Part shown: in pieces, positions 1 to 64,000 of the stretch
Position numbering within the stretch: the stretch's first letter is position 1
Layout: each line of letters opens with the position of its first letter
Notes under the pieces: generated by a model
The model's input: the letters and a program-made list of their open reading frames with translations, nothing else
The model's database searches: none
Told to the model about the DNA's origin: nothing
NCBI GenBank assembly: GCA_037441905.1
Contig: JBBIRF010000003.1
Span: 39,690 to 103,689 of the forward strand
From: Candidatus Aminicenantes bacterium
Lineage (GTDB): Bacteria > Acidobacteriota > Aminicenantia > Aminicenantales > CALLJL01
Length of the DNA stretch: 64,000 nucleotides
Direction of reading: 5' to 3'
Made by a program: the position numbers and the translations under genes

Positions 1-926
1 CGCCCGCCTGGCCCCAAGAAGGAAAGGTTCCGGTTTCGGCTCGCAAAAGCGTGGATTTCTCGGCCTTTGCTCAGGTGAGGTATACTCATTATTCCCAGGA
101 AGGGACTGATACTTTTGCCCTGAGACGGGTCAGGCTGAGTTTCGGGGCAGCCATCCTCGATGACCTTGATTTCAAGGTTCAGTTAGAGCAAACCAAGCAA
201 GCGAGCTTGGTTGAAGCTTACTTGAGTTTTCATCTTGGCCGCTGGGCTGAAATCCGGGCAGGACAGTTCAAGATTCCCTTCAGTTATGAGAATCTAAAAT
301 CGGCCTCGGAGCAGGATTTTATCAATCGTTCGGCTGTCGTCGAGAATCTTTGCCCGGGAAGGGATATCGGGGCGCAAGGAAGAGATATCGGCGCCATAGG
401 CCAGCTTCGCTCGTCTGTTTTTGAGGCTACGTTCGGGCTGTTCAACGGTTCAGGCATCAACCGGTTGGATAATGATGACCACAAAGATAAGGCCTTTCGC
501 CTGACTTTAAGCCCGTGGCGAAGCCTGACTGTTGGCGGTTCGTGGTATGAAGGGTTATGGCCTGAAAGAGACCCCTCTGGCTCAAGACTCCGGCGCCGCC
601 GCGGGGTTGAAGGACAATGGCGGACTAATTCATTGACCTTGGCGGCCGAGTACATCGCTGCGGTCAATTATGACCAGGAAGCCGAAGGGTGGGTGGTTCA
701 GGTATCCCTCTTGTTCCGGCAGGGGCAAATCCAGCCTGTCTTCCGTTTTGAATCTCTCGACCGGGATAAAGCTCTTCCGGATGATGAAGAAAAAGTGTTG
801 ACTTACGGAATTAATATTCATTTAGCTCCCCGGACAAAGCTGCAGTTCAACCTCGAGTCACACCGTCCTCAAGGAGAAAAGAAAAGGCAAAATGTTTATT
901 TATTCCAGTTTCAAATCGGGTTTTAA
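1..926 (+). CDS. Phosphate-selective outer-membrane porin (OprO/OprP family), 5'-truncated by window edge; reading frame open to position 3
   Basis: Beta-barrel-like alternating hydrophobic pattern, C-terminal ...FQFQIGF with terminal Phe typical of OM beta-barrels; immediately upstream of pstSCAB; no stop in-frame back to window start. Confidence 0.55.
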   Translation, partial: PAWPQEGKVPVSARKSVDFSAFAQVRYTHYSQEGTDTFALRRVRLSFGAAILDDLDFKVQLEQTKQASLVEAYLSFHLGRWAEIRAGQFKIPFSYENLKSASEQDFINRSAVVENLCPGRDIGAQGRDIGAIGQLRSSVFEATFGLFNGSGINRLDNDDHKDKAFRLTLSPWRSLTVGGSWYEGLWPERDPSGSRLRRRRGVEGQWRTNSLTLAAEYIAAVNYDQEAEGWVVQVSLLFRQGQIQPVFRFESLDRDKALPDDEEKVLTYGINIHLAPRTKLQFNLESHRPQGEKKRQNVYLFQFQIGF

Positions 927-976
927 AAAAATGCAGTCGGGTAGGTCCGGCAAATGGTTATGAGGGGAAGAATAAA

Positions 977-1966
977 TTGATAAGAAAAAGACTCGTCGTC
1001 TTAACCCTTATTCTCTGTGCGGCCGGGACATGGGTTTTTCTCGTCCTGTTCTGCCCGTTTCCAGTCGCAAGTCAGGCTAATTTTCTTGAGGGGCGGATTA
1101 CCATTTCTGGTGCCTGGGCTCTTTATCCCCTGGTGGTTCGGTGGGCCGAAGAATTTAAAAAGATTCAACCAAGGGTAAGGGTGGACGTCCAGGCAGGCGG
1201 CGCTGGAAAAGGGATGGCTGATATCCTTGCCGGCGCGGCTGACTTGGCCATGGTTTCCAGGGACTTACACCCGGAGGAAATGAAGAAAGGCGCGGTAGCC
1301 TGGCCAGTGGCCAAAGACGCGGTGGTCGCCGTTGTTTCCGCTCGCAATCCCTATCTCCAGAGGCTTCTCGGCCGCGGGCTAACCCGGCAAGAGCTCAAAG
1401 CCCTCTGGGTCGACGGGACGCTAACCTCGTGGAACAGTCTGCTCGAGCTAAAGGAAAAAGCGCCAGTGCACGTTTATACCCGCTCTGACGCCTGCGGCGC
1501 GGCCGAAACCTGGGCTTCCTTCTTGGATGCCCGCCAGGAAGACCTCAAGGGAACTGGAGTCTACGGCGACCCTGGGATAGCCGAAGCTGTCCGAAGGGAC
1601 CCGCTCGGAATCGGTTATAACAACCTTAATTTTGCCTACGACCCGAAAACTTTACTTCCGGTAAAAGGGTTAATCGTCCTGCCGCTTGACCTGAATGATA
1701 ACGGGAAGGTTGACCCGGAAGAGGCTTTTGTAGCCCGGCGGTCAGACCTGACCAGGGCGATTCAACAAGGAAAATACCCTTCGCCGCCGGCAAGAGACCT
1801 TTATCTGGTTACTCGCGGAAAGCCGAGTTCGCCCCAAGTTGTCGGGTTTTTGCGTTATGTGCTTGGACCGGGCCAGGAGCTGGTAGAAGATGCCGGTTAT
1901 GTCCGGATATCCCCGGAGGTTCTGGATGAGGCTAAACGCCTTCTTGAAAGTGAGCGCAAGAATTAA
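977..1966 (+). CDS. pstS: Phosphate ABC transporter substrate-binding protein PstS
   Basis: N-terminal signal/TM segment, PBP-like motifs (AGGAGKG...SRDL), first gene of pstSCAB operon. Confidence 0.8.
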   Translation: MIRKRLVVLTLILCAAGTWVFLVLFCPFPVASQANFLEGRITISGAWALYPLVVRWAEEFKKIQPRVRVDVQAGGAGKGMADILAGAADLAMVSRDLHPEEMKKGAVAWPVAKDAVVAVVSARNPYLQRLLGRGLTRQELKALWVDGTLTSWNSLLELKEKAPVHVYTRSDACGAAETWASFLDARQEDLKGTGVYGDPGIAEAVRRDPLGIGYNNLNFAYDPKTLLPVKGLIVLPLDLNDNGKVDPEEAFVARRSDLTRAIQQGKYPSPPARDLYLVTRGKPSSPQVVGFLRYVLGPGQELVEDAGYVRISPEVLDEAKRLLESERKN

Positions 1967-2135
1967 GGGGCGAAATCGAGCCCTGGAATTTTGAATTTCT
2001 TGAGGTTGAGCTTGAACCAGAAAACAGGTCTTTTCATGAGGCTAAAAGCCTTGCCAGACCACAGGAAAAAGAAATTAGTCGGAAGAAGCAGGTTTTGAGC
2101 AAAAGCTAAAAGCAATAAAAACAAAAAGGACCTCA

Positions 2136-3035
2136 ATGCCCCTCGGTCTTAACCGCCTGAAGCGAGAGTCGCTCGCCGGAAAAATAATCAAATGGATGGC
2201 CACGTTTCCGTTGTTCTTAACAGTTTTTATGCTTTTCGGGCTTGTTTCGAGGTCGAGGGGGCTTGTTCTCTCCCGCTCGCTGACTGAGACTCTGTTGTCC
2301 ACCACCTGGGCGCCGCTCAAAGGGAATTTTGGCCTGTGGCCTTTTATCATGGGAACCGTCTGGGTTACCGCCATCGCCATTGTTTTGGCCGCTCCGCTTT
2401 CGTTGCTCGTGGCCATCTTTCTTTCGGAGTATGCGCCGGCCAAATGGCGCGAAGCCGCCAAACCGATGATCGACCTTCTGGCAGGCCTGCCTTCGGTAAT
2501 CTACGGAGTCTGGGGCGTTTTGGTAATAGTGCCGTTTGTGGGAAGGGTAATAGCCCCGGCCTTTAAATCCACCTCGACCGGTTATAGCGTTCTCGCCGGC
2601 GGAATTGTCTTGGCTATTATGATTTTTCCCACGATTGTCCATGTAATTCTCGAGGTTTTCCGGGCTATCCCGGCGGCTATGCGGGAAGCTTCGCTCTCGC
2701 TGGGAGCGACCAGGTGGGAGACGGTAAAATACGTTCTCCTCAGGAAGGGAGCTTCTGGAATATTAGCCGCTTATGTTCTCGGAGTTTCACGAGCGTTGGG
2801 CGAGACCATGGCCGTCCTCATGGTGGTGGGCAATGTCGCCAAGGTTCCCCGGTCTCTTTTTTCCGGAGGGTATCCACTCCCAGCACTGATCGCTAATAAT
2901 TACGGCGAAATGATGTCGATCCCTCTTTATGATTCCGCCTTAATGCTGGCTGCGGCTATCCTGTTTTGTCTGGTTCTTGGTTTTAACGTTCTGGCCAGGT
3001 TTATCCTGGTCCGGATGGAGAGGCGGGTGGGATGA
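2136..3035 (+). CDS. pstC: Phosphate ABC transporter permease PstC
   Basis: Multi-TM permease with ABC 'EAA'-like loop (REASLSLGATRWE), operon position. Confidence 0.85.
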   Translation: MPLGLNRLKRESLAGKIIKWMATFPLFLTVFMLFGLVSRSRGLVLSRSLTETLLSTTWAPLKGNFGLWPFIMGTVWVTAIAIVLAAPLSLLVAIFLSEYAPAKWREAAKPMIDLLAGLPSVIYGVWGVLVIVPFVGRVIAPAFKSTSTGYSVLAGGIVLAIMIFPTIVHVILEVFRAIPAAMREASLSLGATRWETVKYVLLRKGASGILAAYVLGVSRALGETMAVLMVVGNVAKVPRSLFSGGYPLPALIANNYGEMMSIPLYDSALMLAAAILFCLVLGFNVLARFILVRMERRVG

Positions 3036-3883
3036 GCTGGCGCCACGTCGAAGAAAAAATTTTCCGGCTGATGATGGCAGCCGCAACGGTCGTGGCTTGC
3101 CTTGTTCTTGTTTTTATCGTCGGCGTCGTCCTCTTTAAGGGAATCGGAGCTCTGAGCTGGGAGATGGTCTTTCGGGGGCCGAAGGGCGGCTATTATCTTG
3201 GCGGGGAAGGCGGCATCCTTAACGCCATTCTCGGCTCGCTCGAGCTCGCCGGCGGGGCAACTTTCCTGGCGTTTTTCTTGAGCTTACCCGTGGCTTTTTA
3301 TCTCAACTATTTTTCTCCGCCTCGTTCTATCTTTGCTAACGTTGCCCGTTTGGCTCTCGATGTCCTCTGGGGAGTGCCGTCTATCGTTTATGGGGCCTTC
3401 GGGTTTCTTTTGATGATGCTTGTTGGCTTACGTGCTTCCCTCCTTGCGGGGATTGGCACTTTATCCTTGCTGGAAATTCCGGTCATGACTCGGGCTATGG
3501 ATGAAGTTCTCCGGCTGGTGCCCCGAGATTTGCTCGAGGCTTCCTATTCGCTCGGCGCCACGAGGTTAGAGACAGCCTCGAAGGTAGTGTTGCGGCAGGT
3601 TTTGCCCGGAGTCGTGACGGCGGTGTTGCTTGCTTTTGGCCGGGGGGTGGGAGATGCTGCCTCGGTCTTACTCACCGCTGGCTATACTGATAACATTGCC
3701 ACTTCCCTTTTCCAGCCGGTAGCTTCCCTTCCGTTGGCCATCTTCTTTCAGCTGGGAACTCCTTATCCCGAGGTGCAGCAAAGAGCTTATGCCGCCGCTA
3801 TCCTCTTGACCTTGCTCATCCTGGCCATTAGTCTGTTGACGCGAGGGCTTACCCGTCGCTATTCGCGACATATCGTCCGCTGA
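3032..3883 (+). CDS. pstA: Phosphate ABC transporter permease PstA
   Basis: Multi-TM permease, LEASYSLGATRLE motif, 4-nt overlap with pstC. Confidence 0.85.
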   Translation: MSWRHVEEKIFRLMMAAATVVACLVLVFIVGVVLFKGIGALSWEMVFRGPKGGYYLGGEGGILNAILGSLELAGGATFLAFFLSLPVAFYLNYFSPPRSIFANVARLALDVLWGVPSIVYGAFGFLLMMLVGLRASLLAGIGTLSLLEIPVMTRAMDEVLRLVPRDLLEASYSLGATRLETASKVVLRQVLPGVVTAVLLAFGRGVGDAASVLLTAGYTDNIATSLFQPVASLPLAIFFQLGTPYPEVQQRAYAAAILLTLLILAISLLTRGLTRRYSRHIVR

Positions 3884-3890
3884 GGGTAGA

Positions 3891-4664
3891 ATGATTAAAC
3901 AAACCGACTGGCGCTATCACATCAGCTTGCGGGGTCTGAATGTTTATTATGGCTCCCAGCATGTGCTTAAAAACATTAACCTGGATATCCCGGACCGTCA
4001 GATTACGGTAATCATCGGCCCATCAGGCTGTGGCAAAACAACCTTACTCAAATCTCTTAATAGGCTACTCGATTCAGCCGAGGGAGTCAGAGTCGAAGGG
4101 CAGGTGCTGGTGGATGGTGAGGATATATATGCTCCCGGAGTTGAGGTGACCAGGATTCGCAAGAAAATGGGCCTCCTTTCGCAACGACCTCAGGTTTTGC
4201 CGATGTCGATTTATGATAACGTGGCTTATGGTCCGCGGATTCACGGGATAAGAGAAAGAAAGAAGCTCGACCGGATAGTCGAACATTACTTGCGCGTCGC
4301 CGGTTTATGGGATGAAGTTAAAGGCCGGTTGTCCGAGCCAGCTTCCCGCCTTTCGGTGGGGCAGCAGCAGCGACTTTGCCTTGCCCGGGGGCTGGCTGTC
4401 GAACCGGAGATTATTCTCGGAGACGAACCGACCTCAGCTCTCGACCCTCAGTCGAGCCAGAATGTCGAGCGTTGCCTGCTCTCGCTTAAGTCGCAATACA
4501 CCGTGCTTGTCGTCACCCACATTCTGCGGCAGGCCAAAAGAATTGCTGATTATATTGTGTTTCTTTACCTGGGAGAGATAGTCGAGCACGGCCCGGCCGA
4601 GGTCGTGTTTAATCAGCCTAAGGACCCGAGAACCCGAGCTTATCTTTCGGGCGAAATAAGCTGA
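3891..4664 (+). CDS. pstB: Phosphate ABC transporter ATP-binding protein PstB
   Basis: Walker A GPSGCGKTT, ABC signature LSVGQQQRL, Walker B ILGDEPTSALD. Confidence 0.9.
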   Translation: MIKQTDWRYHISLRGLNVYYGSQHVLKNINLDIPDRQITVIIGPSGCGKTTLLKSLNRLLDSAEGVRVEGQVLVDGEDIYAPGVEVTRIRKKMGLLSQRPQVLPMSIYDNVAYGPRIHGIRERKKLDRIVEHYLRVAGLWDEVKGRLSEPASRLSVGQQQRLCLARGLAVEPEIILGDEPTSALDPQSSQNVERCLLSLKSQYTVLVVTHILRQAKRIADYIVFLYLGEIVEHGPAEVVFNQPKDPRTRAYLSGEIS

Positions 4665-4734
4665 GTTTTTCGGCCGCCCAAGTTTTTTCAGCCGACCGGC
4701 TAACCCTGATTTCCTTAGGCCACGCGACTTACTT

Positions 4735-7635
4735 TCAGCGGAGGTTTCTGAGAAAAGAAGTGAAATTAATTTCGTTAGCCTCGAGGCCGTATTGATAGAC
4801 ATACCGGCTGGCCAGGTGCGAGGCGAAAAGTGCCCGGAGATAGTTCGGAGGTAGACGCCGCAGCAGGCGCTCAAAACCGACTTTCTTTACCAGGACGGAA
4901 GGGATGCAACAGGAAGTCACCCGGCGAAAAAGGTCTTTGTCCAGGTGGAGGTCGGAGTTGCTGATGGCATCCTTGACTTGAATGATTTTTTCGCTGATCA
5001 TATCGGACAAAACAGAACGAGGGATGCCCCGCTTTTCGTTTTCCTGCCAGATGATGGCCCATTCCTGCCGGGCGTTGGCCCTGATAACTTCGAGAATCTC
5101 GTCTATATAGGCCTTCCGGAAGGCAGAGATTTTCCCGTCGCGGACGCACATCAGTTCTTCATACTCCTTGTCGCTCAGAGCCAGGCTCGCGAGTACCTCG
5201 AGCGAGGATGAAGTTACGCCCCCTTTATTGGCCGAGGCATCTTTATAAATAATGACCCCGTGCTCTTCCAGTCGGAGCCGCGCCTGCTGGGTGAAGAAGA
5301 GGTTAGCTCCCTCGACAATAATCCGGAAGCGGGGTTTGCCTTTTTCGTCCACCAGGGCTTGCCAGTTGTTGATGTTGACCGCGGCCGGCCGGCCGCCGCA
5401 GGGAACAAAAAGGTCGGCCTTGAACTTGGGGTGAAGATGGAACGAATTGCGGAATTCCAGCCCGCTCGAGACCTTCTCGCCGTCAGGAAGAGTGACATCC
5501 CTGTCCTTAGTTGTCACTAAGAAACCTTCAGGTGAAAGGAACTGACGCCGGAAAAATTCCACTGGCTTCCGCAACCGGGCAAGACGCCGCAGCTCCTTCC
5601 GGTTAATCCCTTGAGGGTCGTAGAGGACGCCGGAGCCGTCCACAATGGCTATGATTCTGTCTTTGGAGATAAGAATTTCGTTGCTGCCTAAATCACCGTC
5701 GGGGCCGCCCGTCATCACCTTGGTTATGTTTTCTTCCTTGAGGCCGAGTTTCTCGAGGGTGGCCAAGACGTATTCATGGATGGAGTTAGTTGTCATCCCG
5801 TAAAGGTCGTGCGGGATTCCACCCATAGAGACAGGTTTGCCGGTGGAAAACGAACGCCAATACCGGTAGCCTCTTACTCTTGCCCTTTCGGCCGCCCAGG
5901 CCATGAGTCCGGCGGTGCCTTCGTCCGGGCCGATAAAAAGAATAATCGGGCGCTGGAAATGGTCGACAGTTTCCTTCGCGGGGAGCATCAGGTCGAGAAG
6001 GCCATCAATGTATTTCTTGAAGGCCACCTCTCCATAGTCCATGAACCCCCAGTTAAGGAGGATGGTTCCTTTAGACCCGCCTTCTGGAATATCCTTGTTT
6101 TTTCTCTGCTGGGTCGAGGCCAGGTTATAGTTCTCGTCGAAAATAAAATCCGAGTTATGCAAATAATTTTGCAAGGTGTTCGAGCGGACAATCCTGATTC
6201 CCCCGCGGGCAATATCGCGGAAGCGGACGTGGAAACCGCGCATTTCGGCTGAGATTACATGGATAATGGAATACGGTTTTTCCGGATAATCTATCGGGTT
6301 TAAGAACCGAGGGTCGTAAAGAAAGGAAAGCGAGGTCTTTTCGCGCCAATAAAAATTTGTCTTAAGACAAACGCTGATAAACAGGGCGGCAGCCAGGACA
6401 ATCTGACGGTCGATTTCGACGGGAACCTCCCGCTGGATTTCCTGCTTCAGGGTTTCTAAGTCAGCCTGAATATCGTGGTCCGAAAATTCGGGGTTAAACT
6501 TGCGGTCAAAAAGGACAAAAAGTTTTTTCAAGAAGGGATAATATTGGAGATAGGCGTCCCAGACTCGTTGTTCATGGTAGGTGTCTTTAACCAGCTTGGT
6601 CCTGAGATTCCGGAGAACTCCCAGGAGCTCAGGCGAGTCTTTTAAGGCCTCGGCCACCCGCAGATACTCCTCGTTGAACCCGGTCAGGAATTGGTGGGCA
6701 AAACTCCAGGCAGCCACGCCGAACACTGTTTCCTGGGCGGTCAGCTTTCCCTCCCGGAAAAGTTCGGCCAGGGGAGAGTCGGGGATGACGTAGAGAAGAG
6801 AAATGTCCTGGATGATGTCCTGGAGCAAGGCTTTATCTTCGATGGCCGGGAGGTAGAAGGAATAGGCGGTTCGGCCGTTAGCGAACTGCTCAATGTACTT
6901 GCGGGAGGATACCAACCCATGCGAGTTGAAGACGTCGGAAACATTAGAAAAGAAGCGCTGGCTGCTGTCTTTTTTAGTGACGACGGTTATTCTTGTTTCT
7001 CCGGTCCGGGCGACCGAAGAAACTTCGATATACGGGCTTTCCCAGTCCCTGGTCAGTTTCAATAATCGCTGGTATCTTTTTTTTGTTTCTTCCGGCGAAG
7101 TGGCCAGGAAATTAATGTCGCCGACCAAATTGATGTCTGTTTCCGAAGGCGAAACCTCGTTGTTTTTAAACCGCGGCCGACAGGCGACATACATCCGGAG
7201 ATAACCAAGATTGGTGGCTTTATGCTGAGTTCGGTAACATTGAAGACGGCAATGAGGGTATCTTTGCTCGATACGGCGTTCGATTTCCAGGGCCCGGCTA
7301 TGGACATCGTCAACTAAATAGACAGCGTGGTCCTCCTGCTCGGTGCTGAGGTCGATGCGGACTGATTTTTTCTCGCCGATGGTAGCGATGATTTCAGCGG
7401 CTTTAATTGCCTGGATATGGTCAGCCATTGTTTTGAGGGGGGTAGTCCGGAAGTAATATTCGTTCATCCCCAAGCGAGAGCAGAACCAATCGACCTCTTC
7501 CCGGACTGTTTCGGGAGAATACTGGCCTTTTTCCAGGATTAGTTTTTCCAGCTGAGCCAGCTGTTTTTCCGTCAAGACCGAACGGCTGGCGATTTCCGCT
7601 AAGGTTTTCATTTTATCCTCCTCCGAAAACCACAT
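4735..7635 (-). CDS. Large (~110 kDa class) NAD-specific glutamate dehydrogenase-like protein
   Basis: 966 aa; GGSKG catalytic-Lys glycine-rich motif (PEGGSKGTILL), GPDEGT and TGGPDGDLGSNEI dinucleotide-binding-like motifs; no PEP-utilising motifs. Confidence 0.45.
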   Translation of the reverse strand: MWFSEEDKMKTLAEIASRSVLTEKQLAQLEKLILEKGQYSPETVREEVDWFCSRLGMNEYYFRTTPLKTMADHIQAIKAAEIIATIGEKKSVRIDLSTEQEDHAVYLVDDVHSRALEIERRIEQRYPHCRLQCYRTQHKATNLGYLRMYVACRPRFKNNEVSPSETDINLVGDINFLATSPEETKKRYQRLLKLTRDWESPYIEVSSVARTGETRITVVTKKDSSQRFFSNVSDVFNSHGLVSSRKYIEQFANGRTAYSFYLPAIEDKALLQDIIQDISLLYVIPDSPLAELFREGKLTAQETVFGVAAWSFAHQFLTGFNEEYLRVAEALKDSPELLGVLRNLRTKLVKDTYHEQRVWDAYLQYYPFLKKLFVLFDRKFNPEFSDHDIQADLETLKQEIQREVPVEIDRQIVLAAALFISVCLKTNFYWREKTSLSFLYDPRFLNPIDYPEKPYSIIHVISAEMRGFHVRFRDIARGGIRIVRSNTLQNYLHNSDFIFDENYNLASTQQRKNKDIPEGGSKGTILLNWGFMDYGEVAFKKYIDGLLDLMLPAKETVDHFQRPIILFIGPDEGTAGLMAWAAERARVRGYRYWRSFSTGKPVSMGGIPHDLYGMTTNSIHEYVLATLEKLGLKEENITKVMTGGPDGDLGSNEILISKDRIIAIVDGSGVLYDPQGINRKELRRLARLRKPVEFFRRQFLSPEGFLVTTKDRDVTLPDGEKVSSGLEFRNSFHLHPKFKADLFVPCGGRPAAVNINNWQALVDEKGKPRFRIIVEGANLFFTQQARLRLEEHGVIIYKDASANKGGVTSSSLEVLASLALSDKEYEELMCVRDGKISAFRKAYIDEILEVIRANARQEWAIIWQENEKRGIPRSVLSDMISEKIIQVKDAISNSDLHLDKDLFRRVTSCCIPSVLVKKVGFERLLRRLPPNYLRALFASHLASRYVYQYGLEANEINFTSFLRNLR

Positions 7636-7766
7636 TTTACCACAGGAAAAACCTGATTTCTTTCTTTATTCAGATTCAGCCCTCTTTTAATCACTCCAGG
7701 GAAATTTTTTTTCCTGAATTTTCTTAGTGGCCGTTTGCTTTTTGAAGCAGTAGCTATTTAAGAATG

Positions 7767-7797
7767 GGGAGAAAATTCCCCGGGAAAGGGGAAATTT
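7767..7797 (+). promoter_or_regulatory. Candidate enhancer/UAS: GGGGAGAAAATTCCCCGGGAAAGGGGAAATTT (GAAAATTCCCC / GGGGAAATTT inverted halves)
   Basis: Imperfect palindrome about 110-135 bp upstream of sigma-54 promoter; same GGGGAA/TTCCCC motif recurs upstream of hydB sigma-54 promoter. Confidence 0.4.
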
Positions 7798-7902
7798 ACC
7801 TCATAGGGCCGTCTGATTTTTCAGGCCAAACTCCCAGGGCGTTTTGTTTATTTATTTTCAGCTATTTAGCCTAAGAAAAGACAAATCAAAAACAGAGAAA
7901 AT

Positions 7903-7917
7903 TGGCACCTTTTTTGC
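7903..7917 (+). promoter_or_regulatory. Sigma-54 (-24/-12) promoter TGGCAC-N5-TTGC upstream of hdrC copy 1
   Basis: Exact TGGCAC cttttTTGC match with canonical spacing, ~100 nt upstream of hdrC start. Confidence 0.65.
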
Positions 7918-8017
7918 TTTCTTTTAAACCCGGTTAAGACCGCATTTTTCTGTTAAGAGCGTCGGGCGGTCAGTTTCAGTCACCCTTGACCCATCGGGGT
8001 CGAGGAGGAGGTTGTCG

Positions 8018-8647
8018 ATGGCGCTAAAAAATGTTCAGGAGGCGAAGGAAGCCTCTCGTTCTCAGGAACTGCTAAAAACCTTCTGGCTCCAGCTGAGAAA
8101 CATCCCCGGAGGCTTGAAAATCAGACGGTGTTTGCAGTGCGGCACATGCACCGGTTCTTGCCCGGTCAGCCATACGATGGACATTCCGCCCCGTGAAGTT
8201 ATTGCTCTGTTCAGGGCGGGAGAACTGGAGAAGATTCTGCAGTCAAGAACTATCTGGATTTGTGCTTCCTGTTATGCGTGTACCGTTCGCTGCCCTGTTG
8301 GCATCAAGGTAACTGACGTGCTTTATGCCCTCAAGCGGTTGGCCATGGAAAATGATTTATTCCCTCCTCGCTTCCCCGTTCATGCCCTTTCTCGTTCGTT
8401 TGTTTCTTTAGTTAACAAGTTTGGCCGAAGCTATGAGCCTGGGTTGTTGGTTCTTTTTTCCTTGAGGACCAACCCGTTTCGGCTGGTTGGGCTGCTTCCC
8501 CTGGCATGGAAATTGTGGCGGCACGGCCGCATCGGCCTTCTCCCGAAGAAAGTCAAACAGCGGAAAGAATTGGCCGCCATCCTCAAGGAAGCGCAGATAA
8601 TGGAAATGATTATTCCCTGGGAACCAGAGCCGGCGAAAGGTCATTGA
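8018..8647 (+). CDS. hdrC: Heterodisulfide reductase subunit C-like (2x[4Fe-4S])
   Basis: CLQCGTCTGSCP and CASCYACTVRCP motifs; start moved to ATG 8018 behind GAGGAGGAGG RBS. Confidence 0.8.
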   Translation: MALKNVQEAKEASRSQELLKTFWLQLRNIPGGLKIRRCLQCGTCTGSCPVSHTMDIPPREVIALFRAGELEKILQSRTIWICASCYACTVRCPVGIKVTDVLYALKRLAMENDLFPPRFPVHALSRSFVSLVNKFGRSYEPGLLVLFSLRTNPFRLVGLLPLAWKLWRHGRIGLLPKKVKQRKELAAILKEAQIMEMIIPWEPEPAKGH

Positions 8648-8664
8648 GCCGAGAGGAGGAGAAG

Positions 8665-9534
8665 ATGGAATATCTTTATTATCCCGGATGCAGCCTGGAG
8701 TCTTCCGCCAAGGCATACGACCAGGCAACGCGGTGGGTGTTCAAACGACTGGGACTTAACCTCCAGGAGTTGGAGGACTGGAATTGTTGTGGCGCCACGA
8801 TGTACATGTCCATCAAAGAAACCATTTCCTTGGCCTTTTCCGCCCGCAACCTCGCCTTGGCCGAGAAGGTTAACGGCGAAATCGTCGCGCCTTGTAGCTC
8901 ATGTTATACCATCCTTAACAAAACCAACCATGTTCTTCAGGAGAACTTTATCCTTCGGGCTAAGGTTAACCAGTCGCTGAAAAGGGCTGGTTTGGAATAC
9001 AGGGGGAAAGTCAGGGTTCGGCATCCGCTCGACGTCCTGGTGAACGACGTTGGCCTGGAGGCCATCAGGCAAAAAGCCGCTTTTTCCTTAGAAGGAATCC
9101 GCCTGGCGCCCTACTACGGCTGCCAGATTGTCCGGCCGGATGGCTTTTTCGACGACCGAGAAAACCCGATGACGATGGACCGGCTTTTTGCCTCGCTCGG
9201 AGCAACCATCGTTCCCTATCCAGTTAAGCTTCGTTGCTGCGGCGGCATGTTAATGACTACTTTTCCCGAGGTGGCTTTAAGGCTAAACCGGGAGATTATT
9301 GCCGCCGCCGTCGAGGCAAGGGCTGAGGCAATCGTTACCACCTGCCCTCTTTGCCAGATAAACCTTGACGCCTATCAGGATAAAATCAATCGCCTTTTCG
9401 GGACGGAATTCAAGATGCCCGTGTTATTTTTTACCCAGCTCCTGGCTCTGAGTTTGGGAGCTGACCGGTATGTGGCGGGGTGCAAAGAAAACATCGTTCC
9501 GGTACCGGAAAAATTGATTGGAGGGCAAAGATGA
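8665..9534 (+). CDS. hdrB: Heterodisulfide reductase subunit B-like (two CCG domains)
   Basis: NCCGATMY and CCGGMLM CCG-domain motifs; ATG at 8665 with GGAGGAG RBS (ORF-track start 8506 rejected). Confidence 0.8.
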   Translation: MEYLYYPGCSLESSAKAYDQATRWVFKRLGLNLQELEDWNCCGATMYMSIKETISLAFSARNLALAEKVNGEIVAPCSSCYTILNKTNHVLQENFILRAKVNQSLKRAGLEYRGKVRVRHPLDVLVNDVGLEAIRQKAAFSLEGIRLAPYYGCQIVRPDGFFDDRENPMTMDRLFASLGATIVPYPVKLRCCGGMLMTTFPEVALRLNREIIAAAVEARAEAIVTTCPLCQINLDAYQDKINRLFGTEFKMPVLFFTQLLALSLGADRYVAGCKENIVPVPEKLIGGQR

Positions 9535-10373
9535 GCGGCAACTCAGACCGACGCATAGGTGTTTATATCTGTCACTGCGGCTCCAACATCGCGGCCACCG
9601 TGGATGTTGTCGCCGTCAGGGATTTCGCTAGCAAGTTGCCTGAAGTGGTTATCGCCCGGGAGTATAAGTTCATGTGTTCTGACCCGGGCCAGGAAATGAT
9701 TCGCCAGGATATAAAAGAGCTGGGGCTTAACCGGGTCGTCGTGGCCAGCTGTTCGCCTTTGATGCACGAGCCGACTTTCCAAAAAACCTGCGAGAGCGCC
9801 GGGCTTAATCGGTATCTTTTCCAGATGGCCAACATCCGGGAACACTGCTCCTGGGTTCATAAGGACAGGCAAGCCGCCACCGAGAAGGCCAAGTACCTGG
9901 TGGCCGCGGCTGTTCGGCGAGTTTATTACCATGAGCCGCTTGAACCGATGCGAGTGAAGATTAACCCCGCCACCTTGATTGTCGGCGGCGGCGTGGCCGG
10001 GATTCAGGCTGCTTTGGAGATTTCGGAGGCTGGTCACGAGGTTTATCTCGTCGAAAAAGAACCCTCTATCGGCGGCCGGATGGCTGCCCTTGACAAAACC
10101 TTCCCGACTCTCGATTGTGCGGCTTGCATCCTGACTCCGAAGATGGTCAGCGTGGGGAGCCGGCCAAATATTCATCTCCTTAGCTACAGCGAGGTTGAAG
10201 AAGTTACTGGCTCCCTGGGCAAGTTCAAAGTCAAGATAAGACGCAAACCTCGGTATGTAAACGAGACTAAATGCACGGGTTGCGGGCTGTGCTATTCATC
10301 CTGCCCCGCGGTCAGAATTCCCACCCGCCGAGTGGTGAAGCTCGGCGACCGCGTCCTCAAAGAAATCGCCTGA
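9531..10373 (+). CDS. HdrA-like flavoprotein, N-terminal fragment only (Cys-cluster domain + FAD Rossmann + first ferredoxin CxxCxxCxxxCP), 280 aa
   Basis: GVYICHCGSNI...SCSP, LIVGGGVAGIQAALE...VYLVEKEPSIGGRMA, CTGCGLCYSSCP; ATGA overlap with hdrB stop; lacks CVGSRD/YCSRxCC half found in the downstream fusion. Confidence 0.7.
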   Translation: MSGNSDRRIGVYICHCGSNIAATVDVVAVRDFASKLPEVVIAREYKFMCSDPGQEMIRQDIKELGLNRVVVASCSPLMHEPTFQKTCESAGLNRYLFQMANIREHCSWVHKDRQAATEKAKYLVAAAVRRVYYHEPLEPMRVKINPATLIVGGGVAGIQAALEISEAGHEVYLVEKEPSIGGRMAALDKTFPTLDCAACILTPKMVSVGSRPNIHLLSYSEVEEVTGSLGKFKVKIRRKPRYVNETKCTGCGLCYSSCPAVRIPTRRVVKLGDRVLKEIA

Positions 10374-10410
10374 AGGCGCAGTAATGAGGAAAGAAGAAGG
10401 AGGCAAGAAG

Positions 10411-10920
10411 ATGGGAGACAAACTCGAGCTCGTCCAGAAAATCTTAGAAAAATGGCAGTTCCGGAAGGATTTCTTGATCGAAATTCTCCAGGACATCCAG
10501 GATGAGTTTCGCTATCTGCCTCATCACGCCCTGGCAGAGGTGGCCCGCTGGCTTGACCTCCCGCTGAACCAGGTTTATGAGGTGGCTACTTATTATAAGG
10601 CCTTCAGCCTCGAGCCCAAGGGAAAATTTCAAATAAGCATCTGTCAGGGGACGGCCTGCCATGTCCGGGGGGCGGCGACAGTTCGCGGTGCCTTCGAGCG
10701 AGAGCTGGGGATTAAACTCGGCGAAACCGACAAGAACCTGGAGTTCAGCCTGGAAGCGGTGCGTTGTTTGGGCTGCTGCGGGTTAGCGCCTGTTGTTACT
10801 GTAAACCAGGATATCTATGGGAAGATTGAGGCGAGCGAAGTACCCAAAATAATCGAGAAATACAGAAAAAGTAGCGGCCAGGTTAAAACCACGGCAACCC
10901 CCGCCAAAGGAGGCCGATGA
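10411..10920 (+). CDS. NuoE-like thioredoxin-fold [2Fe-2S] subunit
   Basis: CQGTACHVRG ... CLGCCGLAPV motifs; RBS GAAGGAGG before ATG 10411. Confidence 0.75.
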   Translation: MGDKLELVQKILEKWQFRKDFLIEILQDIQDEFRYLPHHALAEVARWLDLPLNQVYEVATYYKAFSLEPKGKFQISICQGTACHVRGAATVRGAFERELGIKLGETDKNLEFSLEAVRCLGCCGLAPVVTVNQDIYGKIEASEVPKIIEKYRKSSGQVKTTATPAKGGR

Positions 10921-12791
10921 TGAAAAAGCTGACGGTCGAAGACTTAAGCCGGATAAAGAAGAAGCGGCTCGAGGAGACGGCTCTGGGTGAAGCCGGGCCT
11001 TATCGAGCCCGAATCATCGTCCATCTCGGCACCTGCGGGTTAAGTGCCGGCGCCGGAGCTGTTCTGGAGGCTTTTGAAGCCCAGGTGGCCGCTCACCCTC
11101 AAGCCAAGGTTCATCTGCGCAAATGCGGCTGTGGCGGGTTCTGTGCCCGGGAGCCGATGGCCCAGGTTGAGGTTTTTGGGATAGAGCCGGTGATTTATAC
11201 CGACCTTAAGCCCAAGGATGCCAAACAGATTTTCGAAGAGCATGTGTTGAAAGGGAAGGTGGTCGAAGCTAAACGTCTACCCAAGGAGGAGCCTTTCTTT
11301 TCCCGCCAGCATTTCATCGTCCTCCGGAACCGAGGCCTGGTTGACCCGGAGAACATCGAGGACTACATCGCCCAGGATGGCTACACCGCCCTGGCCAAAG
11401 TATTGACCTCGATGTCTCCCGAGCAAGTAATCGCTGAAGTCAAAGCCTCGGGGTTGCGCGGCCGGGGCGGCGGAGGGTTCCCTACCGGCGTAAAGTGGGA
11501 GACATGCCGGCATGCGGGCGAGGAGAGAGGGGAGGAGCGATTTGTTATCTGCAATGCAGACGAAGGCGACCCCGGAGCTTACATGGACCGGAGCGTGATT
11601 GAATCCGACCCTCATGCGGTGATTGAAGGAATGATTATCGGCGCTTATGCTATCGGGGCCAAACAGGGCTATGTTTATATCCGCAAAGAGTACCCGATTG
11701 CTCTCGAGAAATTGAACCTGGCCTTAGACCAGGCGAGAGAATACGGTCTTCTTGGCGAGAAAATTCTCGGGACAGAATTTAGCTTTGATATCGAGGTCCA
11801 CCGGGGGGCGGGTGCTTTTGTTTGCGGCGAGTCAACGGCTTTGATGGCTTCGCTCGAGGGCCGAGCCGGCATTCCCCGCGCTAAATATATCCACACTGTG
11901 GAGTACGGCCTCTGGAATAAGCCGAGCTGCTTGAATAACGTCGAAACCTGGGCGAACGTCCCGGTGATAATAAACAAAGGAGCCTCATGGTTTACGCAGA
12001 TTGGGACAGGAGATGTAACCAATAACCCCTGGGGAGGGAGCAAGGGGACAAAAGTGTTTAGCTTGACGGGCAAAGTAAAGAACACTGGCCTGATCGAAGT
12101 GCCGATGGGGATTACCTTGCGGGAAATAATTTTTGACATCGGCGGCGGCATCCCCAACCAGAAGAAGTTCAAGACCGTCCAGACAGGAGGGCCGTCAGGC
12201 GGGTTCCTGCCCGAGAGCCTGCTCGACCTGCCGGTAGATTTTGACAGCTTGACAGAGGCCGGGTCGATGATGGGTTCGGGCGGGATGATTGTCGGCGACG
12301 AAGATACGTGCATGGTTGACATGGCCAAGTATTTCATCAATTTCCTGCTCGAGGAATCTTGCGGCAAATGTGTTCCCTGCCGGGAAGGGTTGCGCTCGAT
12401 GCATGCTATCCTCGAGCGGATTACCCATGGTCAGGGCAAAGAGAGTGACCTCGACGCTCTGATGGACCTTTCCAAGGCAATGATTCAATCTTCCCTCTGC
12501 GCCCTCGGCCAGAGTGCTCCCAACCCGGTTTTGACTTCCATTAAGTATTTCCGGGAAGAGTATGAAGCTCATATTCGGAACCACAAATGCCCGGCTGGAG
12601 TCTGTCCCGACCTTTACGAGATGACCATCATTCCCGAGCTATGCACCGGATGTATGGTCTGCGCTCGCTACTGCCCGACGAAAGCCATTGCGGGAGAGAA
12701 GCAAAAACCGCATCAAATTGACCGCAGCAAGTGTATCAAGTGCAATGTTTGCTATTCCCTCTGTAAGTTTAACGCCATCAAAAAAATTTAG
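10917..12791 (+). CDS. NuoF-like NADH-binding FMN/[4Fe-4S] subunit with N-terminal Trx-like Fdx domain and C-terminal 2x[4Fe-4S]
   Basis: GRGGGGFPTGVKWE FMN motif, ESCGKCVPCREG, C-terminal CTGCMVCARYCP / CIKCNVCYSLC. Confidence 0.8.
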   Translation: MMKKLTVEDLSRIKKKRLEETALGEAGPYRARIIVHLGTCGLSAGAGAVLEAFEAQVAAHPQAKVHLRKCGCGGFCAREPMAQVEVFGIEPVIYTDLKPKDAKQIFEEHVLKGKVVEAKRLPKEEPFFSRQHFIVLRNRGLVDPENIEDYIAQDGYTALAKVLTSMSPEQVIAEVKASGLRGRGGGGFPTGVKWETCRHAGEERGEERFVICNADEGDPGAYMDRSVIESDPHAVIEGMIIGAYAIGAKQGYVYIRKEYPIALEKLNLALDQAREYGLLGEKILGTEFSFDIEVHRGAGAFVCGESTALMASLEGRAGIPRAKYIHTVEYGLWNKPSCLNNVETWANVPVIINKGASWFTQIGTGDVTNNPWGGSKGTKVFSLTGKVKNTGLIEVPMGITLREIIFDIGGGIPNQKKFKTVQTGGPSGGFLPESLLDLPVDFDSLTEAGSMMGSGGMIVGDEDTCMVDMAKYFINFLLEESCGKCVPCREGLRSMHAILERITHGQGKESDLDALMDLSKAMIQSSLCALGQSAPNPVLTSIKYFREEYEAHIRNHKCPAGVCPDLYEMTIIPELCTGCMVCARYCPTKAIAGEKQKPHQIDRSKCIKCNVCYSLCKFNAIKKI

Positions 12792-12800
12792 GAGGCAGCC

Positions 12801-14576
12801 ATGGATGAGAAGAAAATCGTTACCCTCAAGATAGATGGTCATGAGGTGCAGGCGGAAAGAGGGACACCCATCATCAAACTGGCCTCGAAGCTTGGCATTT
12901 ATATTCCAACCCTTTGTCATAATGATTTCGTCGAGCCTTACGGAAGCTGCCGGGTTTGCTCGGTGGAGATGCGAAGAGGGAAGCGGAAAAGGCTGGTTAC
13001 TGCCTGTAATTACCCGGCCCAGCAGGGGGAGGAAATTTATACCGATACCGAGTGGGTGAGGGAAAACAGGCGGTTAATTCTTGAGCTGTTGCTGGCTCGT
13101 TGTCCGGAAGTGCCAGTCATTAAAGAAATGGCCGCCGCCTACGGAGTGACTGACACCCGGTTTGAAAAACTGAACTCTGATTGTATCAACTGCGGGCTAT
13201 GTGTCCGCGTATGTTCCGAGGTCGTCGGAGCCAATGCCATCGGGTGGGCAGGCCGGGGCGTCAACCGAGAAGTTACCACTCCTTTCGAGCTTAAACCCGA
13301 GGCTTGCATCGGCTGTGGCGCCTGTGCCGCGGTTTGTCCAACCGGACGAATCAGGGTTGAGCCTCTGTGGCAGACCAAAGAGGGTGAAGTTAGAGAATTT
13401 ACCCTCGGGCCGACAAGCGCCATTTATATTCCCACCTATCAGGCTGTTCCGAAGGTTCCGGTTATCGACCGCAATGCCTGTATCCACTTCAAGACAGGCG
13501 GATGTCAGGTGTGTGTGCGGGTTTGCGAACCGAAAGCGATTGACCATAACCAGGAGGAGAGGCTGGAAGAGGTCGAGGTTGGCCAGGTCTTAATCACCAC
13601 CGGTTACGACATCTTCGACCCCCGGGAGATGAAACAGTACGGCTACGGAATTTTAGACGACGTCTACAGCAGCCTGGAAATGGAATATCTGTTTAATTCG
13701 AGCGGCCCGACTTACGGCCGGGTTTTGATGAAAAACGGCCAGGAGCCGCGGTCAATCGGGATTATTCATTGTGTCGGGTCAAGAGATGTCAACCATCATC
13801 CCTACTGTTCCCGCATTTGCTGCATGTATGCCCTGAAATTTGCTCATCTGATTAAAGATAGGTCGACGGCCGATGTCTATCAGTTTTACATCGACATGAG
13901 AGCCTTCGGTAAAGGCTACGAAGAATTTTTCACCCGGATTCTGGACGAAGGAGTCAACGTCATCCGGGGACGGGTAGCGGAGGTAGTAAAGGCCGGGCCG
14001 GAAAAAGCGGCTGAAGGCAAGCTCTTGATTCGTTGCGAGGATACGCTCGTGCATCAGTTCCGAGAAATTCCCGTAGATATGGTAATCCTTTGCAGCGCGG
14101 TTGAACCAAGAAAAGACGCCGACCGGGTGCAGCGGCTTTTCACCCTCAGCCGGAGTCCAGACGGGTTCTTCCTGGAGAAACATCCGAAGCTCGACCCGAC
14201 GGCGACACCCACCGACGGCGTTTACATTGCCGGCTGTTGCCAGGGGCCGAAGGATATTCCTGATACCGTAGCTCAGGCGAGTTCAGCCGCCGCCCGGATT
14301 TTGGCTACGATTGCCAAAGGCGTGGTTGAAGTCGCCCCCATTGTCGCCCATATTGACCCCGAGGTTTGTGCCGGCTGCCGCCTTTGCCTTAACCTCTGCC
14401 CGTACGGGGCCATAGAATATCTTGAATCAGAAGGCGTCAGCCGCGTTAATGAAGCCTTGTGCAAAGGATGTGGCACCTGTGTTTCTGCCTGTCCGAGCGG
14501 GGCTTCTACCCAGCGGCATTTTCGTGACGAGCAGATTTTCGCCGAGATTGAAGGCATTCTTTTCCAGCCCCGTTGA
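12801..14576 (+). CDS. Fusion: NuoG-like N-terminus (2Fe-2S + 4Fe-4S) + HdrA C-terminal half (FAD domain part 2 + C-terminal ferredoxin)
   Basis: CHNDF..CRVCSVE 2Fe-2S, CINCGLCVRVC, CIGCGACAAVCP, then HdrA motifs HCVGSRD...YCSRICCMYALKFAHLIKD and C-terminal CAGCRLCLNLCP / CKGCGTCVSACP. Confidence 0.7.
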   Translation: MDEKKIVTLKIDGHEVQAERGTPIIKLASKLGIYIPTLCHNDFVEPYGSCRVCSVEMRRGKRKRLVTACNYPAQQGEEIYTDTEWVRENRRLILELLLARCPEVPVIKEMAAAYGVTDTRFEKLNSDCINCGLCVRVCSEVVGANAIGWAGRGVNREVTTPFELKPEACIGCGACAAVCPTGRIRVEPLWQTKEGEVREFTLGPTSAIYIPTYQAVPKVPVIDRNACIHFKTGGCQVCVRVCEPKAIDHNQEERLEEVEVGQVLITTGYDIFDPREMKQYGYGILDDVYSSLEMEYLFNSSGPTYGRVLMKNGQEPRSIGIIHCVGSRDVNHHPYCSRICCMYALKFAHLIKDRSTADVYQFYIDMRAFGKGYEEFFTRILDEGVNVIRGRVAEVVKAGPEKAAEGKLLIRCEDTLVHQFREIPVDMVILCSAVEPRKDADRVQRLFTLSRSPDGFFLEKHPKLDPTATPTDGVYIAGCCQGPKDIPDTVAQASSAAARILATIAKGVVEVAPIVAHIDPEVCAGCRLCLNLCPYGAIEYLESEGVSRVNEALCKGCGTCVSACPSGASTQRHFRDEQIFAEIEGILFQPR

Positions 14577-14708
14577 AGGTCAGAAGCAAAAACGAGGATT
14601 TTCAGGCTGGCCATTGCGGTCTTAACATCGTAGCGGAAGCCGAATCATAATTTGCCCCGCCGGGAAGCATATCTCCCTATCGTTAAACGAGAGGGCAGGA
14701 AGTTTTTC

Positions 14709-15062
14709 CTATTCAGGCTGGAGCTCTGCTTCCAGGCTCACCAGGGTCAGGTCTGTTCCGTCGAGGATGGCTACGTCGGTAGACTGACAGACTGGACAAA
14801 CAAGCGGCCAATCTTCTCGGGTTGCCTCTTGGCCGCAACGCCGGCAGCGGAACTTCACCGGCACGACTTCCAGCACAAGGGTAGCCTCGGAGGCGAAAGT
14901 ACCCTTTTTGTAGACGTCAAAGGCTGTCTGCAAGCATTCCGGAACGACGCCGGCAAAAAGACCGCAGCGGAGTTTGATTTGAGTTATCCGGCTAATTTTC
15001 TCTTCGGCCACCTTGGCTTCGAGGATATCAAAAAGGCTGGCAACCAAGGAAAGTTCATGCAC
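14709..15062 (-). CDS. hypA: [NiFe] hydrogenase nickel-insertion protein HypA
   Basis: MHELSL... N-terminus and CRRCG...CPVC zinc-finger. Confidence 0.85.
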   Translation of the reverse strand: MHELSLVASLFDILEAKVAEEKISRITQIKLRCGLFAGVVPECLQTAFDVYKKGTFASEATLVLEVVPVKFRCRRCGQEATREDWPLVCPVCQSTDVAILDGTDLTLVSLEAELQPE

Positions 15063-15741
15063 GGGTTTTTCCTAACTGCTGACGGCGTTCTAAGAGAAAC
15101 CGGCTAAACTCTTCGATTCCCTCGCCCGTCACCGCGGAGGTACAGAAGATTTTCAGCCCCGGGTTTATCTCCAGCGCCTCCTTTTTCACTTTCCCCAGGT
15201 CGTAGGGAACGTAACCGAGCAAATCAAGCTTGGTGACCACAAGACACTGGGCAGTAAGGAACGCCTTGGGATATTTCTTTGGTTTGTCTTCGCCTTCGGG
15301 GACCGAAAGGAGGACGCAGCGGAGGCTCTCTCCCAGGTCGTAAGAAGCAGGGCAGACGAGGTTGCCAACATTTTCGATAAAAAGAAACTCGGTCTCGGGA
15401 GGGATTTCTTTTACCAGACGTCCGACCATCCTGGCCTCTAAGTGGCAGGCGCCGCCCGTCGTTATTTGCCACGCGGGAACTCCCTTGGCTCTGATTCTGG
15501 CAGCATCCCGGTCAGTTTCGATATCTCCCTCGATGACCGCCAGCCGATGGCGAGGGAAAAGGAGGTCGATGATTTTTTCCAGAAGAGTCGTTTTCCCCGA
15601 CCCGGGGGAGCTCATAAAATTAACCGTCAAAATGTTTTGTTCTTCGAAAAAACGACGAATTTCAGCCGCAATTTTCTTGTTTGACCCGAGAAGGTCCTCA
15701 AGAACGTCAATTTCTTTTCGACTCATGAGCGATAGGGACAA
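15055..15741 (-). CDS. hypB: [NiFe] hydrogenase accessory GTPase HypB
   Basis: GSGKTTLL P-loop, CxxC(H) region GGACHLE, 8-nt overlap with hypA. Confidence 0.85.
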   Translation of the reverse strand: MSLSLMSRKEIDVLEDLLGSNKKIAAEIRRFFEEQNILTVNFMSSPGSGKTTLLEKIIDLLFPRHRLAVIEGDIETDRDAARIRAKGVPAWQITTGGACHLEARMVGRLVKEIPPETEFLFIENVGNLVCPASYDLGESLRCVLLSVPEGEDKPKKYPKAFLTAQCLVVTKLDLLGYVPYDLGKVKKEALEINPGLKIFCTSAVTGEGIEEFSRFLLERRQQLGKTRA

Positions 15742-16204
15742 GTCCCAAAATGGATTTTATTCGGGCTAAAATTTCCGGGATTTTGGCTTTCATCTCCGGC
15801 GATAAACCTTCGCCGAGATGGTAGATGTTTTTCGCCTCCACGGCAATGATCATCAGTTCCCTGGGAACAGGAAGGCCAGCTGCCCGGCCGATGGCTAATA
15901 CCTGGGGGAAAGAGAGATAATGAGGCGAAGGTCCGGGGATAGCCCTTAAGTCTTTCTCTTCGAGAACCCGGACAGCACCCGTTTTCGGGTTTTCGAGTTT
16001 GATGGTGTCGATGATGACCAACCGGTCATACCCCAGGACGAGGTCAAGGAGGGCCAATCCGGAAGAGGTTGAGGCTAAAAAATCAATCGAGCCTGAGGAA
16101 ACTTCCTGGCCGGACATTTCTGCTTGCAAACAGTTGACGAGATGGAGGCCGACGCCGTCGTCTCCGAAAAGGTCGTTTCCGAGGCCAAGAACCAGGGTCC
16201 TCAT
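15707..16204 (-). CDS. Hydrogenase maturation endopeptidase (HybD/HycI/FrhD family)
   Basis: MRTLVLGLGNDLFGDDGVG N-terminus, Asp (VIIDTIK) and His (PHYLSF) positions conserved. Confidence 0.8.
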   Translation of the reverse strand: MRTLVLGLGNDLFGDDGVGLHLVNCLQAEMSGQEVSSGSIDFLASTSSGLALLDLVLGYDRLVIIDTIKLENPKTGAVRVLEEKDLRAIPGPSPHYLSFPQVLAIGRAAGLPVPRELMIIAVEAKNIYHLGEGLSPEMKAKIPEILARIKSILGLVPIAHESKRN

Positions 16205-17307
16205 TATTTTTCTGCTCGGACGGGAAGTATGACTGTAAAAGTGCTGCCTTTGTCGACTTCACTCTTTACCTCGATTGTTCCGTCATGCGCCTCGATTATT
16301 TTCTTGGCGATAGATAACCCGAGGCCTGTGCCTTTGGTCATCCCCCGTCCTGTCCCGGGCACTCGATAGAATTGGTCGAAAATGAACGGTAGATGTTCAG
16401 GGGGAATACCTACGCCTGTATCCTGGATGTCGACGCCAACCTTTCCGTCGACCTGTCTTATTCGCAGAATAACTGAGCCTCCCGGACGGTTGTACTTAAT
16501 CGCGTTATGGATGAGGTTGGCCAGGGCTTGTTCGAGGCTCGCTTCATCGGCCATGATTATATCGGCAGGGGCAGTTTTTTCCAGACTTAAAGAAACCTTG
16601 TTTTCGCCAGCCAGGGGTTTGAAAGTCTCCATCTGGCGCCGCAGGATTGCCTCCAATGACACAGGCTTAAACTTGGCAATTAGTTCATTCTTGTTAATCC
16701 TGGCGAGGTCAAGCCAGTCGTTGATCAGATGAAGAAGACTGTCCAGCCTCTCTCTCACCCTTAAAATCATGTCTTTTATCGTCGGCGGAATTTCGCCGGC
16801 ATACCCGCCGAGGATGGTTTCGAAGTATTGCTGGATTGAAACGAGCGGGCTGCGGAGTTGATGGGTAACAAGCGTGATAAAATTTTCCTCCAGGAGCTTT
16901 TTCTCCCGTCGGAGTTTTTCCGCCTCCCGGGCGAGCTCCCTTCTTTCCAAGGCCCGTCGGATAATTACCCGCAGCTCCTCGGGAGTGAAGGGTTTCGGAA
17001 GAAAATCATAAGCCCCTTTTTTCATCGCTTCGACGGCTGATTCCACGGTGGCATACCCGGTGATGACAATCGGGATGATTTCCGGGTCGACCTCCTTAAT
17101 CCTGTCAAGAACATCAAACCCGCTGAGGCCGGGCATTTTAAGGTCGACTAAGGCAATATCGGGCTTGATGGCGGCGGCTTTATCCAGGCCGGTCTGTCCG
17201 TCAGCCGCCAGTTCCACCTGGAAACCATGCCGGGTTAGAATTTGCGAACACGAATCGCGCATCGATTCTTCATCGTCGATAACCAGGACCAAAGGCTTTT
17301 TTTCCAT
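16204..17307 (-). CDS. Hybrid two-component protein: N-terminal receiver + HisKA + HATPase_c
   Basis: Receiver DDEESMRD...DLKMPG, H-box LVTHQLRSPL, G-boxes DTGVGIP / GTGLGLSIAKKI. Confidence 0.75.
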   Translation of the reverse strand: MEKKPLVLVIDDEESMRDSCSQILTRHGFQVELAADGQTGLDKAAAIKPDIALVDLKMPGLSGFDVLDRIKEVDPEIIPIVITGYATVESAVEAMKKGAYDFLPKPFTPEELRVIIRRALERRELAREAEKLRREKKLLEENFITLVTHQLRSPLVSIQQYFETILGGYAGEIPPTIKDMILRVRERLDSLLHLINDWLDLARINKNELIAKFKPVSLEAILRRQMETFKPLAGENKVSLSLEKTAPADIIMADEASLEQALANLIHNAIKYNRPGGSVILRIRQVDGKVGVDIQDTGVGIPPEHLPFIFDQFYRVPGTGRGMTKGTGLGLSIAKKIIEAHDGTIEVKSEVDKGSTFTVILPVRAEK

Positions 17308-17779
17308 CGGGGCTTCCTCCGGTGTTCTTCCTCCGTTATTTTAGCCTAAAACTCACGGTTCGGGTAGCTTATTTTTTGGGCGCCGTTCCCTCTTGATAAA
17401 GTCTTCCCTTTGCCATTAGCCATCTCTTTTGGTCTTTACGAGGGTCTTATGATTGCCCGGTTAGGGTTACGCTAAATAAAGCAAGGGATGAATTATTCAA
17501 CGAGATTGCAGCTTATTTCCTATTCTCTTTTTCTTCTAACCAAGAAGCGGGTTTGACCTGCCCTCAAGACAAGTTTTGTTGCTAATCAACCAACGGAAGC
17601 AGCCTGGTTTTCGTTCACAATATCAGGGCGCTTCGGATAATGAGTCATTTTTTTGAAGCCAATAAGGCTCTTTTGGCTGGCTAAAGAAGCTTTGAAACCC
17701 GAAATTTATAAAGAGCAATACCTCCTAATTTCAGCTCTTTTTATCAAAATTTCCCTGTCAATCGTCCGGTTGTTCTTCT

Positions 17780-18184
17780 TTATTTTTTCAGGAGCTTTTC
17801 GATGCGCGCCAAGAGGTCGGCAGCCACCACCGGCTTGTCGATGTAATCATCCGGACCAACCATGCCCTGCTCTTCGCCCTTGAATTGAAAACGGGTTCCC
17901 GCAATTTCTTTAACGGCCGAGACAAAGATAATCGGCGTCTCTTTGAATTCTTTGAACTCTTTCGAGGTTTTAATCGCGTGGCAGAGGGAGAAACCATCGA
18001 ACAGGCTGTCCATCATAATGTCAAGCAGAATCAAGTCTGGCTTTTCGCTGAAGATTTTTTCCTTGGCTTCCTTCGGGTTAGCCGCTGTCGCTACCTCATA
18101 AAGAGCTGATTTCAGGATGGGAGTAACGGCAGCGATAAAATCAGGGTCGTCATCGATGACCAGGATTTTTTTGGGAGTAGCCAT
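17780..18184 (-). CDS. Single-domain CheY-like response regulator receiver
   Basis: KKILVIDDDPDF ... LILLDIMM receiver motifs, 134 aa. Confidence 0.7.
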   Translation of the reverse strand: MATPKKILVIDDDPDFIAAVTPILKSALYEVATAANPKEAKEKIFSEKPDLILLDIMMDSLFDGFSLCHAIKTSKEFKEFKETPIIFVSAVKEIAGTRFQFKGEEQGMVGPDDYIDKPVVAADLLARIEKLLKK

Positions 18185-18573
18185 TAATTATTCCTCCTTT
18201 CTTCTTGAATAAAGGCATTTTTTATTGCCAGTTTTAACTCTTCCAGACCGAATGACTTGATAAAATAAAAAAAGATATCTTGTTCCCGCACCTTGGCTTC
18301 GAGCTTTTTCGAGTTTTTCTTGGTCATCATTATTACCTTAAGCTTTGGGTCAAGACTTTTCAAGATAGAAACAGCTTCGTATCCTTTCATCTCGGGAAGG
18401 TCGACCTCCAGCAGAAGGCAGTCGTAGCTGCCCTCGCTTATTTTCTTGATCGCCTCGGAAAGGTTTTTCCCTGTATCGACGCTGTAGCCATCATTTTCAA
18501 CCTGAGCTGCCAGGTCTTTTCTTTCCCGCGGGTCCGGGTCGATTATAAGGATTTTTTTCTCCGCCGACGTCAT
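18184..18573 (-). CDS. Single-domain response regulator receiver (start at MTSAEKKILIID, ATG 18573)
   Basis: Receiver motifs ILIIDPDPRERKDL ... LLLEVDLPEMKG; GGAG RBS before internal ATG; upstream part of ORF-track ORF lacks homology. Confidence 0.6.
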   Translation of the reverse strand: MTSAEKKILIIDPDPRERKDLAAQVENDGYSVDTGKNLSEAIKKISEGSYDCLLLEVDLPEMKGYEAVSILKSLDPKLKVIMMTKKNSKKLEAKVREQDIFFYFIKSFGLEELKLAIKNAFIQEERRNN

Positions 18574-18904
18574 GGCCAGCTCCCTACACTCAGGGATAGA
18601 GCAATTAACGTGCCAATTTAGCACCCGCCGCAGGGGCAGTAGCCATGCTAAATTATTGAAAATAAAGGATTTATTTTGGAGGAAAGACTGGCCGGAAGTG
18701 ATTCCTGGGAATAAATTATACCCTGAGGTATTTCTCCCCATCCTTATTCCAGAATTGCCACCTTATCGAAAGAAGAATAGAATCTTATCAAAATAAGTAT
18801 TTTCCGACAATAAAAAAAGCTTGCTTTTTTTCATTTTTTCGTATTAGGAATAGAAAGCAGGCAGACGTCCAGTGGCCTGGGGATTGATGCAGGATTAAAA
18901 GGCA

Positions 18905-18995
18905 GGCAGAGCAGCCTCCGGGCTGCTCTGTGGTCTTTTTGACCACTGGACGGGTGGGGCCAACCCCGAAAAGCGGGGCTGGCCCCATCTTTTTA
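18905..18995. terminator. Cluster of three stem-loops (CAGAGCAGCC-tccg-GGCTGCTCTG; TGGTC-ttttt-GACCA; GGGGCCAACCCCG-aaaa-GCGGGGCTGGCCCC followed by ATCTTTTTATTTC)
   Basis: Perfect/near-perfect GC-rich inverted repeats read directly; directly downstream of minus-strand hydrogenase operon stop (18993); T-tract on plus side, weaker U-tract on minus side. Confidence 0.5.
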
Positions 18996-19373
18996 TTTCA
19001 GGACATCGCTGATTTTAGCGATGGCCTCAAGCACTGGTTCGGAAATGTCCTTAGATGTCAAGCTTTGTGGTTGAATCCCGAGAAGGTATGATTTTTTCAC
19101 GTGACCGGGGCTGAGCAGGCTGAGGAACGAAGGCAGAAGCCGGTGGCTGAGGGAGGAACTCCAGAGGGCCTGAGCGAGCGGCATTAAGGTAATCCTGCCC
19201 GGGGCGGCACCGAAGTTAAGCGCGTCAATCAGGATGAAAGGCCGATTCTGGTTAGTTTCCCAGAAAACTTCGTCCTCCTCGATTTCCGACTCAAGGTAGG
19301 CGTTTTGATAACCGCTGGCTTTCAGGGTTTCAGCCACCACCAGGCCGGCCCCGTCGTCGCCCTTATCAACGCA
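18993..19373 (-). CDS. Hydrogenase maturation endopeptidase-like segment in the same frame as the hydrogenase large subunit, separated from it only by TGA (19374-19376); first canonical start (GTG 19340) would delete the conserved N-terminal strand and Ni-binding acidic motif
   Basis: ...KPLRPIIVGI-TGA-CVDKGDDGAGLVVAETLK aligns to MRTLVLGLGNDLFGDDGVGLHLV of the standalone protease; downstream Asp (ILIDAL) and His (SHRLLPSF) conserved. Confidence 0.5.
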   Translation of the reverse strand, partial: CVDKGDDGAGLVVAETLKASGYQNAYLESEIEEDEVFWETNQNRPFILIDALNFGAAPGRITLMPLAQALWSSSLSHRLLPSFLSLLSPGHVKKSYLLGIQPQSLTSKDISEPVLEAIAKISDVLK

Positions 19374-20732
19374 TCAGATGCCGACGATTATGGGGCGAAG
19401 CGGCTTCAACTCGGCTAACTTCTGTTGCCAATCAACTTCTTCTGTCGTCCGGACCTCGACAAGATGGGCTGAACAGCTGATACAGGGGTCAAACGCCCGG
19501 ACGACCATTTCCAGCCGGTCGCGGATTTGGTCTTCCTTTCCCTCGTTCAGGAGTTTTTGGGCCGCCAGGAAGCAGTAGCGCTCGATTTCCTCCGCATTCT
19601 GGGCCGTGGGCGTGATGATGTCGGCAAAGACGATGCGGCCGTCTTTGATTTCATAATGGTGGATGAGTAGACCTCGCGGCGCCTCGACCAGGCCAGTTCC
19701 TTTGCCCTCCCGGCTCGAATAGGCCGTAATCCCGGGGTCTTCAGGGTATTTAAGAATTTCGTCAACGAGAGCGGGAATTTTTTCAAAACAATACATAATC
19801 TCGATAGCTTGGGCGGCATTCTGGAAAAGCGGGTTTCTCTTCCACCTTTCGTTATAGAAACGGCGGAGAATTTTCTTGGCTTCGCCGGACAGCCTTTCAC
19901 CCAGCAGGTTCACCCTTGCCTGGGCGCCAACCGTATAGCTTTTTCCCTGCTACCGGCTCCGCTTGGCCGTCGAATGAGGAACGAAAAACTCGTTGGTCAG
20001 ACGACGGTAATCATCACGATGGATTTTTTCGCCCGTCGAAACCAGAATCTCATCTCCCCAGAGGCCATACTTTCCGTCGCCGGGTTCACAACAAGCGAAG
20101 ATAGCCTCGTCTTCCGGAATATCAGGATAGGGTAGGCTGCAGAAAAGCTCGGTGGTTTTATGGACAAACGGCATGAATTGAATAGCCCTGGCTTTAATCA
20201 GCAAGAGCTCTTCCCTGGTGGGGTAGCGGCCGAAACCGCCGATGACGGGGTTTTCCCCGTGGATGAACCGGCCGCTCAAGACCTTCATGATGTTATTCCC
20301 GAACTGCTTCATTTCCAGGGCAATCTTGACCTCGAAGGGAAACCGGGTTGCCATGGCGATGGCGTTCGGGAACCCGACAAAATCGGGCAGAGCAAGGTAG
20401 TAGAGGTGGAGAGAATGACTTTCGATATATTCACCGAGATGCATCAGTTCGCGAAGCAGGGTAACCTTTGGCGGCACCTTGACACCGAGGGCGTTTTCCA
20501 TCGCCCTGATAACGGCGTTTTTATGAGAAAGAGTGCAAATGGCGCAGACCCGGGGAGTTATGCTGACGTCTTCCTCCGGTGTTTTACCCACGGCTAATCT
20601 TTCGACGAGTCTCGGGCCTTCATTTATCAGAAACTTAACTTCGGTGACGACTTTCCCGTCTACAGTTACGGTTACTCCACCGTTACCTTCAACTCGAGCC
20701 AGATGGTCGATAGTTATCTTTTTCATCGTCAA
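19374..20732 (-). pseudogene. Group 3b (sulfhydrogenase alpha-like) [NiFe]-hydrogenase large subunit, single frame interrupted by in-frame TAG at 19950-19952 (pseudogene, sequencing error or recoded)
   Basis: N-terminal RVCAICTLSH (RxCGxCxxxH variant) and C-terminal DPCISCSAH Ni-Fe ligand motifs; 260-aa ORF and 179-aa ORF are in the same frame, conserved ...HSTAKRSR*QGKSYTVGAQAR.. spans the stop. Confidence 0.65.
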
Positions 20733-21511
20733 CGCCTCCCTGTTTTCAATTGGTGAAAGAATTCAGTAATCGTTGTCCCGGCATAAATCGACATGCGTTG
20801 TTTGATGCTTTCTAAATCAAACCCTTTGTCGAGGAGAAGCTGAAATTCAGCCACCCGGTTAGCCTCTTCCGTCGGCCCCCAGCACCCAACACAAGCCAGG
20901 TTGTGCGAGGGACAGACTGCTCCGCAGCCAGCTTTAGTCAGCGGCCCGAGACAGGGGATGTTCTTGTTGAGCAAGCAATCGTTCTCATGCCATTTACATT
21001 CGAGACACACCGGAAAGCGATAAAGCTCTGGCGGATGGCCGGCCAGGAGCCGGGTAAAAGTTGCCAGGAACTGTTCCTGGCCAATCGGGCAGCCAGGCAA
21101 ATAATAATCAACTTTGATAAAAGCATCGATGGGCTGAGAAGGGATAGGATGAACGTTTGTATGTTTGAGGTCCTGATAGACCTGACGAAATTCCTTCTCC
21201 CATGTGCCCGCGGCCGTAAGGGCTGCCTGGATTCCTCCTTCACAAGCACAATTACCAATAGCAATGACCACGCCTGCCCGTTCGCGGATGCTCAATAGTT
21301 CGGTTTTTTCCTCCTCGGTAGTGACCGACCCCTCGACTAAAGCCACGTCTACAGGACCGTGACTGTTGTCACTCTTGGCCATCAGAAAAGCTTCAATATC
21401 AGCGGCCTGGAAAATATTAACCAGCTCGGATTCACAATCGAGGATGAGGAGGGCATCGCCCGCACAGCCGGTCAGCTCAAAGACGCCGATTTTCACGCGG
21501 GTTTTTTCCAT
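20729..21511 (-). CDS. Group 3 [NiFe]-hydrogenase small subunit (delta-like)
   Basis: ELTGCAGD, GNCACEGG, YYLPGCP, CLGPLTKAGCGAVCPSHNLACVGCWGP cluster motifs. Confidence 0.8.
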   Translation of the reverse strand: MEKTRVKIGVFELTGCAGDALLILDCESELVNIFQAADIEAFLMAKSDNSHGPVDVALVEGSVTTEEEKTELLSIRERAGVVIAIGNCACEGGIQAALTAAGTWEKEFRQVYQDLKHTNVHPIPSQPIDAFIKVDYYLPGCPIGQEQFLATFTRLLAGHPPELYRFPVCLECKWHENDCLLNKNIPCLGPLTKAGCGAVCPSHNLACVGCWGPTEEANRVAEFQLLLDKGFDLESIKQRMSIYAGTTITEFFHQLKTGRR

Positions 21512-21524
21512 CGGGGTTTCCTCC

Positions 21525-22382
21525 TTAAATTAACTCTCTCATGTGGAGCACATCCCAGTAAGTAAAAACAGGACCGTCCAAACAGGTATAAATATAATCA
21601 ATCGCGCAGTGGCCGCATTTGCCGACACCGCATTTCATCCTTCTTTCGAGAGTCATTAAAATCTGATGTTTCGGAATGTTAAGCTTGATTAACTCTCTGA
21701 TGACGAACTTGTACATCACTGGCGGGCCGCAAACGAGAGCAAAGGTGTTCGCCGGGTCGACATTTTTTAACTTGGGAAAGAGAGTCGTGACGACACCGAT
21801 GTTTTCGGTCCAGGTTCCGGTATCATCAGCGTCAACGGTCAGATGGCATTCCAGGTCTCCCCGCTTCTTTAAATCAAAATATTCCTCCCTGAAAATCATC
21901 TCGGCCGGTCTTTTCGCGCCGTAGAGCACGCTCACCCGGCCAAACTGGTCCCGGTTATCCAGGCAGTAGAGAAGCACAGACCGGAGGGGTGCGGCCCCAA
22001 GGCCGCCGACGACGATGATGATATCTTTTCCGGTCATAGCTTCAACGGGAAATCCATTGCCGTAGGGTCCCCTCAGACCGATTAAAGAATTTTCCTTAAG
22101 ACGGAACAGGGCGTTCGTGACCGTCCCCACTCGCCGAATGCAAAACTCGAGTAAACCCGGCCTGGAAGGAGGGGAAGAAATGGAAAAAGGCGCTTCCCCT
22201 GCTCCGAGGACGGAAAGCATGGCAAACTGTCCAGCCCGGTAACGAAAGCTGAGCGCTTTTTCCATATCGGTCAGGCGGACCTGGAAGAATTTCACGTCAG
22301 CCGTCAAATTATAAGCCCTGACAATCCGGGCTGGTTCGGGTAGGAGAGGGTTGGGGAGAGTGTTTTTTAATTCCGTGTTCAT
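21525..22382 (-). CDS. Sulfhydrogenase gamma-like FAD/NAD(P)-binding subunit (HydG/AsrB-like) with C-terminal [2Fe-2S] CxxxxCxxC
   Basis: RAGQFAMLSV...PFSISS FAD motif, VGGLGAAPL NAD(P) motif, CGVGKCGHC. Confidence 0.7.
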   Translation of the reverse strand: MNTELKNTLPNPLLPEPARIVRAYNLTADVKFFQVRLTDMEKALSFRYRAGQFAMLSVLGAGEAPFSISSPPSRPGLLEFCIRRVGTVTNALFRLKENSLIGLRGPYGNGFPVEAMTGKDIIIVVGGLGAAPLRSVLLYCLDNRDQFGRVSVLYGAKRPAEMIFREEYFDLKKRGDLECHLTVDADDTGTWTENIGVVTTLFPKLKNVDPANTFALVCGPPVMYKFVIRELIKLNIPKHQILMTLERRMKCGVGKCGHCAIDYIYTCLDGPVFTYWDVLHMRELI

Positions 22383-23443
22383 GGAGTCACCTCAGAAGAA
22401 AGCCGAGCCCAAAAGGCGTTGACGGGCTTGCCTTCCAGGGCATCGGCCACTGATTTTACGTTAATTCCCACCGGGCAGGTAACCAGGCAGCGGCCGCAGC
22501 CGACACAGCTTGGTTTTCCGTATTTCGAGCCATACGCCTGGAGTTTATGAGTATACCAGAGCTTGAGCCGCGAGGATTTTTTCTCCCGGAAGTTCTCGCC
22601 GCCGGCCACCTGAGAATATTCGGGCAAGGTGCAAGAATCCCATTCCCGGACGCGCAACCCCGGCTTCCCGGCCAGCCGGATTTCGTCGCGGACGTTATAA
22701 CAATTGCAGGTGGGACAGACCATCGAGCACGACCCGCAGGCTAAACAGGATGTGCCTAATTTTTCCCAGAGCGAATCACGGTACTTGAGCTCCATCAGGT
22801 CAGGCATAAACACATAGTTTATCGAGGTCTTAAATGCCCTGGCCCTGTTCTCTCGCCAGTCGATGTACTTCTGGATGTCGGCTGTCGCCAGAGTCTCCTC
22901 GAAAAACTCGGGGACAAGGCGGACGAGGTCGTCTCCCTGGCTGGAACCTATCCAGGCGAGGTAATTGTCTCCCAGGTCGGTGAAAAAGAGGTCATAGCCT
23001 TCTTCGATGATGTCGGTATGGGTAGACTGGCAGAGGCAATTTTCGTCAGGCCAGCAGGAAAGACCGAGAATAAGGGTCCGCTGCCTGGCCTTAAGATAAT
23101 AAGAATCAGGGAAAACCTGGCTAAAAATGCGGTCGAGAATGAGAAGACCGTGAATGTCGCAAGGATGAATCCCGAACAGAATCCGGTCCTTGACCCAGGA
23201 AAAATCCTCTTCATAGCCGCGGGAGGTGAATTGGAACATGGTGAAACTCGGGGGGACGAAAAGCTTCTTGGGCGGCAGAAGAGTCCGGGTCGCCTTGAGG
23301 TCGATTTTGGGAATCTCGGACGACGCTACCGGGGCAAAGCTTGTTTTGTTTTCCCTGGTCAAAGGAGCCCACAGCTCCGCTCCGTCGGAAATGGCTCCGA
23401 GGAAGGGATACAGATTTTCCTTCTTAAGCTTTAGGATTCTCAT
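22379..23443 (-). CDS. Sulfhydrogenase beta-like subunit (HydB/AsrA-like, multiple [4Fe-4S])
   Basis: CLACGSCSMVCPTCNC and CVGCGRCLVTCP motifs; operon position upstream of gamma, small, large subunits. Confidence 0.7.
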   Translation of the reverse strand: MRILKLKKENLYPFLGAISDGAELWAPLTRENKTSFAPVASSEIPKIDLKATRTLLPPKKLFVPPSFTMFQFTSRGYEEDFSWVKDRILFGIHPCDIHGLLILDRIFSQVFPDSYYLKARQRTLILGLSCWPDENCLCQSTHTDIIEEGYDLFFTDLGDNYLAWIGSSQGDDLVRLVPEFFEETLATADIQKYIDWRENRARAFKTSINYVFMPDLMELKYRDSLWEKLGTSCLACGSCSMVCPTCNCYNVRDEIRLAGKPGLRVREWDSCTLPEYSQVAGGENFREKKSSRLKLWYTHKLQAYGSKYGKPSCVGCGRCLVTCPVGINVKSVADALEGKPVNAFWARLSSEVTP

Positions 23444-23525
23444 GGTTTCGACCCTCTGAATTCATATAATTTATACCTCCTGTTTGAGACACTCGAGCGT
23501 GCATTCCTGCATCGCTCTAAATATA

Positions 23526-23541
23526 TGCAAGATTTATGCCT
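23526..23541 (-). promoter_or_regulatory. Sigma-54 promoter (minus strand: AGGCAT-aaatc-TTGCA) ~80 nt upstream of hydB
   Basis: Reverse complement of 23526-23541 reads GGCATAAATCTTGCA with GG/GC spacing of the -24/-12 consensus; followed by AGGAGGT RBS and ATG. Confidence 0.55.
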
Positions 23542-23651
23542 AAATATCTAAGTTTTCCCCTTTTTGGATGCTTCTAACTATATATAAAGTCTATGGTTAG
23601 AGCAATCTCTTTTAATAATTTTTTCCCTGGGATAAAGAACTTAAACAAAAA

Positions 23652-23678
23652 GGGGAATTTTTCCCCACGACTGGGGAA
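23652..23678. promoter_or_regulatory. Candidate activator-binding palindrome GGGGAATTTTTCCCC plus adjacent GGGGAA half-site (also TTCCCC at 23555-23560)
   Basis: 6-bp arms GGGGAA/TTCCCC with TTT centre, ~115-135 bp upstream of the minus-strand sigma-54 promoter; same motif family upstream of hdrC copy 1. Confidence 0.45.
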
Positions 23679-23702
23679 TAAAGAAAGCCTGAGCCTGATT
23701 GT

Positions 23703-25070
23703 TCAGAGGGAGTCGAGGTTGATCCCGTATTTCTTAATCTTGGCCCACAAGGTCTTCCGGTCGATACCGAGGATTTGAGCGGCGGCGCTTCTATTTCCTT
23801 TTTGATCCTTGAGAACAGCCGTGATGTAATCTTTTTCAACTTCTGCCAGAGTCCGTCGGGGGCTCATCCAGCTGGGTTCGGAGGCAACCCGGCCGCTTAT
23901 TCCGTGGGTAATTAGGTCTTCGAGGTTAATCGAGTCTACCCTGGCGAGGACAACAGCCCGCTCGATTGTATTCTCTAATTCTCTGATATTTCCCGGCCAA
24001 TCATACTCCATTAGAGCCTTCATCGCTTGGGGCGTAATGCCTTTGATAGCCTTTTTGGCCTTTCGGTTATATTTCTGGAGGAAGTGCTCGGCTAAGAGGG
24101 TAATATCTTCTTTTCTTTCCCGCAGCGGGGGTAAATGAAGCGGGACGACATTAAGCCGGTAGAAAAGGTCTTCCCGAAACTTTCCCGCCTTGACAAGCTC
24201 AGCCAGGTTTTCGTTAGTCGCCGCCAGGATACGGACATCTACTTTGATCGGCCGGTTGCTGCCAATCCGGGTAACTTCTCTTTCCTGGATTACCCGCAGG
24301 AGCTTCGCTTGAATATTAGGGCTGATGTTGGACACTTCGTCAAAAAAAATAGTCCCGCCGTCAGCCACCTCGAACCGGCCGTGCTTGGTCTCGTGGGCAC
24401 CGGTGAAAGAGCCCTTGACATGGCCAAAAAGTTCGCTTTCAAAAAGAGTCTCGACCAGGGCGCCACAATCGACGACGACAAAAGGAGCGTTGCGTCGGCT
24501 GCTATGCCGGTGAATCTCGCGAGCAATAAGCTCCTTTCCTGTGCCGCTTTCTCCCGTGATCAGGACAGTCGATTCCGTCGGGCTCACCCTTCTGACGACG
24601 TCGAGCACTTTTTGCATGGCCGGACTCTTGCCAATGACCAGCTCGAATTCTATCTTGGCTTCGAGTTCCTGCCGCAAGTACATGTTTTCATAAAAAATCC
24701 GCCTGTTTTCCAGCGCTTTCCGGGTGACGACGCGGAGCTCCTCAGGGGTAAAAGGCTTGGGCATGTAATCGAAGGCGCCTCGTTTCATTGCTTCGACCGC
24801 TGATTCGATTGAACTGTAACCCGTGATGATGATAACCGGGGTTTCCGGGCTGACCTCTTTTATCCTTGAGAGAACATCCATACCCCTAATTCCAGGGAGT
24901 TTGAGGTCGAGAAAAACCAGGTGAAAAGTGTCTTTTTGAAAAATCTCCAGCCCTTCTTTTCCTTCCCTGGCTTGCTTGACTTCGTAGCCTTCCCGCGAGA
25001 GCACCTGATTCATCGCGTCGCGGATGGCTTCCTCGTCGTCAATGATTAGAATCTGAGCTCTTTCGGTCAT
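23703..25070 (-). CDS. Sigma-54-dependent response regulator (NtrC family: receiver + AAA+ + Fis-type HTH)
   Basis: Receiver ILIIDDEEAIRD, Walker A GESGTGKE, GAFTGA-like GSFTGA, C-terminal HTH. Confidence 0.85.
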   Translation of the reverse strand: MTERAQILIIDDEEAIRDAMNQVLSREGYEVKQAREGKEGLEIFQKDTFHLVFLDLKLPGIRGMDVLSRIKEVSPETPVIIITGYSSIESAVEAMKRGAFDYMPKPFTPEELRVVTRKALENRRIFYENMYLRQELEAKIEFELVIGKSPAMQKVLDVVRRVSPTESTVLITGESGTGKELIAREIHRHSSRRNAPFVVVDCGALVETLFESELFGHVKGSFTGAHETKHGRFEVADGGTIFFDEVSNISPNIQAKLLRVIQEREVTRIGSNRPIKVDVRILAATNENLAELVKAGKFREDLFYRLNVVPLHLPPLRERKEDITLLAEHFLQKYNRKAKKAIKGITPQAMKALMEYDWPGNIRELENTIERAVVLARVDSINLEDLITHGISGRVASEPSWMSPRRTLAEVEKDYITAVLKDQKGNRSAAAQILGIDRKTLWAKIKKYGINLDSL

Positions 25071-27045
25071 TGTCTGATTCCTTTTGCAGGGGCAGAACCA
25101 CGGTAAAGGTTGAACCTTTCCCGGGTTCGCTCGAAACTTCTATCGTCCCTTGATGTTTCTGGATGATGCTGTAGCTGATGGCTAAGCCAAGACCGGTACC
25201 TTTGCCGACTTCTTTGGTGGTGAAAAATGGTTCGAACAGCCGTGACATATCCTCTGGCCTGATCCCGTGGCCGTTGTCCGCAAAAGCGATTCTTATTTGC
25301 TTTTTCTCCAGGTCCATCGAAGTGCTTATGGTTAGCGTTCCTCGGCCGTCCATGGCTTCGGCGGCGTTAAGGATAATATTCATGAAGACCTGCTGTAACT
25401 GGGAAGCATCGGCAATCACACGGGGCAGCGCGCTATATTGCTTATTAATGGCGATGTTCTGGAATAGAGCCTGTTTTTCCATGATGGCCAGAGCCCGCTC
25501 GACAACTTCGTTGACGTCAGTGGCTACCATTTCCGGTTCTTTCGGCCGGGCAAACTCGAGCAACCCTTTAACGATATCCTTACACCGGCTGGTCTCTTTA
25601 ACTATCTTTCTTAAATTTTCGTAAGCTGGAGTATTCTTAGGCGTATCTTCGAGCAGCAGATGGCTGTAGATGAGAATGGCTCCCAGGGGGTTATTAATTT
25701 CATGAGCCACGCCCGCGGCCAGTTTGCCCAGGGAAGCAAGCTTTTCCGACTGAATTAGTTTCGTCTGCATCTCGGTCAGCTCTCTGGTTCTTGCTTCCAC
25801 TTTTTTCTCCAAGGTCCTCCCCCATTCCATCAGCGCTTCGTTCGCCTGACGGAGCTGGTCAATCATTTCGTTGAAGGAGGAAGCCAAATGGCCGAGTTCA
25901 TCCTTTGACCTGATATCAACCTTATGCGAGAGGTCACCCCTGGCTATTTCCTCCGTAGCCATGACCATTCTTTGCAGCGGTCGGATGATCTGCGTTGTCG
26001 AGAAATAGAGGATGACAAGCAGGAAGACGACGCAGAGCGAGGCCATAAAGGTAAAAGTTAGCATTAGTTTATTGGCCGTATCGATGTAAGGCTTTTCGAG
26101 CATGCCGACATAAAGGATGCCGATGATTTTGCCCTCGACATTTCTAATGGGTTCATAAGCGGTAATGTACCAGTCGGTCACGACAAAGGCCCGGTCGACC
26201 CAGGCCTTACCTTCGTCCAGGACTGCCTTTTTTACCTGGGCTGAAAGCAGGGTTCCGATGGCTCTTTCGCCCTTTTCGTTCCGGACGTTGGTCGAGACCC
26301 GGAGGTCGTTGAGAAAAATAGTGGCCGTGCCAACGTCCCGGCCTTTATATTTTTCGCCCTTAAAAACGGTTTCCTTAATCCGGTCGACGATTTCGTAATT
26401 CCGGTTGAGGAGAATTCCTCCATAAAGCACCCCCCGGGTGCGATGGCTTTCATCCTGAATGCTGGCCGCCGCCTTGAGGACAAGCCCGCGGTCTTCGAAG
26501 CTCTTGGGCTTCGGCTCTGCCCGGGGAGTGGGGATGAATTCAAGATAAGCTTGCGCCGCCAGGTCTTCGCCCTCAAGCCTGAGCTGCTCGCCCGGGACAA
26601 CCTGAGGGCCGGCTACTACCCCGCCTTTCAGGGCTAAGCGGACGAGTTCATCTTCGGCTTGAGAATCACCCACGACCCCTGGATTTCTTGTCCGGATGAT
26701 AACTTTTCCAGCTCCGTCCGTAAGCGTGAGAAAATCCAGCCCGAAATCTGTCCTTACCCGGGATAAATACCGGAGCAAAAGGTCGGTATTTCCCGATTTG
26801 AGGGCTTCTTGAATGCTTTCTCTTGAAGCCGTGAGAGTGACGATCTGCTGAATATCGTTAAGTTTTTCGTTGAAAACCATCCAGGCAGCGGCCAGGTCGT
26901 GCTTGACTTTCAGCTGGGCCTGGCCGATGAGAGTGCGCCTAACCAGGCGCGAGCCGATGACGAGCGAAATCAGCCCGCCGACAACAATAACTGCCAGGAA
27001 GCTCAGAATGAGCTTCGTCCGGAGGGAAAGAGCCCTTTCTTTCAT
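25039..27045 (-). CDS. Sensor histidine kinase with periplasmic sensing domain, HAMP, HisKA, HATPase_c
   Basis: Two TM segments flanking ~280-aa extracytoplasmic region, H-box AHEINNPL, G-boxes DNGHGI / GTGLGLAIS. Confidence 0.8.
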   Translation of the reverse strand: MKERALSLRTKLILSFLAVIVVGGLISLVIGSRLVRRTLIGQAQLKVKHDLAAAWMVFNEKLNDIQQIVTLTASRESIQEALKSGNTDLLLRYLSRVRTDFGLDFLTLTDGAGKVIIRTRNPGVVGDSQAEDELVRLALKGGVVAGPQVVPGEQLRLEGEDLAAQAYLEFIPTPRAEPKPKSFEDRGLVLKAAASIQDESHRTRGVLYGGILLNRNYEIVDRIKETVFKGEKYKGRDVGTATIFLNDLRVSTNVRNEKGERAIGTLLSAQVKKAVLDEGKAWVDRAFVVTDWYITAYEPIRNVEGKIIGILYVGMLEKPYIDTANKLMLTFTFMASLCVVFLLVILYFSTTQIIRPLQRMVMATEEIARGDLSHKVDIRSKDELGHLASSFNEMIDQLRQANEALMEWGRTLEKKVEARTRELTEMQTKLIQSEKLASLGKLAAGVAHEINNPLGAILIYSHLLLEDTPKNTPAYENLRKIVKETSRCKDIVKGLLEFARPKEPEMVATDVNEVVERALAIMEKQALFQNIAINKQYSALPRVIADASQLQQVFMNIILNAAEAMDGRGTLTISTSMDLEKKQIRIAFADNGHGIRPEDMSRLFEPFFTTKEVGKGTGLGLAISYSIIQKHQGTIEVSSEPGKGSTFTVVLPLQKESDNDRKSSDSNH

Positions 27046-27132
27046 CGAAGATTTGCTTTGAAGCAGGCGTCATCTTGGCGGTTCGTCTGCTCTCAAAGCG
27101 AAAACAAACCTTTTTCTTTGTCCTGGACTGGG

Positions 27133-28596
27133 TTAATCTCTTTTTATCTGTTCCACCAACTCGCGACGGCTGTTGTAAATGTTGATGATTAGAGGCATGT
27201 CACCCGGAAGGGCATGAGTGCCGCATGCATGGCAGGGGTCATACGGACGAAAAGCCATCTCCGCTAAATTGAGTAGTCCGTCGGAAACCTTGCCTTCCTT
27301 GATAAAAGCCTTGGCTGCTTTTTCGATCGACATCGTAATGGCGGCTGAATTATTCATCGTGGCGACAATCAGGTTGGCTTCAGTCACAATGCCTTTTTCG
27401 TCGGTTTTATAATGGTGGAATAACGTTCCCCGGGGAGCTTCGACTACCCCCACTCCCTCGGTGGGCGTTTCTGTCGGCACCCGCCGGATGTCCGGGCTGG
27501 TAATTTCTTTGTCTTCCAGCAGGGCTACCATAGCCTCAGCTGCCTGGAGGGCTTCGATCAGACGAGCCCAGTGGAATGCCAGGGTGTTATGAGCCGGTTT
27601 TCCTCCGAGGACCTGGTACATCCTTTCGTATTCCTGTTGCGCTAAGGGAGTGGCCATGCCGTCAGCCGCGTTTAAGCGGGCGAGAGGCGCCACTCGGTAA
27701 ATACTGGTTTCTCTTCCCTCTACGAAGCCCTTCCAGCCAATTTTTTTCAGGTAAGGAAACTTAATGTAAGTCCAGGGCTCGACGTGTTCAGCCACGTGTT
27801 CGAGATAATCAGCGGCCTTAAACTTGGCGAACTCCTTGCCTTCGGGGTCGACCACCCGGATCAGGCCGTCATAAAAATTAACCCTGTTCTTCTCATCAAC
27901 CAGCCCCATGTAATAAGTGACGAGTTTATAAGCGTCGCCGACTACCAGGTCGACGTACTCTTTGTTTTTCAAGACGACGTCGTCGAAGATTTTCAGGGCA
28001 AACTTGGCGAATTCAACCGCATACCGGGCTGTCTCTAAGAATTTTAAGCGATGTTCCTCATCCAGCCCTTTGGAAACGCCGCCCGGAAGTCCGCAGACAG
28101 GGTGAATAACCTTGCCGCCGAGGTAGTTGATGATATCGCGACATTCCCGGCGGACCCTGATTACCTGGCCGCCGATTTCCAGCCCTACTTTACCCAGGAC
28201 ACCCAGAATATTTCTCTCCGCCGCCGGCGCCTGGGGGCCGACGACAAAATCAGGACCGCCCAGGAAAAAGAAATGAAGCGAATGGTCCTCCATCATAAAG
28301 GTGTTGTAAATTAACTCTCTTATCTTGCGGGCGGTTGGGGTTGGCTCGACATGAAAAACGGCGTCAACGCATTTTGTCGAGGCCATATGATGGGCGGTGG
28401 GGCAGACACCGCAGATGCGAGGGGTAATCCGGGGCATCTCTTCCACCGGACGGCCGACCGCGAACTGCTCAAAACCGCGCAGCTCCGGCACTTGAAGAAA
28501 AGCCCTTTCGACATCCCCGGCATCATTGAGGAAAATCTCTATCTTTCCGTGACCTTCAAGCCTGGTTATCGGGTCGATGGTTATTCGCTGACTCAT
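27133..28596 (-). CDS. mvhA: Mvh/Vhu-type (group 3c) [NiFe]-hydrogenase large subunit
   Basis: PRICGVCPTAHH and DPCHACGTHA motifs, 25-aa C-terminal extension. Confidence 0.85.
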   Translation of the reverse strand: MSQRITIDPITRLEGHGKIEIFLNDAGDVERAFLQVPELRGFEQFAVGRPVEEMPRITPRICGVCPTAHHMASTKCVDAVFHVEPTPTARKIRELIYNTFMMEDHSLHFFFLGGPDFVVGPQAPAAERNILGVLGKVGLEIGGQVIRVRRECRDIINYLGGKVIHPVCGLPGGVSKGLDEEHRLKFLETARYAVEFAKFALKIFDDVVLKNKEYVDLVVGDAYKLVTYYMGLVDEKNRVNFYDGLIRVVDPEGKEFAKFKAADYLEHVAEHVEPWTYIKFPYLKKIGWKGFVEGRETSIYRVAPLARLNAADGMATPLAQQEYERMYQVLGGKPAHNTLAFHWARLIEALQAAEAMVALLEDKEITSPDIRRVPTETPTEGVGVVEAPRGTLFHHYKTDEKGIVTEANLIVATMNNSAAITMSIEKAAKAFIKEGKVSDGLLNLAEMAFRPYDPCHACGTHALPGDMPLIINIYNSRRELVEQIKRD

Positions 28597-29567
28597 TTTA
28601 TTGCCTCCAGTTTCCTGCGGCCAAGAATTGACTTGGGCAGGCTAAAACGATAGAAGGTGCCGGCGGGGTCGGCGATAGTCTGGACAACCTTTTCTATTTC
28701 CTTTTCGTCCTTAAAATCGATAAGCGAAGCTAAGGCGGAAAGGAATTTGGCGCCCTGGTCGTAGACCTGGTCGGTTGGCCCGAAGCAACCCCGGCAGGGC
28801 ATGTTGGCCGTGATGCATCTTTCTTCGCAACCAGTTCTCGTAGCCGGTCCCATGCAGATAACCCCCTGGGCCAAAAAGCACTTTTCCGGGTCAAGAAGGA
28901 CTTCCCACGGCCGCTTAAACTCTTTAATCGTTAATTTCTCCGGCTTGGTCTTATTCCGGTCGCAATCGTCGCACAGAGATTTGTTGGGAGAAAGCACAGC
29001 TCCCTTCGGAGGGAGCTTACCCTCTAAAATAGCCCCGACAGCGTTGAGGATGAGGTGGCGGGGAGGAGCACAGCCGGGGAGATAATAGTCAACATCGATA
29101 ACCTGGTCGAGGGCCCTCACGGTGTCATAAAAAGCGGGCAGGGTTAATTCTTTGCCCTCGACAACGACTTTTTCCTGAGGAACAACGCCATCAGGGTTAA
29201 CCGTGGACGGGGTGGTGAAATAGGCCCGGCGGAAAATGGCCTCTTTGTTCCAGAAATTCGCCAGCCCGGGTATTCCGCCAAGATGCGAGCAGCTTCCGAA
29301 GGCAACGACGAGCTGCGATTTCCGGCGGAGCAGATGAACCATTTCTTCCTGTTCCGATAACCTGACCGACCCGTTAATAAAGCTAACCGCGATCGAGCCG
29401 TCAGCCATGGCCTCGACATCTTTTTTCTTAAAATCGAGGGCTACAGGCCAGAAAACGATGTCAACCGCTTCGACTACCTTAAGGATGTCTTCGGCCAGGT
29501 CGACAACCGCTTCCTCGCAGCCGCCGCAAGATGCACACCAGTAAAAAGCAACTTTGGGCTTACTCAT
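28593..29567 (-). CDS. mvhG: Mvh-type [NiFe]-hydrogenase small subunit
   Basis: [12 protein letters not shown]-terminus, multiple Cys cluster motifs ([21 protein letters not shown]). Confidence 0.8.
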
Positions 29568-29994
29568 GGGAACCTCCGTTGAACTTGAAGTTTAGCGGCC
29601 CGAGGCGCCGGACCTGTTCGGTAAACTCATTAACCACCTGCTGAAACCTGGCCCCTTCTGAGGCCGAAACCCATTCGAGCCTGAACCTTTCTTTTTCGAT
29701 GCCCAGCTGTTCGAGCAACCGCGAAAGAAGTTTATAACGGCGCAAGGCTTTATAATTACCTTCTTGATAATGGCAATCTCCAGGATGGCAGCCGGAAATC
29801 AGCACGCCGTCAGCCCCCTCGCGGAATGCCTTGAGGACAAACTGGGGGTCAACCCGGCCGCTGCACATAACCCGGATGATCCTTATGTTAGGGGCATAAG
29901 TCATCCTGGCCGTGCCTGCGAGGTCGGCCCCGGTATAAGAACACCAATTACAAAGGAACCCCACTAAGCGGGGTTCAAACCCAGCTTGACTCAT
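29560..29994 (-). CDS. mvhD: MvhD-like [2Fe-2S] electron-transfer subunit
   Basis: [18 protein letters not shown]...MCSGRVD...[11 protein letters not shown] motif pattern typical of MvhD. Confidence 0.8.
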
Positions 29995-30090
29995 TATTGC
30001 CTCCTCACCAGCTAAAATCGGATGACATGTTTTTAAAATAAAGCTTTACATTATATCTAAAACGGAAACAGGTTGCTACCTCCCGTGCGA

Positions 30091-31848
30091 TTATACAAGT
30101 AATAACCCTTCGATTTCGGCCATGATTTGCCGGTCGCGAAAGTGTTTCTGCTGAGCCGCACCCGACGGACAGGCGGCGACGCATGTCCCGCATCCTTTAC
30201 ACAGGGCGTCGTTTATGACGGATATTTCCTTTTCTCGGTCAAATGTTATGGCCGTAAATGGACAGAGGCCGACACAAATCTGACAGCCGGAGCAAAGGTT
30301 TTCGTCTATCTCCGCGGTTACTGGCTCAAGGCTGAAACTGGCTTTATCAGCCAGGGCTAAAGCTTCCGCCGCCGCCCCGCCTGCCTGAGCTACCGTATCG
30401 GGAATATCCCGGGGAGCCTGGCAACATCCCGCGAGAAAGATGCCGTCGGAGAAGGTCGAGACCGGAGCTAATTTCGGGTGTCTTTCTAAGAAGAAAGTAT
30501 CCTGACTGCAGGAAATGTTGAAGGTTTTGGCCAGCTGGTTATGGTCGACTGACGGCTCAAGCCCTGTTGCCAGAATCACCATATCGACGGGAATTCGCCG
30601 GACGACGCCCAGGAGCGTATCTTCCACCCGGATGATAAGCTTCCCTTCCTCTTCCTTGGTCACGGCCAGGTCGGTAATTTCCGAAACCCGACCGCGGATA
30701 AATTTTGTTCCTTCCTCGAGCAGACGATGATAAAACTCTTCATAGCCCTTACCGAAACAACGCATGTCGATATAAAAGTCATAAATGTCAGCTTCGGTTT
30801 TTTCTTTAATCAAATGGGCGAACTTGAGGGAGTACATGCAGCAGACCCGGGAGCAATATTCGTTGTAATTTTCATCTCTTGAGCCGACACAGTGAACTAT
30901 CCCGACTGATTTCGGTTCTTCTCCGCTAGCCAGCAAGATTTTGCCGCCGGTAGGACCAGAAGCATTCACCAGATGCTCAAACTCCAGGGCTGTAATCACG
31001 TTCGGCAACCTGCCGTAGCCGTAGGCCGGGATGCGGCGGGCGTCAAACGGCTTAAAACCGGTGGCCAGGATTATCGACCCGACTTCGACCTCCACCTCCT
31101 CTTCTTTCATTTCATGGTTAACGGCCTGTCGGTCGCAAACCTTGACGCAGAGCTGGCATTTGCCCGTCTTAAAATGGATGCAGGCGGATTCATCGATAAA
31201 AGGAACCATCGGAACAGCTTGGCGGATGGGAACCCGGATGGCGGTCGATGGCCCAAGATATAGCTCGGAATGGATAACCTGGCGGCCGTACTTATCTTCA
31301 TAGGTGATTGCTCCTGTCGGGCAGAAATGGGCGCAGGCGGTACAGCCGATGCAAGCTTCTGAAGGTTCGCCAAAAGGAGGCATTACTTTCCTCTCTGTAC
31401 CGCGGTCGATAAAACTAATCGCACAGGCGCCCACCACTTGTTCGCAAGCGCGGACGCACAGACCGCAGAGGATGCATTTTTCATTTGGGTCCTTTATCGG
31501 GAAACGCGGCTTATCAATGCCCATTTCCCTGGCAAGCCTCTGGACAGGTTCAGCGGCCGGCGCCCGGGCTAGAAGCATTTCCACGTTAAGCCGCCGGCTT
31601 CTGAGGACCCGCGGGGAGGCGGTTTCAACCTCCATCCCGTCTTGAACCTTATTGTTACATGACGTAATAAGGTCTTTCCGGCCCCGCACGCTTACTTCAA
31701 CCAAACAGACGCGGCAGGCGGCATAAGGCTCGATTAATGGATGATAGCAAAGAGTCGGGATGGAAATATCTAATTTCTTGGCCGCCTGGAGGATGGTTGT
31801 CCCCTCTTCTACCTGAATTTTCTTGCCATCAATCGTAACGGTAACCAT
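30091..31848 (-). CDS. Fusion: NuoG-like N-terminus + HdrA C-terminal half (paralog of 12801-14576)
   Basis: CYHPLIEPYAACRVC 2Fe-2S, CILCGLCVRAC, CIGCTACAHFCP, HCVGSRD...YCSRVCCMYSLKFAHLIKE, C-terminal CSGCQICVGLCP / CKGCGTCVAACP. Confidence 0.7.
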   Translation of the reverse strand: MVTVTIDGKKIQVEEGTTILQAAKKLDISIPTLCYHPLIEPYAACRVCLVEVSVRGRKDLITSCNNKVQDGMEVETASPRVLRSRRLNVEMLLARAPAAEPVQRLAREMGIDKPRFPIKDPNEKCILCGLCVRACEQVVGACAISFIDRGTERKVMPPFGEPSEACIGCTACAHFCPTGAITYEDKYGRQVIHSELYLGPSTAIRVPIRQAVPMVPFIDESACIHFKTGKCQLCVKVCDRQAVNHEMKEEEVEVEVGSIILATGFKPFDARRIPAYGYGRLPNVITALEFEHLVNASGPTGGKILLASGEEPKSVGIVHCVGSRDENYNEYCSRVCCMYSLKFAHLIKEKTEADIYDFYIDMRCFGKGYEEFYHRLLEEGTKFIRGRVSEITDLAVTKEEEGKLIIRVEDTLLGVVRRIPVDMVILATGLEPSVDHNQLAKTFNISCSQDTFFLERHPKLAPVSTFSDGIFLAGCCQAPRDIPDTVAQAGGAAAEALALADKASFSLEPVTAEIDENLCSGCQICVGLCPFTAITFDREKEISVINDALCKGCGTCVAACPSGAAQQKHFRDRQIMAEIEGLLLV

Positions 31849-31859
31849 TTCTTACCTCC

Positions 31860-33686
31860 TCACTCAACTCTTACGGCGCCAAAATTGCATACGTCAAAAC
31901 AGACGCCGCACTTAATACACTTGGCCTGGTCTATCTTATGAGATTCGCCCTTAGCCCCGGTTATGGCTTCAGAGGCGCAGTTCCGCCGGCAGACGTCGCA
32001 GCCATGACCCTTTTCCAGACAGATTTGCGGGTCAATGGTGTAAACGTTAAGTTGCCGGCAGACATGAGCCGGGCATTTTTTATCACGGATATGGGTGATA
32101 TATTCATCGCGGAAGTAGCGAAGCGTCGTGAGAACCGGGTTAGGAGCGGTTTTTCCTAAACCGCAGAGCGACGCTTCTTTGACGGTCTGGGCGAGTTCTT
32201 CGAGCAAAACCAGGTCTTCTTCTGTCCCTTTGCCTTCAGTGATTCGGGTGAGGATATCGAGCATGGCCTTTGTTCCCTCCCGGCAAGGAGTGCATTTGCC
32301 GCAGCTTTCATCCTGGGTGAAAGACAGGAAGTAACGAGCGACATCCACCATGCAGGTATCTTCGTCCATGACGACCATGCCGCCCGAGCCCATCATGCTT
32401 CCCGCCTCAGTCAAGCTTTCATAATCAATCGGGAGGTCGATCTTTTCCGCCGGGATGCATCCTCCGGAAGGGCCGCCAGTTTGGACAGCTTTGAATTTTT
32501 TCCCGCCAGGAATACCGCCGCCGATGTCATAAATAATTTCGCGCAGGGTTATTCCCATCGGGACCTCAACCAGGCCGGTGTTGTTAATTTTGCCGACAAG
32601 AGAAAAAACCTTGGTACCCTTTGAGGTCGGTGTCCCGATCGAGGCGAACCATTTTCCTCCCCGGTCGATGATAACAGGGACATTAGCCCAGGTTTCAACG
32701 TTATTGATGCAGGTAGGTTTACCCCAGAGTCCCTTTTCCGCCGGATAAGGCGGCCTCGGTCTTGGTTCGCCCAAACGGCCCTCGATTGAGGCCAGCAGGG
32801 CGGTTTCCTCGCCGCAAACAAAGGCGCCGGCTCCCCGGACAACTCTGATGTCGAAGTCAAAACCGGTCCCTAAGATATCATGACCGAGCAGGCCAAGACT
32901 GCGGGCCCGGTCGAGTGCGATATAGATTCTTTTTACGGCCAGGGGATATTCATTCCGGACATAAATGAAGCCCTGGGTCGCCCCGATGGCCTTGGCCCCG
33001 ATGAGCATTCCCTCGATAACCGAATGCGGGTCGGCTTCGAGGATGCTTCGGTCCATGAAAGCGCCCGGGTCGCCTTCGTCGCCGTTGCAGACGAGATATT
33101 TTTCTCCGTTGGGCGAAGGTGAATTCCGGACGAGTTGCCACTTTAGGCCCGTGGGAAAACCGGCACCGCCCCGGCCCCGCAGCCCGGAAACGGTGATTTC
33201 CTGGATTATTTCTTCCGGCGTCATCTGGGTCAGAGCCTTAACCAGGGCTTTATACCCGTCACGGGCTATGTAATCTTCGATTTTTTCCGGGTCGATGAGG
33301 CCGCGGTTGCGCAGGGCGACGAGCACCTGTTTCTTGAAAAAGTTGATTTCGCTCAAAACCGGCACGGGTGTTTTTTCTTCGGGCGGCTGGTACATGAACT
33401 TCTTCACCGGCCGGCCTTTAAGGAGATGTTCTTCCACCAGCAGCGGCACATCTTTCACGCTCAGGGTTTGGTAAAAGATGTTGCCGGGCTGGACGACAAG
33501 CAGCGGGCCTCGTTCACAGAACCCGTTGCAACCGGTAGTCACCACTTTAACTTCGTTTTCCAGCCCCTGGCGCTTAATTTCTTTTTCCAGAGCTTCTTTA
33601 ATTTCGAAGGCGTGGTTGGAGACACACCCCGTCCCGGCGCAGACCATTAAGTGGGTCCGGTATAGCTTTTCTTTTGCTTCCGCCAT
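31860..33686 (-). CDS. NuoF-like NADH-binding FMN/[4Fe-4S] subunit with N-terminal Trx-like Fdx domain
   Basis: GRGGAGFPTGLKWQ, ESCGKCTPCREG, C-terminal Cys clusters. Confidence 0.8.
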   Translation of the reverse strand: MAEAKEKLYRTHLMVCAGTGCVSNHAFEIKEALEKEIKRQGLENEVKVVTTGCNGFCERGPLLVVQPGNIFYQTLSVKDVPLLVEEHLLKGRPVKKFMYQPPEEKTPVPVLSEINFFKKQVLVALRNRGLIDPEKIEDYIARDGYKALVKALTQMTPEEIIQEITVSGLRGRGGAGFPTGLKWQLVRNSPSPNGEKYLVCNGDEGDPGAFMDRSILEADPHSVIEGMLIGAKAIGATQGFIYVRNEYPLAVKRIYIALDRARSLGLLGHDILGTGFDFDIRVVRGAGAFVCGEETALLASIEGRLGEPRPRPPYPAEKGLWGKPTCINNVETWANVPVIIDRGGKWFASIGTPTSKGTKVFSLVGKINNTGLVEVPMGITLREIIYDIGGGIPGGKKFKAVQTGGPSGGCIPAEKIDLPIDYESLTEAGSMMGSGGMVVMDEDTCMVDVARYFLSFTQDESCGKCTPCREGTKAMLDILTRITEGKGTEEDLVLLEELAQTVKEASLCGLGKTAPNPVLTTLRYFRDEYITHIRDKKCPAHVCRQLNVYTIDPQICLEKGHGCDVCRRNCASEAITGAKGESHKIDQAKCIKCGVCFDVCNFGAVRVE

Positions 33687-33699
33687 TTTTCACTCCTTC

Positions 33700-34089
33700 C
33701 TACAGGTCGGTCTTTTCGCTGCCAATACCCAGGGCATAGGCAGTGACGATTTGTCCCCCGAGGACATGCTTCTCGAAGATCTCCTGGGCCTTTTTCTCAG
33801 TCAGGTCGACGTACTTAACCGGAGCCTGGCCGGCCAGCTCGACCGTTGCCATCGGCTCGCGGCTGCAGAGGCCGGCACATCCGGATGTCGTCAGAAGAAC
33901 GTCCGTCGTTCCTCGCTTTTCCACTTCCCGGAGAAAAGCATTCATGATATTTCTGGCGCCGGCCGCAATCCCGCAAGTGCCCATATGGACAATGATTTTG
34001 GCCTTGAATTGGCCCTGCTCGCGGATAAAAATCGACTTTCTGGCCTCTTGCCTTATTTTTTCGAGGTCTTCAAGCGTGAGCTTTGGCAT
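33700..34089 (-). CDS. Stand-alone thioredoxin-like [2Fe-2S] ferredoxin (homolog of the N-terminal domain of the NuoF-like protein)
   Basis: IIVHMGTCGIAAGA...SGCAGLCSREP, aligns to residues 1-120 of 10917-12791 product. Confidence 0.6.
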   Translation of the reverse strand: MPKLTLEDLEKIRQEARKSIFIREQGQFKAKIIVHMGTCGIAAGARNIMNAFLREVEKRGTTDVLLTTSGCAGLCSREPMATVELAGQAPVKYVDLTEKKAQEIFEKHVLGGQIVTAYALGIGSEKTDL

Positions 34090-34101
34090 GGCTTCCTCTC
34101 C

Positions 34102-34557
34102 TCATTTCTTGTATTTTTTGATGATGCCCGGGACCTTCGTTTGAGTAACTTTTCCGTGGACTTCCTCGCCAACCATAACTACGGGCGCAAGGCCACAGCA
34201 CCCCAGGCAACGGACAGCATCCAGGCTGAAAAGCCGGTCTTCGCTCGTCTCGCCCGCCTTTATGCCGAGTTCCCGCTCGAATTTCTCCAGAACCAGCTGG
34301 GCTCCGCGGACATGACAGGCGGTCCCGAGACACACATGGATGGGATGTTTGCCCTTAGGTTTGAGGCTAAAAGCCCGGAAAAAAGTAGCTAAGCTAAGAA
34401 TGCGACTAAGGGGGACATCCATCTCCCGGGAAATTTGCTCCAGGGCTTCCCGCGGCAGGTAGGAATATTCTTCCTGCAGGTCCTGGAGCATGGCGATGAG
34501 GGAACTCTCATCGCGAGCGTATTTTTCCAGGATTTCAGAGACTTTGGCTTCGACCAT
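34102..34557 (-). CDS. NuoE-like [2Fe-2S] subunit
   Basis: CLGTACHVRGA...CLGCCGLAPV. Confidence 0.75.
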   Translation of the reverse strand: MVEAKVSEILEKYARDESSLIAMLQDLQEEYSYLPREALEQISREMDVPLSRILSLATFFRAFSLKPKGKHPIHVCLGTACHVRGAQLVLEKFERELGIKAGETSEDRLFSLDAVRCLGCCGLAPVVMVGEEVHGKVTQTKVPGIIKKYKK

Positions 34558-35101
34558 GTTCCCTCCTTAAAAAAGATAACCTATGGTCAATATAATTCCT
34601 GATGGCGTTTAAAACCTCAGGATGATTGAGTGCTATTCCGGGGTAAGTTTCTTTAAACTGCCGCGTGTTGAACTCAAATTCTGCCCCGTCGCGGCGATGA
34701 TAATAGACCCATTCTATTTCCGGATGCCCGGCTATCAAGGTAACCAGGGTTAAGGCCAAGTCACCCATCGGCTTGAGGTCGATGTGGCTCAAACGAAACG
34801 ACGCCCGTACTTTTGTTCCTTTTTGCGGGGCTGAAGTCAGCGTCAGGTCGCCGCCCGCCGCTCGACAGGCTTCTTGAAGGAAGGGCAAACCGAGCCCGAT
34901 TCTTCTTGTCTGGCGCGTGGAATAAAAAGGGTCGAGGGCGCGACGGCATTCTTCTTCGCTCATCCCTCGCCCGTTATCCTCCACCTCGAGAAGAAGAAGG
35001 TCGGCAGCGGCGTCTTCGATAATAGTAATCTTTATGCGTGAGGCGCCTGCATTCACCGAATTCTCGGCGATGTCCAGAAGGTGAAGCGATAAGTCTTCCA
35101 T
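34535..35101 (-). CDS. Histidine-kinase-like ATPase (HATPase_c only; start likely ATG 35101 MEDLSL...)
   Basis: LLEVEDNGRGM and GLGLPF G1/G2-box-like motifs, no HisKA/receiver. Confidence 0.55.
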   Translation of the reverse strand: MEDLSLHLLDIAENSVNAGASRIKITIIEDAAADLLLLEVEDNGRGMSEEECRRALDPFYSTRQTRRIGLGLPFLQEACRAAGGDLTLTSAPQKGTKVRASFRLSHIDLKPMGDLALTLVTLIAGHPEIEWVYYHRRDGAEFEFNTRQFKETYPGIALNHPEVLNAIRNYIDHRLSFLRREHGRSQSL

Positions 35102-35108
35102 GGCTATC

Positions 35109-35840
35109 TCAATTGAGAATCCTTCTGCCTTCTTGTTGCCGCAGGCTGAGAACGATTTCTTCAAAGGTTAAGTCAGTCATCAAGAAAGAAGTGGTGGCGG
35201 CGCCGATTTCTTTGAGGTCATGGGCGTCGGAAAAAGTTACCAGGGGATATGGTTCAGGGAATTTTTTTCTGGCCTCCGCCAGCGATAGACGGGATGAGAT
35301 TTCCAGCCCGTCCAGGGCGAGAGAAGCAGGAATAAACCCAAGCTGGCTGATGAGCGAAAACGCTTCCCGGTCGACATGGGAGGCTATGGCCAGACCCCCG
35401 AGCTGATGGATGAGATTGACTGTTTCTTCCAGGCTGAGGGTCGTCGCGCCGATCAGCAGGCGGTCGTTGAAGCGGAGGACTTCGCCTTCCTCGTTCACCA
35501 CTACCTGGAGTCCGTAAAGTTCCGGGTTGTTTTCTCCCGGAAGATGTTCGTAGATTTTCTCCTGGAGCTCGAAAGCGGCCTCAACCCGGCCAAAAAGGGC
35601 TAACAGGTGCACTTCTTCCTTCGTCGTCACTTCGATTCCCGGGATCACCGGAAGCGAGAATTTCTCGCCCGCCGCGACCAGGGCTGGAATGTTTTCAGCC
35701 GAGTTGTGGTCGCAGATGCCGATTATTTCGATATCCTTATCCCTGGCCATTTTAACAATGCCCCGGGGGGACAGGTTCAGCTCGCCGCAGGGCGAAAGGC
35801 AAGTGTGGATGTGAAGGTCAGTTTTCACCGCTCGCAGCAT
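35109..35840 (-). CDS. PHP-domain (polymerase/histidinol phosphatase) metal-dependent phosphoesterase
   Basis: DLHIHTCLSPCG...ICDHNS PHP His/Asp motifs. Confidence 0.65.
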   Translation of the reverse strand: MLRAVKTDLHIHTCLSPCGELNLSPRGIVKMARDKDIEIIGICDHNSAENIPALVAAGEKFSLPVIPGIEVTTKEEVHLLALFGRVEAAFELQEKIYEHLPGENNPELYGLQVVVNEEGEVLRFNDRLLIGATTLSLEETVNLIHQLGGLAIASHVDREAFSLISQLGFIPASLALDGLEISSRLSLAEARKKFPEPYPLVTFSDAHDLKEIGAATTSFLMTDLTFEEIVLSLRQQEGRRILN

Positions 35841-35843
35841 CTC

Positions 35844-36185
35844 CTATTCTTTTTCCATGAGCAATTGATACAACCGGCCCGAGATAACGAAGGAGTTATC
35901 CAGGGTTCCTAAAAGGGGAATTTTTTCTTCTTCGGCCTTGCGTTTTGTTTCCGCTTCCGGCTGGCGGTCATGAACAATGATGATGCCTGCCAGGTCTTTA
36001 AGCCGCGCCACGGCAATAATATTGGGATGCGTCTGGAGAGTTATCCAGAGATTGCCCTCCCGGGCATGGGCGATCACATCGCTCAAGAGGTCGGAGGTAT
36101 AACCGCCGGTCACTTCTGTTTCCAGCTGGCCGGCTTCAGTCAAGACTTTGAGGCCGAGATGAGAAATTATTTCTTTTAAAATCAT
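35844..36185 (-). CDS. DRTGG-domain protein
   Basis: Short ~113 aa; LLSDVIAHAREGNLWITLQTH pattern resembling DRTGG fold; paralog of 38016-38378. Confidence 0.5.
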   Translation of the reverse strand: MILKEIISHLGLKVLTEAGQLETEVTGGYTSDLLSDVIAHAREGNLWITLQTHPNIIAVARLKDLAGIIIVHDRQPEAETKRKAEEEKIPLLGTLDNSFVISGRLYQLLMEKE

Positions 36186-37558
36186 GCTTCCTCTTCCTTT
36201 TTGTTTTTGGCCGAACTGATTTCAGCCTGACCCCTCCGGCAACCGGTTTTTTCCACGAGCTCGATGATTTCTTTGGCCAGAGCGGTTATTTTTTGCGGCC
36301 AGAGAAAAACGCAATCAGCCAGCTCGACCTCGCCTTGAATCAGGTCCTCAGCGAATGCCTGGCAGGAGGGTGAACCGCAGGCGCCGCAGTCAATCTGAGG
36401 CAGCTTTTCATAGATGGCCTCTTTTTGTTTTTTCTTCTGGATTGCTTTGCCGATGTCTTCATCCAGAGGGGCAAGAGGTCGGGGCTCAAGCTGGCCCTCG
36501 ATGAAATAATATTTTTGTTCGTAGCGTCGCCTCACATCCCGGATGTCCGGGCAGGCTTTAATTTTTTCGTATTCGAGAGTTTCAATTAGCTTTATTATTT
36601 TGTTATATGAGCTGTATGTATTTTCGACGGTTAACGAACCGCCGACACATCCGTGGGTACAAGAATAGGCCTCGATAAAGTCGATGTTGCGGATTTTGCC
36701 TTTTTCGATGTCGTCGAACACTTTGATCAATTCAGCCAGGGCAGAAACAGCGATCGAATTCCGCAGCCGGAGTGTCCGGCTCATCCCACCGACGACCGCC
36801 CACCCGATACCGAGAATGCAAATGCTTTCGAGAGCTCGGCGCTCAGGCTCGGTTTCTTCCAGACTCTCCATGGCGGAAAGGAGCGGGCCATAAACATCGG
36901 CGATCGAAAGAGCCCCGTCAAGATGGCTCCGGCCTTTTTCTGCCGGCTGTTTGATCGAGATCATCTTTACAGGGCAGGGAGTTATGTAGAAAGTGCCGAT
37001 ATCCTTTTCCGGGATTTCCAGTTGCTTCGACTTTTTCCTTTTTATTTCCCTGGCAGCGATTTCTCGCGGGGTGTCGATCGGAATGATGTGGTCGATGAGG
37101 TCAGGGTATTTGACCTGAATGAGGCGAACCACCGTGGGGCAGGCGTTCGAAATCAGGGGCCTTGCGCCGTTATAGTTACGCAGAAATTCTTGAATCGCAA
37201 AACTTACTTCTCCGCAGGTGTTTGCCAGGTCGACGGCCTCGTCGAACCCGAGTTTTTTTAAACCGGCTAATATCTTGGCCGGGAGGATTTCGCGGCCAAA
37301 CTGGGCATAGAGCGCGGGAGAAGGGACGGCGATGGTGTAGCGGAACCGGCTGAGCTCGCCGAACGGGTCGGTAAGGGGGATGATAGCCCCGTTGGGGCAG
37401 ACATTAATGCACTCGCCGCAGTCGATGCACCTTTCCTCGATCATCCGGGCTTTGCCTTTACGGACGCGAATTGCCTGGGTTGGACAAACGCGCAGACAAC
37501 GCATCCGTCCCTCGCAGCGCTCCTGGTCGAAGCGAATCGAATGATAATACTGGTTCAT
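36182..37558 (-). CDS. [FeFe]-hydrogenase-like Fe-S protein (H-cluster-domain homolog with altered L1 motif) + C-terminal CxxCxxxxC Fe-S motif; putative sensory/regulatory
   Basis: N-terminal 2x[4Fe-4S] (CLRVCPTQAI, CIDCGECINVCP); SNACPTV (vs TSCCP), TPCPVKM (vs MPCxxK), EAYSCTHGCVGGS (vs ExMACxxGCxxGG); C-terminal CGACGSPSCQAF..ADCVF. Confidence 0.6.
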   Translation of the reverse strand: MNQYYHSIRFDQERCEGRMRCLRVCPTQAIRVRKGKARMIEERCIDCGECINVCPNGAIIPLTDPFGELSRFRYTIAVPSPALYAQFGREILPAKILAGLKKLGFDEAVDLANTCGEVSFAIQEFLRNYNGARPLISNACPTVVRLIQVKYPDLIDHIIPIDTPREIAAREIKRKKSKQLEIPEKDIGTFYITPCPVKMISIKQPAEKGRSHLDGALSIADVYGPLLSAMESLEETEPERRALESICILGIGWAVVGGMSRTLRLRNSIAVSALAELIKVFDDIEKGKIRNIDFIEAYSCTHGCVGGSLTVENTYSSYNKIIKLIETLEYEKIKACPDIRDVRRRYEQKYYFIEGQLEPRPLAPLDEDIGKAIQKKKQKEAIYEKLPQIDCGACGSPSCQAFAEDLIQGEVELADCVFLWPQKITALAKEIIELVEKTGCRRGQAEISSAKNKKEEEA

Positions 37559-38019
37559 CGCACCTTCTTCTGGTTAAGAAAAATCGTGATTCTGAGGAGG
37601 GTGCCTTTGCCCACTTCGGAGGTTATCTCAAACCGGTCGGCGTTTTTCTTGATGTTGGGCAAACCCATCCCGGCGCCAAACCCCATTTCGCGCATCTCTG
37701 GAGTGGCGGTCGAATAACCCTCCTGCATGGCCAGTTCGATATCAGGAATCCCCTCGCCTTCGTCTTCCACCCAAAAATTTACTTCGCCCGGGGTCACCTC
37801 TAAAATAAAAGTCCCGTGCCGGGCATACATCACAACGTTCATTTCAGCCTCGTATGCCGCGATTGCCGCCCGGCGAACTACGGCTGGTTCTATCCCCAGC
37901 TCCTTAAGGATTTCTTTAATCTGGGTTGAAACATGGCCGGCATGATGGAAATCGCCGCCCTGAATAGGAAAGGATTCGACAAAGCAGCTTTCTCGTCCGT
38001 TTGCCGGCAGGTTAGTCAT
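37555..38019 (-). CDS. Histidine-kinase-like ATPase / anti-sigma-factor-type Ser kinase fold (RsbW/SpoIIAB-like)
   Basis: EDEGEGIP and GFGAGMGLP nucleotide-binding box-like motifs, 154 aa, no HisKA. Confidence 0.55.
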   Translation of the reverse strand: MTNLPANGRESCFVESFPIQGGDFHHAGHVSTQIKEILKELGIEPAVVRRAAIAAYEAEMNVVMYARHGTFILEVTPGEVNFWVEDEGEGIPDIELAMQEGYSTATPEMREMGFGAGMGLPNIKKNADRFEITSEVGKGTLLRITIFLNQKKVR

Positions 38020-38378
38020 CGGTCGACTTCTTCATCCTTGACGCTTTTCAGACCCCGGCCGAAGAGAAGGCCGCAAGCCTGATACATCAGAAATTCGGTG
38101 GATAAAAGCGGGATGCCCTTTTTCTTGGCCAGGGCAATTCCTTCCTGGTCGGGTATTTTGCCCCGGACATAAAGAATTGCTTTGGCTTCGATGATATCGG
38201 CTGTCCTGACGCTCTGAACGTTGGCTAAGCCAGTGATCAGGAGCATGCCTGGTTTACCAAGAGCTAAGACGTCGCTCATCAGGTCAGAGGCTCCCGCCCT
38301 TTCTACCTCATGGTCGAGGTATTCTTCTCCGCAGATAACTCTGGACCGGAGCAACTCCTTTATTTCGCTGAGTTTCAT
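38016..38378 (-). CDS. DRTGG-domain protein
   Basis: LLITGLANVQSVRTADIIEA motif (DRTGG-like), ~120 aa. Confidence 0.55.
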   Translation of the reverse strand: MKLSEIKELLRSRVICGEEYLDHEVERAGASDLMSDVLALGKPGMLLITGLANVQSVRTADIIEAKAILYVRGKIPDQEGIALAKKKGIPLLSTEFLMYQACGLLFGRGLKSVKDEEVDR

Positions 38379-38379
38379 T

Positions 38380-39231
38380 TCAGTGTTCTTTTTCCACGAC
38401 TTTTATAATCATATCTCCTTTGCGGATAACCCTCTCGGAAGGCGTGATAGTTGCGGGACAATTTTCCCAGCAAGCACCACACCCGCTGCATTTGCTGATG
38501 TCGACATACCGCGGTTTTTTTCTTATTTTTACCTTGAAGTTGCCGACAAACCCGGAGACTTCAGCCACTTCGCTCCAGGTCATCAGGACGATATTCGGGT
38601 GTTTACCCACCTCGCTCATCTTGGGCGTAAGAATGCAGGCGGCGCAATCGAGCGTCGGAAAAGTCTTATCGAGATGGGACATATGACCGCCTATCGAGGG
38701 TTCCTTCTCCACCAGGTAGACCTTTTTGCCAGAATTAGCGTAAGTAAGGGCGGCGTGGATGCCGGCAATGCCGCCGCCAACGATGAGGACTTCTGGCCTT
38801 ACGGGTACTTCTTTCTTGAGCAGCGGGTCATGCAGCGCCACTCGCCGGACAGCCGCCGAAACCATAGCTTTGGCCTTTTTGGTGGCTTTTTCCGGGTCTT
38901 CCGTCACCCAGGAGACTTGCTCCCGAATGTTGGCCATCTGGAAAAAGAAGGGGTTTAAGCCACCTTCGTTTGTCACCGTGCGAAAAGTTGGTTCGTGCAT
39001 TAAGGGAGAACAGGAGGCGACGACAACTCGATTGAGGTTATAGTCCTTGATCGCCTGGCGGATGAGCTCCTGACCAGGGTCTGAGCACATGAACTTATAT
39101 TCCTTGGCCACCGCCACGTTATCGAGCTGGGCGGCAAAAGCCACTACTTCGCTCACGTTGACTTTGCCCGCAATGTTAGTGCCGCAATGGCAAATAAAAA
39201 CGCCGATTCTTGGCTCACCATTCTGGTTCAT
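38380..39231 (-). CDS. HdrA-like flavoprotein N-terminal fragment (paralog of 9531-10373)
   Basis: IGVFICHCGTNI..SCSP, LIVGGGIAGIHAAL..VYLVEKEPSIGGHM, CSGCGACWENCP; ATGA overlap with hdrB. Confidence 0.7.
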   Translation of the reverse strand: MNQNGEPRIGVFICHCGTNIAGKVNVSEVVAFAAQLDNVAVAKEYKFMCSDPGQELIRQAIKDYNLNRVVVASCSPLMHEPTFRTVTNEGGLNPFFFQMANIREQVSWVTEDPEKATKKAKAMVSAAVRRVALHDPLLKKEVPVRPEVLIVGGGIAGIHAALTYANSGKKVYLVEKEPSIGGHMSHLDKTFPTLDCAACILTPKMSEVGKHPNIVLMTWSEVAEVSGFVGNFKVKIRKKPRYVDISKCSGCGACWENCPATITPSERVIRKGDMIIKVVEKEH

Positions 39232-40115
39232 CTGGCTCCTCCCATGCTAATTTTTTGCCAGAAAGGCTTAAGGTCGATAATTGACCGGCTAAAGCCCAGG
39301 TCTTCCTTAGGCAGACCAAACGCCAGGCCCATCAACTGACTGAAGTACAAGACTGGCATCATTACGTCCTCACCGTAAGCTTTAACGATCTTGTCTTGAA
39401 GAATTTCCAGGTTGAACTGACAGAGAGGACATATGGTGACAATAGCGTCAGCTCCTCGACGCCTGGCTTCTTTAAGCAGGATAAAATTAAGCCTTTTGCC
39501 TACTTCTTCGATTGTTCCTGTCAGCGACCCACCACAGCAGCGAGTCTTAGCTGAATAAGGAACCGGTTCAGCCCCGATGGCTTCCATCAGGCTGTCGAGC
39601 GTCGTCGGATAATCCGGGTCGTCGAAGTCTGTAAAAGGCCGGACCAGCTGACACCCGTAATAGCAGGCCACTTTCAACCCCGTAAGCTTATTGCGAACCT
39701 TCTCCCGCACCCGGTCGAGGCCGATGTCTTTCACCAGAACTTCGAGCGGATGTTTAACTTCAACGCCACCGTGGTAGGCGCAGCCGGCTTGTTCCAAGGC
39801 ATGATTGATCTTTTTTGCTTTCTCGGTCTCAGCCTTCAAGACTTTATTTGCCTTTTTCAGGGTAAGATAGCATCCGGCGCAGGGGGCTACGATGTCGCTG
39901 GCTTTCTTTTCGGCCAGGCTAAGGTTGCGACCACAGATGGCCGTTGCCAGCGTCTCGTCGACCGAAAAATAGGCGGTCGCCCCGCAGCAGTTCCAGTCCT
40001 CTAGCTCGTCGAGCGGCAGACCCACCTCTTTAAAGACCGGAAGGATTGATTCTTCATATTGCTTGGAGTTACCTTTAAGAGAGCACCCGGGATAATAAAT
40101 ATAATTATTATTCAT
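39228..40115 (-). CDS. hdrB: HdrB-like (two CCG domains)
   Basis: NCCGATAY and CCGGSLT motifs. Confidence 0.8.
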   Translation of the reverse strand: MNNNYIYYPGCSLKGNSKQYEESILPVFKEVGLPLDELEDWNCCGATAYFSVDETLATAICGRNLSLAEKKASDIVAPCAGCYLTLKKANKVLKAETEKAKKINHALEQAGCAYHGGVEVKHPLEVLVKDIGLDRVREKVRNKLTGLKVACYYGCQLVRPFTDFDDPDYPTTLDSLMEAIGAEPVPYSAKTRCCGGSLTGTIEEVGKRLNFILLKEARRRGADAIVTICPLCQFNLEILQDKIVKAYGEDVMMPVLYFSQLMGLAFGLPKEDLGFSRSIIDLKPFWQKISMGGAR

Positions 40116-40693
40116 CAGGCCGCCTCCTTGATTGCCTTCAACAGGGCCTTTAATTGCTTCCTGTCCTTAATGGCTTCTCGCTTAAAACTCATCCGGCCGG
40201 TCTTGAGCAGCTTCAACCCGAGAGGAGTCATTCTTAGCAGGCCCATCGGGTTGCGTGATTTCAGGTAAAGCCGCAGGATAAGCCAGAGTTCGGAATTACG
40301 GCCGTAGTTCCGGATAAGCTGGCTCATTTCCTTATCCAGGACAGGGATGGCCAGGCCCTGAGGGTATACCTTTTCCTCGATAGCTTTTCTCTTGAGAGCA
40401 TACATTACTTCCGTAATCTCGATTTTCGCCGGGCAACGTACCTGGCAGGTGTAACAGGAGGAACAGAGCCAGATGGTGAAGCTCCGTAATGCCTCGTCCT
40501 TGAACCCGTTCTTAACCAGGCCGATAATTTTCCGCGGGGGGTAATCCATATAAACCGACATCGGGCACGAGGAGCTGCAGGTGCCGCACTGGATACAACG
40601 GTCAAGGTCTTCAGCCCCCGACATTTCCTTAATTTCTTCGAGGAAGGTCTTATCTAACTCTTCCTCGTATTTAACTTTGCGCTGGATATCCAT
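40115..40693 (-). CDS. hdrC: HdrC-like (2x[4Fe-4S])
   Basis: CIQCGTCSSSCP, CSSCYTCQVRCP. Confidence 0.8.
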   Translation of the reverse strand: MDIQRKVKYEEELDKTFLEEIKEMSGAEDLDRCIQCGTCSSSCPMSVYMDYPPRKIIGLVKNGFKDEALRSFTIWLCSSCYTCQVRCPAKIEITEVMYALKRKAIEEKVYPQGLAIPVLDKEMSQLIRNYGRNSELWLILRLYLKSRNPMGLLRMTPLGLKLLKTGRMSFKREAIKDRKQLKALLKAIKEAA

Positions 40694-40934
40694 GAATCCT
40701 CCTTAGGTCAAAATGGGAGATTTATGAAAAAAAGACCTTTTTTGAAAGCCGACGGGAAAAAGGCAAAACAGAGCAAAAAAAGCTGGTCTAAACCTTCCCC
40801 CAAGAAGGTCTGGCGCCTGCCTTGTTTAATGAATGCCATAAAAATAAAAATTAGTATTATGCCGCCCGTGTTTTATAAAAAACCGGGTTACGAAAGAGGC
40901 ATTCAACCAAAATTAACTCCTGCATCAATCCAGC

Positions 40935-40970
40935 CTGAAAATGCCTGAACCCCGTTTTCGGCATTTTCAG
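40935..40970. repeat. Perfect 11-bp inverted repeat CTGAAAATGCC-N14-GGCATTTTCAG in divergent intergenic region
   Basis: Read directly; lies between hdrC copy 2 start (40693) and gatC (41072). Confidence 0.5.
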
Positions 40971-41071
40971 AAATGGAATTTTAGTTGTAAGTTAATTGTC
41001 TTGTCAACAGAAAAAATGAAAATATTTCATTCGTTGATTTTTCGGGCGAATCTTAACTATAATGGCGCCGC

Positions 41072-41356
41072 ATGCGTGACCGATTTGACCTTGAACATCT
41101 ATGCCGGCTGGCCCATCTCCATTTGGACTCAGAGGAGATGGCCGAGCTTCGCCCTCAACTCGAGCAGATTGTCGCCTGGGTAAGCCAGCTCGGCGAATTA
41201 ACTATCGAGAAGGAAGCCGGGTTAACCGGAGAAACGCGTCTTCCTTTCCGTCCCGATGAGGTCGAGGCCTCTCTTCCCCGGGAGGAAGTTCTCGCGGCCG
41301 CGGCAGAAAAGGACGAAGCTTTTATCAAAGTTCCCAAGGTGATAGAAGAAAGATGA
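41072..41356 (+). CDS. gatC: Asp/Glu-tRNA(Asn/Gln) amidotransferase subunit C
   Basis: ~94 aa, GatC-like sequence, immediately upstream and overlapping gatA. Confidence 0.75.
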   Translation: MRDRFDLEHLCRLAHLHLDSEEMAELRPQLEQIVAWVSQLGELTIEKEAGLTGETRLPFRPDEVEASLPREEVLAAAAEKDEAFIKVPKVIEER

Positions 41357-42783
41357 GCCGCCCCTTGACCGACTTGCCGGTGCATGAGCTGAGCCAGCTC
41401 GTCCGGCGGGGAGAGGTTAAAGCTCAGGAGGTGGTCGAAGCTTATTTAAATAATATTAAGGAAAAAGAGCCCAAGCTTAAGGCCTTTATTACCGTTACCG
41501 AGGAGTTAGCCCGGCGACAAGCCCGCTCGGTGGATGAGAAAAAGGCAAAGGGCAAGTTGGCCGGCGTTCCGTTGGCGATAAAAGATAACATTTTGACGGC
41601 CGGAGTAAGGACGACCTGCGCCTCCCGCATCCTCGAGCACTATATCCCTCCTTATAATGCCACTGTTATCGATAAACTTCTCGCGGCCGACGCCGTCATA
41701 ATTGGTAAGACTAACATGGACGAGTTCGCGATGGGGTCGTCGACTGAAAATTCGGCTTTTTACCCCACCCACAACCCTTACGACGAAAAGCGGGTGCCCG
41801 GGGGGTCGAGCGGGGGTTCAGCCGCGGCTGTGGCTGCTGGTGAGGCTGCCGCCGCCTTAGGGTCGGATACCGGTGGTTCGATTCGCCAGCCGGCCGCCTT
41901 CTGTGGACTGGTGGGGTTAAAACCGACTTATGGCAGGGTTTCCCGGTATGGGCTGGTAGCGTTTGCTTCTTCCTTGGACCAGATTGGGCCGCTGACAAGG
42001 TCAGTCGTTGATGCTGCCTTGATTTTAGAAGTGATCTCAGGTTATGACCCTAAGGACTCAACTTCAGCCAAAGAGCCGGTCGCTGCTTACAGCCAGGAGC
42101 TTGAACTCACTCCTGGAAGTCTGAGAGTTGGCTATCTTGAAGAATCAAGAGCCAAAGACGCATCTGCCGAAGTCAGGGAAGCCTATCGTCGTGTTCTCGA
42201 GGTTGTGGAATCCGAGGGGTTTGAGTTAGTCCCGGTAGATTTTGCCCTACTCGACTACGCGCTCGCCTGTTATTATGTTATTGCCCCTTCTGAAGCGAGT
42301 TCCAACCTCGCCCGGTATGATGGAGTCCGCTACGGCTTCAGGTATCCAGGAGAACATACCCTTCGAGAAATGTACAGCCTTACGAGGACAGCTGGTTTCG
42401 GTCGTGAGGTTAAACGCCGGATTCTTTTAGGAACTTTTGCCCTTAGCGCCGGCTATTATGAGGCTTATTATGGACGGGCCAGGGTGGTCAGGCAAAAGAT
42501 AGGTGAGGAATTCAGGCAGGCTTTTAAGAAAGCCGATGTGATAATTACGCCAACGACGCCTGAGCCTGCTTTTCTCCTTGGGGCTAAGGTTGACCCGATA
42601 GCTATGTATCTTTCTGATTATTTCACCGTAGCAGTCAACCTCGCAGGTTTGCCCGCCATTTCGCTTCCCGCAGGGTTTACCCCCGAGGGACTGCCTTTAG
42701 GAGTGCAGCTTATCGGCGATGCTTTTAAAGAACAAAGCATATTTCAGCTTGCTTTTTTCCTTGAAAAAAAAGTAAAATCTTAA
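41353..42783 (+). CDS. gatA: Asp/Glu-tRNA amidotransferase subunit A (amidase signature)
   Basis: Amidase signature GGSSGGSAAAVAAG, K...S...S catalytic context. Confidence 0.85.
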   Translation: MSRPLTDLPVHELSQLVRRGEVKAQEVVEAYLNNIKEKEPKLKAFITVTEELARRQARSVDEKKAKGKLAGVPLAIKDNILTAGVRTTCASRILEHYIPPYNATVIDKLLAADAVIIGKTNMDEFAMGSSTENSAFYPTHNPYDEKRVPGGSSGGSAAAVAAGEAAAALGSDTGGSIRQPAAFCGLVGLKPTYGRVSRYGLVAFASSLDQIGPLTRSVVDAALILEVISGYDPKDSTSAKEPVAAYSQELELTPGSLRVGYLEESRAKDASAEVREAYRRVLEVVESEGFELVPVDFALLDYALACYYVIAPSEASSNLARYDGVRYGFRYPGEHTLREMYSLTRTAGFGREVKRRILLGTFALSAGYYEAYYGRARVVRQKIGEEFRQAFKKADVIITPTTPEPAFLLGAKVDPIAMYLSDYFTVAVNLAGLPAISLPAGFTPEGLPLGVQLIGDAFKEQSIFQLAFFLEKKVKS

Positions 42784-42812
42784 CGAAAGTAATTTTAATG
42801 GAAGGAGGAAAC

Positions 42813-43505
42813 ATGACCAGGAAGGGGCTTATGGCCTTTGCCGTGGTAGTGGTCTTTTTAGCTTTGGCGAGCTGTGCTTCCAAGCCAGAAGAAGCTCTCT
42901 TAAAAAGATACTTCAACGCTCTTCAATTGAGGGATGTGACGACGCTTTCGACGATGGCTCTTGAACCGGTTGAAATCGAGGTGGCCGGATGGCAGATTAT
43001 GGCAGTAACTCCGGAGACCGTGGCTCCGGCATCGCTCCCTGAACTCAACAAGAAGGAGCTGGAGCTCAAGAAAAAGGTCGAAGACCACATTGGCCCCACG
43101 ATGGACGCTAAGGATGCCCTGGATGCAGCCCAGGCTGACCTGGAGGCTGCCCGGACAGGCGGGGCGAGGGCTGCGGCCAAAAAGAAAGTGGAGGAACTCC
43201 AGGCAAAGTATGACCAGGAATATAATCTCCATAAAGAACTGCAAAAAAACTATAACGACGCGAAGGCCGCGGCTGCCAAAGAAGAAGAAATGACCCTTTT
43301 TTCGCTGGGGATGACCCAGCTTCCTTCGGTCCGGGACCTTACAGGAACGGTTCATTCGAAAGAGGTCGACGTCAAAATCACTGACCGGGCGGGTAACGAA
43401 AAAACTTACCGGTTATATTTGCGTCGTTATGAACTAAAAGACGAAGCGACGAACATGAACTACCGGGGCCGCTGGGTCATCATCAAGTTCGAACCTCTCA
43501 GTTGA
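42813..43505 (+). CDS. Hypothetical lipoprotein with coiled-coil/Ala-Lys-rich middle
   Basis: Signal + lipobox LALASC; RBS GGAGGAA before ATG 42813. Confidence 0.5.
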   Translation: MTRKGLMAFAVVVVFLALASCASKPEEALLKRYFNALQLRDVTTLSTMALEPVEIEVAGWQIMAVTPETVAPASLPELNKKELELKKKVEDHIGPTMDAKDALDAAQADLEAARTGGARAAAKKKVEELQAKYDQEYNLHKELQKNYNDAKAAAAKEEEMTLFSLGMTQLPSVRDLTGTVHSKEVDVKITDRAGNEKTYRLYLRRYELKDEATNMNYRGRWVIIKFEPLS

Positions 43506-43551
43506 GCTTGACTCATTCCGTTTATAAGCTAAAATATACGGGTTCTCCTGC

Positions 43552-43626
43552 GGGCCGTTAGCTCAGAGGGAGAGCACCGGCCTTTTAAGCCGGGTGTCGC
43601 TGGTTCGAGTCCAGCACGGCTCACCA
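43552..43626 (+). tRNA. tRNA-Lys (anticodon UUU) with encoded CCA
   Basis: Cloverleaf folded by hand: acceptor GGGCCGT/ACGGCTC, anticodon loop CTTTTAA, T-loop GGTTCGAGTCC. Confidence 0.8.
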
Positions 43627-43635
43627 CTCTAAGGC

Positions 43636-43713
43636 GCCCCTGTCGTCTAGCTCGGTCTAGGACATCGCCCTTTCAAGGCGGCAACACGGGTTCAAATCCC
43701 GTCGGGGGCGCCA
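43636..43713 (+). tRNA. tRNA-Glu (anticodon UUC) with encoded CCA
   Basis: Acceptor GCCCCTG/CGGGGGC, anticodon loop CTTTCAA, T-arm ACGGGTTCAAATCCCGT; resembles bacterial tRNA-Glu. Confidence 0.75.
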
Positions 43714-43759
43714 AACTTCTTTTGCTGATTATCCCCGAAGTAGATTCCTCCGGAGAGGG

Positions 43760-45106
43760 CTATGACCACTGGAAATGTTCTTTCCGGAAAAGATGGAGAC
43801 AGGCGTCCACGGCCTCGGAGTCAAAAAGAATCCCCTTGAACCGGAGGATTTCCACTAAGGCTTTTTCGACTCCGAGAGCCGGTCGGTAGGGGCGGTGGGA
43901 GGCCATGGCTTCGACAGTATCGGCCACGGCGATAATTCTGGCTTCGGGCAGGATTTCCTCGCTTCTCAGCCCTGCGGGATAACCCGAGCCGTCGTTTCTC
44001 TCATGATGCTGGAGAACAATTTGGGCCACCGGCCAAGGGAAACGGACGTTCTTCAGGATATCGTAACCAACCTGCGGATGGGTTTTTATTATGTCAAACT
44101 CGACCTTGTTAAGCTTTGACGGTCGGCTGAGAATTTCCGCCGGCACGGAGATTTTGCCGATATCGTGGATATCTCCGGCGACCCGAACCGCCTGAACCTG
44201 GTCCTCGGTTAACCCCATTTTCTTGGCTATGGCCGCGGCGAGCTGGCTCACCCGCCGCTGGTGGCCGGCCGTGTAAGGGTCGCGAATTTCGATCGTCAGA
44301 GCCAGAGCTTGAATCGTTCCTTCGAGAGCTTGCTGGAGCTTATGCCAGCTTTCGACGGCTTCCTTTTCGGCTTGAACGCGGTCGCTAATATCCCGGACGA
44401 CAACGAGCTCGCCCGCGGGTACACGAGGAGAGCCCAATCTCAGCGGCGAAATCGAATATTCTACCGAGACGAGGTTTTTACTCTTCGACCGGAGATAGGT
44501 CAACGACCGATTTTCCTCCACGAGGGGAATCAGCTCGAGAACCTCATCCAGAGGCTTGTTCAGCGCCTCGGCAGCTTTCCACCCGGTGAGCCTTTCCGCG
44601 GATGGATTAAAATAGGTTATCCTCTTCTCGCCGTCCGTGGCGATAACGGCATCGCCGATTGTCCGGAGAATAGTCGTCAGCCAGTTTTCTCTTTCCCGGA
44701 GTTTGATTTCCATCCGGCTCTTAAAAAGAGCCATTTCAATGTTAACCCGCAGCTCTCTTTCATCAAACGGTTTGAGGATATAACCGAAAGGCGTGGTCTC
44801 TTTTGCCCGGAGAAGAGTGAACTCGTCGGCATAAGCTGTGACATAAATAGAGGGAATATCCATTTCCTCCCAGAGTTTTTTGGCTGCCTCGATTCCGTCG
44901 ACCGAACCGCGAAGAATGATGTCAACCAGAGCCAGGTCTGGTTTAAGAGTCGCGGCTAAGTCGAGGGCTTGTTCGCCAGTGGTAGCTACCCCGCAAACTT
45001 CATAGCCAGCCCTTTCAGCCATGTTTTCGATATCGCGGGCGACCAGCCCTTCGTCTTCGACAATAAGCAAGCGAATTTTTGGCTTCATCCCGTTAATAAT
45101 TGCCAA
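43760..45106 (-). CDS. Response regulator with receiver + PAS + HD-GYP phosphodiesterase domain
   Basis: Receiver IRLLIVEDEG...DLALVDI, HDIGK and HHERNDGSGYP HD-GYP motifs. Confidence 0.75.
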   Translation of the reverse strand: MAIINGMKPKIRLLIVEDEGLVARDIENMAERAGYEVCGVATTGEQALDLAATLKPDLALVDIILRGSVDGIEAAKKLWEEMDIPSIYVTAYADEFTLLRAKETTPFGYILKPFDERELRVNIEMALFKSRMEIKLRERENWLTTILRTIGDAVIATDGEKRITYFNPSAERLTGWKAAEALNKPLDEVLELIPLVEENRSLTYLRSKSKNLVSVEYSISPLRLGSPRVPAGELVVVRDISDRVQAEKEAVESWHKLQQALEGTIQALALTIEIRDPYTAGHQRRVSQLAAAIAKKMGLTEDQVQAVRVAGDIHDIGKISVPAEILSRPSKLNKVEFDIIKTHPQVGYDILKNVRFPWPVAQIVLQHHERNDGSGYPAGLRSEEILPEARIIAVADTVEAMASHRPYRPALGVEKALVEILRFKGILFDSEAVDACLHLFRKEHFQWS

Positions 45107-45194
45107 TTATTATATTTATTTAGAGCCTCAGGAAACAAGTTTTTTTTTAGATAACCCGAGAAGCCGACGAGGCGGTTATCGGGAGGAGTAAAAT

Positions 45195-47663
45195 TCAGGT
45201 GTCAGTATTGTAAGGGAAGATAATCCGGAAAGAAGTCCCTGGCCCGGGCTCAAGCTCGATCTCTGCTCGAATCTGGTTCGTCAGGGTATGGACAATTTGA
45301 AGCCCGAGGGTAGCTGAGTTTTCCAGGGAAAAGTCGGCGGGCAAGCCTATCCCGTTATCCGCCACCGCAAGCAAAGCCTTTGAGGCCTCAACCCGGCGCA
45401 AAATTACTTTTATTTCGCCGCTTCTTTCATGAGGAAAGCCATGCTTGAGAGAGTTGGTCAGGAGCTCGTTAAAAATCATCCCTAAAGGAATGGCGGTGTT
45501 GACTTCAAGCTCCAGTTCTTCAGTTTCAAGCTCGAGATGGACCCGATGGGTGCTGACCCCGCACGACTGGAAGAGGTGGCTCGAGAGATGCTTGAGGTAG
45601 GAAGCAAAGTTGATTCGGGAGAGGTTGGCCGATTGATAAAGTTGTTCATGCACCAGAGCCATCGACCGGATGCGGCGCTGGGCATCGCGAAACATTTCCT
45701 TGGCCGCAGGGTCGGTTACATGATTAGCTTGCAGGTTAAGAAGAGAGGAGATTACCTGCATGTTGTTTTTTACCCGGTGATGGAGTTCGCGCAACAGGAT
45801 ATCCTTTTCTTTTAAGCTCTCCCTGAGCCGGTCTTCGGCGTTTTTCCGGGCGGTTATATCACGCACATATTCGATCACGCCGGAGACGGCGCCGGTTTCC
45901 CTGTCGATGAGCGGCGAGGTAAAAACTTCCAGCCAGCCATCTACTTTCCCTTCCGTTGGGTGATAGGGAATTATCTCCATGGCGGGAAGTCCGGTCTCCA
46001 AGGAGCGGCGGGTCGGGCAGGTTTCGCATGGGTGCTGGCGACCATGATAAGCTTCGTAGCATTTTTTTCCTTCGAGCGGCATGGATTGCCGGTACCATCG
46101 TTCCATAGCCTGGTTAACGCTGATTATGTTGTATTCCCGGTCGAGGACGCACAGCCCGTCCTGAAGGCTGGAAAAAATATTGCTCAAGAAATGTTCTTTT
46201 TCGGCCAGTTCAGCTTCCTTGCGTTTTCTCTCAATCGCCAGAGCCACATCTTCTGAGATTAGCTGGAGCATCGCTTTATCTTCTTCTGAGTAAGTAATTC
46301 TTTCATCGTAGCTTTGAAGGGCCATAACCCCTATGGTCCTTTCGTTAATGCGAAGCGGCACCCCCAGCCATACCTGGGGGATGGTTCCGATGAGTTCCAC
46401 TTCTTGCTGGCTGATGAGTTCTTCAATAACCTTTTGGGTTGCCAGAAGAGGCTGGCCCGTGTGCAAGACGTACTCGGTCAGCCCCCGACGAAGTGACCTC
46501 GGCCGCGGTCGGGGGTCTTTTTCGTCCACAAAGTAGGGAAAAGAGACCTCTTTTTTCTCGGCGTCATAAAGAGCCAGGTAGAAATTGAATGCTGGAATCA
46601 GCTCGCTGATAGTGTTATGAATGATTTCGAGAAAAGCCTCCAGGCTCTGGGTTTTTCCCGCCGCCTCGCCGATTTGGATAAGGGCGGCCAGGGTTTTTGC
46701 CCTTTGATAACGGTTGAGTGCGCTGCTAAATATTCCGGCTGCCAGGCTGAGAAAATTCGAAGTCTCATCTGGCCAATCTTTTGGTTGCTGGGAGGAAACC
46801 CCCAGAAGGCCGATGACTCGTTTTTCCTGGAAAATAGGTACCATGAGGAGGCTCTGAATTCCATAATCAGCCAAAAGCTTCTTTTCCGCGCCATCGGGTA
46901 GTTCGGCCGTATCCGAGACTCGAATCATCCTCCCCTTTAAAAGGTCTTCATACCAGGAAGGAAAAGACTTGGGGTTAAAATCCCGGAGTTTTTCCTCGAG
47001 AGAAGGTCGGCCCTCCTGGCGCCATTCAGCCGCCATCGTCCCGCCAATGCCACCTCTTCTTTCCAGGATTATCGAAGCTCGGTCAGCCTGGGCATAATTC
47101 CCGATAGGCGCCAGAGATTCACGCATTATAGCCTCGATTTTATCTGCCGGACAATTAAGAAGCGAAGACGCCAGCTCGAGAAGGAATCGCTGTTTGTCGA
47201 ACTCCAGGCTGGTCTCCTTCTGCCTTTCCCTGTTTTCAGTGACATCTGCCAGGAAAATAGCCGCTATGGCCGGCGGCCACGAAGAAACCCGGGGGAGCGG
47301 CAACAAGGAACACTCAAGAATTCTTGAGCCAATTTTTGCTTCCCAGGATAGCAGTTGCTTCTCTGGTGAGGCTTCCTGAAAGAAGCCGGCAGGAAGACCC
47401 GGGACCAAGGCTTCAGCCTGGACGCCTATCAGTTCTTCCGAATTCCTGCCTAAGAGGCTGGCGGCTGTCGGGTTAATTGCTTTTACCCGGCCGCGGTGGT
47501 CGAGAATCAGGCAAGGATGCGGGATAGCCTGGAAAAAAACCTCAAAAGGGTTGGAAACAGAAGGTGAAGAAGTTTTCTCCTTGGTCGAAGTCGATTTCTT
47601 CCTGGTCGATCCCTTTGCCTTCCGGCCAGAACTCGGGCGCTGGTTATTTTGCTTTGCGGCCAT
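45195..47663 (-). CDS. Multi-PAS/GAF sensor histidine kinase (HisKA_2-type H-box) with K/S-rich N-terminus
   Basis: ELHHRVKNNMQVISSLLNLQ H-box, C-terminal HATPase (DNGIGLP), several PAS/GAF-like segments, Cys motif HPCETCP. Confidence 0.7.
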   Translation of the reverse strand: MAAKQNNQRPSSGRKAKGSTRKKSTSTKEKTSSPSVSNPFEVFFQAIPHPCLILDHRGRVKAINPTAASLLGRNSEELIGVQAEALVPGLPAGFFQEASPEKQLLSWEAKIGSRILECSLLPLPRVSSWPPAIAAIFLADVTENRERQKETSLEFDKQRFLLELASSLLNCPADKIEAIMRESLAPIGNYAQADRASIILERRGGIGGTMAAEWRQEGRPSLEEKLRDFNPKSFPSWYEDLLKGRMIRVSDTAELPDGAEKKLLADYGIQSLLMVPIFQEKRVIGLLGVSSQQPKDWPDETSNFLSLAAGIFSSALNRYQRAKTLAALIQIGEAAGKTQSLEAFLEIIHNTISELIPAFNFYLALYDAEKKEVSFPYFVDEKDPRPRPRSLRRGLTEYVLHTGQPLLATQKVIEELISQQEVELIGTIPQVWLGVPLRINERTIGVMALQSYDERITYSEEDKAMLQLISEDVALAIERKRKEAELAEKEHFLSNIFSSLQDGLCVLDREYNIISVNQAMERWYRQSMPLEGKKCYEAYHGRQHPCETCPTRRSLETGLPAMEIIPYHPTEGKVDGWLEVFTSPLIDRETGAVSGVIEYVRDITARKNAEDRLRESLKEKDILLRELHHRVKNNMQVISSLLNLQANHVTDPAAKEMFRDAQRRIRSMALVHEQLYQSANLSRINFASYLKHLSSHLFQSCGVSTHRVHLELETEELELEVNTAIPLGMIFNELLTNSLKHGFPHERSGEIKVILRRVEASKALLAVADNGIGLPADFSLENSATLGLQIVHTLTNQIRAEIELEPGPGTSFRIIFPYNTDT

Positions 47664-47705
47664 TATTAAGCCTTTCGCGGTTGGAATGAATAATAAACAA
47701 AAAAA

Positions 47706-47780
47706 TGGTGGGCGGTACTGGGTTCGAACCAGTGACCCCCGGTTTGTAAGACCGATACTCTACCACTGAGCTAACCGCCC
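47706..47780 (-). tRNA. tRNA-Val (anticodon UAC) with encoded CCA
   Basis: Reverse complement reads GGGCGGTTAGCTCAGTGGTAGAGT...CTTACAA...GGTTCGAACCCAGTACCGCCCACCA. Confidence 0.8.
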
Positions 47781-48086
47781 ATCTTTCTTCTAATAGATAA
47801 TATCTTTTCTTTATATCTGTCAAGAAGACCTCCCTGTCCCCATTGGGCGCTGAAACTAAAAACGCCATAAGAGTATTATGTCCAATGGAAGAAAAATCTT
47901 AAACCCAAGGTGTCACTAATGTCCTGACCCGATACAACGCCTTGTAATGACAAAAAATTAAGGATAAAATTTCGGAGCGTCATTGTGGTAGGTTAACTCC
48001 TTTCTTAACTTCTTCATTTTGAAGGAGTTCCTACCACATCTCTATCTAAAAATCACCACACTTTTTACGGATGAGCCTCCAGGGAT

Positions 48087-48115
48087 TTGACAGGGAGGGG
48101 CGCGTATGATAGATT
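48087..48115 (+). promoter_or_regulatory. Sigma-70-like promoter TTGACA-N17-TAGATT upstream of rplU
   Basis: Exact -35 hexamer, 17-nt spacer, 4/6 -10 match, ~35 nt before rplU start. Confidence 0.4.
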
Positions 48116-48147
48116 TATTTTTCCCTTTAAAGCGAGGTTAAAATTTC

Positions 48148-48693
48148 ATGTTTGCCATTATTAAAACAGGCGGAAAGCAATACTGGGTCAAGCCGGGTGA
48201 TGTTATTGAAATAGAAAGACTCAAGGGCCAGGAAGGGCCAGCGGTCGAGTTCAGAGAAGTGTTACTGGTCGACGACGGAACTCAGACACTCGTCGGAATG
48301 CCCTATCTTGAGAAGGCGGTAGTCAGGGCAGAAATAATCGAAGAGTTCAAAGACGACAAAGTCGTGGTGTTTAAAAAAAAGAGGCGCAAGCAGTATAAGA
48401 AGAAAAGAGGCCATCGGCAGGTGAAGACAAGGGTTAAAATCCTGGAAGTGATTCCAGAGGCGTTCGAAGAAAAAGAGCCTGTCTCGGCCGAGAAGCCGGC
48501 AGTCGAAAGGCCACCCGTTACAGAAGTTGCCGCCGAAGAAGTTGTTGCCGTTTCCCCTCAGGCGGAAGTTGTGGAGACGAAGAAACCGGCAAGAGCCGGA
48601 CGGCGGACGCGAGAAAAAGCGCCTGAGGAAGGAGAAGCAAAACAAGAGCCCTCAGGCCCGAAAAGGTCGAGAGGCGCTAAAAAAGAGGGTTAA
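48148..48693 (+). CDS. rplU: Ribosomal protein bL21 with ~80-aa charged C-terminal extension
   Basis: MFAIIKTGGKQYWVKPGDVIEIERL canonical L21 N-terminus; long E/K/P/A-rich tail. Confidence 0.85.
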   Translation: MFAIIKTGGKQYWVKPGDVIEIERLKGQEGPAVEFREVLLVDDGTQTLVGMPYLEKAVVRAEIIEEFKDDKVVVFKKKRRKQYKKKRGHRQVKTRVKILEVIPEAFEEKEPVSAEKPAVERPPVTEVAAEEVVAVSPQAEVVETKKPARAGRRTREKAPEEGEAKQEPSGPKRSRGAKKEG

Positions 48694-48713
48694 GATTATT
48701 CGGGAGTTGACCT

Positions 48714-48968
48714 GTGGCCCATAAAAAATCAGGCGGTAGCGCCCGCAACGGAAGGGACAGCCGCGGCAAGAGATTAGGGGTTAAGCGTTTTGGGGGGCAG
48801 TTTGTTCTTGCCGGAAGCATCTTAGTCAGGCAGAGAGGGACGCCTTTTAAGCCAGGATTGAATGTCGGCCGCGGAAGCGATGACACCCTTTACGCTAAGG
48901 TCAGCGGCCGAGTCGTTTTTCATGATAAAGGGACCAGGGGAAAATTTGTTTCTGTCCTGCCGGCCTGA
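48714..48968 (+). CDS. rpmA: Ribosomal protein bL27
   Basis: [24 protein letters not shown] canonical L27 N-terminus. Confidence 0.9.
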
Positions 48969-49061
48969 ATTTAGTTTGCCCCGTTCTATGGCTTCGAGAG
49001 AGTGACCAGCGAAAATCTGCCGATAATTCCCGTCTCGAGGCTGGTTTATTAAGCTATCCGT

Positions 49062-50144
49062 ATGTTTATCGACCAGGTTAAGATATTAGTAAGGGCTGGC
49101 AAGGGGGGCAATGGCTGCGTCAGCTTCCGGCGGGAATGGGGTGTCCCCCGGGGAGGCCCGGACGGCGGAAACGGGGGCCGGGGAGGAAACATAATAATTA
49201 TCGCCGACGAAAGAGTCAAATCTTTGGCCTACTATCGTTTCCATCCGATAAACAGGGCTAAAAATGGCGGCCACGGTCGGGGGAGTAACTGTCATGGAAA
49301 ATCGGGTGAAGATTTGACCCTGAGAGTTCCGGTAGGCACCGTGGTCAAGGACGAGCTAACGGGCGAGGTGCTGTATGATTTTGTTAAGCCAGGCGAGAGA
49401 TTTATTGTCGCTCGCGGGGGCAGGGGAGGTCGGGGCAATGCCGCTTTTGCCACTCCGACTCACCAGGCCCCCCGGGAAGCTGAGCCAGGAGCGCCGGGCG
49501 AAGAAAGACAGCTAATCCTGGAGCTGAAGCTGATTGCTGATGTCGGCCTGATAGGGTTTCCTAACACTGGTAAATCAACCCTGATTTCGAGGATTTCAGC
49601 GGCCCGGCCAAAAATAGCAGATTATCCGTTCACCACGCTTTCCCCCAACTTAGGAGTTGTGGATGTCGATGAGAATCAAAGCTTTGTCGTCGCTGATATT
49701 CCCGGGATAATCGAAGGAGCTCATGAGGGGCATGGGCTGGGAATAAAGTTCCTCCGTCATATAGAAAGGACCAAGCTGCTTGTCCATCTCATCGATATTT
49801 CTCCCTTTACCGGTCGTGAACCAACCGAGGACTACTACGTTGTCCTCAAAGAACTAAAGGCTTATAATCCCGAGCTCGGAGAGAGGAGGCAGATTATCGT
49901 CGCCAATAAAATTGACCTTATCGGAAAGGACCGGACTCGGCTGAAAGCTGTCGAGGCCCTTGCCCGGAAGGAGGGGTTCCCGTTCGCAGCTATCTCGGCC
50001 CTCAAGGGTGTTGGCTTGAGAAGACTAATCTTCTTAATGGCCAGGGAACTCGAGAGAGCCAGGGAGAGCGCTCCGAAAAAAGAAGAAGATTTGTTTTCTG
50101 GCCGGGATTCGGCTTCAGGAAGGCAAGGAACTCAGGAGAGATGA
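49062..50144 (+). CDS. obg: GTPase Obg/CgtA
   Basis: Gly-rich Obg fold N-terminus (GGNGGRGG), G1 GFPNTGKST, classic rplU-rpmA-obg synteny. Confidence 0.9.
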   Translation: MFIDQVKILVRAGKGGNGCVSFRREWGVPRGGPDGGNGGRGGNIIIIADERVKSLAYYRFHPINRAKNGGHGRGSNCHGKSGEDLTLRVPVGTVVKDELTGEVLYDFVKPGERFIVARGGRGGRGNAAFATPTHQAPREAEPGAPGEERQLILELKLIADVGLIGFPNTGKSTLISRISAARPKIADYPFTTLSPNLGVVDVDENQSFVVADIPGIIEGAHEGHGLGIKFLRHIERTKLLVHLIDISPFTGREPTEDYYVVLKELKAYNPELGERRQIIVANKIDLIGKDRTRLKAVEALARKEGFPFAAISALKGVGLRRLIFLMARELERARESAPKKEEDLFSGRDSASGRQGTQER

Positions 50145-50815
50145 ACGGCTCAGGCGTTAGCCGGTTAGGTCTTTTTGGCGGCACTTTTAACCCCATTCAT
50201 AACGGGCATCTTAAGGTAGCCAGGGAGGCGAGCCGCTTTTTCTCTCTGGATAAAGTCCTCTTTATCCCCTCCCATCTTCCCCCCCATAAACCAGCCTGGG
50301 AGGTCGTTTCAGGCGAAGACCGTTTGCGGATGGTGGAGTTAGCTATTGCTGGCTATCCTCAGTTCGAAGCGAGCGCGGTCGAGGTGGAAAGGCCCGGCCC
50401 TTCTTATTCTATCGTAACCATCAAAGAGATAAAGAAGGAGTATCCGGCGGCCGAAATTTTCTTCCTCGTGGGAATAGATGCCTTCCTGGAAATAAAAACC
50501 TGGAGGGATTATGACCAGGTTCTCAGGTCATGTTCCTTTATCGTGGTCAGTCGACCAGGGTATGACCTAAATCAAGCGGCTGCGGTTTTAGGAAAAGAAT
50601 GGAAAGACAGGGTGATTGAAGTAAACAAGACGGCATTCATCCACCAGCCGGCCAAGGCAGGTCCGTTAATCTTCCTTTTTCCGATGGCTTCCCTGGAGAT
50701 ATCATCGAGTGAAATCAGGCGTCGCTTGCATGAGCGGGAACCTGTATCCGGAATGCTGCCCGAAGCGGTTGAAAAATATATCCAGCAAAATAAACTTTAC
50801 CGGGAAATTCCATGA
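50141..50815 (+). CDS. nadD: Nicotinate-nucleotide adenylyltransferase
   Basis: GGTFNPIHNGH motif. Confidence 0.85.
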   Translation: MNGSGVSRLGLFGGTFNPIHNGHLKVAREASRFFSLDKVLFIPSHLPPHKPAWEVVSGEDRLRMVELAIAGYPQFEASAVEVERPGPSYSIVTIKEIKKEYPAAEIFFLVGIDAFLEIKTWRDYDQVLRSCSFIVVSRPGYDLNQAAAVLGKEWKDRVIEVNKTAFIHQPAKAGPLIFLFPMASLEISSSEIRRRLHEREPVSGMLPEAVEKYIQQNKLYREIP

Positions 50816-51189
50816 AGAACGTCCAAGGGAAAAAACTCACTCGAAGAGGGCTCCCTTCTGAGGTTCGTTTATCCTTAAAGGTGAGCCAGGCCAAGAAGGC
50901 GGAGGAGATTGTGGTCCTCGACTTAAGAGGCATAGCCTCGTTTACAGACTATTTTGTCATCATGCACGGCAATTCTACTAGGCAAAACATCGCCATTTAT
51001 CAGGCTATCGAAGAGAGCCTCGCAAAAGAGGGCATATTCCCCTTAGGCGTGGAGGGAGAGGTTAACGGCGAATGGGTCTTGATGGATTATGGGCATTTCG
51101 TTATCCATATTTTTTCCCGGCGGGCGAGAGATTATTATGCTCTGGAGAAACTCTGGCAGGATGCCCCATCCCTTAGCCTTAAGCCCTGA
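50812..51189 (+). CDS. rsfS: Ribosomal silencing factor RsfS (Iojap)
   Basis: VVLDLRGIASFTDYFVIMHGNSTRQ motif, synteny after nadD. Confidence 0.8.
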   Translation: MKNVQGKKLTRRGLPSEVRLSLKVSQAKKAEEIVVLDLRGIASFTDYFVIMHGNSTRQNIAIYQAIEESLAKEGIFPLGVEGEVNGEWVLMDYGHFVIHIFSRRARDYYALEKLWQDAPSLSLKP

Positions 51190-51297
51190 TATATATTTTT
51201 AAGCAAGAAAAAAGCTATTGACTTTTAGCGGCCGGGTCGCTATTTATTATTGGCCCAAATAAGGAGCCAGGGGGTTTTGGGCTAACCTGGAAGACCG

Positions 51298-51762
51298 ATG
51301 ATTCGAGTTCTTTGGCCGGGTAAAACCAAGAACCCAGAGCTCCGGCGCCTGGTCGAGGAATATGTAAACCGACTCAAGAAATTAACAGCTATTGAGGTAA
51401 TTGAGACTAAGGAAGGGATTGCCGGGAAAGCCGGGTCGGTTGAAAAAATTAAGACCCAGGAGGCGCGTTATTTGAAAAAAAGGGCCGGGACAGGGTATCT
51501 TGTTTGTCTTAGCGACCGGGGCAGGGAGATGACGTCGGAGGAATTCGGCCAATGGCTGAGAAAAAGGATTGAAACCGACTCCCGGCCGCTGACGTTTATT
51601 ATAGGAGGCTACGCGGGAATAGACGACAAGCTTGCCGCTGAGGCGGACGAGCTCCTGGCTTTGTCGCGGATGACCTTAAGCCATGAGTTAAGTCGTCTGG
51701 TCCTGCTGGAACAAATTTACCGCGGTTTAACCCAGATGAAAGGATGGCCCTATGCCAAGTAA
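51298..51762 (+). CDS. rlmH: 23S rRNA (pseudouridine1915-N3)-methyltransferase RlmH (SPOUT)
   Basis: ~155 aa SPOUT fold, synteny after rsfS. Confidence 0.75.
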   Translation: MIRVLWPGKTKNPELRRLVEEYVNRLKKLTAIEVIETKEGIAGKAGSVEKIKTQEARYLKKRAGTGYLVCLSDRGREMTSEEFGQWLRKRIETDSRPLTFIIGGYAGIDDKLAAEADELLALSRMTLSHELSRLVLLEQIYRGLTQMKGWPYAK

Positions 51763-52162
51763 AACTGAAAATCTAAGCAAGAAAGACTTGCAAGAACTGA
51801 AAAAAAGGCTTCTCGAGAGGAAAGAAGCTATCCTGAAGAAAATGCGGCAGTATTATGAAGAAAGCCAGGAAGTAGAAGCCAACATTGCCCAGGATGCCGT
51901 TGACCGAGCCGAGAGTTCTTACACCAAGGAATTCTTATTATCATTAACCGATGCCGAGAGAGAACAACTCTCTTTAATCAACGAAGCGCTCCGCCGACTC
52001 GCCCGCGGGAATTACGGGCTTTGTCAGAGTTGCGGCCAGCCGATTAGCAAGAAAAGGTTAGAGATCGTGCCCTGGGCCCCTCTCTGCGTTGCCTGCCAGC
52101 AGAAAAAAGAGAAGGAAGAGCAGGAAGAGAAAGAGATTGAACGCGAAAAAGAAATCCTGTGA
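51752..52162 (+). CDS. DksA/TraR-family C4 zinc-finger protein
   Basis: Coiled-coil N-terminus, CQSCGQPI...CVAC zinc finger. Confidence 0.65.
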   Translation: MPSKTENLSKKDLQELKKRLLERKEAILKKMRQYYEESQEVEANIAQDAVDRAESSYTKEFLLSLTDAEREQLSLINEALRRLARGNYGLCQSCGQPISKKRLEIVPWAPLCVACQQKKEKEEQEEKEIEREKEIL

Positions 52163-52899
52163 AGCAAGGAAGAGAGCTGCTCTGGAAAAAAGGGGCTCGA
52201 CTGTTCGAATTGCTAATTTTTCCCTCTTTTTGTCGGATTTGTTCGCGTCTGCTTGACGGGCCGGACGAGAGAATAATCTGCCGTAGCTGCTGGGAAAAAA
52301 TTCCTTTTCCGCCGGCGGGGTACTGTCCTGGCTGTGGCCGCTTCCTGAGCGACGGCGACCAGCCAGGTTATTGTTTCTCTTGCCAGCAGGAGAGAAAGGT
52401 TTTTTCCCTTCACCGCTCGTGCACTCGGTATGAAGGTATGGCCAAAGAAATTATCTGGCTGTTCAAGTACGGCAAGATAAGGGTTCTGGGTAAAAGGCTG
52501 GCCCGGTTGGCCGTCGAGCGCTTAGGAGGAGAAGGTATTTTTGCCGGAGTGGAGGTTATCGTTCCTGTCCCTCTCCACCCGAAAAAACAGAAGAGGCGCG
52601 GGTTTAACCAGGCAGCGGAAATAGCCTTGGGCCTCGGCCAGGAGCTCAGAATAAGAGTCGCCCCGAAGGCTCTGGCGAAAAGAAGGGATAATCCCGCCCA
52701 GGCTTCGCTCGAAGCTGAAGCCAGGAGAGAGAATGTCAAGGGAGTTTATGAAATCAAGGAGCAGGGAAAGGTAGGGGGGAAGGTGGTGTTATTAGTCGAC
52801 GACGTTTATACTACCGGGTCGACCATTGCCGAATGCAGCCTGATTTTGAAAAAAGCTGGAGCTAAAGAAATCAGGGCGCTGACAATTGCCCAGGCCTGA
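52159..52899 (+). CDS. comF: ComF-family phosphoribosyltransferase-like protein
   Basis: N-terminal Cys4 zinc fingers, C-terminal PRTase motif VLLVDDVYTTGST. Confidence 0.75.
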   Translation: MKQGRELLWKKGARLFELLIFPSFCRICSRLLDGPDERIICRSCWEKIPFPPAGYCPGCGRFLSDGDQPGYCFSCQQERKVFSLHRSCTRYEGMAKEIIWLFKYGKIRVLGKRLARLAVERLGGEGIFAGVEVIVPVPLHPKKQKRRGFNQAAEIALGLGQELRIRVAPKALAKRRDNPAQASLEAEARRENVKGVYEIKEQGKVGGKVVLLVDDVYTTGSTIAECSLILKKAGAKEIRALTIAQA

Positions 52900-52958
52900 G
52901 GGGGGCTGGAAATAAAAAAGCCCGGCCGGATGGCCGGGCTTTTTAGCTCAACCGCTGA

Positions 52959-53432
52959 TTACTTTTTGTTAGCTTTTTCCGGGGAAGAAGGCTTAAGAAC
53001 TTTGACCCTCCGGGGTTTTAACTCTTCTCTCTTGGGCATAACCACCTTGAGGACTCCGTTATCGTATTCGGCCCGGATTTTGTCCTGGTCGATATAATCA
53101 GGTAGAGTGAAGGACCGGTAGAAGGTGCCGTACGACCTCTCTATCCGGTGGTAGTTTTCTTCCTTGGTTTCCTTTTCGAATTTCCTTTCGCCTTTCAGGA
53201 CGAGGGTGTTGTCTTCGATCTTAATCTCAACATCGTCTTCCTTTACGCCCGGAATTTCCGCAGTGAGGACGAGTTCGTTATCCTTCTCGTAGATGTCAAC
53301 AGCGGGAACCCAGGTGCTGCCGATGAACTCTTTTTCCTCGGTCCGGAAGGGGAAGGCTTCTTCGAAAAGGCGGTTCATCCTTTCCCGGAGAGTCAAAAGG
53401 TCTTTGAAGGGGTCCCATCTGATAATCGCCAT
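52959..53432 (-). CDS. Hsp20/alpha-crystallin small heat-shock protein
   Basis: ACD-type sequence (VDIYEKDNELVLTAEIPGV...). Confidence 0.85.
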   Translation of the reverse strand: MAIIRWDPFKDLLTLRERMNRLFEEAFPFRTEEKEFIGSTWVPAVDIYEKDNELVLTAEIPGVKEDDVEIKIEDNTLVLKGERKFEKETKEENYHRIERSYGTFYRSFTLPDYIDQDKIRAEYDNGVLKVVMPKREELKPRRVKVLKPSSPEKANKK

Positions 53433-53464
53433 TTTATCACCTCCTTTTTAGTTTTTCCAATTAA

Positions 53465-53493
53465 AATATAATCCTTTAGCATGATTTTGTCAA
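53465..53493 (-). promoter_or_regulatory. Sigma-70-like promoter TTGACA-N17-TATATT for hsp20 (minus strand)
   Basis: Reverse complement reads TTGACAaaatcatgctaaaggatTATATT, ~30 nt upstream of AGGAGGTG RBS. Confidence 0.45.
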
Positions 53494-53635
53494 GTATTTT
53501 TGATTAAATTATAATTAATTTTTGCCGCGCTTCGTTTGCCTTCCCTTAGCCCTATTTTTTAAGGGAAGGCTAGTCTAATCATTTGGTGCTTTTTCTTGAG
53601 CGCCAATCAAAAGAGAAGGGAAAATGCGGGTTGAT

Positions 53636-54331
53636 TTAGGTTTTTTTGCCCTCGATTAACATGGTAATTTCCCCCAGGATCTGTTTCCCCTGAATCATTC
53701 TGATTACCTCTTCCACCCTCCCCCGGATAAACTCTTCATGTACCTTTGTCAGCTCCCGGGCGATTACGACTTGCCTGTTCCCGAGGACCTCAGCTATCAA
53801 TTCTAAAAAACCCATTAGCCTCCGGCCAGGGAGGTAGAAAGCTATTATTCCTTCTTCTTCGGCCAGCGAGCTAACCAGCCTGCGCAAGCGCTCCTTCTTG
53901 GCCGTCGGGAATCCGAGGAATAACACTCTATTCAGTGGCAAACCGGCGGCGCTGAGCGCGGCTGTGAGGGCTGATGGCCCCGGGACGGGCACGACCTTGA
54001 TATTCTCGGCTATGGCCGCCTGAAGCAGCCGGTATCCCGGGTCAGAAATCCCTGGAGTTCCTGAATCAGATACCAGCGCCACCTTCTTACCCTCCCGGAG
54101 ATAATTGATAATCCGGGGAACGCGGCTCGCCTCCTTAGGCTGGTAATAGCTGATTAATTTTTTCCTCAGCCCGTATTTGTTGAGCAATTTTATGGTTACT
54201 CTCGTATCCTCACAGGCAATTATATCCGCCTCTGAAAGCACGCGAAGAGCCCGAAGGGTGATATCTTCCAGGTTTCCGATGGGAGTGGCGACAACGAAAA
54301 GAACACCCCTGGTCAGTTGAGACCCAGCCAT
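53636..54331 (-). CDS. rsmI: 16S rRNA 2'-O-methyltransferase RsmI (tetrapyrrole-methylase fold)
   Basis: LFVVATPIGNLEDITLRA N-terminus typical of RsmI. Confidence 0.8.
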   Translation of the reverse strand: MAGSQLTRGVLFVVATPIGNLEDITLRALRVLSEADIIACEDTRVTIKLLNKYGLRKKLISYYQPKEASRVPRIINYLREGKKVALVSDSGTPGISDPGYRLLQAAIAENIKVVPVPGPSALTAALSAAGLPLNRVLFLGFPTAKKERLRRLVSSLAEEEGIIAFYLPGRRLMGFLELIAEVLGNRQVVIARELTKVHEEFIRGRVEEVIRMIQGKQILGEITMLIEGKKT

Positions 54332-54339
54332 TGCCCGTT

Positions 54340-55152
54340 TCAGCGCTCCCAGTCGTAGGGATAAAGGAAATCATGCCCTACGGTGCGGGAAGAGAGTTTG
54401 ACTATCGGAGGCGTCCGGCGCTTAAACTCATTCCGCCGGACCATTTCCCAGACTCTTTCGACCTTCGACCGGTCAAAACCTCCAGCTATGAGCTCCTGTC
54501 TGGTTCGCCTGAGGTCGACGAGCTCGTACAGGATTCGGTCAAGCTCCTCGTAGGCAAGCCCGATTTCGGCCTCGTCGGTTTGTCCTGGCCACAGGCCAGC
54601 CGTCGGCTTTTTCTTCAGGATTTTTTCCGGCACCCCTAACCAGGATCCCAGAGCCCGAATCTGGGTCTTGTAGAGGTCTCCGAGGGGGTTGAGGCCGCAG
54701 GCCATATCCCCGTGGATAGTCCCGTAGCCTATCAATAATTCTGTTTTATTGCTTGTCCCTAAAATGAGGGCCTTTTCGCGGACCGAATAGTCGTAGAGAA
54801 TTGACATCCTCTCGCGGGCCATCTTGTTGCCTTTCTGGACATGGTTAGTGGTCGAATGGAGGTTGAAGTAAGCGTCAATCATCGGTTTTATGTCGATTGT
54901 GATTGACCGGCAGCCAACTATCGCCGCAACCTCCCGGGCGTCTTCTACCTCTTCGGGGAAGGTTTCTCCGTAAGGCATGACCAGGCCGACAACATGCTCC
55001 GGGCCGAGGGCTCTGGTGGCCAAGAAAGCGCAAACAGAAGAATCAAGGCCACCGGAAAGCCCGATAATTGCCCGTTCAAACCCGAACTTGGCTAACTCTT
55101 CGCGGATAAAAGAAACAATTATCCTGGTGACAAACTCAGGGTTAATCTTCAT
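54340..55152 (-). CDS. nadE: NH3-dependent NAD+ synthetase
   Basis: PP-loop LSGGLDSS. Confidence 0.85.
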   Translation of the reverse strand: MKINPEFVTRIIVSFIREELAKFGFERAIIGLSGGLDSSVCAFLATRALGPEHVVGLVMPYGETFPEEVEDAREVAAIVGCRSITIDIKPMIDAYFNLHSTTNHVQKGNKMARERMSILYDYSVREKALILGTSNKTELLIGYGTIHGDMACGLNPLGDLYKTQIRALGSWLGVPEKILKKKPTAGLWPGQTDEAEIGLAYEELDRILYELVDLRRTRQELIAGGFDRSKVERVWEMVRRNEFKRRTPPIVKLSSRTVGHDFLYPYDWER

Positions 55153-55990
55153 TTTTGGCGAGTAAGCGGCTCAAGCTCTGGAAAATAACCTCGGGCTTAT
55201 CATCCCGCAGGAATGACCAGGTGCGACGAGCCCGGTTGAGCTCGTCAAAGTCAAGGTCGACAACGAGGAAAGCCTCCTCAAGGTCAGGCGCCCTTTTGAC
55301 CAGCGTGCCCCAGGGGTCGAAAGCGAAAGAACCGCCGGCGAAAGCCACCCCGTCTTCGAAGCCAACGCGGTTGCAATAAATCACGAAGGCGGTGGAGAAA
55401 CGCGAGATTGCTTTCGCCATCAGCTCCCACATCTCGCTGGAGGCAAAACCGACTTGTTCAGACATGCCGCGGCCGGGAGCAGCGCTGATAACGATAATCA
55501 GGTCAGCCTTGTCAGCCATTAAGAGATAGCTGGCCCCGTAGTGGAGAAAATCCCGGCAGATAAGCAGGCCAACCCGACCGAATGAGGCGGGAAAAACCTG
55601 GAAGGCCCGGCCAGTAGCAAAAAACTTTCCTTCTTCAAACAGGCCGAAGGTCGGCAGAAAAACTTTCCGATGGACATGGAGGATTTTCCCGTCGGCAAAA
55701 TAAACCGCGCTGTTGTAAAAAAGTCCTTTCTCCTTTTCTTCAACCAGCCCGCAGACAACATCAATTTTTTTACTCAGCTTCTTTATATCTTCAAGCCGAG
55801 GGTCGCGACCGGGGTTTAAAGCCACTTCGGCCACCAGGTCCTTCAGGGTGTAGCCGGTTAAACTGAGCTCGGGGAAAACAATCAGCCGGGCTTCAGCCTT
55901 AATTGCTTTTTCGATATAAGCCTGATGGGCTTCGAGGTTTTGCTCGACCAGCCCTAACCGGGGGGCGAATTGAACTAAGGCGCATTTCAT
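55142..55990 (-). CDS. Carbon-nitrogen hydrolase (nitrilase superfamily), likely glutaminase partner of NadE
   Basis: FPEL..E, K, C (CRD) catalytic triad context; adjacent to nadE. Confidence 0.7.
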   Translation of the reverse strand: MKCALVQFAPRLGLVEQNLEAHQAYIEKAIKAEARLIVFPELSLTGYTLKDLVAEVALNPGRDPRLEDIKKLSKKIDVVCGLVEEKEKGLFYNSAVYFADGKILHVHRKVFLPTFGLFEEGKFFATGRAFQVFPASFGRVGLLICRDFLHYGASYLLMADKADLIIVISAAPGRGMSEQVGFASSEMWELMAKAISRFSTAFVIYCNRVGFEDGVAFAGGSFAFDPWGTLVKRAPDLEEAFLVVDLDFDELNRARRTWSFLRDDKPEVIFQSLSRLLAKNED

Positions 55991-56088
55991 GGTAAATAAC
56001 TTATCATAATCTGCCCGGAAAAAAAAGCTTCGACTGGAGGGGGAGTTGCTAAATATGAATAATTATTTTATAAAATGTAGGTGGTGGG

Positions 56089-57501
56089 ATGGACCATATA
56101 GGGCTTCACCTGCGGAAAATTTACTTTAACCGGCTTTCGGGAGAGCTGGCGGTTGTCTTTGGCCGGATTGAAAAACACCTGTATTTCGATAAAGGTGACC
56201 TGATTTTTGCCAAGACCAATCAACCCGGCGAGAGGCTGGGGGAAATTTTGTTTAAATTAGGAAAGATTTCCGAGAGCACCTTCTTAAAAATTGAGAGCTA
56301 CATCGAGCCCCAGCAGAACATCGGGAAAATTCTCCTCCGCCGCGGTTTATTATCAGAAAGGAACCTCAAAGAAAGCTTGATATACCAGATGAAAGAGATA
56401 ACCCTGAACCTCTTTAACATTTTTGAGGCCGCGAGCAATTTTGCCGAGAAGAAAACGGTCGTGAGTCCGGTTGCCGAGGAAACCAGAATCGCCACCCCGC
56501 AGCTGATTGAGGACGGGGTCAGGTTGATGAAGCTCCATCCTAAGTTGAGTGCTTTCTTGGAAGACAAAATTCCCTATATTAAAAGTAAATCTTTTCTCCA
56601 CGTTTTGACGGAGGAAGAAAGGGATTTATTAACCCGAATTTCCGGCCGGGCCAGCGCCAAAGCCCTGCTGAAAGCGGCCAACATCGAACCGGATTTCTTC
56701 TGGCGGACGCTGTATCTTTTCTATTGCCTTGACCTGGTTGATTTTCAGGGTGAAGCTGAGTCCTGGAAGGCGGAGTCAAAGGAGACAGAGGTTGATTGGG
56801 CCGGCGAGCTCAGCGAAGTTCTTGATTTTTACTCTCGACTGGGAGGCCTTAATTATTATGAGATATTGGGGGTAGCTAAAACTGCCTCGGAGGAAGAGAT
56901 AAAAAAAGCTTATTTCCATCTCGCCCGCCGCTACCATCCTGACCGCTTCGGCCGGGAGATGCCAACTGCTTACCGGGACAAAGTTAACCACGTATTCGAC
57001 CAGGTGACCAAAGCCTACCGAACTTTATCCAATGTTGAAGCTCGAAGGGCTTATGACGTAGCGCTCGCGGCCGAAGGCAAAGTTGATGAAAGAAGTGCCG
57101 CGGCCCAGGCTGAGCACAGGTTCCGGCAGGGAAGGACGCTTTTCAACCAGGGGCGGTATGAGGAGGCCGTGATTTATCTCGAGGAGTGTGTCCGTTTGAA
57201 CCGTCATAAAGCCGATTACCTGTTGCTTTTAGCCATGGCCGAGGCCAAGATTCCAGCTCTCAAACGGAAGGCCGAGCTTGATTTCCTCCGAGTTCAAGAA
57301 TTCGAGCCGTGGAATGCCGAGGGATATGTTGGCTTAGGGCTTCTTTACAAGCAAGAAGGGCTGGCCGTGAAGGCCTCCCGCCAGTTCGAGAAAGCCCTCC
57401 AGGTTGACCCCGAGCACAAGATGGCCCGGCAGGAGCTCGAGGCTCTTAGCGGCAAATCAAAAGGAACCAAAAGCATTTTCTCTTTTTTCAAGAAAAAATA
57501 A
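56089..57501 (+). CDS. DnaJ (J-domain) protein with TPR repeats and ~230-aa N-terminal domain of unknown function
   Basis: J-domain YYEILGVAKTASEEEIKKAYFHLARRYHPDRF; C-terminal TPR-like repeats. Confidence 0.7.
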   Translation: MDHIGLHLRKIYFNRLSGELAVVFGRIEKHLYFDKGDLIFAKTNQPGERLGEILFKLGKISESTFLKIESYIEPQQNIGKILLRRGLLSERNLKESLIYQMKEITLNLFNIFEAASNFAEKKTVVSPVAEETRIATPQLIEDGVRLMKLHPKLSAFLEDKIPYIKSKSFLHVLTEEERDLLTRISGRASAKALLKAANIEPDFFWRTLYLFYCLDLVDFQGEAESWKAESKETEVDWAGELSEVLDFYSRLGGLNYYEILGVAKTASEEEIKKAYFHLARRYHPDRFGREMPTAYRDKVNHVFDQVTKAYRTLSNVEARRAYDVALAAEGKVDERSAAAQAEHRFRQGRTLFNQGRYEEAVIYLEECVRLNRHKADYLLLLAMAEAKIPALKRKAELDFLRVQEFEPWNAEGYVGLGLLYKQEGLAVKASRQFEKALQVDPEHKMARQELEALSGKSKGTKSIFSFFKKK

Positions 57502-57530
57502 ATGAAGAAATAACTTGAGGAAAGAATAGT

Positions 57531-58733
57531 TTATTTTATTCCGAGCTTTTTTCTGGTTTCTTCAACTAATTTGTTAAACTGAGCAATCGCGGTATTCTGT
57601 TCAGCTTGTAACTTTTCGATTGATTTTTTAACTTCATCAATCTGGGCAAGAAGCGTTTTCATTTCTTTCTTTTCAGCCTCGCTCAGGTCTTCTTCGTCCT
57701 TATTCCCGAACTTGGAATTATAGGTATTGGTTAAATCTTCAATCTTTTTTCCGAGCTCCTGGAGTTTCTGAACGGTTTCATTATATTTTAAACTAGGGTT
57801 GGCGGTGAAAAAGAGACTTTCGGCCATGCTCATAGCCTGTTGAGCCTGGGCCGGATAAGTTGAGCTGGCTTCGATCAAATAGGTGACTGCCTCCATTACC
57901 AGGGCCGGGTTAGTTTGAGCCTGTTTGGCCAGAATCAAACCGATATTGTAGGCAATTTCGCCATTTCGTTGTTTGGCGTATGCTTCTTTGAAAAGCTTTA
58001 AAGCCTCCTCATTCCGGCCATTCCGGTAAAGACACTTGGCCAGGAAAACCGTGCTTTCAAAATCCTTCGTCAGGTTATAAATCGACCGGCCGACTTTCTC
58101 GGCTTCGGCATAATGCTTATTATCGTATTGAGTCTTGGCGAGTTTTTTCAAAGTCTGGATGATCTGAGGGTTTTTGAGCAGGTTGTAAGAAGCCACATAA
58201 GAATCAACGGCCGCGCTTATTTCTCTATTTTTTTCTTGAGCCTGACCGAGGGCAAAATAACCGGCGCCGATAATTTTGTTCCACTCGGCGCCCGACTCGG
58301 TCGCTGATTCTTTGTCTTTATTAGTCTTGCCTATCTCAATCGCCTGGCTGGCGCAAGTTTTAGCCCGGTCGAGGTTCTGACCGAGCTTGCTGTATAGACC
58401 TGAGAGGACTAATAAAACCTGGGTCTTAGTCAGGTCATCCAGCCCGCCCGCAGCCAGGGCTTTTTCGCCGTAATCCAGGGTTTCTTTTTCAGTTTTTCCG
58501 GGATAGGCTAAGAGGCAAAGGTTAGCGTAAGCAAAATTTTCGTATTTTGTCCCTTTCCCTGCGTACTTAGCAATGTAATCTTTTAAAAGTTGCGCCCGCT
58601 GGGCCGGAGATTGAGCCGTCATCGCTTTAATGTAAGCTTCATCCGCCTCTGTCGTCTGGCCGGCAATCGAAAGCGGGCTAAGAAATAGGAGGAAAAGGGT
58701 AACAGCCAGAATCAGGGTTGTCTTCATTTCCAT
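57531..58733 (-). CDS. Secreted TPR-repeat protein with C-terminal coiled-coil
   Basis: Signal peptide, TPR-like 34-residue periodicity, coiled-coil tail. Confidence 0.55.
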   Translation of the reverse strand: MEMKTTLILAVTLFLLFLSPLSIAGQTTEADEAYIKAMTAQSPAQRAQLLKDYIAKYAGKGTKYENFAYANLCLLAYPGKTEKETLDYGEKALAAGGLDDLTKTQVLLVLSGLYSKLGQNLDRAKTCASQAIEIGKTNKDKESATESGAEWNKIIGAGYFALGQAQEKNREISAAVDSYVASYNLLKNPQIIQTLKKLAKTQYDNKHYAEAEKVGRSIYNLTKDFESTVFLAKCLYRNGRNEEALKLFKEAYAKQRNGEIAYNIGLILAKQAQTNPALVMEAVTYLIEASSTYPAQAQQAMSMAESLFFTANPSLKYNETVQKLQELGKKIEDLTNTYNSKFGNKDEEDLSEAEKKEMKTLLAQIDEVKKSIEKLQAEQNTAIAQFNKLVEETRKKLGIK

Positions 58734-58941
58734 ACCTCACAATCAAATTTCCTGAATGATAGCCAGGTTGTTGCCTCTTGTCAACTAAAATACATATCCT
58801 CTTTTTATATAAAAGCACCCATTCTAAAAAGCAATTTTAAATTTTTTCTCCAAATAGATTATACCAGAAACGTGGCTGAAGCCAAAAATGCCCGCTTTTA
58901 TCTTCCTTTTCTTTCCCTTCTCCCTTAAAATAGAGCTACCG

Positions 58942-59886
58942 ATGTCGAGGATACCTCAGGAATTGGCCCAGCTTTTCGAGGCAGCCGTCGGCCGGCGCTG
59001 GAAAGAAGGGGTGTCTCTGAAGGAGTATTCAACCTTCAAAATCGGCGGGGAGGCCGACCTTTTTTTCGAAGCCCGGAGTTTGGAAGACCTCGAGAGAGCG
59101 GCTGATTTTGCCCGAACCCAGGGTATTTCCTTCTATGTTATCGGTGCCGGCAGTAACCTTCTTTTTGCCGACGAAGGGTATCGTGGCCTCATAATCAAGA
59201 ATTCAGCTGAAGGCGTTTCCGTTTCCCATGAGCCGCCCGGGCTGGAAGCGGTTTCAGGGACCATGCTTCGCGAGGTGGTCAGGAAGGCTCAGGATGCGGG
59301 TTTAAGCGGGCTGGAATTCCTGGCGGGGATTCCGGGAACCGTCGGCGGCGCCGTGTGGGGCAATGCCGGAGCTTTTGGGTTGAGTATCGCCGACGCCTTC
59401 CAATCGGGTATTATCTGGGGAAAGGATGGGAGGCAAGAAGTCAACCGAGATTTTTTTTCTTTCGGCTATCGTCACTCGAGCCTCCGGGAGAAAAAAACCC
59501 TGCTTTTTTCAGCCCGTTTTTGTCTGCAAAAAGAGAAAAGGGAGATTATTGCCAAAAGGGTGGCCGAGATTATCGCCCTCCGCCGGGTTAAGCACCCTCC
59601 TGAAAACACGGCCTGTGCCGGAAGCTTTTTTAAGAACGTCGTCATGCCGGACGGTCAGAAAATTGCGGCCGGCTTGCTGCTCGACCAGGCTGGAGTTAAA
59701 GGCCTGAGACGCGGGGATGCCGTCGTTTATTCCGGCCATGCGAACTTTATCCTTAACTTGGGCCGAGCCACGGCGCGGGATGTCCTGGAGCTCGCCCAGG
59801 AAATGAAGCGAAGGGTTAAAGACAAGTTCGGGATAGACCTCGAGGAAGAAGTCGTTTATCTTGAAGCAACCGCTTCAATGCTTTAA
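58942..59886 (+). CDS. murB: UDP-N-acetylenolpyruvoylglucosamine reductase
   Basis: FAD-binding PCMH motifs, start moved to MSRIPQ... (ATG 58942). Confidence 0.8.
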   Translation: MSRIPQELAQLFEAAVGRRWKEGVSLKEYSTFKIGGEADLFFEARSLEDLERAADFARTQGISFYVIGAGSNLLFADEGYRGLIIKNSAEGVSVSHEPPGLEAVSGTMLREVVRKAQDAGLSGLEFLAGIPGTVGGAVWGNAGAFGLSIADAFQSGIIWGKDGRQEVNRDFFSFGYRHSSLREKKTLLFSARFCLQKEKREIIAKRVAEIIALRRVKHPPENTACAGSFFKNVVMPDGQKIAAGLLLDQAGVKGLRRGDAVVYSGHANFILNLGRATARDVLELAQEMKRRVKDKFGIDLEEEVVYLEATASML

Positions 59887-60742
59887 CCTCAGACGAGCTT
59901 AGCCCTGTTTTTTCCACCAACCTGACTGCCTCCAGGCCAAGCTGGCGGTAAATTATCGACGCCCGGGGATACGGTTTCAGGACTTCCAGATGCCGCCTGA
60001 CTGTTTCCACGTCGGCTCGAGCTACCGGTCCAGTTAAAGCTCGAGCCGGGTCGACTGAAACGAGATTGCGGCAAGTTCCGGAAACGAGCGGTCTTAGAGC
60101 GGCCAGAGCCTCCTTTTCCTTCACCCCGGATTCCCGAAGAAGGGAGATGGCCAGGGAAAAAAGCGCCACCAGATGGTTTGAAGCCAGGCTGCAAGCTGCA
60201 TGATACAGAGGTTTCTTGTTTTTTTTAACCGATAGCGGCCTTGCGCCCAGGCGGAGGCTAATTTTTTTGGCCAGGGCCAACGCCCTCCGACCTCCTTCTA
60301 TCCCGATAAAAATATCTTGCCAATGGGAAGGAGGCATTCCTTTTACCGGGAATGACTGGATAGGATGGAAAGAACCAGTTATCGCCCCCTTTTTCTCCAA
60401 AGGCTTCAGGATTTCTGAGTCTATGAGCCCCGACAGATGAAAAACAAACTTTCCCCGCCAGGCAACACGACTATGGGAAAGCCTGTTGACCAACCGGCCG
60501 AGCTGGTCGTCGGGAACACTCAGGAAAATTAGCTCGGCTTTTTCGACGGCTTCTTCGGGTTGGAAGATAATTTTTTTCTTTCCCAGAATGGCTTGACTTT
60601 CTAAGGCCGAATTCTTTCGCCGGCAAGAAATCGCCCGAATCAAGAACCCCTTTTTCTCGAGGGCAAGACCGAGGGAAGTGCCTGCCCGGCCAGCGCCGAT
60701 GATGGCTACAGATTTTATTTCTTGCTCAGCGTTTCTAACCAC
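59816..60742 (-). CDS. Rossmann-fold NAD(P)-binding protein (ProC-like / DUF2520-like)
   Basis: VAIIGAGRAG dinucleotide motif; 71-nt convergent overlap with murB. Confidence 0.45.
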   Translation of the reverse strand: MVRNAEQEIKSVAIIGAGRAGTSLGLALEKKGFLIRAISCRRKNSALESQAILGKKKIIFQPEEAVEKAELIFLSVPDDQLGRLVNRLSHSRVAWRGKFVFHLSGLIDSEILKPLEKKGAITGSFHPIQSFPVKGMPPSHWQDIFIGIEGGRRALALAKKISLRLGARPLSVKKNKKPLYHAACSLASNHLVALFSLAISLLRESGVKEKEALAALRPLVSGTCRNLVSVDPARALTGPVARADVETVRRHLEVLKPYPRASIIYRQLGLEAVRLVEKTGLSSSEVKALKRLLQDKRLLPRGLSRTCL

Positions 60743-61191
60743 AGCTCTGTTTCCAGAGGCGAAGTTCGAAAACCCGGTTTCTTGAGCTCCGCTTCCTTTT
60801 TTCTTTCCCTGGCCACTTTTTTCAACTGGCGGTCAAATTCGGGGGAACTCAGAGTCTTCACTCCCATGGCCTTTGCCTTCAACCGCAGGTCGCGGTCTGA
60901 AGTGACTAAAATAATCGTGCGCGGCTGCCGGTTTTGGTTGATGACCCGGGTGATTACGTCGTCAGCCCTCTGCCCCTCCTCCGGAAAAAGAACCTGGAAT
61001 TTTTTCCATCGGCTGCATTCGGCAGACAGGCCAGGGTCTGCCGGGCCGTCGAAGACCACCCACACCCGGGCTCTTGTGGCCTGCTGGAAGGTCCAGAGCC
61101 GGCCGAGTAGTTCCAACCGGCTGCGCTTATCTTTCAGACCAAAGCTGCCAGTTTGCCCGATGAGGTTGTTGCCATCGATGAGGTAGGGCAT
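60715..61191 (-). CDS. NYN/PIN-like domain protein (YacP-like)
   Basis: MPYLIDGNNLIG...VFDG pattern. Confidence 0.5.
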   Translation of the reverse strand: MPYLIDGNNLIGQTGSFGLKDKRSRLELLGRLWTFQQATRARVWVVFDGPADPGLSAECSRWKKFQVLFPEEGQRADDVITRVINQNRQPRTIILVTSDRDLRLKAKAMGVKTLSSPEFDRQLKKVARERKKEAELKKPGFRTSPLETELWLETLSKK

Positions 61192-61200
61192 TGAACCCGC

Positions 61201-61854
61201 TTAAAGGCGGTAGGTTTCTCCAGGGCTAAGGATAATGACCTCGGCGAGCGAGCTTACCCGACGCCGCAACTCTTCCGGGTCAGCATTGACTATAGGGAAA
61301 GTGCCATAATGAATCGGGATTACGCGTTTGGTCTGGAGAAATTCTACCGCTTTGGCGGCTGAAGGAACGCCCATGGTGTAGCGGTCGCCGATAGGCAAAA
61401 AGGTCAGGTCCGGAGCGAAGAATTCGCCAATAATTTTCATGTCGTATGTCAACCCCGTATCGCCCGCATGATAAAGCTTTCGTCCGTCCATTTCGACGAC
61501 AACGCCGGCGGCAGCTCCCTTTTCGGCTGAATGAAGGGCGGGAACCATGTGAATTTTGACCCCTTTAACCTCGACTGTTCCGCCGATGTTCATACCCTCG
61601 GCCGGGATGCCGAGCCCTTGTGCTTCCACGGCTATCTCATGGATGGCCACGACCGTAGCCCCCGTCTTCTGAGCTATGTGGAAAGCATCGCCTTTATGGT
61701 CTCCGTGGTCGTGCGTTACGATAATGATGTCAGCCTTCTTGATTTCCTCGGGTTTGACGGCTGCAGCCGGGTTACCTGTAAGAAAAGGGTCGATAATCAC
61801 AGTCTTGGTGCCTTCAATCTTGACAGCCGCGTGGCCAAGCCAGGTTATTTCCAT
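61201..61854 (-). CDS. MBL-fold metal-dependent hydrolase (UPF0173-like)
   Basis: THDHGDH motif. Confidence 0.75.
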   Translation of the reverse strand: MEITWLGHAAVKIEGTKTVIIDPFLTGNPAAAVKPEEIKKADIIIVTHDHGDHKGDAFHIAQKTGATVVAIHEIAVEAQGLGIPAEGMNIGGTVEVKGVKIHMVPALHSAEKGAAAGVVVEMDGRKLYHAGDTGLTYDMKIIGEFFAPDLTFLPIGDRYTMGVPSAAKAVEFLQTKRVIPIHYGTFPIVNADPEELRRRVSSLAEVIILSPGETYRL

Positions 61855-61884
61855 GTTCGCCTCCCTTTTTATAGATTACCAGCC

Positions 61885-62232
61885 CTATCCTGGAGGCCAG
61901 GAAAGACGACGGCCGCCGAGCAGATGAACATGCAGATGGAAAACGGCCTGCCCGGAATCGGGGCCGGTGTTGATTACTATCCGGTAGCCGGTACGGGCCA
62001 GCCCTTTTTCCTGACCTATTTTTGTCGCCACCCGAAGCATGTGTCCGAGGAGGCTTTCCTTCCCGGCCGGCACCTCGTTAAGAGAAGTAAAATGTTCCTT
62101 AGGAATCACCAGAATATGAACAGGAGCCTTTGGGTTTATGTCTTTAAACCCCAGAACCTCCTCATCTTCATAAACCACTTCAACCGGGAGTTTGCGGTCG
62201 CGCAAGCGGCAAAAAAGGCAAGCCTCGCTCAT
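61885..62232 (-). CDS. HIT-family (histidine triad) protein
   Basis: HLHVHLLGG HIT motif. Confidence 0.85.
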   Translation of the reverse strand: MSEACLFCRLRDRKLPVEVVYEDEEVLGFKDINPKAPVHILVIPKEHFTSLNEVPAGKESLLGHMLRVATKIGQEKGLARTGYRIVINTGPDSGQAVFHLHVHLLGGRRLSWPPG

Positions 62233-63509
62233 TTGCCCCTGATTTTTTCTCCCGCGATTCTTTCGATGGCCGCTCCCAGGAGTTTTAGTTTTGCCTCGAT
62301 GCCTTCATACCCGCGGTCGAGATGTTCGACTTCATTAATAATAGTTTCGCCCTGGGCGATTAGCCCCGCCAGGACCAGGCAAGCCGAGGCCCGAAGGTCA
62401 GTGGCCGTGGTTTCTGCTCCAGAAAGGGGCGTCTTCCCCTTGATGATAGCTTTATCCCCGTGGACTTCGATATTGGCTCCGAGACGGAGCAATTCGTTGA
62501 CGTGGAGAAAACGGCGGTCGAAGATGGTTTCGGTAATGATGGATGTGCCGTTGGCCTGGGTCATCAACACCATGAATTGAGCCTGAATGTCGGTCGGGAA
62601 CCCGGGATAAGGCGAGGTGATGATGTCCTGAGGTCTGATTTCCTCGCTCCCTTGAACTCGCAGGCAATCAGGGGCGATTTTTTCCACTGTCGCCCCGGAA
62701 TAACGGAGTTTCTCGATCGTGGTCGTCAAGTGCTCAGGCCTTACTTGACGCAAGCAGATATCACCCCGGGTAAGAGCCCCGGCGACAAGAAAAGTTCCAG
62801 CTTCTATCCGGTCGGGGATGATGTCGTGGGTCGTTCCGCCTAACTCTTCAACACCCTTAACCCGAATCGTCTCCTCGCCTATGCCGTCGATCTTCGCCCC
62901 CATTTTGACCAGGAGTTCACAGAGATTGCTAACCTCTGGCTCCTGGGCGCAGTTCTTGAGGACTGTTTCTCCCTCGGCTAAGCAGGCCGCCATGACGAGG
63001 TTTTCGGTCCCGCCAACGGTTTTTTTCTCGAATTCAATCGCCGCCCCCCGGAGTTTCTTGGCTTCGGCCTTAATATAGCCATGTTCAAGGGTGATATGAG
63101 CCCCGAGTTTTTCTAACCCGTGAATGTGCAGGTCGATTGGCCGGGAACCGATGGCGCATCCGCCCGGCAGGGCGACGACGGCCCGTCCGTGCCGGGCCAA
63201 CAGGGGTCCAAGGACAAGAATCGACGCCCGCATCGACCGGACTAAATCGTAAGAGGCCTCATGCGAGGTTACCGCTTCGGTCATGATTTCCAGGCTGTTT
63301 CCCTGGAGTTTATATTCCGAACCGAGTTCCGACATCAAAGTAAGGATGGTGAAAACATCTTTGACCAGCGGAATGTTGTTCAGCCGGAGCTTTTCTCGGG
63401 TTAGGAGCGAGGCCGCGATGGCGGGTAAGACGGCGTTCTTGGCGCCGCTGATCTTAACTTCCCCGCGCAATGATTTATCCGGGGCGCCGATTATCCTGAT
63501 CTTTTCCAT
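62229..63509 (-). CDS. murA: UDP-N-acetylglucosamine 1-carboxyvinyltransferase
   Basis: MurA-typical sequence (KISGAKNAVLP, catalytic-loop Cys region LPGGCAIGSRPIDLH). Confidence 0.9.
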   Translation of the reverse strand: MEKIRIIGAPDKSLRGEVKISGAKNAVLPAIAASLLTREKLRLNNIPLVKDVFTILTLMSELGSEYKLQGNSLEIMTEAVTSHEASYDLVRSMRASILVLGPLLARHGRAVVALPGGCAIGSRPIDLHIHGLEKLGAHITLEHGYIKAEAKKLRGAAIEFEKKTVGGTENLVMAACLAEGETVLKNCAQEPEVSNLCELLVKMGAKIDGIGEETIRVKGVEELGGTTHDIIPDRIEAGTFLVAGALTRGDICLRQVRPEHLTTTIEKLRYSGATVEKIAPDCLRVQGSEEIRPQDIITSPYPGFPTDIQAQFMVLMTQANGTSIITETIFDRRFLHVNELLRLGANIEVHGDKAIIKGKTPLSGAETTATDLRASACLVLAGLIAQGETIINEVEHLDRGYEGIEAKLKLLGAAIERIAGEKIRGK

Positions 63510-63704
63510 CTGACTTCATTTTAAACCAGGCTAAACCTGAATTCAAGAAAGCTTCAGGAAGCCACCGGACTAAATTGTCTGCGGAAAATTTACTAATAAT
63601 AAGAGACGAAATCGGGCTGGGGCGATAAGAGGAGCGCTTGTTTCTTCAGCCTGAGAAAACCCCGCCGATTTCTCGCCCGGTTCCTCCCAGGGCGAGGAAA
63701 AGGC

Positions 63705-64000
63705 TCAGATTCCCTTTAGAGCTTGGTCGAGGTCGTTGATTATGTCTGCCGGGTCCTCGGCGCCGACGCACAGCCGGATGAGTTGGGGAGGGATATCAGC
63801 CATCCGCCTGGCTTCTTCTCCCTGCTGCTGGTGCGTCGAGATGGCCGGAATGGTGGCGACACTCTTGAGCCGGCCGAGGTCAGTCGCCCGAAAGATTATT
63901 TTTAGCCTGTCAAAAACCTTCCGGGCATTTTCTGGAGGCCCGTCAACGCGGAAGCTCATCAAATGGCCGTAACGGTTGACCTCTTCGCCCTGGCCGTTGT
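63705..64000 (-). CDS. PLP-dependent Cys/Met-metabolism enzyme (cystathionine lyase/synthase family), 3' end only; 5' end beyond window
   Basis: C-terminal ...IPAISTHQQ...LIRLCVGAEDPADIINDL motif typical of this family; frame open to window edge. Confidence 0.55.
   Translation of the reverse strand, partial: NGQGEEVNRYGHLMSFRVDGPPENARKVFDRLKIIFRATDLGRLKSVATIPAISTHQQQGEEARRMADIPPQLIRLCVGAEDPADIINDLDQALKGI

Follow-up and report, generated by a model that had tools for sequence, protein, structure and literature searches.

Two in-frame stop codons in a group 3b hydrogenase gene

An in-frame amber codon inside an otherwise conserved enzyme gene can reflect recoding, a recent nonsense mutation or an error in the deposited sequence. 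This question was raised by the large (alpha) subunit gene of a [NiFe]-hydrogenase on a metagenome-assembled contig of an uncultured Aminicenantales bacterium, of which we analyzed a stretch of 64,000 nucleotides (here called the window). An earlier note had reported a TAG at 19950-19952 within this gene and had offered three explanations for it, namely, a nonsense mutation of very recent origin, an error in sequencing and programmed suppression/recoding. Translation and alignment with homologues confirmed the codon. On the minus strand, a 260-amino-acid (aa) open reading frame (ORF; 19950..20732) ends in this TAG (plus-strand "cta" at 19950-19952), and the frame then stays open from 19949 to 19377 without a further stop and contains the listed 179-aa ORF (19374..19913), so that both ORFs share one frame, as had been stated. 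Conserved sequence crosses the TAG (..HSTAKRSR*QGKSYTVGAQAR..; in a longer form, ..HSTAKRSR*QGKSYTVGAQARVN..), and homologues read ..KRSRYQGK.. and continue through this position with Tyr or Phe. The two Ni-Fe ligand motifs that had been described as intact were both found in the translation.

The earlier note had taken the TGA at 19374-19376 as the natural end of the gene, but this codon proved to be a second in-frame stop at an invariant Gly. Beyond it, the frame is open for another 126 codons to position 18993 (..KPLRPIIVGI*CVDKGDDGAGLVVAETLK..). The uninterrupted frame that a group 3b large subunit requires is thus broken at codon 261 (TAG) and at codon 453 (TGA), with a gap of 192 codons between the two stops. 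The gene, its parts and the remaining genes of the operon are as follows.

18993..20732, minus strand: whole gene, 579 codons plus the final TAA; fusion of the alpha subunit and a HycI-type endopeptidase, with two in-frame stops inside
20523..20552, minus strand: N-terminal Ni-Fe ligand motif RVCAICTLSH, residues 61-70; intact
19950..19952, minus strand: first in-frame stop, TAG, codon 261; single change from TAC that replaces a conserved Tyr
19464..19490, minus strand: C-terminal Ni-Fe ligand motif DPCISCSAH, residues 415-423; intact, downstream of the TAG
19374..19376, minus strand: second in-frame stop, TGA, codon 453; single change from GGA at the invariant Gly of a G-x-G motif, at the start of the protease domain
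19350..19376, minus strand: patch of 7 to 8 window-specific nucleotide changes, codons 453-461 (G453stop, S454C, L455V, N457K, R/Q461G)
18996..19397, minus strand: HycI/HybD-like maturation endopeptidase domain, residues about 446-579; identified by a profile search against the PDB and by PF01750 on relatives
20729..23443, minus strand: rest of the operon, all genes intact and of orthologue length
20729-21511, minus strand: delta (small subunit), Oxidored_q6; 260 aa, as in L001 and L003
21525-22382, minus strand: gamma, FAD/NAD-binding and Fe-S domain; 285 aa, as in L001 and L003
22379-23443, minus strand: beta, Fer4_22; 354 aa, as in L001 and L003

The assignment of the alpha gene to group 3b, made in the earlier note, was borne out. 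The best PDB match was the alpha subunit of Pyrococcus furiosus sulfhydrogenase I (SHI; E value of 3e-97), followed by HyhL of Thermococcus kodakarensis (2e-96), whereas the matches to other hydrogenase classes had E values of 3e-49 (Mvh, group 3c), 3e-45 (NAD-reducing) and 1e-40 (F420-reducing). The two top structures (HydA, PDB 9nez; HyhL, PDB 5yxy) were matched over residues 5-426, and the Tyr at the position of the TAG is conserved in P. furiosus HydA ("KHSHYKGRPFMVGA"). Both archaeal enzymes share with the window gene the two CxxC ligand motifs and the beta/gamma/delta/alpha operon. Pfam searches of the operon identified Fer4_22 in beta, FAD_binding_6, NAD_binding_1 and DHODB_Fe-S_bind in gamma, Oxidored_q6 in delta and NiFeSe_Hases in alpha, and the synteny of the operon is kept in the five related loci that were compared (L001 to L005). 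The closest structures, the ligand motifs and the four-gene operon agree, which confirms the predicted identity of the alpha gene as a group 3b [NiFe]-hydrogenase large subunit. Unlike the archaeal alpha subunits, which stop a few residues past the CxxH, the window gene and at least 120 relatives continue with a linker of approximately 20 aa and a HycI-like protease; the interruption by two stops likewise sets the window gene apart from the archaeal genes.

Fusion of the large subunit to a maturation endopeptidase

The joined translation of 579 aa, with X at both stops, was used as the query for a homologue search, which returned 5,043 proteins at an E value of ≤1e-10. The best 120 of these were all uninterrupted, had a length of 576 to 608 aa and covered 96 to 100% of the query. 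The top two were 90% and 89% identical to it, and the second is an NCBI protein from a metagenome-assembled genome (MAG) annotated as "Candidatus Aminicenantales bacterium." Precomputed Pfam matches to both PF00374 and PF01750 (HycI) were present on about half of the best 120. Pfam did not match the protease domain of the window by itself at an E value of <0.01. A profile built from the C-terminal 140 residues of 15 homologues and searched against the PDB did, however, match Escherichia coli HycI (2e85; E value of 1e-7) over 134 of 142 profile positions, and it matched T. kodakarensis HycI (5zby) and HybD (1cfz) end to end, with E values for the three structures ranging from 1e-7 to 3e-3.

The known HycI/HybD endopeptidases (PF01750; 2e85, 5zby and 1cfz) carry a G-x-G-N...GDDG-x-G motif and Asp and His positions that are also found in the window domain. 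Asp459, Asp460, Asp503 and His530 are invariant across the fusion family and are kept in the window gene; judging from published work on HybD, these residues are probably the metal ligands. In E. coli HycI, the residue opposite the TGA is the Gly of "CVGN," so that the domain of the window, unlike the known endopeptidases, is broken at an invariant Gly. The known members are, moreover, free-standing proteins of about 150 to 165 aa, whereas the window domain is attached in cis to the protein that it presumably cleaves.

As judged from the homologues, the large subunit in this clade is naturally fused to a predicted HycI-type maturation endopeptidase, which gives a product of 579 aa. Since this fusion is natural in the relatives, the TGA at 19374-19376 is not a natural gene end. 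In distant relatives (42 to 51% identity), the large subunit stops five residues past the CxxH and a separate protease gene lies directly downstream, which is presumably the ancestral arrangement. Searches of the full-text literature found no description of a fusion between a hydrogenase large subunit and its maturation protease.

Both stops are derived and confined to the window

Homologues were aligned in one set of 18 and one set of 120 sequences. Among the best 120 of the 5,043 homologues, the position of the TAG is occupied by Tyr in 113 and by Phe in 7, and the position of the TGA is Gly in all 120. At the nucleotide level, the gene was compared with syntenic loci from two Logan assemblies (L001 and L002) and two NCBI Aminicenantales MAGs (L003 and L004), all of which carry an intact gene. 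The window gene and its counterpart in L001 are of equal length (1,740 nucleotides), with no indels and 84% nucleotide identity. The closest relative, the protein P0123, is encoded on a further contig (L005; Logan SRR12999147), which is 96.9% identical at the DNA level to positions 17529-22060 of the window (4.5 kb). The earlier note had proposed a comparison of the orthologous codon in relatives. This codon is TAC in L005 as well as in the more distant syntenic loci L001 and L003, and the second site is GGA in all three. Both stops are therefore derived single-base changes, and they arose, or were introduced, within species-level divergence. No indels separate the gene from those of L001, L003 or L005 across 1.7 kb; thus, the consensus of the window is not prone to indels.

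A wider survey gave the same picture. We designed a degenerate DNA pattern for the first site (H-S-x-x-K-R-S-R-TAG-x-G-x-x-Y-x-V-G-A), which matches the window once, with none expected from 100 shuffles. There were no matches in the GTDB species-representative genomes and none in the JGI metagenome contigs. The same pattern with TAY in place of TAG was found in 81 metagenome stretches and in all four fetched loci. A tblastn search with the repaired protein against 100 fetched loci found stops within the conserved body of the gene only in the window. The fragments of the window protein (258, 179 and 115 aa) each occur once in a collection of 15 billion proteins, all on one NCBI contig of 131,042 bp.

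Evaluation of recoding, code reassignment and gene splitting

Programmed recoding would rescue the enzyme at full length if the TAG were read as pyrrolysine (Pyl) or were decoded with the help of a suppressor tRNA or a near-cognate one, and if the TGA were read as selenocysteine (Sec) or passed by read-through. Two observations favor this idea: the remaining ORF shows perfect preservation, including the two ligand motifs and the family-invariant protease residues, and TAG is rare as a stop in the window (3 of 56 genes). Nevertheless, we consider recoding very improbable. Neither in-frame stop occurs in L005, at 96.9% identity, or in any other homologue or locus checked. Typical Pyl positions are Lys-like and typical Sec positions are Cys, whereas the stops of the window gene replace a Tyr and an invariant Gly. 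TGA is, in addition, the most common stop of the window (32 of the 56 genes, followed by TAA with 21). Because TGA ends 32 and TAG ends 3 of these genes, both act as ordinary stops; one of the TAG codons (12789-12791) terminates a NuoF-like gene whose product, like its counterparts in L003 and L004, is 624 aa long.

The elements that accompany recoding were searched for in the window. A Pfam scan of about 55 genes of the 64 kb identified no pyl or sel genes, and the only tRNAs encoded there are tRNA-Lys, tRNA-Glu and tRNA-Val, with no suppressor tRNA. The 70 nucleotides from the TGA onward fold no better than shuffled sequences (z = +0.44; 130 of 200 shuffles were as good) and thus gave no SECIS-like hairpin. 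A PYLIS-like structure after the TAG was not significant in comparison to shuffles either (z = -1.21), and Rfam returned no match for a SECIS- or PYLIS-like element.

Two known systems resemble the window gene at first sight. The Pyl genes mtmB, mtbB and mttB likewise contain a single in-frame TAG inside an otherwise conserved enzyme gene. There, orthologues share the TAG, and pylTSBCD is present in the genome. The TAG of the window gene, in contrast, is missing from the 96.9%-identical relative and from all others and replaces a Tyr, and the window holds no pyl genes. The [NiFeSe]-hydrogenases (DPUxxCxxH) share with the window gene an in-frame TGA in a large-subunit gene. In these enzymes, Sec is encoded in place of the first Cys of the C-terminal motif, and a SECIS hairpin follows the codon. 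The window gene differs in that its motif is DPCISCSAH, with Cys, its TGA replaces a Gly of the protease domain and no structure follows the codon. Since the TAG and the TGA are derived and are missing from a 97%-identical relative, they point to recent breakage of the gene or to an error in the consensus rather than to programmed recoding. Of the three options of the earlier note, the nonsense mutation and the sequencing error therefore stay alive, while suppression/recoding is not supported, given the TAC in the relatives, the 0 TAG versus 81 TAY copies of the pattern, the normal termination of other window genes by TAG and TGA and the lack, within the window, of pyl or sel genes, a suppressor tRNA and a downstream RNA structure.

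A further variant takes both stops to be real but passed by the ribosomes of this strain, for example, with the help of suppressor tRNAs or through leaky termination that restores Tyr at UAG, so that a reduced amount of the full-length, self-processing fusion is made. If true, this would explain the lack of other damage in the ORF; we give it very little credence.

A lineage-wide change of the code, such as TGA read as Gly (translation table 25) or TAG read as Tyr, would fit the exact alignment of the stops with Gly and Tyr of the homologues. It is at odds with the 32 of 56 window genes terminated by TGA and the 3 of 56 terminated by TAG, with the orthologous length that the TAG gives to the NuoF-like protein (624 aa) and with the match of the operon genes to the lengths of their orthologues. 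Furthermore, no other gene of the window contains an in-frame stop, and the conspecific contig L005 uses TAC and GGA. Code reassignment is thus in effect already refuted, and the chance that we leave to it is negligible.

The gene might also be functionally split, with two or three separately translated polypeptides that assemble. Naturally split large subunits exist, for example, VhuA/VhuU of Methanococcus voltae. In the window gene, the first start codon after the TAG is a GTG at 19913. Because it lies 12 codons downstream, within a conserved block, it does not fit a natural two-gene split: initiation there would cost the product 12 residues of the conserved YTVGAQAR block. Downstream of the TGA, the nearest start is a GTG at 19340, and a product begun there would likewise be missing the protease motif G-x-G...GDDG. 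The relatives show no split at either site, and the only natural stops among the relatives lie five residues past the CxxH. We therefore regard a functional split as highly improbable. Pairs of same-frame ORFs elsewhere in the window were also inspected as candidates for interrupted genes, and each consists of two normal neighboring genes (NuoF-like/NuoG-like at 12789, NuoE-like/ferredoxin-like at 34102, DRTGG-like/PHP at 35844 and metallo-beta-lactamase-fold/YacP at 61201).

Substitution pattern in the interrupted gene and its neighbors

The remaining explanations are a gene that is broken in the organism and a gene that is intact there (TAC, GGA) but carries two wrong base calls in the deposited consensus through sequencing, polishing or assembly. 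The substitution pattern bears on both. We calculated dN/dS by the NG86 method for the window versus L005, with the intact pair L001-L003 as the baseline. The values were as follows.

Hydrogenase part, residues 1-423: 0.084 for window versus L005; 0.058 for L001 versus L003
Hydrogenase part before the TAG: 0.058 for window versus L005; 0.068 for L001 versus L003
Hydrogenase part after the TAG: 0.115 for window versus L005; 0.040 for L001 versus L003
Linker and protease: 0.42 for window versus L005; 0.20 for L001 versus L003
Delta (small subunit): 0.02 for window versus L005; 0.166 for L001 versus L003
Gamma, C-terminal part: 0.03 for window versus L005

In the interrupted gene, dN/dS is far below 1 throughout (0.08 to 0.42), and in the rest of the operon, it is 0.02 to 0.07. 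Changes were polarized with L001 and L003 as outgroups. The alpha gene acquired 13 synonymous and 15 nonsynonymous changes (the two stops included) on the window lineage and 12 synonymous and 7 nonsynonymous changes on the L005 lineage, a contrast that is not significant (15:13 versus 7:12; Fisher P = 0.37). The distribution along the operon differed between the two lineages. On the window lineage, 28 of 41 coding substitutions fell in the alpha gene, which accounts for 45% of the bases compared (binomial P = 0.002), while the sister lineage had 19 of 39 there (P = 0.38). None of the 199 near-invariant columns carries a window-specific missense change; Ile62Val is common to the conspecific P0123.

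Several of these features would be expected of a consensus error. No highly conserved position is changed except by the stops, given the 199 near-invariant columns without window-specific missense changes, and dN/dS is far below 1. All fragments trace to a single contig, and both changes are transversions at G:C pairs (C to G and G to T). The TGA also lies inside the 27-nucleotide patch (19350..19376) with 7 to 8 changes, such as a local mispolish could yield; according to column variability among the homologues, this patch corresponds to a variable loop of the protease domain. The neighboring genes, however, are essentially clean, and delta and gamma each differ from L005 by one nonsynonymous change. 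About 3.6% of the possible single substitutions in the alpha gene create a stop, and under a uniform error model, the probability of two or more nonsense errors is about 0.007 at an error rate of 0.2% and about 2e-5 at 0.01%. At the error rate that the neighbors allow, two nonsense errors in 1.7 kb are thus improbable. The gene is also free of indels, no other interrupted gene was found in the 64 kb and errors are not expected to concentrate in one gene. Since the substitutions are concentrated in the alpha gene while its neighbors are clean, a gene-specific process fits the sequence data better than consensus errors at random do. An artifact stays plausible because there is almost no other damage, and we rate it as unlikely but deserving of serious consideration.

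An argument from the mutation spectrum was tried and set aside as uninformative: on the window lineage, the gene shows 13 transversions to 15 transitions and the neighbors show 2 to 11, and the sister lineage has similar transversion fractions everywhere. Two features of the local sequence were observed in passing. The ancestral TAC-CAGG contains CCAGG, which brought up the idea of a methylation motif, and the changes at codons 453 and 454 create GCATC-T-GATGC, which brought up the idea of a quasi-palindrome.

A recent, strain-specific loss of the enzyme as the favored explanation

Taken together, we consider it probable, with some reservation, that the alpha gene is a very recently inactivated pseudogene that is specific to a strain or population. 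The earlier note had named additional disabling mutations in the operon as the mark of a decaying pseudogene, and the GGA-to-TGA change at Gly453 is such a mutation. This second disabling change in the same gene argues for a pseudogene. Against it stand the lack of decay besides the stops, with no frameshifts and the family-invariant protease residues kept, and a rough calculation by which two nonsense hits with so little other damage would be only about 5 to 10% likely if simple neutral drift had followed the first hit. Ordinary bacterial pseudogenes likewise show single-base nonsense changes, more than one per gene and intact neighbors. Unlike these, the window gene is unusually fresh: its frame is unshifted, and its conserved sites are free of missense changes.

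Under the pseudogene reading, a lineage-specific nonsense substitution (TAC to TAG at Tyr261) would have arisen in this uncultured Aminicenantales bacterium and been joined by a second one (GGA to TGA at Gly453) in the same gene, with a brief phase of relaxed selection after the inactivation. The stops would then be present in the DNA of the cells and not just in the consensus, and no full-length protein would be made. Translation would stop after 260 residues, and the fragment would keep only the N-terminal CxxC pair. From the established biochemistry of [NiFe]-hydrogenases, both cysteine pairs should be needed for the Ni-Fe site. A 260-aa product that lacks the nickel ligands of the DPCxxCxxH motif and the protease domain would therefore be expected to form no Ni-Fe site and no active enzyme.

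Also intact in the window are a nearby, free-standing protease of the HycI family, together with hypA and hypB (14709-16204), the genes of an Mvh-type [NiFe]-hydrogenase (27133-30006) and one gene that resembles those of [FeFe]-hydrogenases (36182-37558). These other hydrogenase systems may make the loss of the 3b enzyme tolerable.

A nonsense codon in a MAG gene that is accompanied by a second one and is missing from a 97%-identical relative is the ordinary case of a pseudogene or an error. For an isolated in-frame stop in a metagenome-assembled genome, near-identical relatives should be checked before recoding is invoked. If the stops are real, they would represent one Aminicenantales strain that is in the process of recently losing its group 3b hydrogenase while other hydrogenase systems are kept. 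The fusion, which is widespread and not peculiar to the window, may be of more interest than the stops: it is found in a large clade of group 3b hydrogenases and places the endopeptidase in cis to the subunit that it presumably cleaves.

Large subunit-protease fusion

The alpha gene of the group-3b [NiFe]-hydrogenase operon encodes, at 18993-20732 (minus strand), a large subunit that is naturally fused to a maturation endopeptidase of the HycI/HybD type, the two being joined by a linker of some 20 aa following the DPCxxCxxH motif. The same fusion was found in the relative loci L001 to L012 and in many of L020 to L099, and it is common to at least 120 homologues of 576 to 608 aa, carried by Aminicenantes and by MAGs bearing the labels Eubacteriales, Clostridia or Desulfaltia. 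The unfused state was seen in six distant relatives (L027, L034, L049, L054, L075 and L097), where the large subunit stops 5 residues past CxxH and the protease is encoded by a separate gene. A full-text literature search returned no description of such a fusion. The fused protease would belong to the very C-terminal extension that it presumably removes, with processing in cis.

In-frame stop and start codons of the alpha gene

The TGA at 19374-19376 (minus strand), where the earlier note had the large subunit end naturally, is a nonsense change (GGA to TGA) at the invariant Gly453 and the second in-frame stop of the gene. Around it, 7 to 8 nucleotide changes specific to the window are clustered in nine codons (453 to 461; 19350-19376, minus strand); two of these changes create the quasi-palindrome GCATC-T-GATGC. 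The cluster could stem from a single multinucleotide mutation, from recombination over a short patch or from mis-polishing of this spot.

Among the 56 genes of the window, 32 end with TGA, 21 with TAA and 3 with TAG; TAG is rare, yet it is a genuine terminator. The earliest start codon in frame with the alpha gene is a TTG (20730-20732, minus strand), which overlaps the stop codon of the delta gene (TTGA); the Logan assembly L001 carries ATG there. Two codons further on stands an ATG (MKKITIDH), at which the gene starts in L003, an Aminicenantales MAG, and in the closely related Logan contig L005.

Other hydrogen-related genes

Genes for hydrogen metabolism and electron bifurcation are densely packed at 27133-34557 (minus strand) and 8012-14576 (plus strand). 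In one block, genes for an MvhA-like [NiFe] large subunit of 487 aa, a 324-aa small subunit and MvhD/FlpD are succeeded by NuoG-like, NuoF-like, ferredoxin-like and NuoE-like genes. The other set includes HdrC-like and HdrB-like (CCG), short HdrA-like (280 aa), NuoE-like, NuoF-like and NuoG-like genes. Further features are as follows.

38380-40693 (minus) and 8012-10373 (plus): two paralogous three-gene sets, each with an HdrA-like FAD/Fe-S protein
34535-38378 (minus): region containing an [FeFe]-hydrogenase-like protein of 458 aa (Fe_hyd_lg_C and PF04060 FeS domains)
14709-16204 (minus): second, free-standing HycI-family protease (165 aa), adjoining hypB and hypA

The HdrA-like proteins are unusually short (about 280 aa, where a typical HdrA has about 650 aa); since this length is conserved in the Aminicenantales MAGs L003 and L004, it does not reflect a truncation in this genome. 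The [FeFe]-hydrogenase-like gene is surrounded by genes for two HATPase-type proteins, one PHP-domain protein and a pair of small proteins (roughly 110 to 120 aa), an arrangement that resembles a hydrogenase module with a sensory or regulatory role. Synteny of the free-standing protease with hypB/hypA is kept in L001, L003 and L004, and this protease presumably serves the Mvh-type hydrogenase of the window.

Regulators flanking the operon

23703-27045 (minus): sigma-54-dependent two-component system, directly upstream of the group-3b operon
16204-18741 (minus): two single-domain response regulators and a hybrid kinase, downstream of the operon

The two-component system consists of a Cache/HAMP histidine kinase and a Response_reg-Sigma54_activat regulator (domains taken from the L001 and L003 orthologues). 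The regulators on both sides are all syntenic in relatives, and this conservation suggests that the hydrogenase operon is under dedicated regulation.

Follow-up and report, generated by a model that had tools for sequence, protein, structure and literature searches.

What drives transcription of the hydBGDA operon, and does the regulator gene that precedes it take part? These questions are raised by the 259-bp intergenic region (23444..23702) located between hydB and the gene of an NtrC-type response regulator in the analyzed DNA stretch of Candidatus Aminicenantes (64,000 nucleotides, hereafter the window). The evidence presented below suggests that the region probably contains a sigma-54-dependent promoter of hydBGDA and an enhancer approximately 120 bp upstream of it, which together with the adjacent two-component system would place three operons under common control, as one regulon.

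The hydBGDA operon and its predicted promoter element

The target operon, hydB-hydG-hydD-hydA (23443..19374, minus strand), is predicted to encode a group 3b (sulfhydrogenase-like) [NiFe] hydrogenase, homologous to the sulfhydrogenase of Pyrococcus. The top NCBIfam matches of the four subunits were sulfhyd_HydB/ShyB, ShyC/HydG, HydD and HydA, with E values of 1e-55 to 1e-93 and scores below the equivalog cut-offs. This also applies to the first gene of the operon, hydB (22379..23443, minus strand), whose product is homologous to the beta subunit of sulfhydrogenase. Since hydA of the window contains apparent in-frame stops (a TAG at 19952..19950, and a second position at 19376..19374), part of the operon's function may have been lost in this particular genome. 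Read-through of this codon as selenocysteine was considered and rejected, since the codon is TAG and Tyr is found at this position in all orthologues.

The putative sigma-54 -24/-12 element, AGGCATaaatcTTGCA (AGGCAT-aaatc-TTGCA), is located at 23541..23526 on the minus strand, approximately 85–97 bp upstream of the hydB ATG (23443). The GG (23540-23539) and GC (23528-23527) dinucleotides show the exact GG-N10-GC spacing, and 9 of 11 positions fit the consensus TGGCAC-N5-TTGCW, the mismatches being A at -26 and T at -21. Transcription of hydB is predicted to start near position 23515. Since about 10 fits of this quality (9/11) are expected per 64-kb window and 13 were observed, the match by itself is not significant. 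The more stringent pattern GGCAY-N5-TTGCW was found three times in the window (7904 on the plus strand; 18614 and 23540 on the minus strand), compared to 0.45 expected; all three sites are intergenic and lie on the strand of the downstream operon.

A search for sigma-70-like promoters within 23300..23800 gave no candidate. Known RNA elements were also considered, both for the leader and for the intergenic region, and dismissed, since comparison with Rfam revealed nothing credible within 23350..23800 (only three tRNAs were detected elsewhere in the window).

The nature of the element was decided by comparative analysis. Species-representative genomes were scanned with the regulator protein, which identified metagenome-assembled genomes labelled Aminicenantes (some of them mislabelled) encoding proteins of 58–85% identity. 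Seven of the loci (L001-L005, L007 and L008) share one arrangement: the genes of the small and large NiFe subunits are followed by those of the kinase and the regulator, the intergenic region, and hydB, hydG and hydD. The sequence GGCAT-N5-TTGCA proved to be invariant in all nine orthologous hydB upstream regions (L001-L008 and L021). In a MAFFT alignment of these regions, with a mean column identity of 55%, GGCAT and TTGCATA account for 12 of the 20 invariant columns. This comparison supports the prediction that 23541..23526 is the sigma-54-dependent promoter of hydBGDA. The position of AGGCAT-aaatc-TTGCA and its -24/-12 spacing, as given in a preliminary description of this DNA, were found to be correct.

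The upstream dyad and the adjacent two-component system

A perfect palindrome with 6-bp arms and a 3-bp centre, GGGGAAtttTTCCCC on the minus strand and GGGGAATTTTTCCCC on the plus strand, is located at 23652..23666, 36 nt past the stop codon of the regulator gene, and is considered a candidate enhancer (UAS). Its centre lies 119 bp upstream of the -24 GG (about -144 relative to the predicted transcription start), and approximately 216 bp from the hydB ATG. In the textbook layout, the UAS is placed ~100–150 bp upstream of the promoter (roughly within an 80–150 bp range) and the looping of the intervening DNA is assisted by IHF (PMC7057263). The preliminary description had reported a GGGGAA-TTT-TTCCCC palindrome accompanied by extra half-sites and situated at a typical enhancer distance, and all of these features were found again at the same positions. 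Its heading, which placed the palindrome about 120 bp upstream of hydB, has to be corrected, the 120 bp being the distance between the dyad and the promoter.

A GGGG-N7-CCCC dyad is present in eight of the nine orthologous regions (L001-L008), with a score of 8/8 or 7/8 (6/8 in L007). The ninth (L021) has a truncated regulator gene and lacks the DNA upstream of the promoter. The dyad centre is located 112–124 bp from the GG in these eight loci, in intergenic regions of 245–404 bp, and the distance between the regulator stop codon and the dyad varies from 33 to 195 bp. Since the spacing to the GG is fixed and that to the stop codon is variable, the dyad is placed relative to the promoter, and not to the upstream gene. 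The GGGGAA/TTCCCC arms, presented earlier as the shared motif, are indeed found in the window, but the conserved core is a different one, TGGGG-N7-CCYCA. In three loci of higher GC content (L009-L011) the regulator is kept, its gene abuts the next gene and no promoter/dyad pair was found within the loci examined; in L013 the motif differs.

The chance occurrence of a dyad with a score of >=7/8 (i.e. at least 7 of 8) and an A/T-rich spacer was calculated as ~2.3e-4 per bp, which corresponds to ~0.005 per 20-bp band. Other dyads detected in the window (e.g. at 38150, 46971 and 51028) were discarded as chance matches, since none of them has a -24/-12 partner.

Several shorter elements resembling single arms of the palindrome surround it. 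An additional half-site (23673..23678), which reads GGGGAA in the plus-strand and TTCCCC in the minus-strand direction, lies 6 bp upstream of the dyad. It is kept only in the two closest relatives, L001 and L002, and its role is therefore uncertain. Another half-site, GGGAAAAAA, is located on the minus strand at about 23626..23618, and a half-site-like element, GGGGAAAA (23560..23553, minus strand), lies 13–20 bp upstream of the -24 GG and has a weaker form in L001 and L002 only.

The gene adjacent to this intergenic region (23703..25070, minus strand) encodes a 455-aa NtrC-type response regulator and enhancer-binding protein (EBP), containing the Pfam domains Response_reg, Sigma54_activat (E = 1e-71), AAA_lid_14 and HTH_8. 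The protein thus has the full REC-AAA+-HTH_8 architecture, with D55 in the REC domain, a GESGTGK Walker A motif at 173 and, at 220, a GSFTGA sigma-54 contact loop, a natural variant of GAFTGA, in agreement with its earlier designation as an activator of the NtrC family. The region of the recognition helix, 'GIDRKTLWAKIKKY', is conserved among the orthologues. The closest solved structures are those of Aquifex NtrC1 (4l4u, 1ny5), ZraR and NtrC4. The best NCBIfam equivalog was AtoC (500.8 bits compared to a cut-off of 714), and the scores for all others were also below the respective cut-offs; the regulator is therefore regarded as an unnamed member of the NtrC family. No other EBP gene was found in the 64-kb window, and the protein is the presumed activator of the hydB promoter. 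Adjacency, the symmetry of the dyad, the fixed spacing and co-conservation all point to the dyad as its probable binding site.

The regulator gene overlaps by 32 nt with that of a putative cognate sensor histidine kinase (25039..27045, minus strand), which has two transmembrane helices around a periplasmic Cache domain (residues ~36–323), followed by HAMP, HisKA and HATPase domains. Farther upstream of the kinase gene, genes for a Vhu/Mvh-like [NiFe] hydrogenase are found together with NuoE-, NuoF- and NuoG-like genes. The best match of the large subunit of this hydrogenase was VhuA, and it carries 26 residues after the DPCHACGTH motif, which indicates that the enzyme is of the processed, catalytic type. 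More distant homologues of the two-component system (~50% identity) also adjoin HdrA-like and NuoEF-like genes.

The rpoN gene is absent from the 64-kb window. When the C-terminal domain of RpoN was used as a tblastn query against 160 loci and the window, the only matches were to loci of Latescibacterota and Paenibacillaceae, and rpoN was not found in any Aminicenantes locus examined.

Predicted sibling promoters with the same dyad

Each of the two remaining stringent -24/-12 sites of the window precedes an operon of its own. The element TGGCAC-gttaa-TTGCT (18615..18600, minus strand) is located before an operon encoding two REC-only proteins, a hybrid kinase, a HycI-like protease, HypB and HypA. 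A dyad, GGGGAGAAATACCTC in the minus-strand reading, is found at 18725..18739, with its centre 118 bp upstream of the GG of this promoter. The promoter/dyad pair is kept in eight loci (L001-L004, L007, L008, L012 and L021), with a spacing of 118–131 bp.

The other element, TGGCAC-ctttt-TTGCT (7903..7918, plus strand), lies before an operon (8018..14576) composed of hdrC/hdrB/hdrA-like and NuoEF-like genes. This promoter is preceded by tandem dyads spanning 7766..7802: a distal one, GGGGAGAAAATTCCCC (7766..7781), with an N8 spacer and located 130.5 bp from the GG, and a proximal one, GGGGAAATTTACCTC (7788..7802), at 109 bp. The sigma-54 promoter is kept in nine metagenomic orthologues of this locus (L081-L086, L089, L107 and L137), which carry TGGCAT/TGGTAT-N5-TTGC. 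All nine have the proximal dyad at 108–115 bp, and usually a weaker GGG-N7-CCC about 20 bp farther upstream. Among hdrC-like homologues that do not have a sigma-54 site, the dyad was found in 0 of 40.

In the window, a dyad is thus centred 109–131 bp upstream of all three stringent sigma-54 sites, and of none of the five weaker, intragenic -24/-12 matches. In the orthologous genome loci, a dyad accompanies 16 of 18 stringent sites. Altogether, 28 promoter/dyad pairs were collected from three operon classes, in which the spacing holds, compared to ~0.005 occurrences per site expected by chance. Pooling of these pairs gave the consensus sequences tGGGGAaAaat.CCyCa for the dyad and TtGGCAy-N5-TTGCw for the promoter.

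Most of the sibling promoters also contain an IHF-like WATCAANNNNTTR box approximately 41–45 bp upstream of the GG; a match with 0–1 mismatch was found in 17 of the 28 promoters, compared to ~21% of shuffled controls. In the hydB promoter of the window, the place of this box is taken by an A/T-rich sequence, TATATATAGTTAG (23586..23574, minus strand), in which the IHF-like box is degenerate, the AGTTA half alone being kept. This sequence is a possible DNA-bending site.

The preliminary description had pointed to a motif shared with the hdrC promoter (7767-7917), and had taken it as a sign of a single regulon. The motif is indeed common to both promoters, also in the orthologues, but the site noticed at that time was the less conserved distal dyad with the N8 spacer, and its conserved counterpart is GGGGAAATTTACCTC. 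The proposed regulon was extended by a third promoter/dyad pair of the same design, that of 18615..18600. Since the same dyad is found at the same distance before each of the sigma-54 promoters, the three operons would constitute one regulon for hydrogen and redox metabolism. A second hdrCBA-like cluster of the window (38380..40693) was examined as a further candidate member and rejected, since neither a sigma-54 site nor a dyad is present upstream. In a limited literature check, no description of the TGGGG-N7-CCYCA motif was found; the literature searched also contained no paper treating Aminicenantes and sigma-54 together.

Proposed mechanism, alternative explanations and comparison with known systems

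The conserved motif suggests that RNA polymerase containing sigma-54 would bind the GG (-24) and GC (-12) elements at 23541..23526 and form a closed complex. As judged from its domain architecture, the Cache/HAMP kinase (25039..27045) may sense an extracytoplasmic ligand and phosphorylate D55 of the regulator. The activated regulator would bind the TGGGG-N7-CCCCA dyad (23652..23666) through an HTH_8 dimer and form an AAA+ ring, a step suggested by the adjacency of its gene, the dyad symmetry and the fixed spacing. The DNA may loop through the A/T-rich spacer, possibly with the participation of an IHF-like protein; indications of this step at the hydB promoter are weak. By analogy with what is established for the family, the GSFTGA loop would contact sigma-54 and ATP hydrolysis would open the promoter.

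It is conceivable, although unlikely, that the promoter and the dyad are both real, but that the latter is bound by another protein (an EBP or a repressor encoded elsewhere), the adjacent regulator having other targets. Several EBPs are the rule in genomes of this type, the pairing of the regulator with the dyad is drawn from adjacency and co-conservation, and L009-L011 have retained the regulator without the promoter/dyad pair within the loci examined. These observations have to be set against the finding that 64 kb of DNA with three dyad-bearing sigma-54 promoters contain no EBP gene other than that of the regulator. In addition, this gene directly precedes a promoter with a dyad in all orthologues that have an intergenic region at this site (including the rearranged L012), and the conservation of its HTH region goes along with that of the dyad. 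Far less probable is the explanation that the motifs arose by chance in intergenic DNA rich in A/T, transcription of hydBGDA starting from a sigma-70-type promoter that escaped recognition or reaching the operon by read-through from the regulator gene. The frequency with which 9/11 consensus matches are expected in the window would permit such a coincidence at a single site, but not readily the invariance of the promoter motif in nine orthologues amid a background identity of 55%, nor the recurrence of promoter and dyad at a fixed spacing in 28 cases; moreover, 23300..23800 contains no sigma-70-like site. This explanation is scarcely credible.

The palindrome could also be viewed mainly as an intrinsic terminator of the kinase-regulator operon, with a GGGGAA/UUCCCC hairpin followed by UUUUUG, and with no enhancer function. 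The pattern fits: a terminator scan lists the palindrome (a stem of 6 pairs, including 4 G-C, with a loop of 3 nt and a T-run), TTTTTG follows the dyad, and the regulator stop codon is 36 nt away. Neither folding nor conservation lends support to such a role. Compared to shuffled controls, the RNA showed no gain in folding (z between -0.4 and -1.6), and in the minimum-energy fold of the window sequence the left arm pairs with the upstream half-site. In most orthologues the T-run is missing, and the spacer is usually not self-complementary, so that a stem of only 4 bp could be formed. In the divergent hdrC-like intergenic region, which contains no gene end, the same dyad is present, and at hydB its distance is fixed with respect to the promoter and variable with respect to the upstream stop codon. 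Termination as the main role of the palindrome is therefore considered very improbable, although it may act as a secondary terminator in the window genome alone. The reading that best accommodates these results is the one given at the outset, i.e. a sigma-54 promoter of hydBGDA with an enhancer dyad and the adjacent two-component system.

The predicted arrangement resembles that of the NtrC/glnAp2 type (E. coli glnAp2; Aquifex NtrC1 and NtrC4), with a sigma-54 -24/-12 promoter and one or tandem dyad sites ~100–150 bp upstream (PMC7057263). Both also rely on the pairing of a histidine kinase with a response regulator of the REC-AAA+-HTH_8 type. The NtrC site is TGCACC-N5-GGTGCA, whereas the site identified here is TGGGG-N7-CCYCA; the predicted targets are hydrogenase and redox operons instead of those of nitrogen assimilation, and the kinase is a membrane Cache sensor. 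By analogy, the hydB element is taken to work as an enhancer-dependent promoter of the NtrC/glnAp2 type.

NtrC-family regulators encoded beside hydrogenase genes activate hydrogenase operons in the HoxA and HupR cascades (HoxBC-HoxJ-HoxA of Cupriavidus necator, and HupUV-HupT-HupR), and in C. necator and Bradyrhizobium this activation proceeds via sigma-54 promoters. In contrast to HoxBC/HupUV, which are regulatory (group 2b) hydrogenases lacking the C-terminal extension, the neighbouring hydrogenase of the present locus is Vhu/Mvh-like and keeps its C-terminal extension, and the kinase is a Cache/HAMP protein with two transmembrane helices, not a soluble PAS kinase. An H2-sensing cascade of the HoxBC-HoxJ-HoxA kind was rejected on these grounds (the C-terminal extension and Vhu-like affinity of the large subunit, and the membrane Cache sensor). 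In E. coli, the FhlA-dependent hyc/hyp promoters combine sigma-54, a UAS and IHF, and serve both the structural operon and the hyp maturation genes; FhlA itself is a formate-sensing one-component EBP with GAF domains. Maturation genes (encoding HycI-like, HypB and HypA proteins) also fall within the regulon proposed here, but the regulator is a response regulator of the phosphorylated type, and the hydrogenase class and the DNA motif differ.

The nearest functional analogue found is DVU2394 of Desulfovibrio vulgaris Hildenborough, an EBP with the GSFTGA variant and experimentally mapped targets (PMC4641369). The DVU2394/DVU2395 two-component system governs, via a sigma-54 promoter, the expression of the adh-hdr/flox operon (DVU2405-2399; PMC4641369, PMC3333781). 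The two are likened here by their features, not by orthology: both are response-regulator EBPs with a GSFTGA loop; the Desulfovibrio target is an energy-metabolism operon of the heterodisulfide-reductase/flavin-oxidoreductase type, and an hdrC/hdrB/hdrA-like plus NuoEF-like operon is among the predicted targets here. For DVU2394, a direct repeat has been validated as the site (PMC3333781), as opposed to the inverted repeat found at the hydB promoter, and the regulon predicted here also extends to the group 3b hydrogenase and the hyp maturation genes.

In the lineage examined, the genes of the Cache kinase and the NtrC-type regulator are in every case located after a NuoEFG-linked [NiFe] hydrogenase. 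The pair might be the master switch of a lineage-specific regulon of hydrogen metabolism and electron bifurcation that uses TGGGG-N7-CCYCA, perhaps with the co-encoded hydrogenase as a direct or indirect source of the signal. We consider this broader proposal doubtful; if true, it would represent a hydrogen- or redox-sensing route unrelated to HoxBC-HoxJ.

Since the proposed mechanism is textbook control by sigma-54 and an EBP, the locus opens no new question in this respect. The hydB element is sound but ordinary, and its value lies in regulon prediction, not in a new mechanism. For an uncultured phylum it provides a concrete, testable regulon, in which one two-component system and one DNA motif would tie together three operons, encoding a group 3b hydrogenase, hydrogenase maturation and signalling proteins, and an Hdr/NuoEF-type complex. 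Such a regulon may be used in the reading of Aminicenantes metatranscriptomes, and its clean motif for the genome-wide prediction of regulon members within the lineage.

The hydA reading frame and the end of the hydrogenase operon

The group 3b [NiFe] hydrogenase operon hydBGDA of the window ends in an interrupted hydA gene. The gene contains an in-frame TAG (19950..19952, minus strand) at a position occupied by Tyr in all nine orthologues, and its terminal TGA (19374..19376, minus strand) takes the place of a Gly within the G-L/I/M-G motif of the orthologous proteins. The latter are 580–582 aa long (e.g. L001:14314-16056, L003:14358-16100 and L008:14314-16062, in orthologous loci from other genomes), their reading frame running on into a hydrogenase maturation endopeptidase-like domain. 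In the case of L001, this extra domain matched HycI (Pfam) with an E value of 7.7e-5, at the cut-off. The orthologous HydA would be a fusion of the large subunit with an endopeptidase. ORF 18993..19340 is the leftover of the endopeptidase-like domain in the window, where hydA looks like a pseudogene, or else its frame carries consensus errors.

Directly past the point where the hydA/endopeptidase frame ends, there is a strong G+C-rich hairpin (GGGGCCAGCCCCG...CGGGGTTGGCCCC; 18945..18990, minus strand). This hairpin, located approximately 210 bp ahead of the next dyad, i.e. the next candidate enhancer palindrome, is probably the true hydBGDA terminator.

A third sigma-54 promoter and the hydB leader

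Sequence matching identified a third sigma-54 promoter, with a perfect TGGCAC-N5-TTGCT motif, at 18600..18615 (minus strand). A dyad of the same type as that found at hydB is placed 118 bp upstream (18725..18739), and the downstream genes are, in order, REC-REC-hybrid kinase-HycI-HypB-HypA (REC, response-regulator receiver domain). The ORF listed as 18184..18741 is over-extended, its start likely being the ATG at 18573. The three tRNA genes of the window (Rfam; 43552..43710, plus strand, and 47709..47780, minus strand) bear no relation to the sigma-54 promoters.

In the window, hydB is preceded by a small ORF with 13 codons (23424..23465, minus strand), and ORFs of 5–11 codons occupy this position in L001-L004, L006 and L008. 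A strong GGAGG lies 8–12 nt ahead of the ORF, whose end meets or overlaps the start codon of hydB, frequently in an ATGA arrangement. No conservation of the peptide was observed among the window and these six loci. The ORF may serve in translational coupling or encode a leader peptide. In the more distant orthologues L003-L008, a box, GTCAAAATnGAACAG, is conserved directly upstream of the hydB dyad, approximately 5–25 bp from it (e.g. L003:11375-11392); it is missing from the window, L001 and L002.

Gene neighborhood of the kinase and regulator

In L021 the regulator gene ends abruptly at residue 272 and is joined directly to the hydB promoter (L021:4069-4900), an arrangement suggestive of either a deletion or a join introduced in assembly. 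The regulator gene of L012 contains a run of N (L012:8417-8430), and in this locus the REC operon is located ahead of hydB.

Two further minus-strand features of the window, an [FeFe]-hydrogenase-like gene whose product has a putative C-terminal Fe-S domain (36182..38019), adjoined by an HATPase_c_2 (anti-sigma-kinase-like) gene, and, after this pair, a second hdrC/hdrB/hdrA-like cluster (38380..40693), have neither a sigma-54 site nor a dyad upstream.

The cluster ahead of the kinase and regulator genes (27133..35840, minus strand) comprises NuoG-, NuoF- and NuoE-like, PHP and HATPase genes, followed by those for the small (28593..29567, minus strand) and large (27133..28596, minus strand) subunits of a Vhu/Mvh-like [NiFe] hydrogenase. 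The hydrogenase-kinase-regulator order is kept even in L009-L011, orthologues at 58–62% identity. The layout of the cluster looks like that of an NAD(P)-linked NiFe hydrogenase, possibly an electron-bifurcating one.

Follow-up and report, generated by a model that had tools for sequence, protein, structure and literature searches.

In every solved HdrA system HdrA's inserted ferredoxin domain is the low-potential outlet, as seen in Mvh-Hdr, Vhu-Hdr-Fwd and class II benzoyl-CoA reductase (BCRII) (PMC9012536; PMC13518236; bioRxiv 10.64898/2026.04.10.717634). Other HdrAs carry an NfnB-like NAD(P)H module at the same site where a Bfu block sits in the locus described here, and the HdrABC of methanogens binds alternative donors, either hydrogenase or formate dehydrogenase (PMC9012536). 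Serial coupling of Bfu to HdrA was earlier proposed for Bam-Bfu (PMC9304861) and has been shown structurally for BCRII, the only solved complex of Bfu with HdrA. There electrons from BamGH-BamI enter BamE at its C-terminal ferredoxin domain and go on through the MvhD-like BamF to the bifurcating FAD, and the N-terminal bundle of NuoE touches BfuA (bioRxiv 10.64898/2026.04.10.717634). Genes for group D sensory [FeFe]-hydrogenases are known upstream of HydABC operons (PMC8163306). We found no description in the literature of an Hdr-hydrogenase operon with an inserted Bfu module that is kept across several phyla.

Gene content and layout of the block

The window is a 64,000-nt stretch of contig JBBIRF010000003.1 from a Candidatus Aminicenantes bacterium. 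Sixteen closely packed, co-directional genes run along its minus strand from 40693 to 27133 in the order hdrC, hdrB, hdrA-N, a cassette of six regulatory genes, nuoE, a 2Fe-2S ferredoxin gene, nuoF, a gene fusing BfuA (NuoG-N) to HdrA-C, mvhD, mvhG and mvhA (Table 1). Intergenic spacing is -23 to +13 nt, the sole exception being the 96 nt located 5' of mvhD. Pfam and PDB sequence matches recover every gene that the sequence-only reading had named, on the minus strand and at the positions it gave, including the complete Mvh-type [NiFe] hydrogenase and the cassette inside the operon between nuoE and hdrA-N. That reading had also taken the block for a second copy, and copy 1 is indeed present at 8012-14576 on the plus strand; it has neither cassette nor Mvh and is 41-62% identical to copy 2. 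The promoter candidate ~285 nt upstream of hdrC is a consensus match only. The neighbouring group 3b hydrogenase gene contains an in-frame TAG, so the genome or assembly has some lesions.

Table 1. Features of the block, listed in the direction of transcription.
Feature	Position	Strand	Evidence
Sigma-70-like promoter candidate, TTGACA-18-TAAAAT	40978..41007	-	consensus scan, 11/12 positions
hdrC, 2x[4Fe-4S] subunit, 192 aa	40115..40693	-	Pfam Fer4_8 + Fer4_17
hdrB, disulfide-reductase catalytic subunit, 295 aa	39228..40115	-	Pfam CCG x2, 1.3e-29
hdrA-N, 283 aa	38380..39231	-	residues 6-261 match HdrA residues 11-267 of 8rvu_a, 9e-99
Cassette gene 1, DRTGG-like, 120 aa	38016..38378	-	paralogue of DRTGG protein 35844-36185
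Cassette gene 2, GHKL ATPase HATPase_c_2, anti-sigma-kinase-like, 154 aa	37555..38019	-	Pfam 7e-09
Cassette gene 3, group D (M2e-type) putative sensory [FeFe]-hydrogenase homologue, 458 aa	36182..37558	-	Pfam Fe_hyd_lg_C
Cassette gene 4, DRTGG domain protein, 113 aa	35844..36185	-	Pfam DRTGG 1e-05
Cassette gene 5, PHP phosphoesterase, 243 aa	35109..35840	-	Pfam PHP
Cassette gene 6, GHKL ATPase HATPase_c, 188 aa	34535..35101	-	Pfam 3.9e-17
nuoE / bfuC (HydC-like), [2Fe-2S] thioredoxin-like subunit	34102..34557	-	Pfam 2Fe-2S_thioredx 6e-50, full length
Extra thioredoxin-like [2Fe-2S] ferredoxin, 129 aa	33700..34089	-	Pfam
nuoF / bfuB (HydB-like), FMN/NAD(H) subunit	31860..33686	-	match to 7t2r_B
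BfuA-N/HdrA-C fusion, 585 aa	30091..31848	-	PDB + NCBIfam matches
96-nt spacer, probable internal promoter for mvhDGA	29995..30090	-	alignment, 27 orthologous spacers
mvhD, [2Fe-2S] adaptor between hydrogenase and HdrA	29560..29994	-	Pfam FlpD 2.6e-58
mvhG, [NiFe]-hydrogenase small subunit	28593..29567	-	Pfam Oxidored_q6
mvhA, group 3c-type [NiFe]-hydrogenase large subunit	27133..28596	-	PDB Mvh/Vhu A subunits

HdrC has two CxxCxxCxxxCP motifs and matches the NCBIfam HdrC models at 1e-21 to 1e-23, which is under their equivalog cut-offs; none of the Hdr proteins of the block reaches the NCBIfam equivalog cut-offs for HdrA, HdrB or HdrC. The cysteines of HdrB at 11/43/44/79/82 and 155/193/194/229/232 form two complete C-x31-37-CC-x34-C-x2-C (CCG) motifs. 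MvhD also matches the NCBIfam VhuD model, and MvhG matches VhuG at 1.6e-64. MvhA possesses the L1 and L2 motifs RICGVCPTAHH and DPCHACGTH and a C-terminal extension; its PDB matches are Mvh/Vhu A subunits (1e-115 to 1e-118) and the bifurcating NiFe-HydL 7t2r_D (1.5e-116).

Cassette gene 1 has only a weak PucR match in Pfam, and its position is conserved in ~40 loci; that of gene 2 is also conserved across loci. The product of gene 3 contains Fe_hyd_lg_C, FeS and N-terminal 2x[4Fe-4S] domains, the H-cluster motifs SNACPTV, TPCPVK and EAYSCTHGCVGG, and a C-terminal Cx2Cx4Cx16C at residue 391; the protein has no PAS domain. These features agree with the definition of group D/M2e (PMC8163306). The start of gene 6 is placed at Met22 (codon 22) of the listed ORF, the residue from which orthologues align. 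In the loci compared, the cassette and the extra [2Fe-2S] ferredoxin are always found together, and the cassette may have come along with the Bfu genes out of a HydABC-type operon. It would probably make expression or activity respond to H2 or to the redox state.

A Bfu block within hdrA

When the two parts are aligned with unsplit bacterial HdrA, the break in hdrA falls inside the inserted ferredoxin domain, after one of its two Cys motifs and before the other. HdrA-N comprises the N-terminal Fe-S domain, the beginning of the TrxR-like FAD domain with a Cys197-type DCAAC, the inserted domain's first Cys motif and then a conserved tail. Residues 1-~195 of the fusion protein are a type-2 BfuA-like module with [2Fe-2S] and 2x[4Fe-4S] but without the His-ligated cluster; residues 3-193 match the type-2 BfuA 9mqx_A colinearly (3.5e-40), and residues 163-583 match HdrA 251-653 (4e-120). 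The NCBIfam HdrA2 model is tiled by HdrA-N (1-258), fusion residues 197-581 (264-639) and MvhD (647-774). NuoF has an N-terminal [2Fe-2S] domain, to which the extra ferredoxin is paralogous (similarity to NuoF residues 9-108), and a C-terminal, ferredoxin-binding 2x[4Fe-4S] domain. Its residues 8-605 match the bifurcating NiFe-HydB 7t2r_B at 8e-261 with all cluster cysteines aligned, and NuoE also matches the NCBIfam HoxE/NuoE model. The nuoE and nuoF genes expected from the sequence-only reading are thus present, but their products are a true Bfu/HydBC-type bifurcating core and not a complex I module. That hdrA is in two parts also stands; because of the comparison with unsplit bacterial hdrCBA-mvhDGA operons, the arrangement is best read as a Bfu-type (HydBC-like) nuoE-nuoF-bfuA(N) block inserted into the hdrA of such an ordinary operon. 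In a crude NJ tree the split forms are not cleanly monophyletic.

Misassembly or a disrupted pseudogene could in principle produce a split hdrA and a fusion, and the TAG in the group 3b gene is the only observation that speaks for it. The 585-aa ORF, however, has more than 100 independent full-length homologues; its best 120 database matches are all full-length (584-593 aa), come from many independent assemblies and are 77-91% identical. Identity across several phyla is 53-92% with invariant cofactor ligands, and the window itself holds two diverged copies. In 14 paired homologues (56-83% identity) all 16 Cys of the four motifs flanking the junction, the four [2Fe-2S] cysteines and all cofactor cysteines of HdrA-N are invariant. 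The homologue counts, the identity across phyla and the ligands effectively refute an artefact, whose probability is negligible, and the fusion suspected from the sequence is genuine.

Conservation and the place of the hydrogenase

The full gene order is kept in ~40 Aminicenantes species and in Vicinamibacteria, Eiseniibacteriota and Ignavibacteria; Chloroflexota have the same order in cassette-less versions. One locus from another lineage, L081, has a Bfu module and no hydrogenase. There HdrA-N and NuoE form one 423-aa chain, and the fusion protein and MvhD form another of 706 aa (P0140). Since the NuoE N-terminal bundle contacts BfuA in BCRII, the first of these tethers also brings the Bfu module next to the inserted ferredoxin domain. 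Synteny across phyla and the two chains make the single assembly first suggested plausible, with ports for H2, for NAD(H)/ferredoxin and for a disulfide.

The spacer before mvhD contains a -35-like element, a GGAGG ribosome-binding site and a TATAAT that is kept in at least 80% of the 27 orthologous spacers while its flanks vary. In Aminicenantes this is probably a conserved sigma-70-type promoter from which mvhDGA can be transcribed alone, so co-transcription of the whole block is not assured. The block might then encode two enzymes that are neighbours for regulation. One would be an Hdr-Bfu NADH/ferredoxin:disulfide oxidoreductase of the copy 1 kind, with a function like that of Flx-Hdr, and the other an MvhADG that is transcribed separately and either works for a different partner or associates only facultatively. 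The promoter, the 96-nt gap as against at most 13 nt elsewhere, the absence of Mvh from copy 1 and from three other loci (L003, L023, L043), and the exchange of donors in methanogen HdrABC (PMC9012536) are in keeping with this. We nevertheless regard two enzymes as improbable. Among other genomes with room downstream, mvhD directly follows the fusion gene in 48 of ~53 split-fusion genes (~90%, across phyla). The fusion gene and mvhD share 4 nt in two Chloroflexota-labelled loci (L054, L056) and a Chloroflexi-labelled one (L061, where the contig end cuts the fusion ORF and which was left out of the 48). In L081 they are one polypeptide, the ancestral unsplit operon is hdrCBA-mvhDGA, and the window contains no HdrA apart from copy 1 as another partner for MvhADG. 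The promoter and the Mvh-less loci do suggest that the Hdr-Bfu part can work without hydrogenase.

Possible electron routes

The reading we prefer, at a probability of roughly 45%, is that the products of the block form a single multi-subunit redox complex of the cytoplasm, MvhAGD-HdrABC, with BfuC (NuoE), the extra 2Fe-2S ferredoxin, BfuB (NuoF) and a type-2 BfuA domain spliced into HdrA. MvhA would oxidise H2 and pass electrons through MvhG and MvhD to the HdrA FAD, the predicted bifurcation point. The high-potential electron would travel via HdrC to the two non-cubane clusters of HdrB, where a disulfide would be reduced. The low-potential electron would leave through the inserted ferredoxin domain, now presumably built jointly by HdrA-N, with its last Cys motif, and the fusion protein, with its third, and run along the BfuA clusters into the BfuBC core instead of to free ferredoxin. 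This core may share electrons out between NAD+, which would be reduced at the FMN, and ferredoxin, which would be reduced at the C-terminal domain of BfuB. The net reaction, reversible in principle, could be 4 H2 + 2 RSSR' + NAD+ + 2 Fd(ox) -> 4 thiols + NADH + 2 Fd(red). Delivery of an electron of ~-500 mV or lower to an NAD+-reducing core looks wasteful unless tightly gated, and a covalent tether is no proof of cluster adjacency; structure prediction gave no usable inter-domain geometry.

A single complex could also be wired as in Bam or HydABCSL, with the BfuA clusters joined to the C-terminal ferredoxin domain of HdrA and the MvhD side, perhaps across the HdrA dimer. H2 would then meet NADH plus reduced ferredoxin (confurcation) at one mid-potential node, giving mainly a [NiFe] analogue of HydABC (NADH + Fd(red) <-> H2) in which HdrA is scaffold and wire, the FAD/HdrBC arm is a disulfide-reducing side branch and the inserted domain still serves free ferredoxin. 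The BCRII route has this form. Aminicenantes are also in general described as fermenters. The group D HydS cassette is typical for H2-evolving HydABC operons, MvhA is equally near to 7t2r_D and to Mvh/Vhu, and in copy 1 and L081, which carry Bfu without hydrogenase, Bfu must be input or output by itself. This wiring seems rather unlikely, however, because the BfuA tether, at the second motif of the inserted domain, and the HdrA-N tail~NuoE tether of L081 both lie at the inserted domain, a site shared with NfnB-type insertions, and not at the C-terminal one. The BfuA part is also of type 2 and lacks the cluster at which HydABCSL docks its NiFe small subunit (PMC9304861), and HdrB retains both complete CCG motifs, which suggests that the disulfide arm is essential rather than vestigial.

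The sequence-only reading did not recognise the layout as one already known. Serial Bfu-HdrA coupling as such is not new, given Bam-Bfu (PMC9304861) and BCRII. BCRII, however, has another topology and no hydrogenase, and its Bfu is an input to the C-terminal ferredoxin domain and the MvhD-like adaptor and does not sit on the inserted domain. In the block described here, two different electron-bifurcating machines have apparently been joined in one enzyme.

Gene content of the block and the site of insertion in hdrA

Sixteen minus-strand genes follow one another in an unbroken chain in the window, whose G+C content is about 52%. ORF listing and Pfam scans give this block exactly the boundaries named in the sequence-only reading. 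In transcription order it opens with hdrC, hdrB (two CCG domains) and a 283-aa N-terminal piece of hdrA (hdrA-N). A six-gene regulatory cassette follows, encoding a DRTGG-like protein, an HATPase_c_2 protein, an [FeFe]-hydrogenase-like protein with a C-terminal FeS domain, and DRTGG, PHP and HATPase_c proteins. Next are nuoE, a gene for a thioredoxin-like 2Fe-2S ferredoxin, and nuoF, whose product has an extra N-terminal 2Fe-2S and a C-terminal 2x[4Fe-4S] region. The block closes with a gene for a 585-aa protein that starts NuoG/HydA-like and ends HdrA-like (the fusion), mvhD, mvhG and mvhA. Adjacent genes overlap or lie no more than 13 nt apart, the sole exception being 96 nt ahead of mvhD. 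A 62-aa ORF without any family match is taken as spurious.

The block is indeed a second copy, as had been claimed. Copy 1, on the plus strand, consists of hdrC, hdrB, hdrA-N, nuoE, nuoF and a gene for a 591-aa fusion, which are 41–62% identical to those of copy 2. A cassette, a separate ferredoxin and Mvh are all absent from it. The free-standing ferredoxin of copy 2 shares 47% identity with the thioredoxin-like domain at the N-terminus of the copy-1 NuoF, which points to fission, fusion or duplication of a domain between the copies.

Positions of the features discussed, in window coordinates or, where a locus is named, in those of that locus
Feature	Source	Positions	Strand
Copy 2, hdrC to mvhA	window	40693-27133	-
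Copy-2 ferredoxin	window	33700-34089	-
Spurious 62-aa ORF	window	30005-30193	
Hairpin in mvhD	window	29956-29976	-
Copy 1	window	8012-14576	+
Copy-1 nuoF	window	10917-12791	+
Sigma-54 box before copy 1, perfect	window	7903-7918	+
Kinase and sigma-54 response regulator	window	27045-23703	
Sigma-54-like box, two mismatches	window	23526-23541	
Group 3b-type [NiFe] hydrogenase	window	19374-23443	-
Group 3b large-subunit gene	window	19374-20732	-
In-frame TAG, codon 261	window	19950-19952	-
HypB/HycI-type region, first part	window	15055-16204	-
HypB/HycI-type region, second part	window	16204-18741	-
Sigma-54 box in HypB/HycI-type region, perfect	window	18600-18615	-
Sigma-54 box, nearest relative	L064	5098-5113	
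HdrA with NfnB/GltD-like insertion	L003	13620-17024	
HdrA with NfnB/GltD-like insertion	L056	105-3434	
Hydrogenase-free variant	L081 (GCA_028279585.1)	1-9928	

More distant loci (Calditrichota, Chloroflexota, Dehalococcoidia) have an unsplit operon hdrC-hdrB-hdrA-mvhD-mvhG-mvhA with an HdrA of 650–675 aa. Aligned with this unsplit protein, the two pieces divide the inserted ferredoxin domain between them: HdrA-N ends just past the domain's first CxxCxxCxxxCP motif, closing with a short conserved tail, R-V-h-x-x-G-D-x-h-h-K, and the fusion takes up again at the segment and second Cys motif of the same domain. Matches to solved structures agree: residues 6–261 of HdrA-N correspond to HdrA 11–267, and residues 163–583 of the fusion to HdrA 251–653. 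The NCBIfam HdrA2 model (777 positions) is tiled by HdrA-N (1–258), the fusion (264–639) and MvhD (647–774). Residues 3–192, the front of the fusion, line up colinearly with 9mqx_A, a type-2 BfuA from the Wor-Bfu complex. This BfuA part stops after about 195 residues and lacks the His-ligated cluster insert of NiFe-HydA (7t2r_A). NuoF matches the bifurcating NiFe-HydB (7t2r_B, 8e-261) over its full length, and the cysteines of the N-terminal [2Fe-2S] and C-terminal 2x[4Fe-4S] clusters, which non-bifurcating NuoF lacks (PMC9304861), are all aligned. NuoE, adjacent to BfuB in the module, corresponds to BfuC (2Fe-2S_thioredx, 6e-50). Because of these alignments, structure matches and model tiling, the simplest description is an in-frame insertion of a bfuC-bfuB-bfuA(N-terminal) block into the part of hdrA that encodes the inserted ferredoxin domain, in what was a bacterial hdrCBA-mvhDGA operon.

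The remaining subunits are those of an Mvh-Hdr system. By their Cys positions both CCG motifs of HdrB are complete, for two non-cubane clusters, and by Pfam HdrC has 2x[4Fe-4S]. MvhA has the L1 motif RICGVCPTAHH and the L2 motif DPCHACGTH, and its best PDB matches are Vhu/Mvh A subunits (1e-115 to 1e-118). Beside it are encoded MvhD (FlpD, 2.6e-58; VhuD model) and MvhG (Oxidored_q6; VhuG model). The Hdr proteins of the block do not reach the NCBIfam CoB-CoM equivalog cut-offs.

In HdrA-type enzymes the low-potential electron exits via the inserted ferredoxin domain and the high-potential electron goes to HdrBC or BamD (PMC9012536; PMC13518236; 10.64898/2026.04.10.717634). In HdrA9-11 of ANME-1 an NfnB-like module of 500 aa breaks up this domain at the same site (PMC9012536), and Pfam places bacterial Fer4_20 plus Pyr_redox_2 (NfnB/GltD-like) insertions at this point in HdrA genes of loci L003 and L056. 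HdrA genes of about 1100 aa are found at these two loci and at L078 and L079, the last two judged by length and alignment pattern only; these proteins represent in bacteria what the HdrA-NfnB fusions are in ANME-1. At L003 the NfnB-type HdrA operon stands in place of mvhDGA, directly after the split-fusion gene. Since Bfu and NfnB-like modules interrupt one and the same HdrA site, the inserted ferredoxin domain behaves like a socket that takes modules handling NAD(P)H. AlphaFold2 gave an unusable model, of pLDDT 37, for concatenated HdrA-N and fusion without an alignment. For the fusion alone with 43 homologues it gave a pLDDT of 62.7 and a pTM of 0.40; here the BfuA part is confident, residues 190–280 are disordered and the inter-domain geometry is unreliable.

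Conservation of the fusion and of its neighbours

The best 120 matches of the fusion in a homologue search are all full-length (584–593 aa, 77–91% identity) and come from many independent assemblies; the organisms named among them are Candidatus Aminicenantes. A scan of one genome per species yielded 194 relatives, and an exhaustive profile search of cluster representatives revealed more families of this architecture. The closest relative is a contig that carries both copies, spaced as in the window (loci L001 and L064). Fourteen paired homologues of 56–83% identity all keep the sixteen cysteines, which lie in four motifs about the junction, as well as the four of the [2Fe-2S] cluster. A read-coverage artefact at the fusion point, which the sequence-only reading had named as what would undo it, is excluded; homologues in independent assemblies and invariant cofactor ligands rule out both an assembly artefact and a pseudogene as the source of the fusion. 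Given the invariant junction cysteines, four [4Fe-4S] clusters and one [2Fe-2S] cluster are predicted to bridge the Hdr and Bfu modules.

Eighteen proteins of the window were mapped by tblastn and blastp on 80 loci sampled from the 194 relatives. The whole 16-gene order is present in about 40 Aminicenantes species, and also in Vicinamibacterales and other Acidobacteriota, one Eiseniibacteriota genome (69% identity) and one Ignavibacteria genome (53%). Chloroflexota-labelled and other genomes have a cassette-less order, hdrC-hdrB-hdrA-N-nuoE-nuoF-fusion-mvhDGA. Where there is room downstream of the split-fusion gene, mvhD lies directly 3' of it (48 of about 53 genes). The gap between the two is about 85–105 nt in most Aminicenantes and 9–54 nt elsewhere, and the genes overlap by 4 nt at L054 and L056 (Chloroflexota-labelled) and at L061 (Chloroflexi-labelled), the last of which is not among the 48 because a contig end cuts its fusion ORF.

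Relatives from the representative search join these parts covalently. In P0140 (locus L081) the fusion and MvhD form one chain of 706 aa, and two genes upstream, before nuoF, HdrA-N and NuoE form one of 423 aa. The conceptual chain HdrA(1-265)-NuoE / NuoF / BfuA-HdrA(266-650)-MvhD is therefore broken at this locus only on either side of NuoF. In P0134 an HdrA-N sequence, a BfuA module and HdrA-C are all in one polypeptide. The N-terminal bundle of the NuoE homologue in benzoyl-CoA reductase touches BfuA (10.64898/2026.04.10.717634); by this analogy, both tethers would therefore put the Bfu module next to HdrA's inserted ferredoxin domain. A neighbour-joining tree of the HdrA C-part is crude and does not separate a single from a repeated origin of the split.

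The surroundings of these relatives differ. Locus L081 is a hydrogenase-free variant with genes for ETF-alpha, HdrC, HdrB, HdrA-N~NuoE, NuoF, fusion~MvhD and a 630-aa CCG protein; its ETF recalls ETF as the high-potential acceptor of class II benzoyl-CoA reductase (BCRII). On the P0134 contig (JGI 3300042731) an AOR-family tungsten enzyme, a Fer4_11 protein, SDRs and a second HdrA-like gene adjoin, a Bam-like context.

Promoters and the regulatory cassette

Upstream of hdrC, at a distance of about 285 nt, is a sigma-70-like TTGACA-18-TAAAAT. When the 96-nt spacer between the fusion gene and mvhD was aligned for 27 orthologues, a TATAAT box, a -35-like element and a ribosome-binding site were seen to be kept while the bases around them vary freely. 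A conserved internal promoter thus probably precedes mvhD, and mvhDGA would be independently expressible in Aminicenantes. The expectation of a single transcript is weakened by this candidate promoter. A terminator scan found only a weak hairpin after the fusion gene. The scan picked up a 9-bp G+C-rich hairpin, GAACCCCGC-TTA-GTGGGGTTC, early in the mvhD coding sequence, inside its first 40 nt.

The association of Mvh with Hdr-Bfu is itself unweakened because it rests on synteny, on the gene overlap in other phyla and on the fusion~MvhD polypeptide. The products of the block probably form one complex with three ports, for H2, for NAD(H)/ferredoxin and for a disulfide. Two neighbouring enzymes, with Mvh apart from Hdr-Bfu, are an improbable reading; separate expression of mvhDGA has to be set against the single 706-aa chain.

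No sigma-54 promoter was found for copy 2, only two-mismatch sites at chance frequency. Copy 1 has a perfect -24/-12 box, TGGCACCTTTTTTGCT, about 95 nt upstream of its hdrC, and the nearest relative, L064, has a TGGCAT-N5-TTGCT box at the equivalent place; copy 1 is therefore probably sigma-54-dependent. Its control possibly lies with an sCache-HAMP histidine kinase and a sigma-54 response regulator whose genes come after mvhA. Downstream of this pair are four genes of a group 3b-type (sulfhydrogenase-like) [NiFe] hydrogenase, beta (Fer4_22), gamma (FAD/NAD), delta and alpha, with a two-mismatch sigma-54-like box nearby. The large-subunit gene contains an in-frame TAG where the nearest relative has Tyr (RSRYQGKSY), which is either a nonsense mutation (pseudogene) or a sequencing error. 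Genes for a HypB-like GTPase and a HycI-type maturation protease are also present, in a stretch with a perfect sigma-54 box; a hybrid kinase/receiver and two single-domain response regulators adjoin.

The cassette sensor has an N-terminal 2x[4Fe-4S] domain and, at residue 391, a C-terminal Cx2Cx4Cx16C motif (CGACGSPSC-x16-C). Its H-cluster motifs are SNACPTV, TPCPVK and EAYSCTHGCVGG. The H-cluster cysteines are kept, the proton-relay Cys299 is replaced by Ala (SNACPTV) and Met353 by Thr (TPCPVK), and Pfam finds no PAS domain. Group D (M2e) is defined by an N-terminal 2x[4Fe-4S], an H-domain without Cys299, Met353 changed to Ser/Thr, a C-terminal Cx2Cx4Cx16C and no PAS domain (PMC8163306), and the protein fits a putative sensory [FeFe]-hydrogenase of this group in every respect. 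A homologue search with the sensor returned close Aminicenantes relatives only. Genes of the cassette type also occur beside HydABC operons. Group D genes lie upstream of those for trimeric bifurcating HydABC, beside histidine-kinase-like ATPases (PMC8163306). The HydS of Thermoanaerobacter mathranii, in a HydABC operon (PMC8163306), has the same sensor architecture, flanking GHKL ATPases and NuoE/NuoF-type genes downstream, but in the block the downstream catalytic partner is the BfuA-HdrA fusion followed by an [NiFe] hydrogenase, not an [FeFe] HydA. Wherever the cassette is present among the 80 loci, it lies between hdrA-N and nuoE, and it co-occurs with the extra ferredoxin gene. Most likely it came along with the Bfu genes out of a HydABC-type operon.

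Proposed wiring of the predicted complex, and known systems

All six subunit types of MvhADG-HdrABC (group 3c; PDB 5ODC, 8RVU, 9SW2-type) are encoded in the bacterial order hdrCBA-mvhDGA. HdrA and MvhA are about 40–60% identical to the solved archaeal proteins, and the FAD domain, the N- and C-terminal domains of HdrA, MvhD, the two CCG motifs of HdrB and the [NiFe] L1 and L2 motifs are all retained. Unlike in the group 3c complex, HdrA is not a single polypeptide: all its domains are present but spread over two genes, with the BfuCBA module, usually with the cassette, within the inserted ferredoxin domain. CoM/CoB is not known from the host, a bacterium. The HdrA-NfnB fusions of ANME-1 (HdrA9-11; PMC9012536) carry a single NfnB/GltD-like domain in one polypeptide, whereas the block has a three-gene Bfu core that splits the hdrA gene.

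We propose that H2 would be oxidised at MvhA and that MvhG, then MvhD, would carry the electrons to the FAD of HdrA, which would bifurcate them. The high-potential branch would run through HdrC to HdrB and reduce some disulfide. The low-potential branch would cross first the composite inserted domain, then the clusters of BfuA, and reach BfuBC, where NAD+ and ferredoxin would be reduced. We give this specific wiring, with the low-potential outlet of HdrA leading into the Bfu core, a probability of roughly 0.45.

Two known enzymes offer another wiring for a single complex. In the Bfu classification, Bam-Bfu is the sole type with an HdrA module, and NiFe-Bfu is type 3, with the hydrogenase docked directly (PMC9304861). 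By sequence, the proteins of the block carry the features of BfuB, among them an FMN/NAD site and the B1 cluster, of BfuC and of a type-2 BfuA, the last defined by one [2Fe-2S] and two [4Fe-4S] clusters without A3 and A5 (PMC9304861). Class II benzoyl-CoA reductase, Bam[(BC)2DEFGHI]2, likewise has a HydBC/Bfu module in series with an HdrA-type FAD and a type-2 BfuA; BamGHI is its Bfu module, BamE the HdrA-type FAD, BamF an MvhD-like adaptor and BamD an HdrBC-like arm (PMC9304861; 10.64898/2026.04.10.717634). The block differs in having an [NiFe] hydrogenase in place of the tungsten BamBC, whose AOR-type BamB, with BamC, is the low-potential output of Bam, and Pfam finds no AFOR domains in it or in the scanned flanking ORFs, an AOR context being seen only at the distant relative P0134. 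Its HdrA is a split single unit, whereas BamE is a fused double HdrA, and its HdrB and HdrC are separate, with both HdrB CCG motifs intact. BamI, the BfuA of Bam, is a separate subunit that feeds the C-terminal (input) ferredoxin domain of BamE (10.64898/2026.04.10.717634); the BfuA of the block is covalently placed at the inserted, low-potential domain, before its second motif. The NiFe-HydABCSL of Acetomicrobium mobile (7T2R, type 3 Bfu) has a nearly identical BfuB architecture (8e-261), a related large subunit (1.5e-116) and, as far as sequence indicates, the substrates H2, NAD(H) and ferredoxin in common. In that enzyme a long BfuA of type 3, with a His-ligated (A3) cluster, is the direct dock for the small subunit, whereas the BfuA of the block is a truncated type 2, and MvhD, HdrA and HdrBC stand between hydrogenase and Bfu core. 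If the module were wired as in either of these enzymes, H2 and NADH plus Fd(red) would meet at the node of MvhD and the C-terminal domain, and the complex would chiefly be a [NiFe] analogue of HydABC; this is the main rival to the proposed wiring, and we consider it less likely.

No description of an Mvh-Hdr operon with an inserted Bfu core was found in the literature searched, where absence is no proof of absence; the sequence-only reading had not recognised the layout as a described one either. In metagenomic papers where Aminicenantes or related lineages are mentioned, genes of this kind go under the plain label group 3c Mvh/Hdr. Each of the modules is known, and so is the idea of stacking them; not known are their combination, the insertion at gene level and the probable topology.

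Electron bifurcation lets strict anaerobes live near the thermodynamic limit. The cluster is carried by Aminicenantes and other Acidobacteriota, Chloroflexota and Ignavibacteria, all plentiful in anoxic sediments and aquifers. It may, tentatively, encode a widespread sediment and subsurface enzyme that puts two bifurcation engines, different in mechanism, in series on a single [NiFe] hydrogenase, and in which the low-potential outlet of HdrA would feed BfuBC, not free ferredoxin, under the supervision of a sensory [FeFe]-hydrogenase acquired with the Bfu genes. If this is true, the topology is opposite to that of benzoyl-CoA reductase, where Bfu is the input, and it would be disulfide reduction that pays for forming NADH as well as reduced ferredoxin from H2, possibly when H2 pressure is very low, or else the reverse would hold. 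The sole enzyme known to stack a HydBC/Bfu-type on an HdrA-type module is class II benzoyl-CoA reductase (structure 2026; 10.64898/2026.04.10.717634), and the cluster would be a second, differently wired case, with H2 as substrate. As a concrete target that can be expressed, it lets one ask whether the low-potential electrons of HdrA can pass to another bifurcating core. Surveys that score such genes as "group 3c Mvh/Hdr" may misjudge how these organisms link their H2, NADH and ferredoxin pools.
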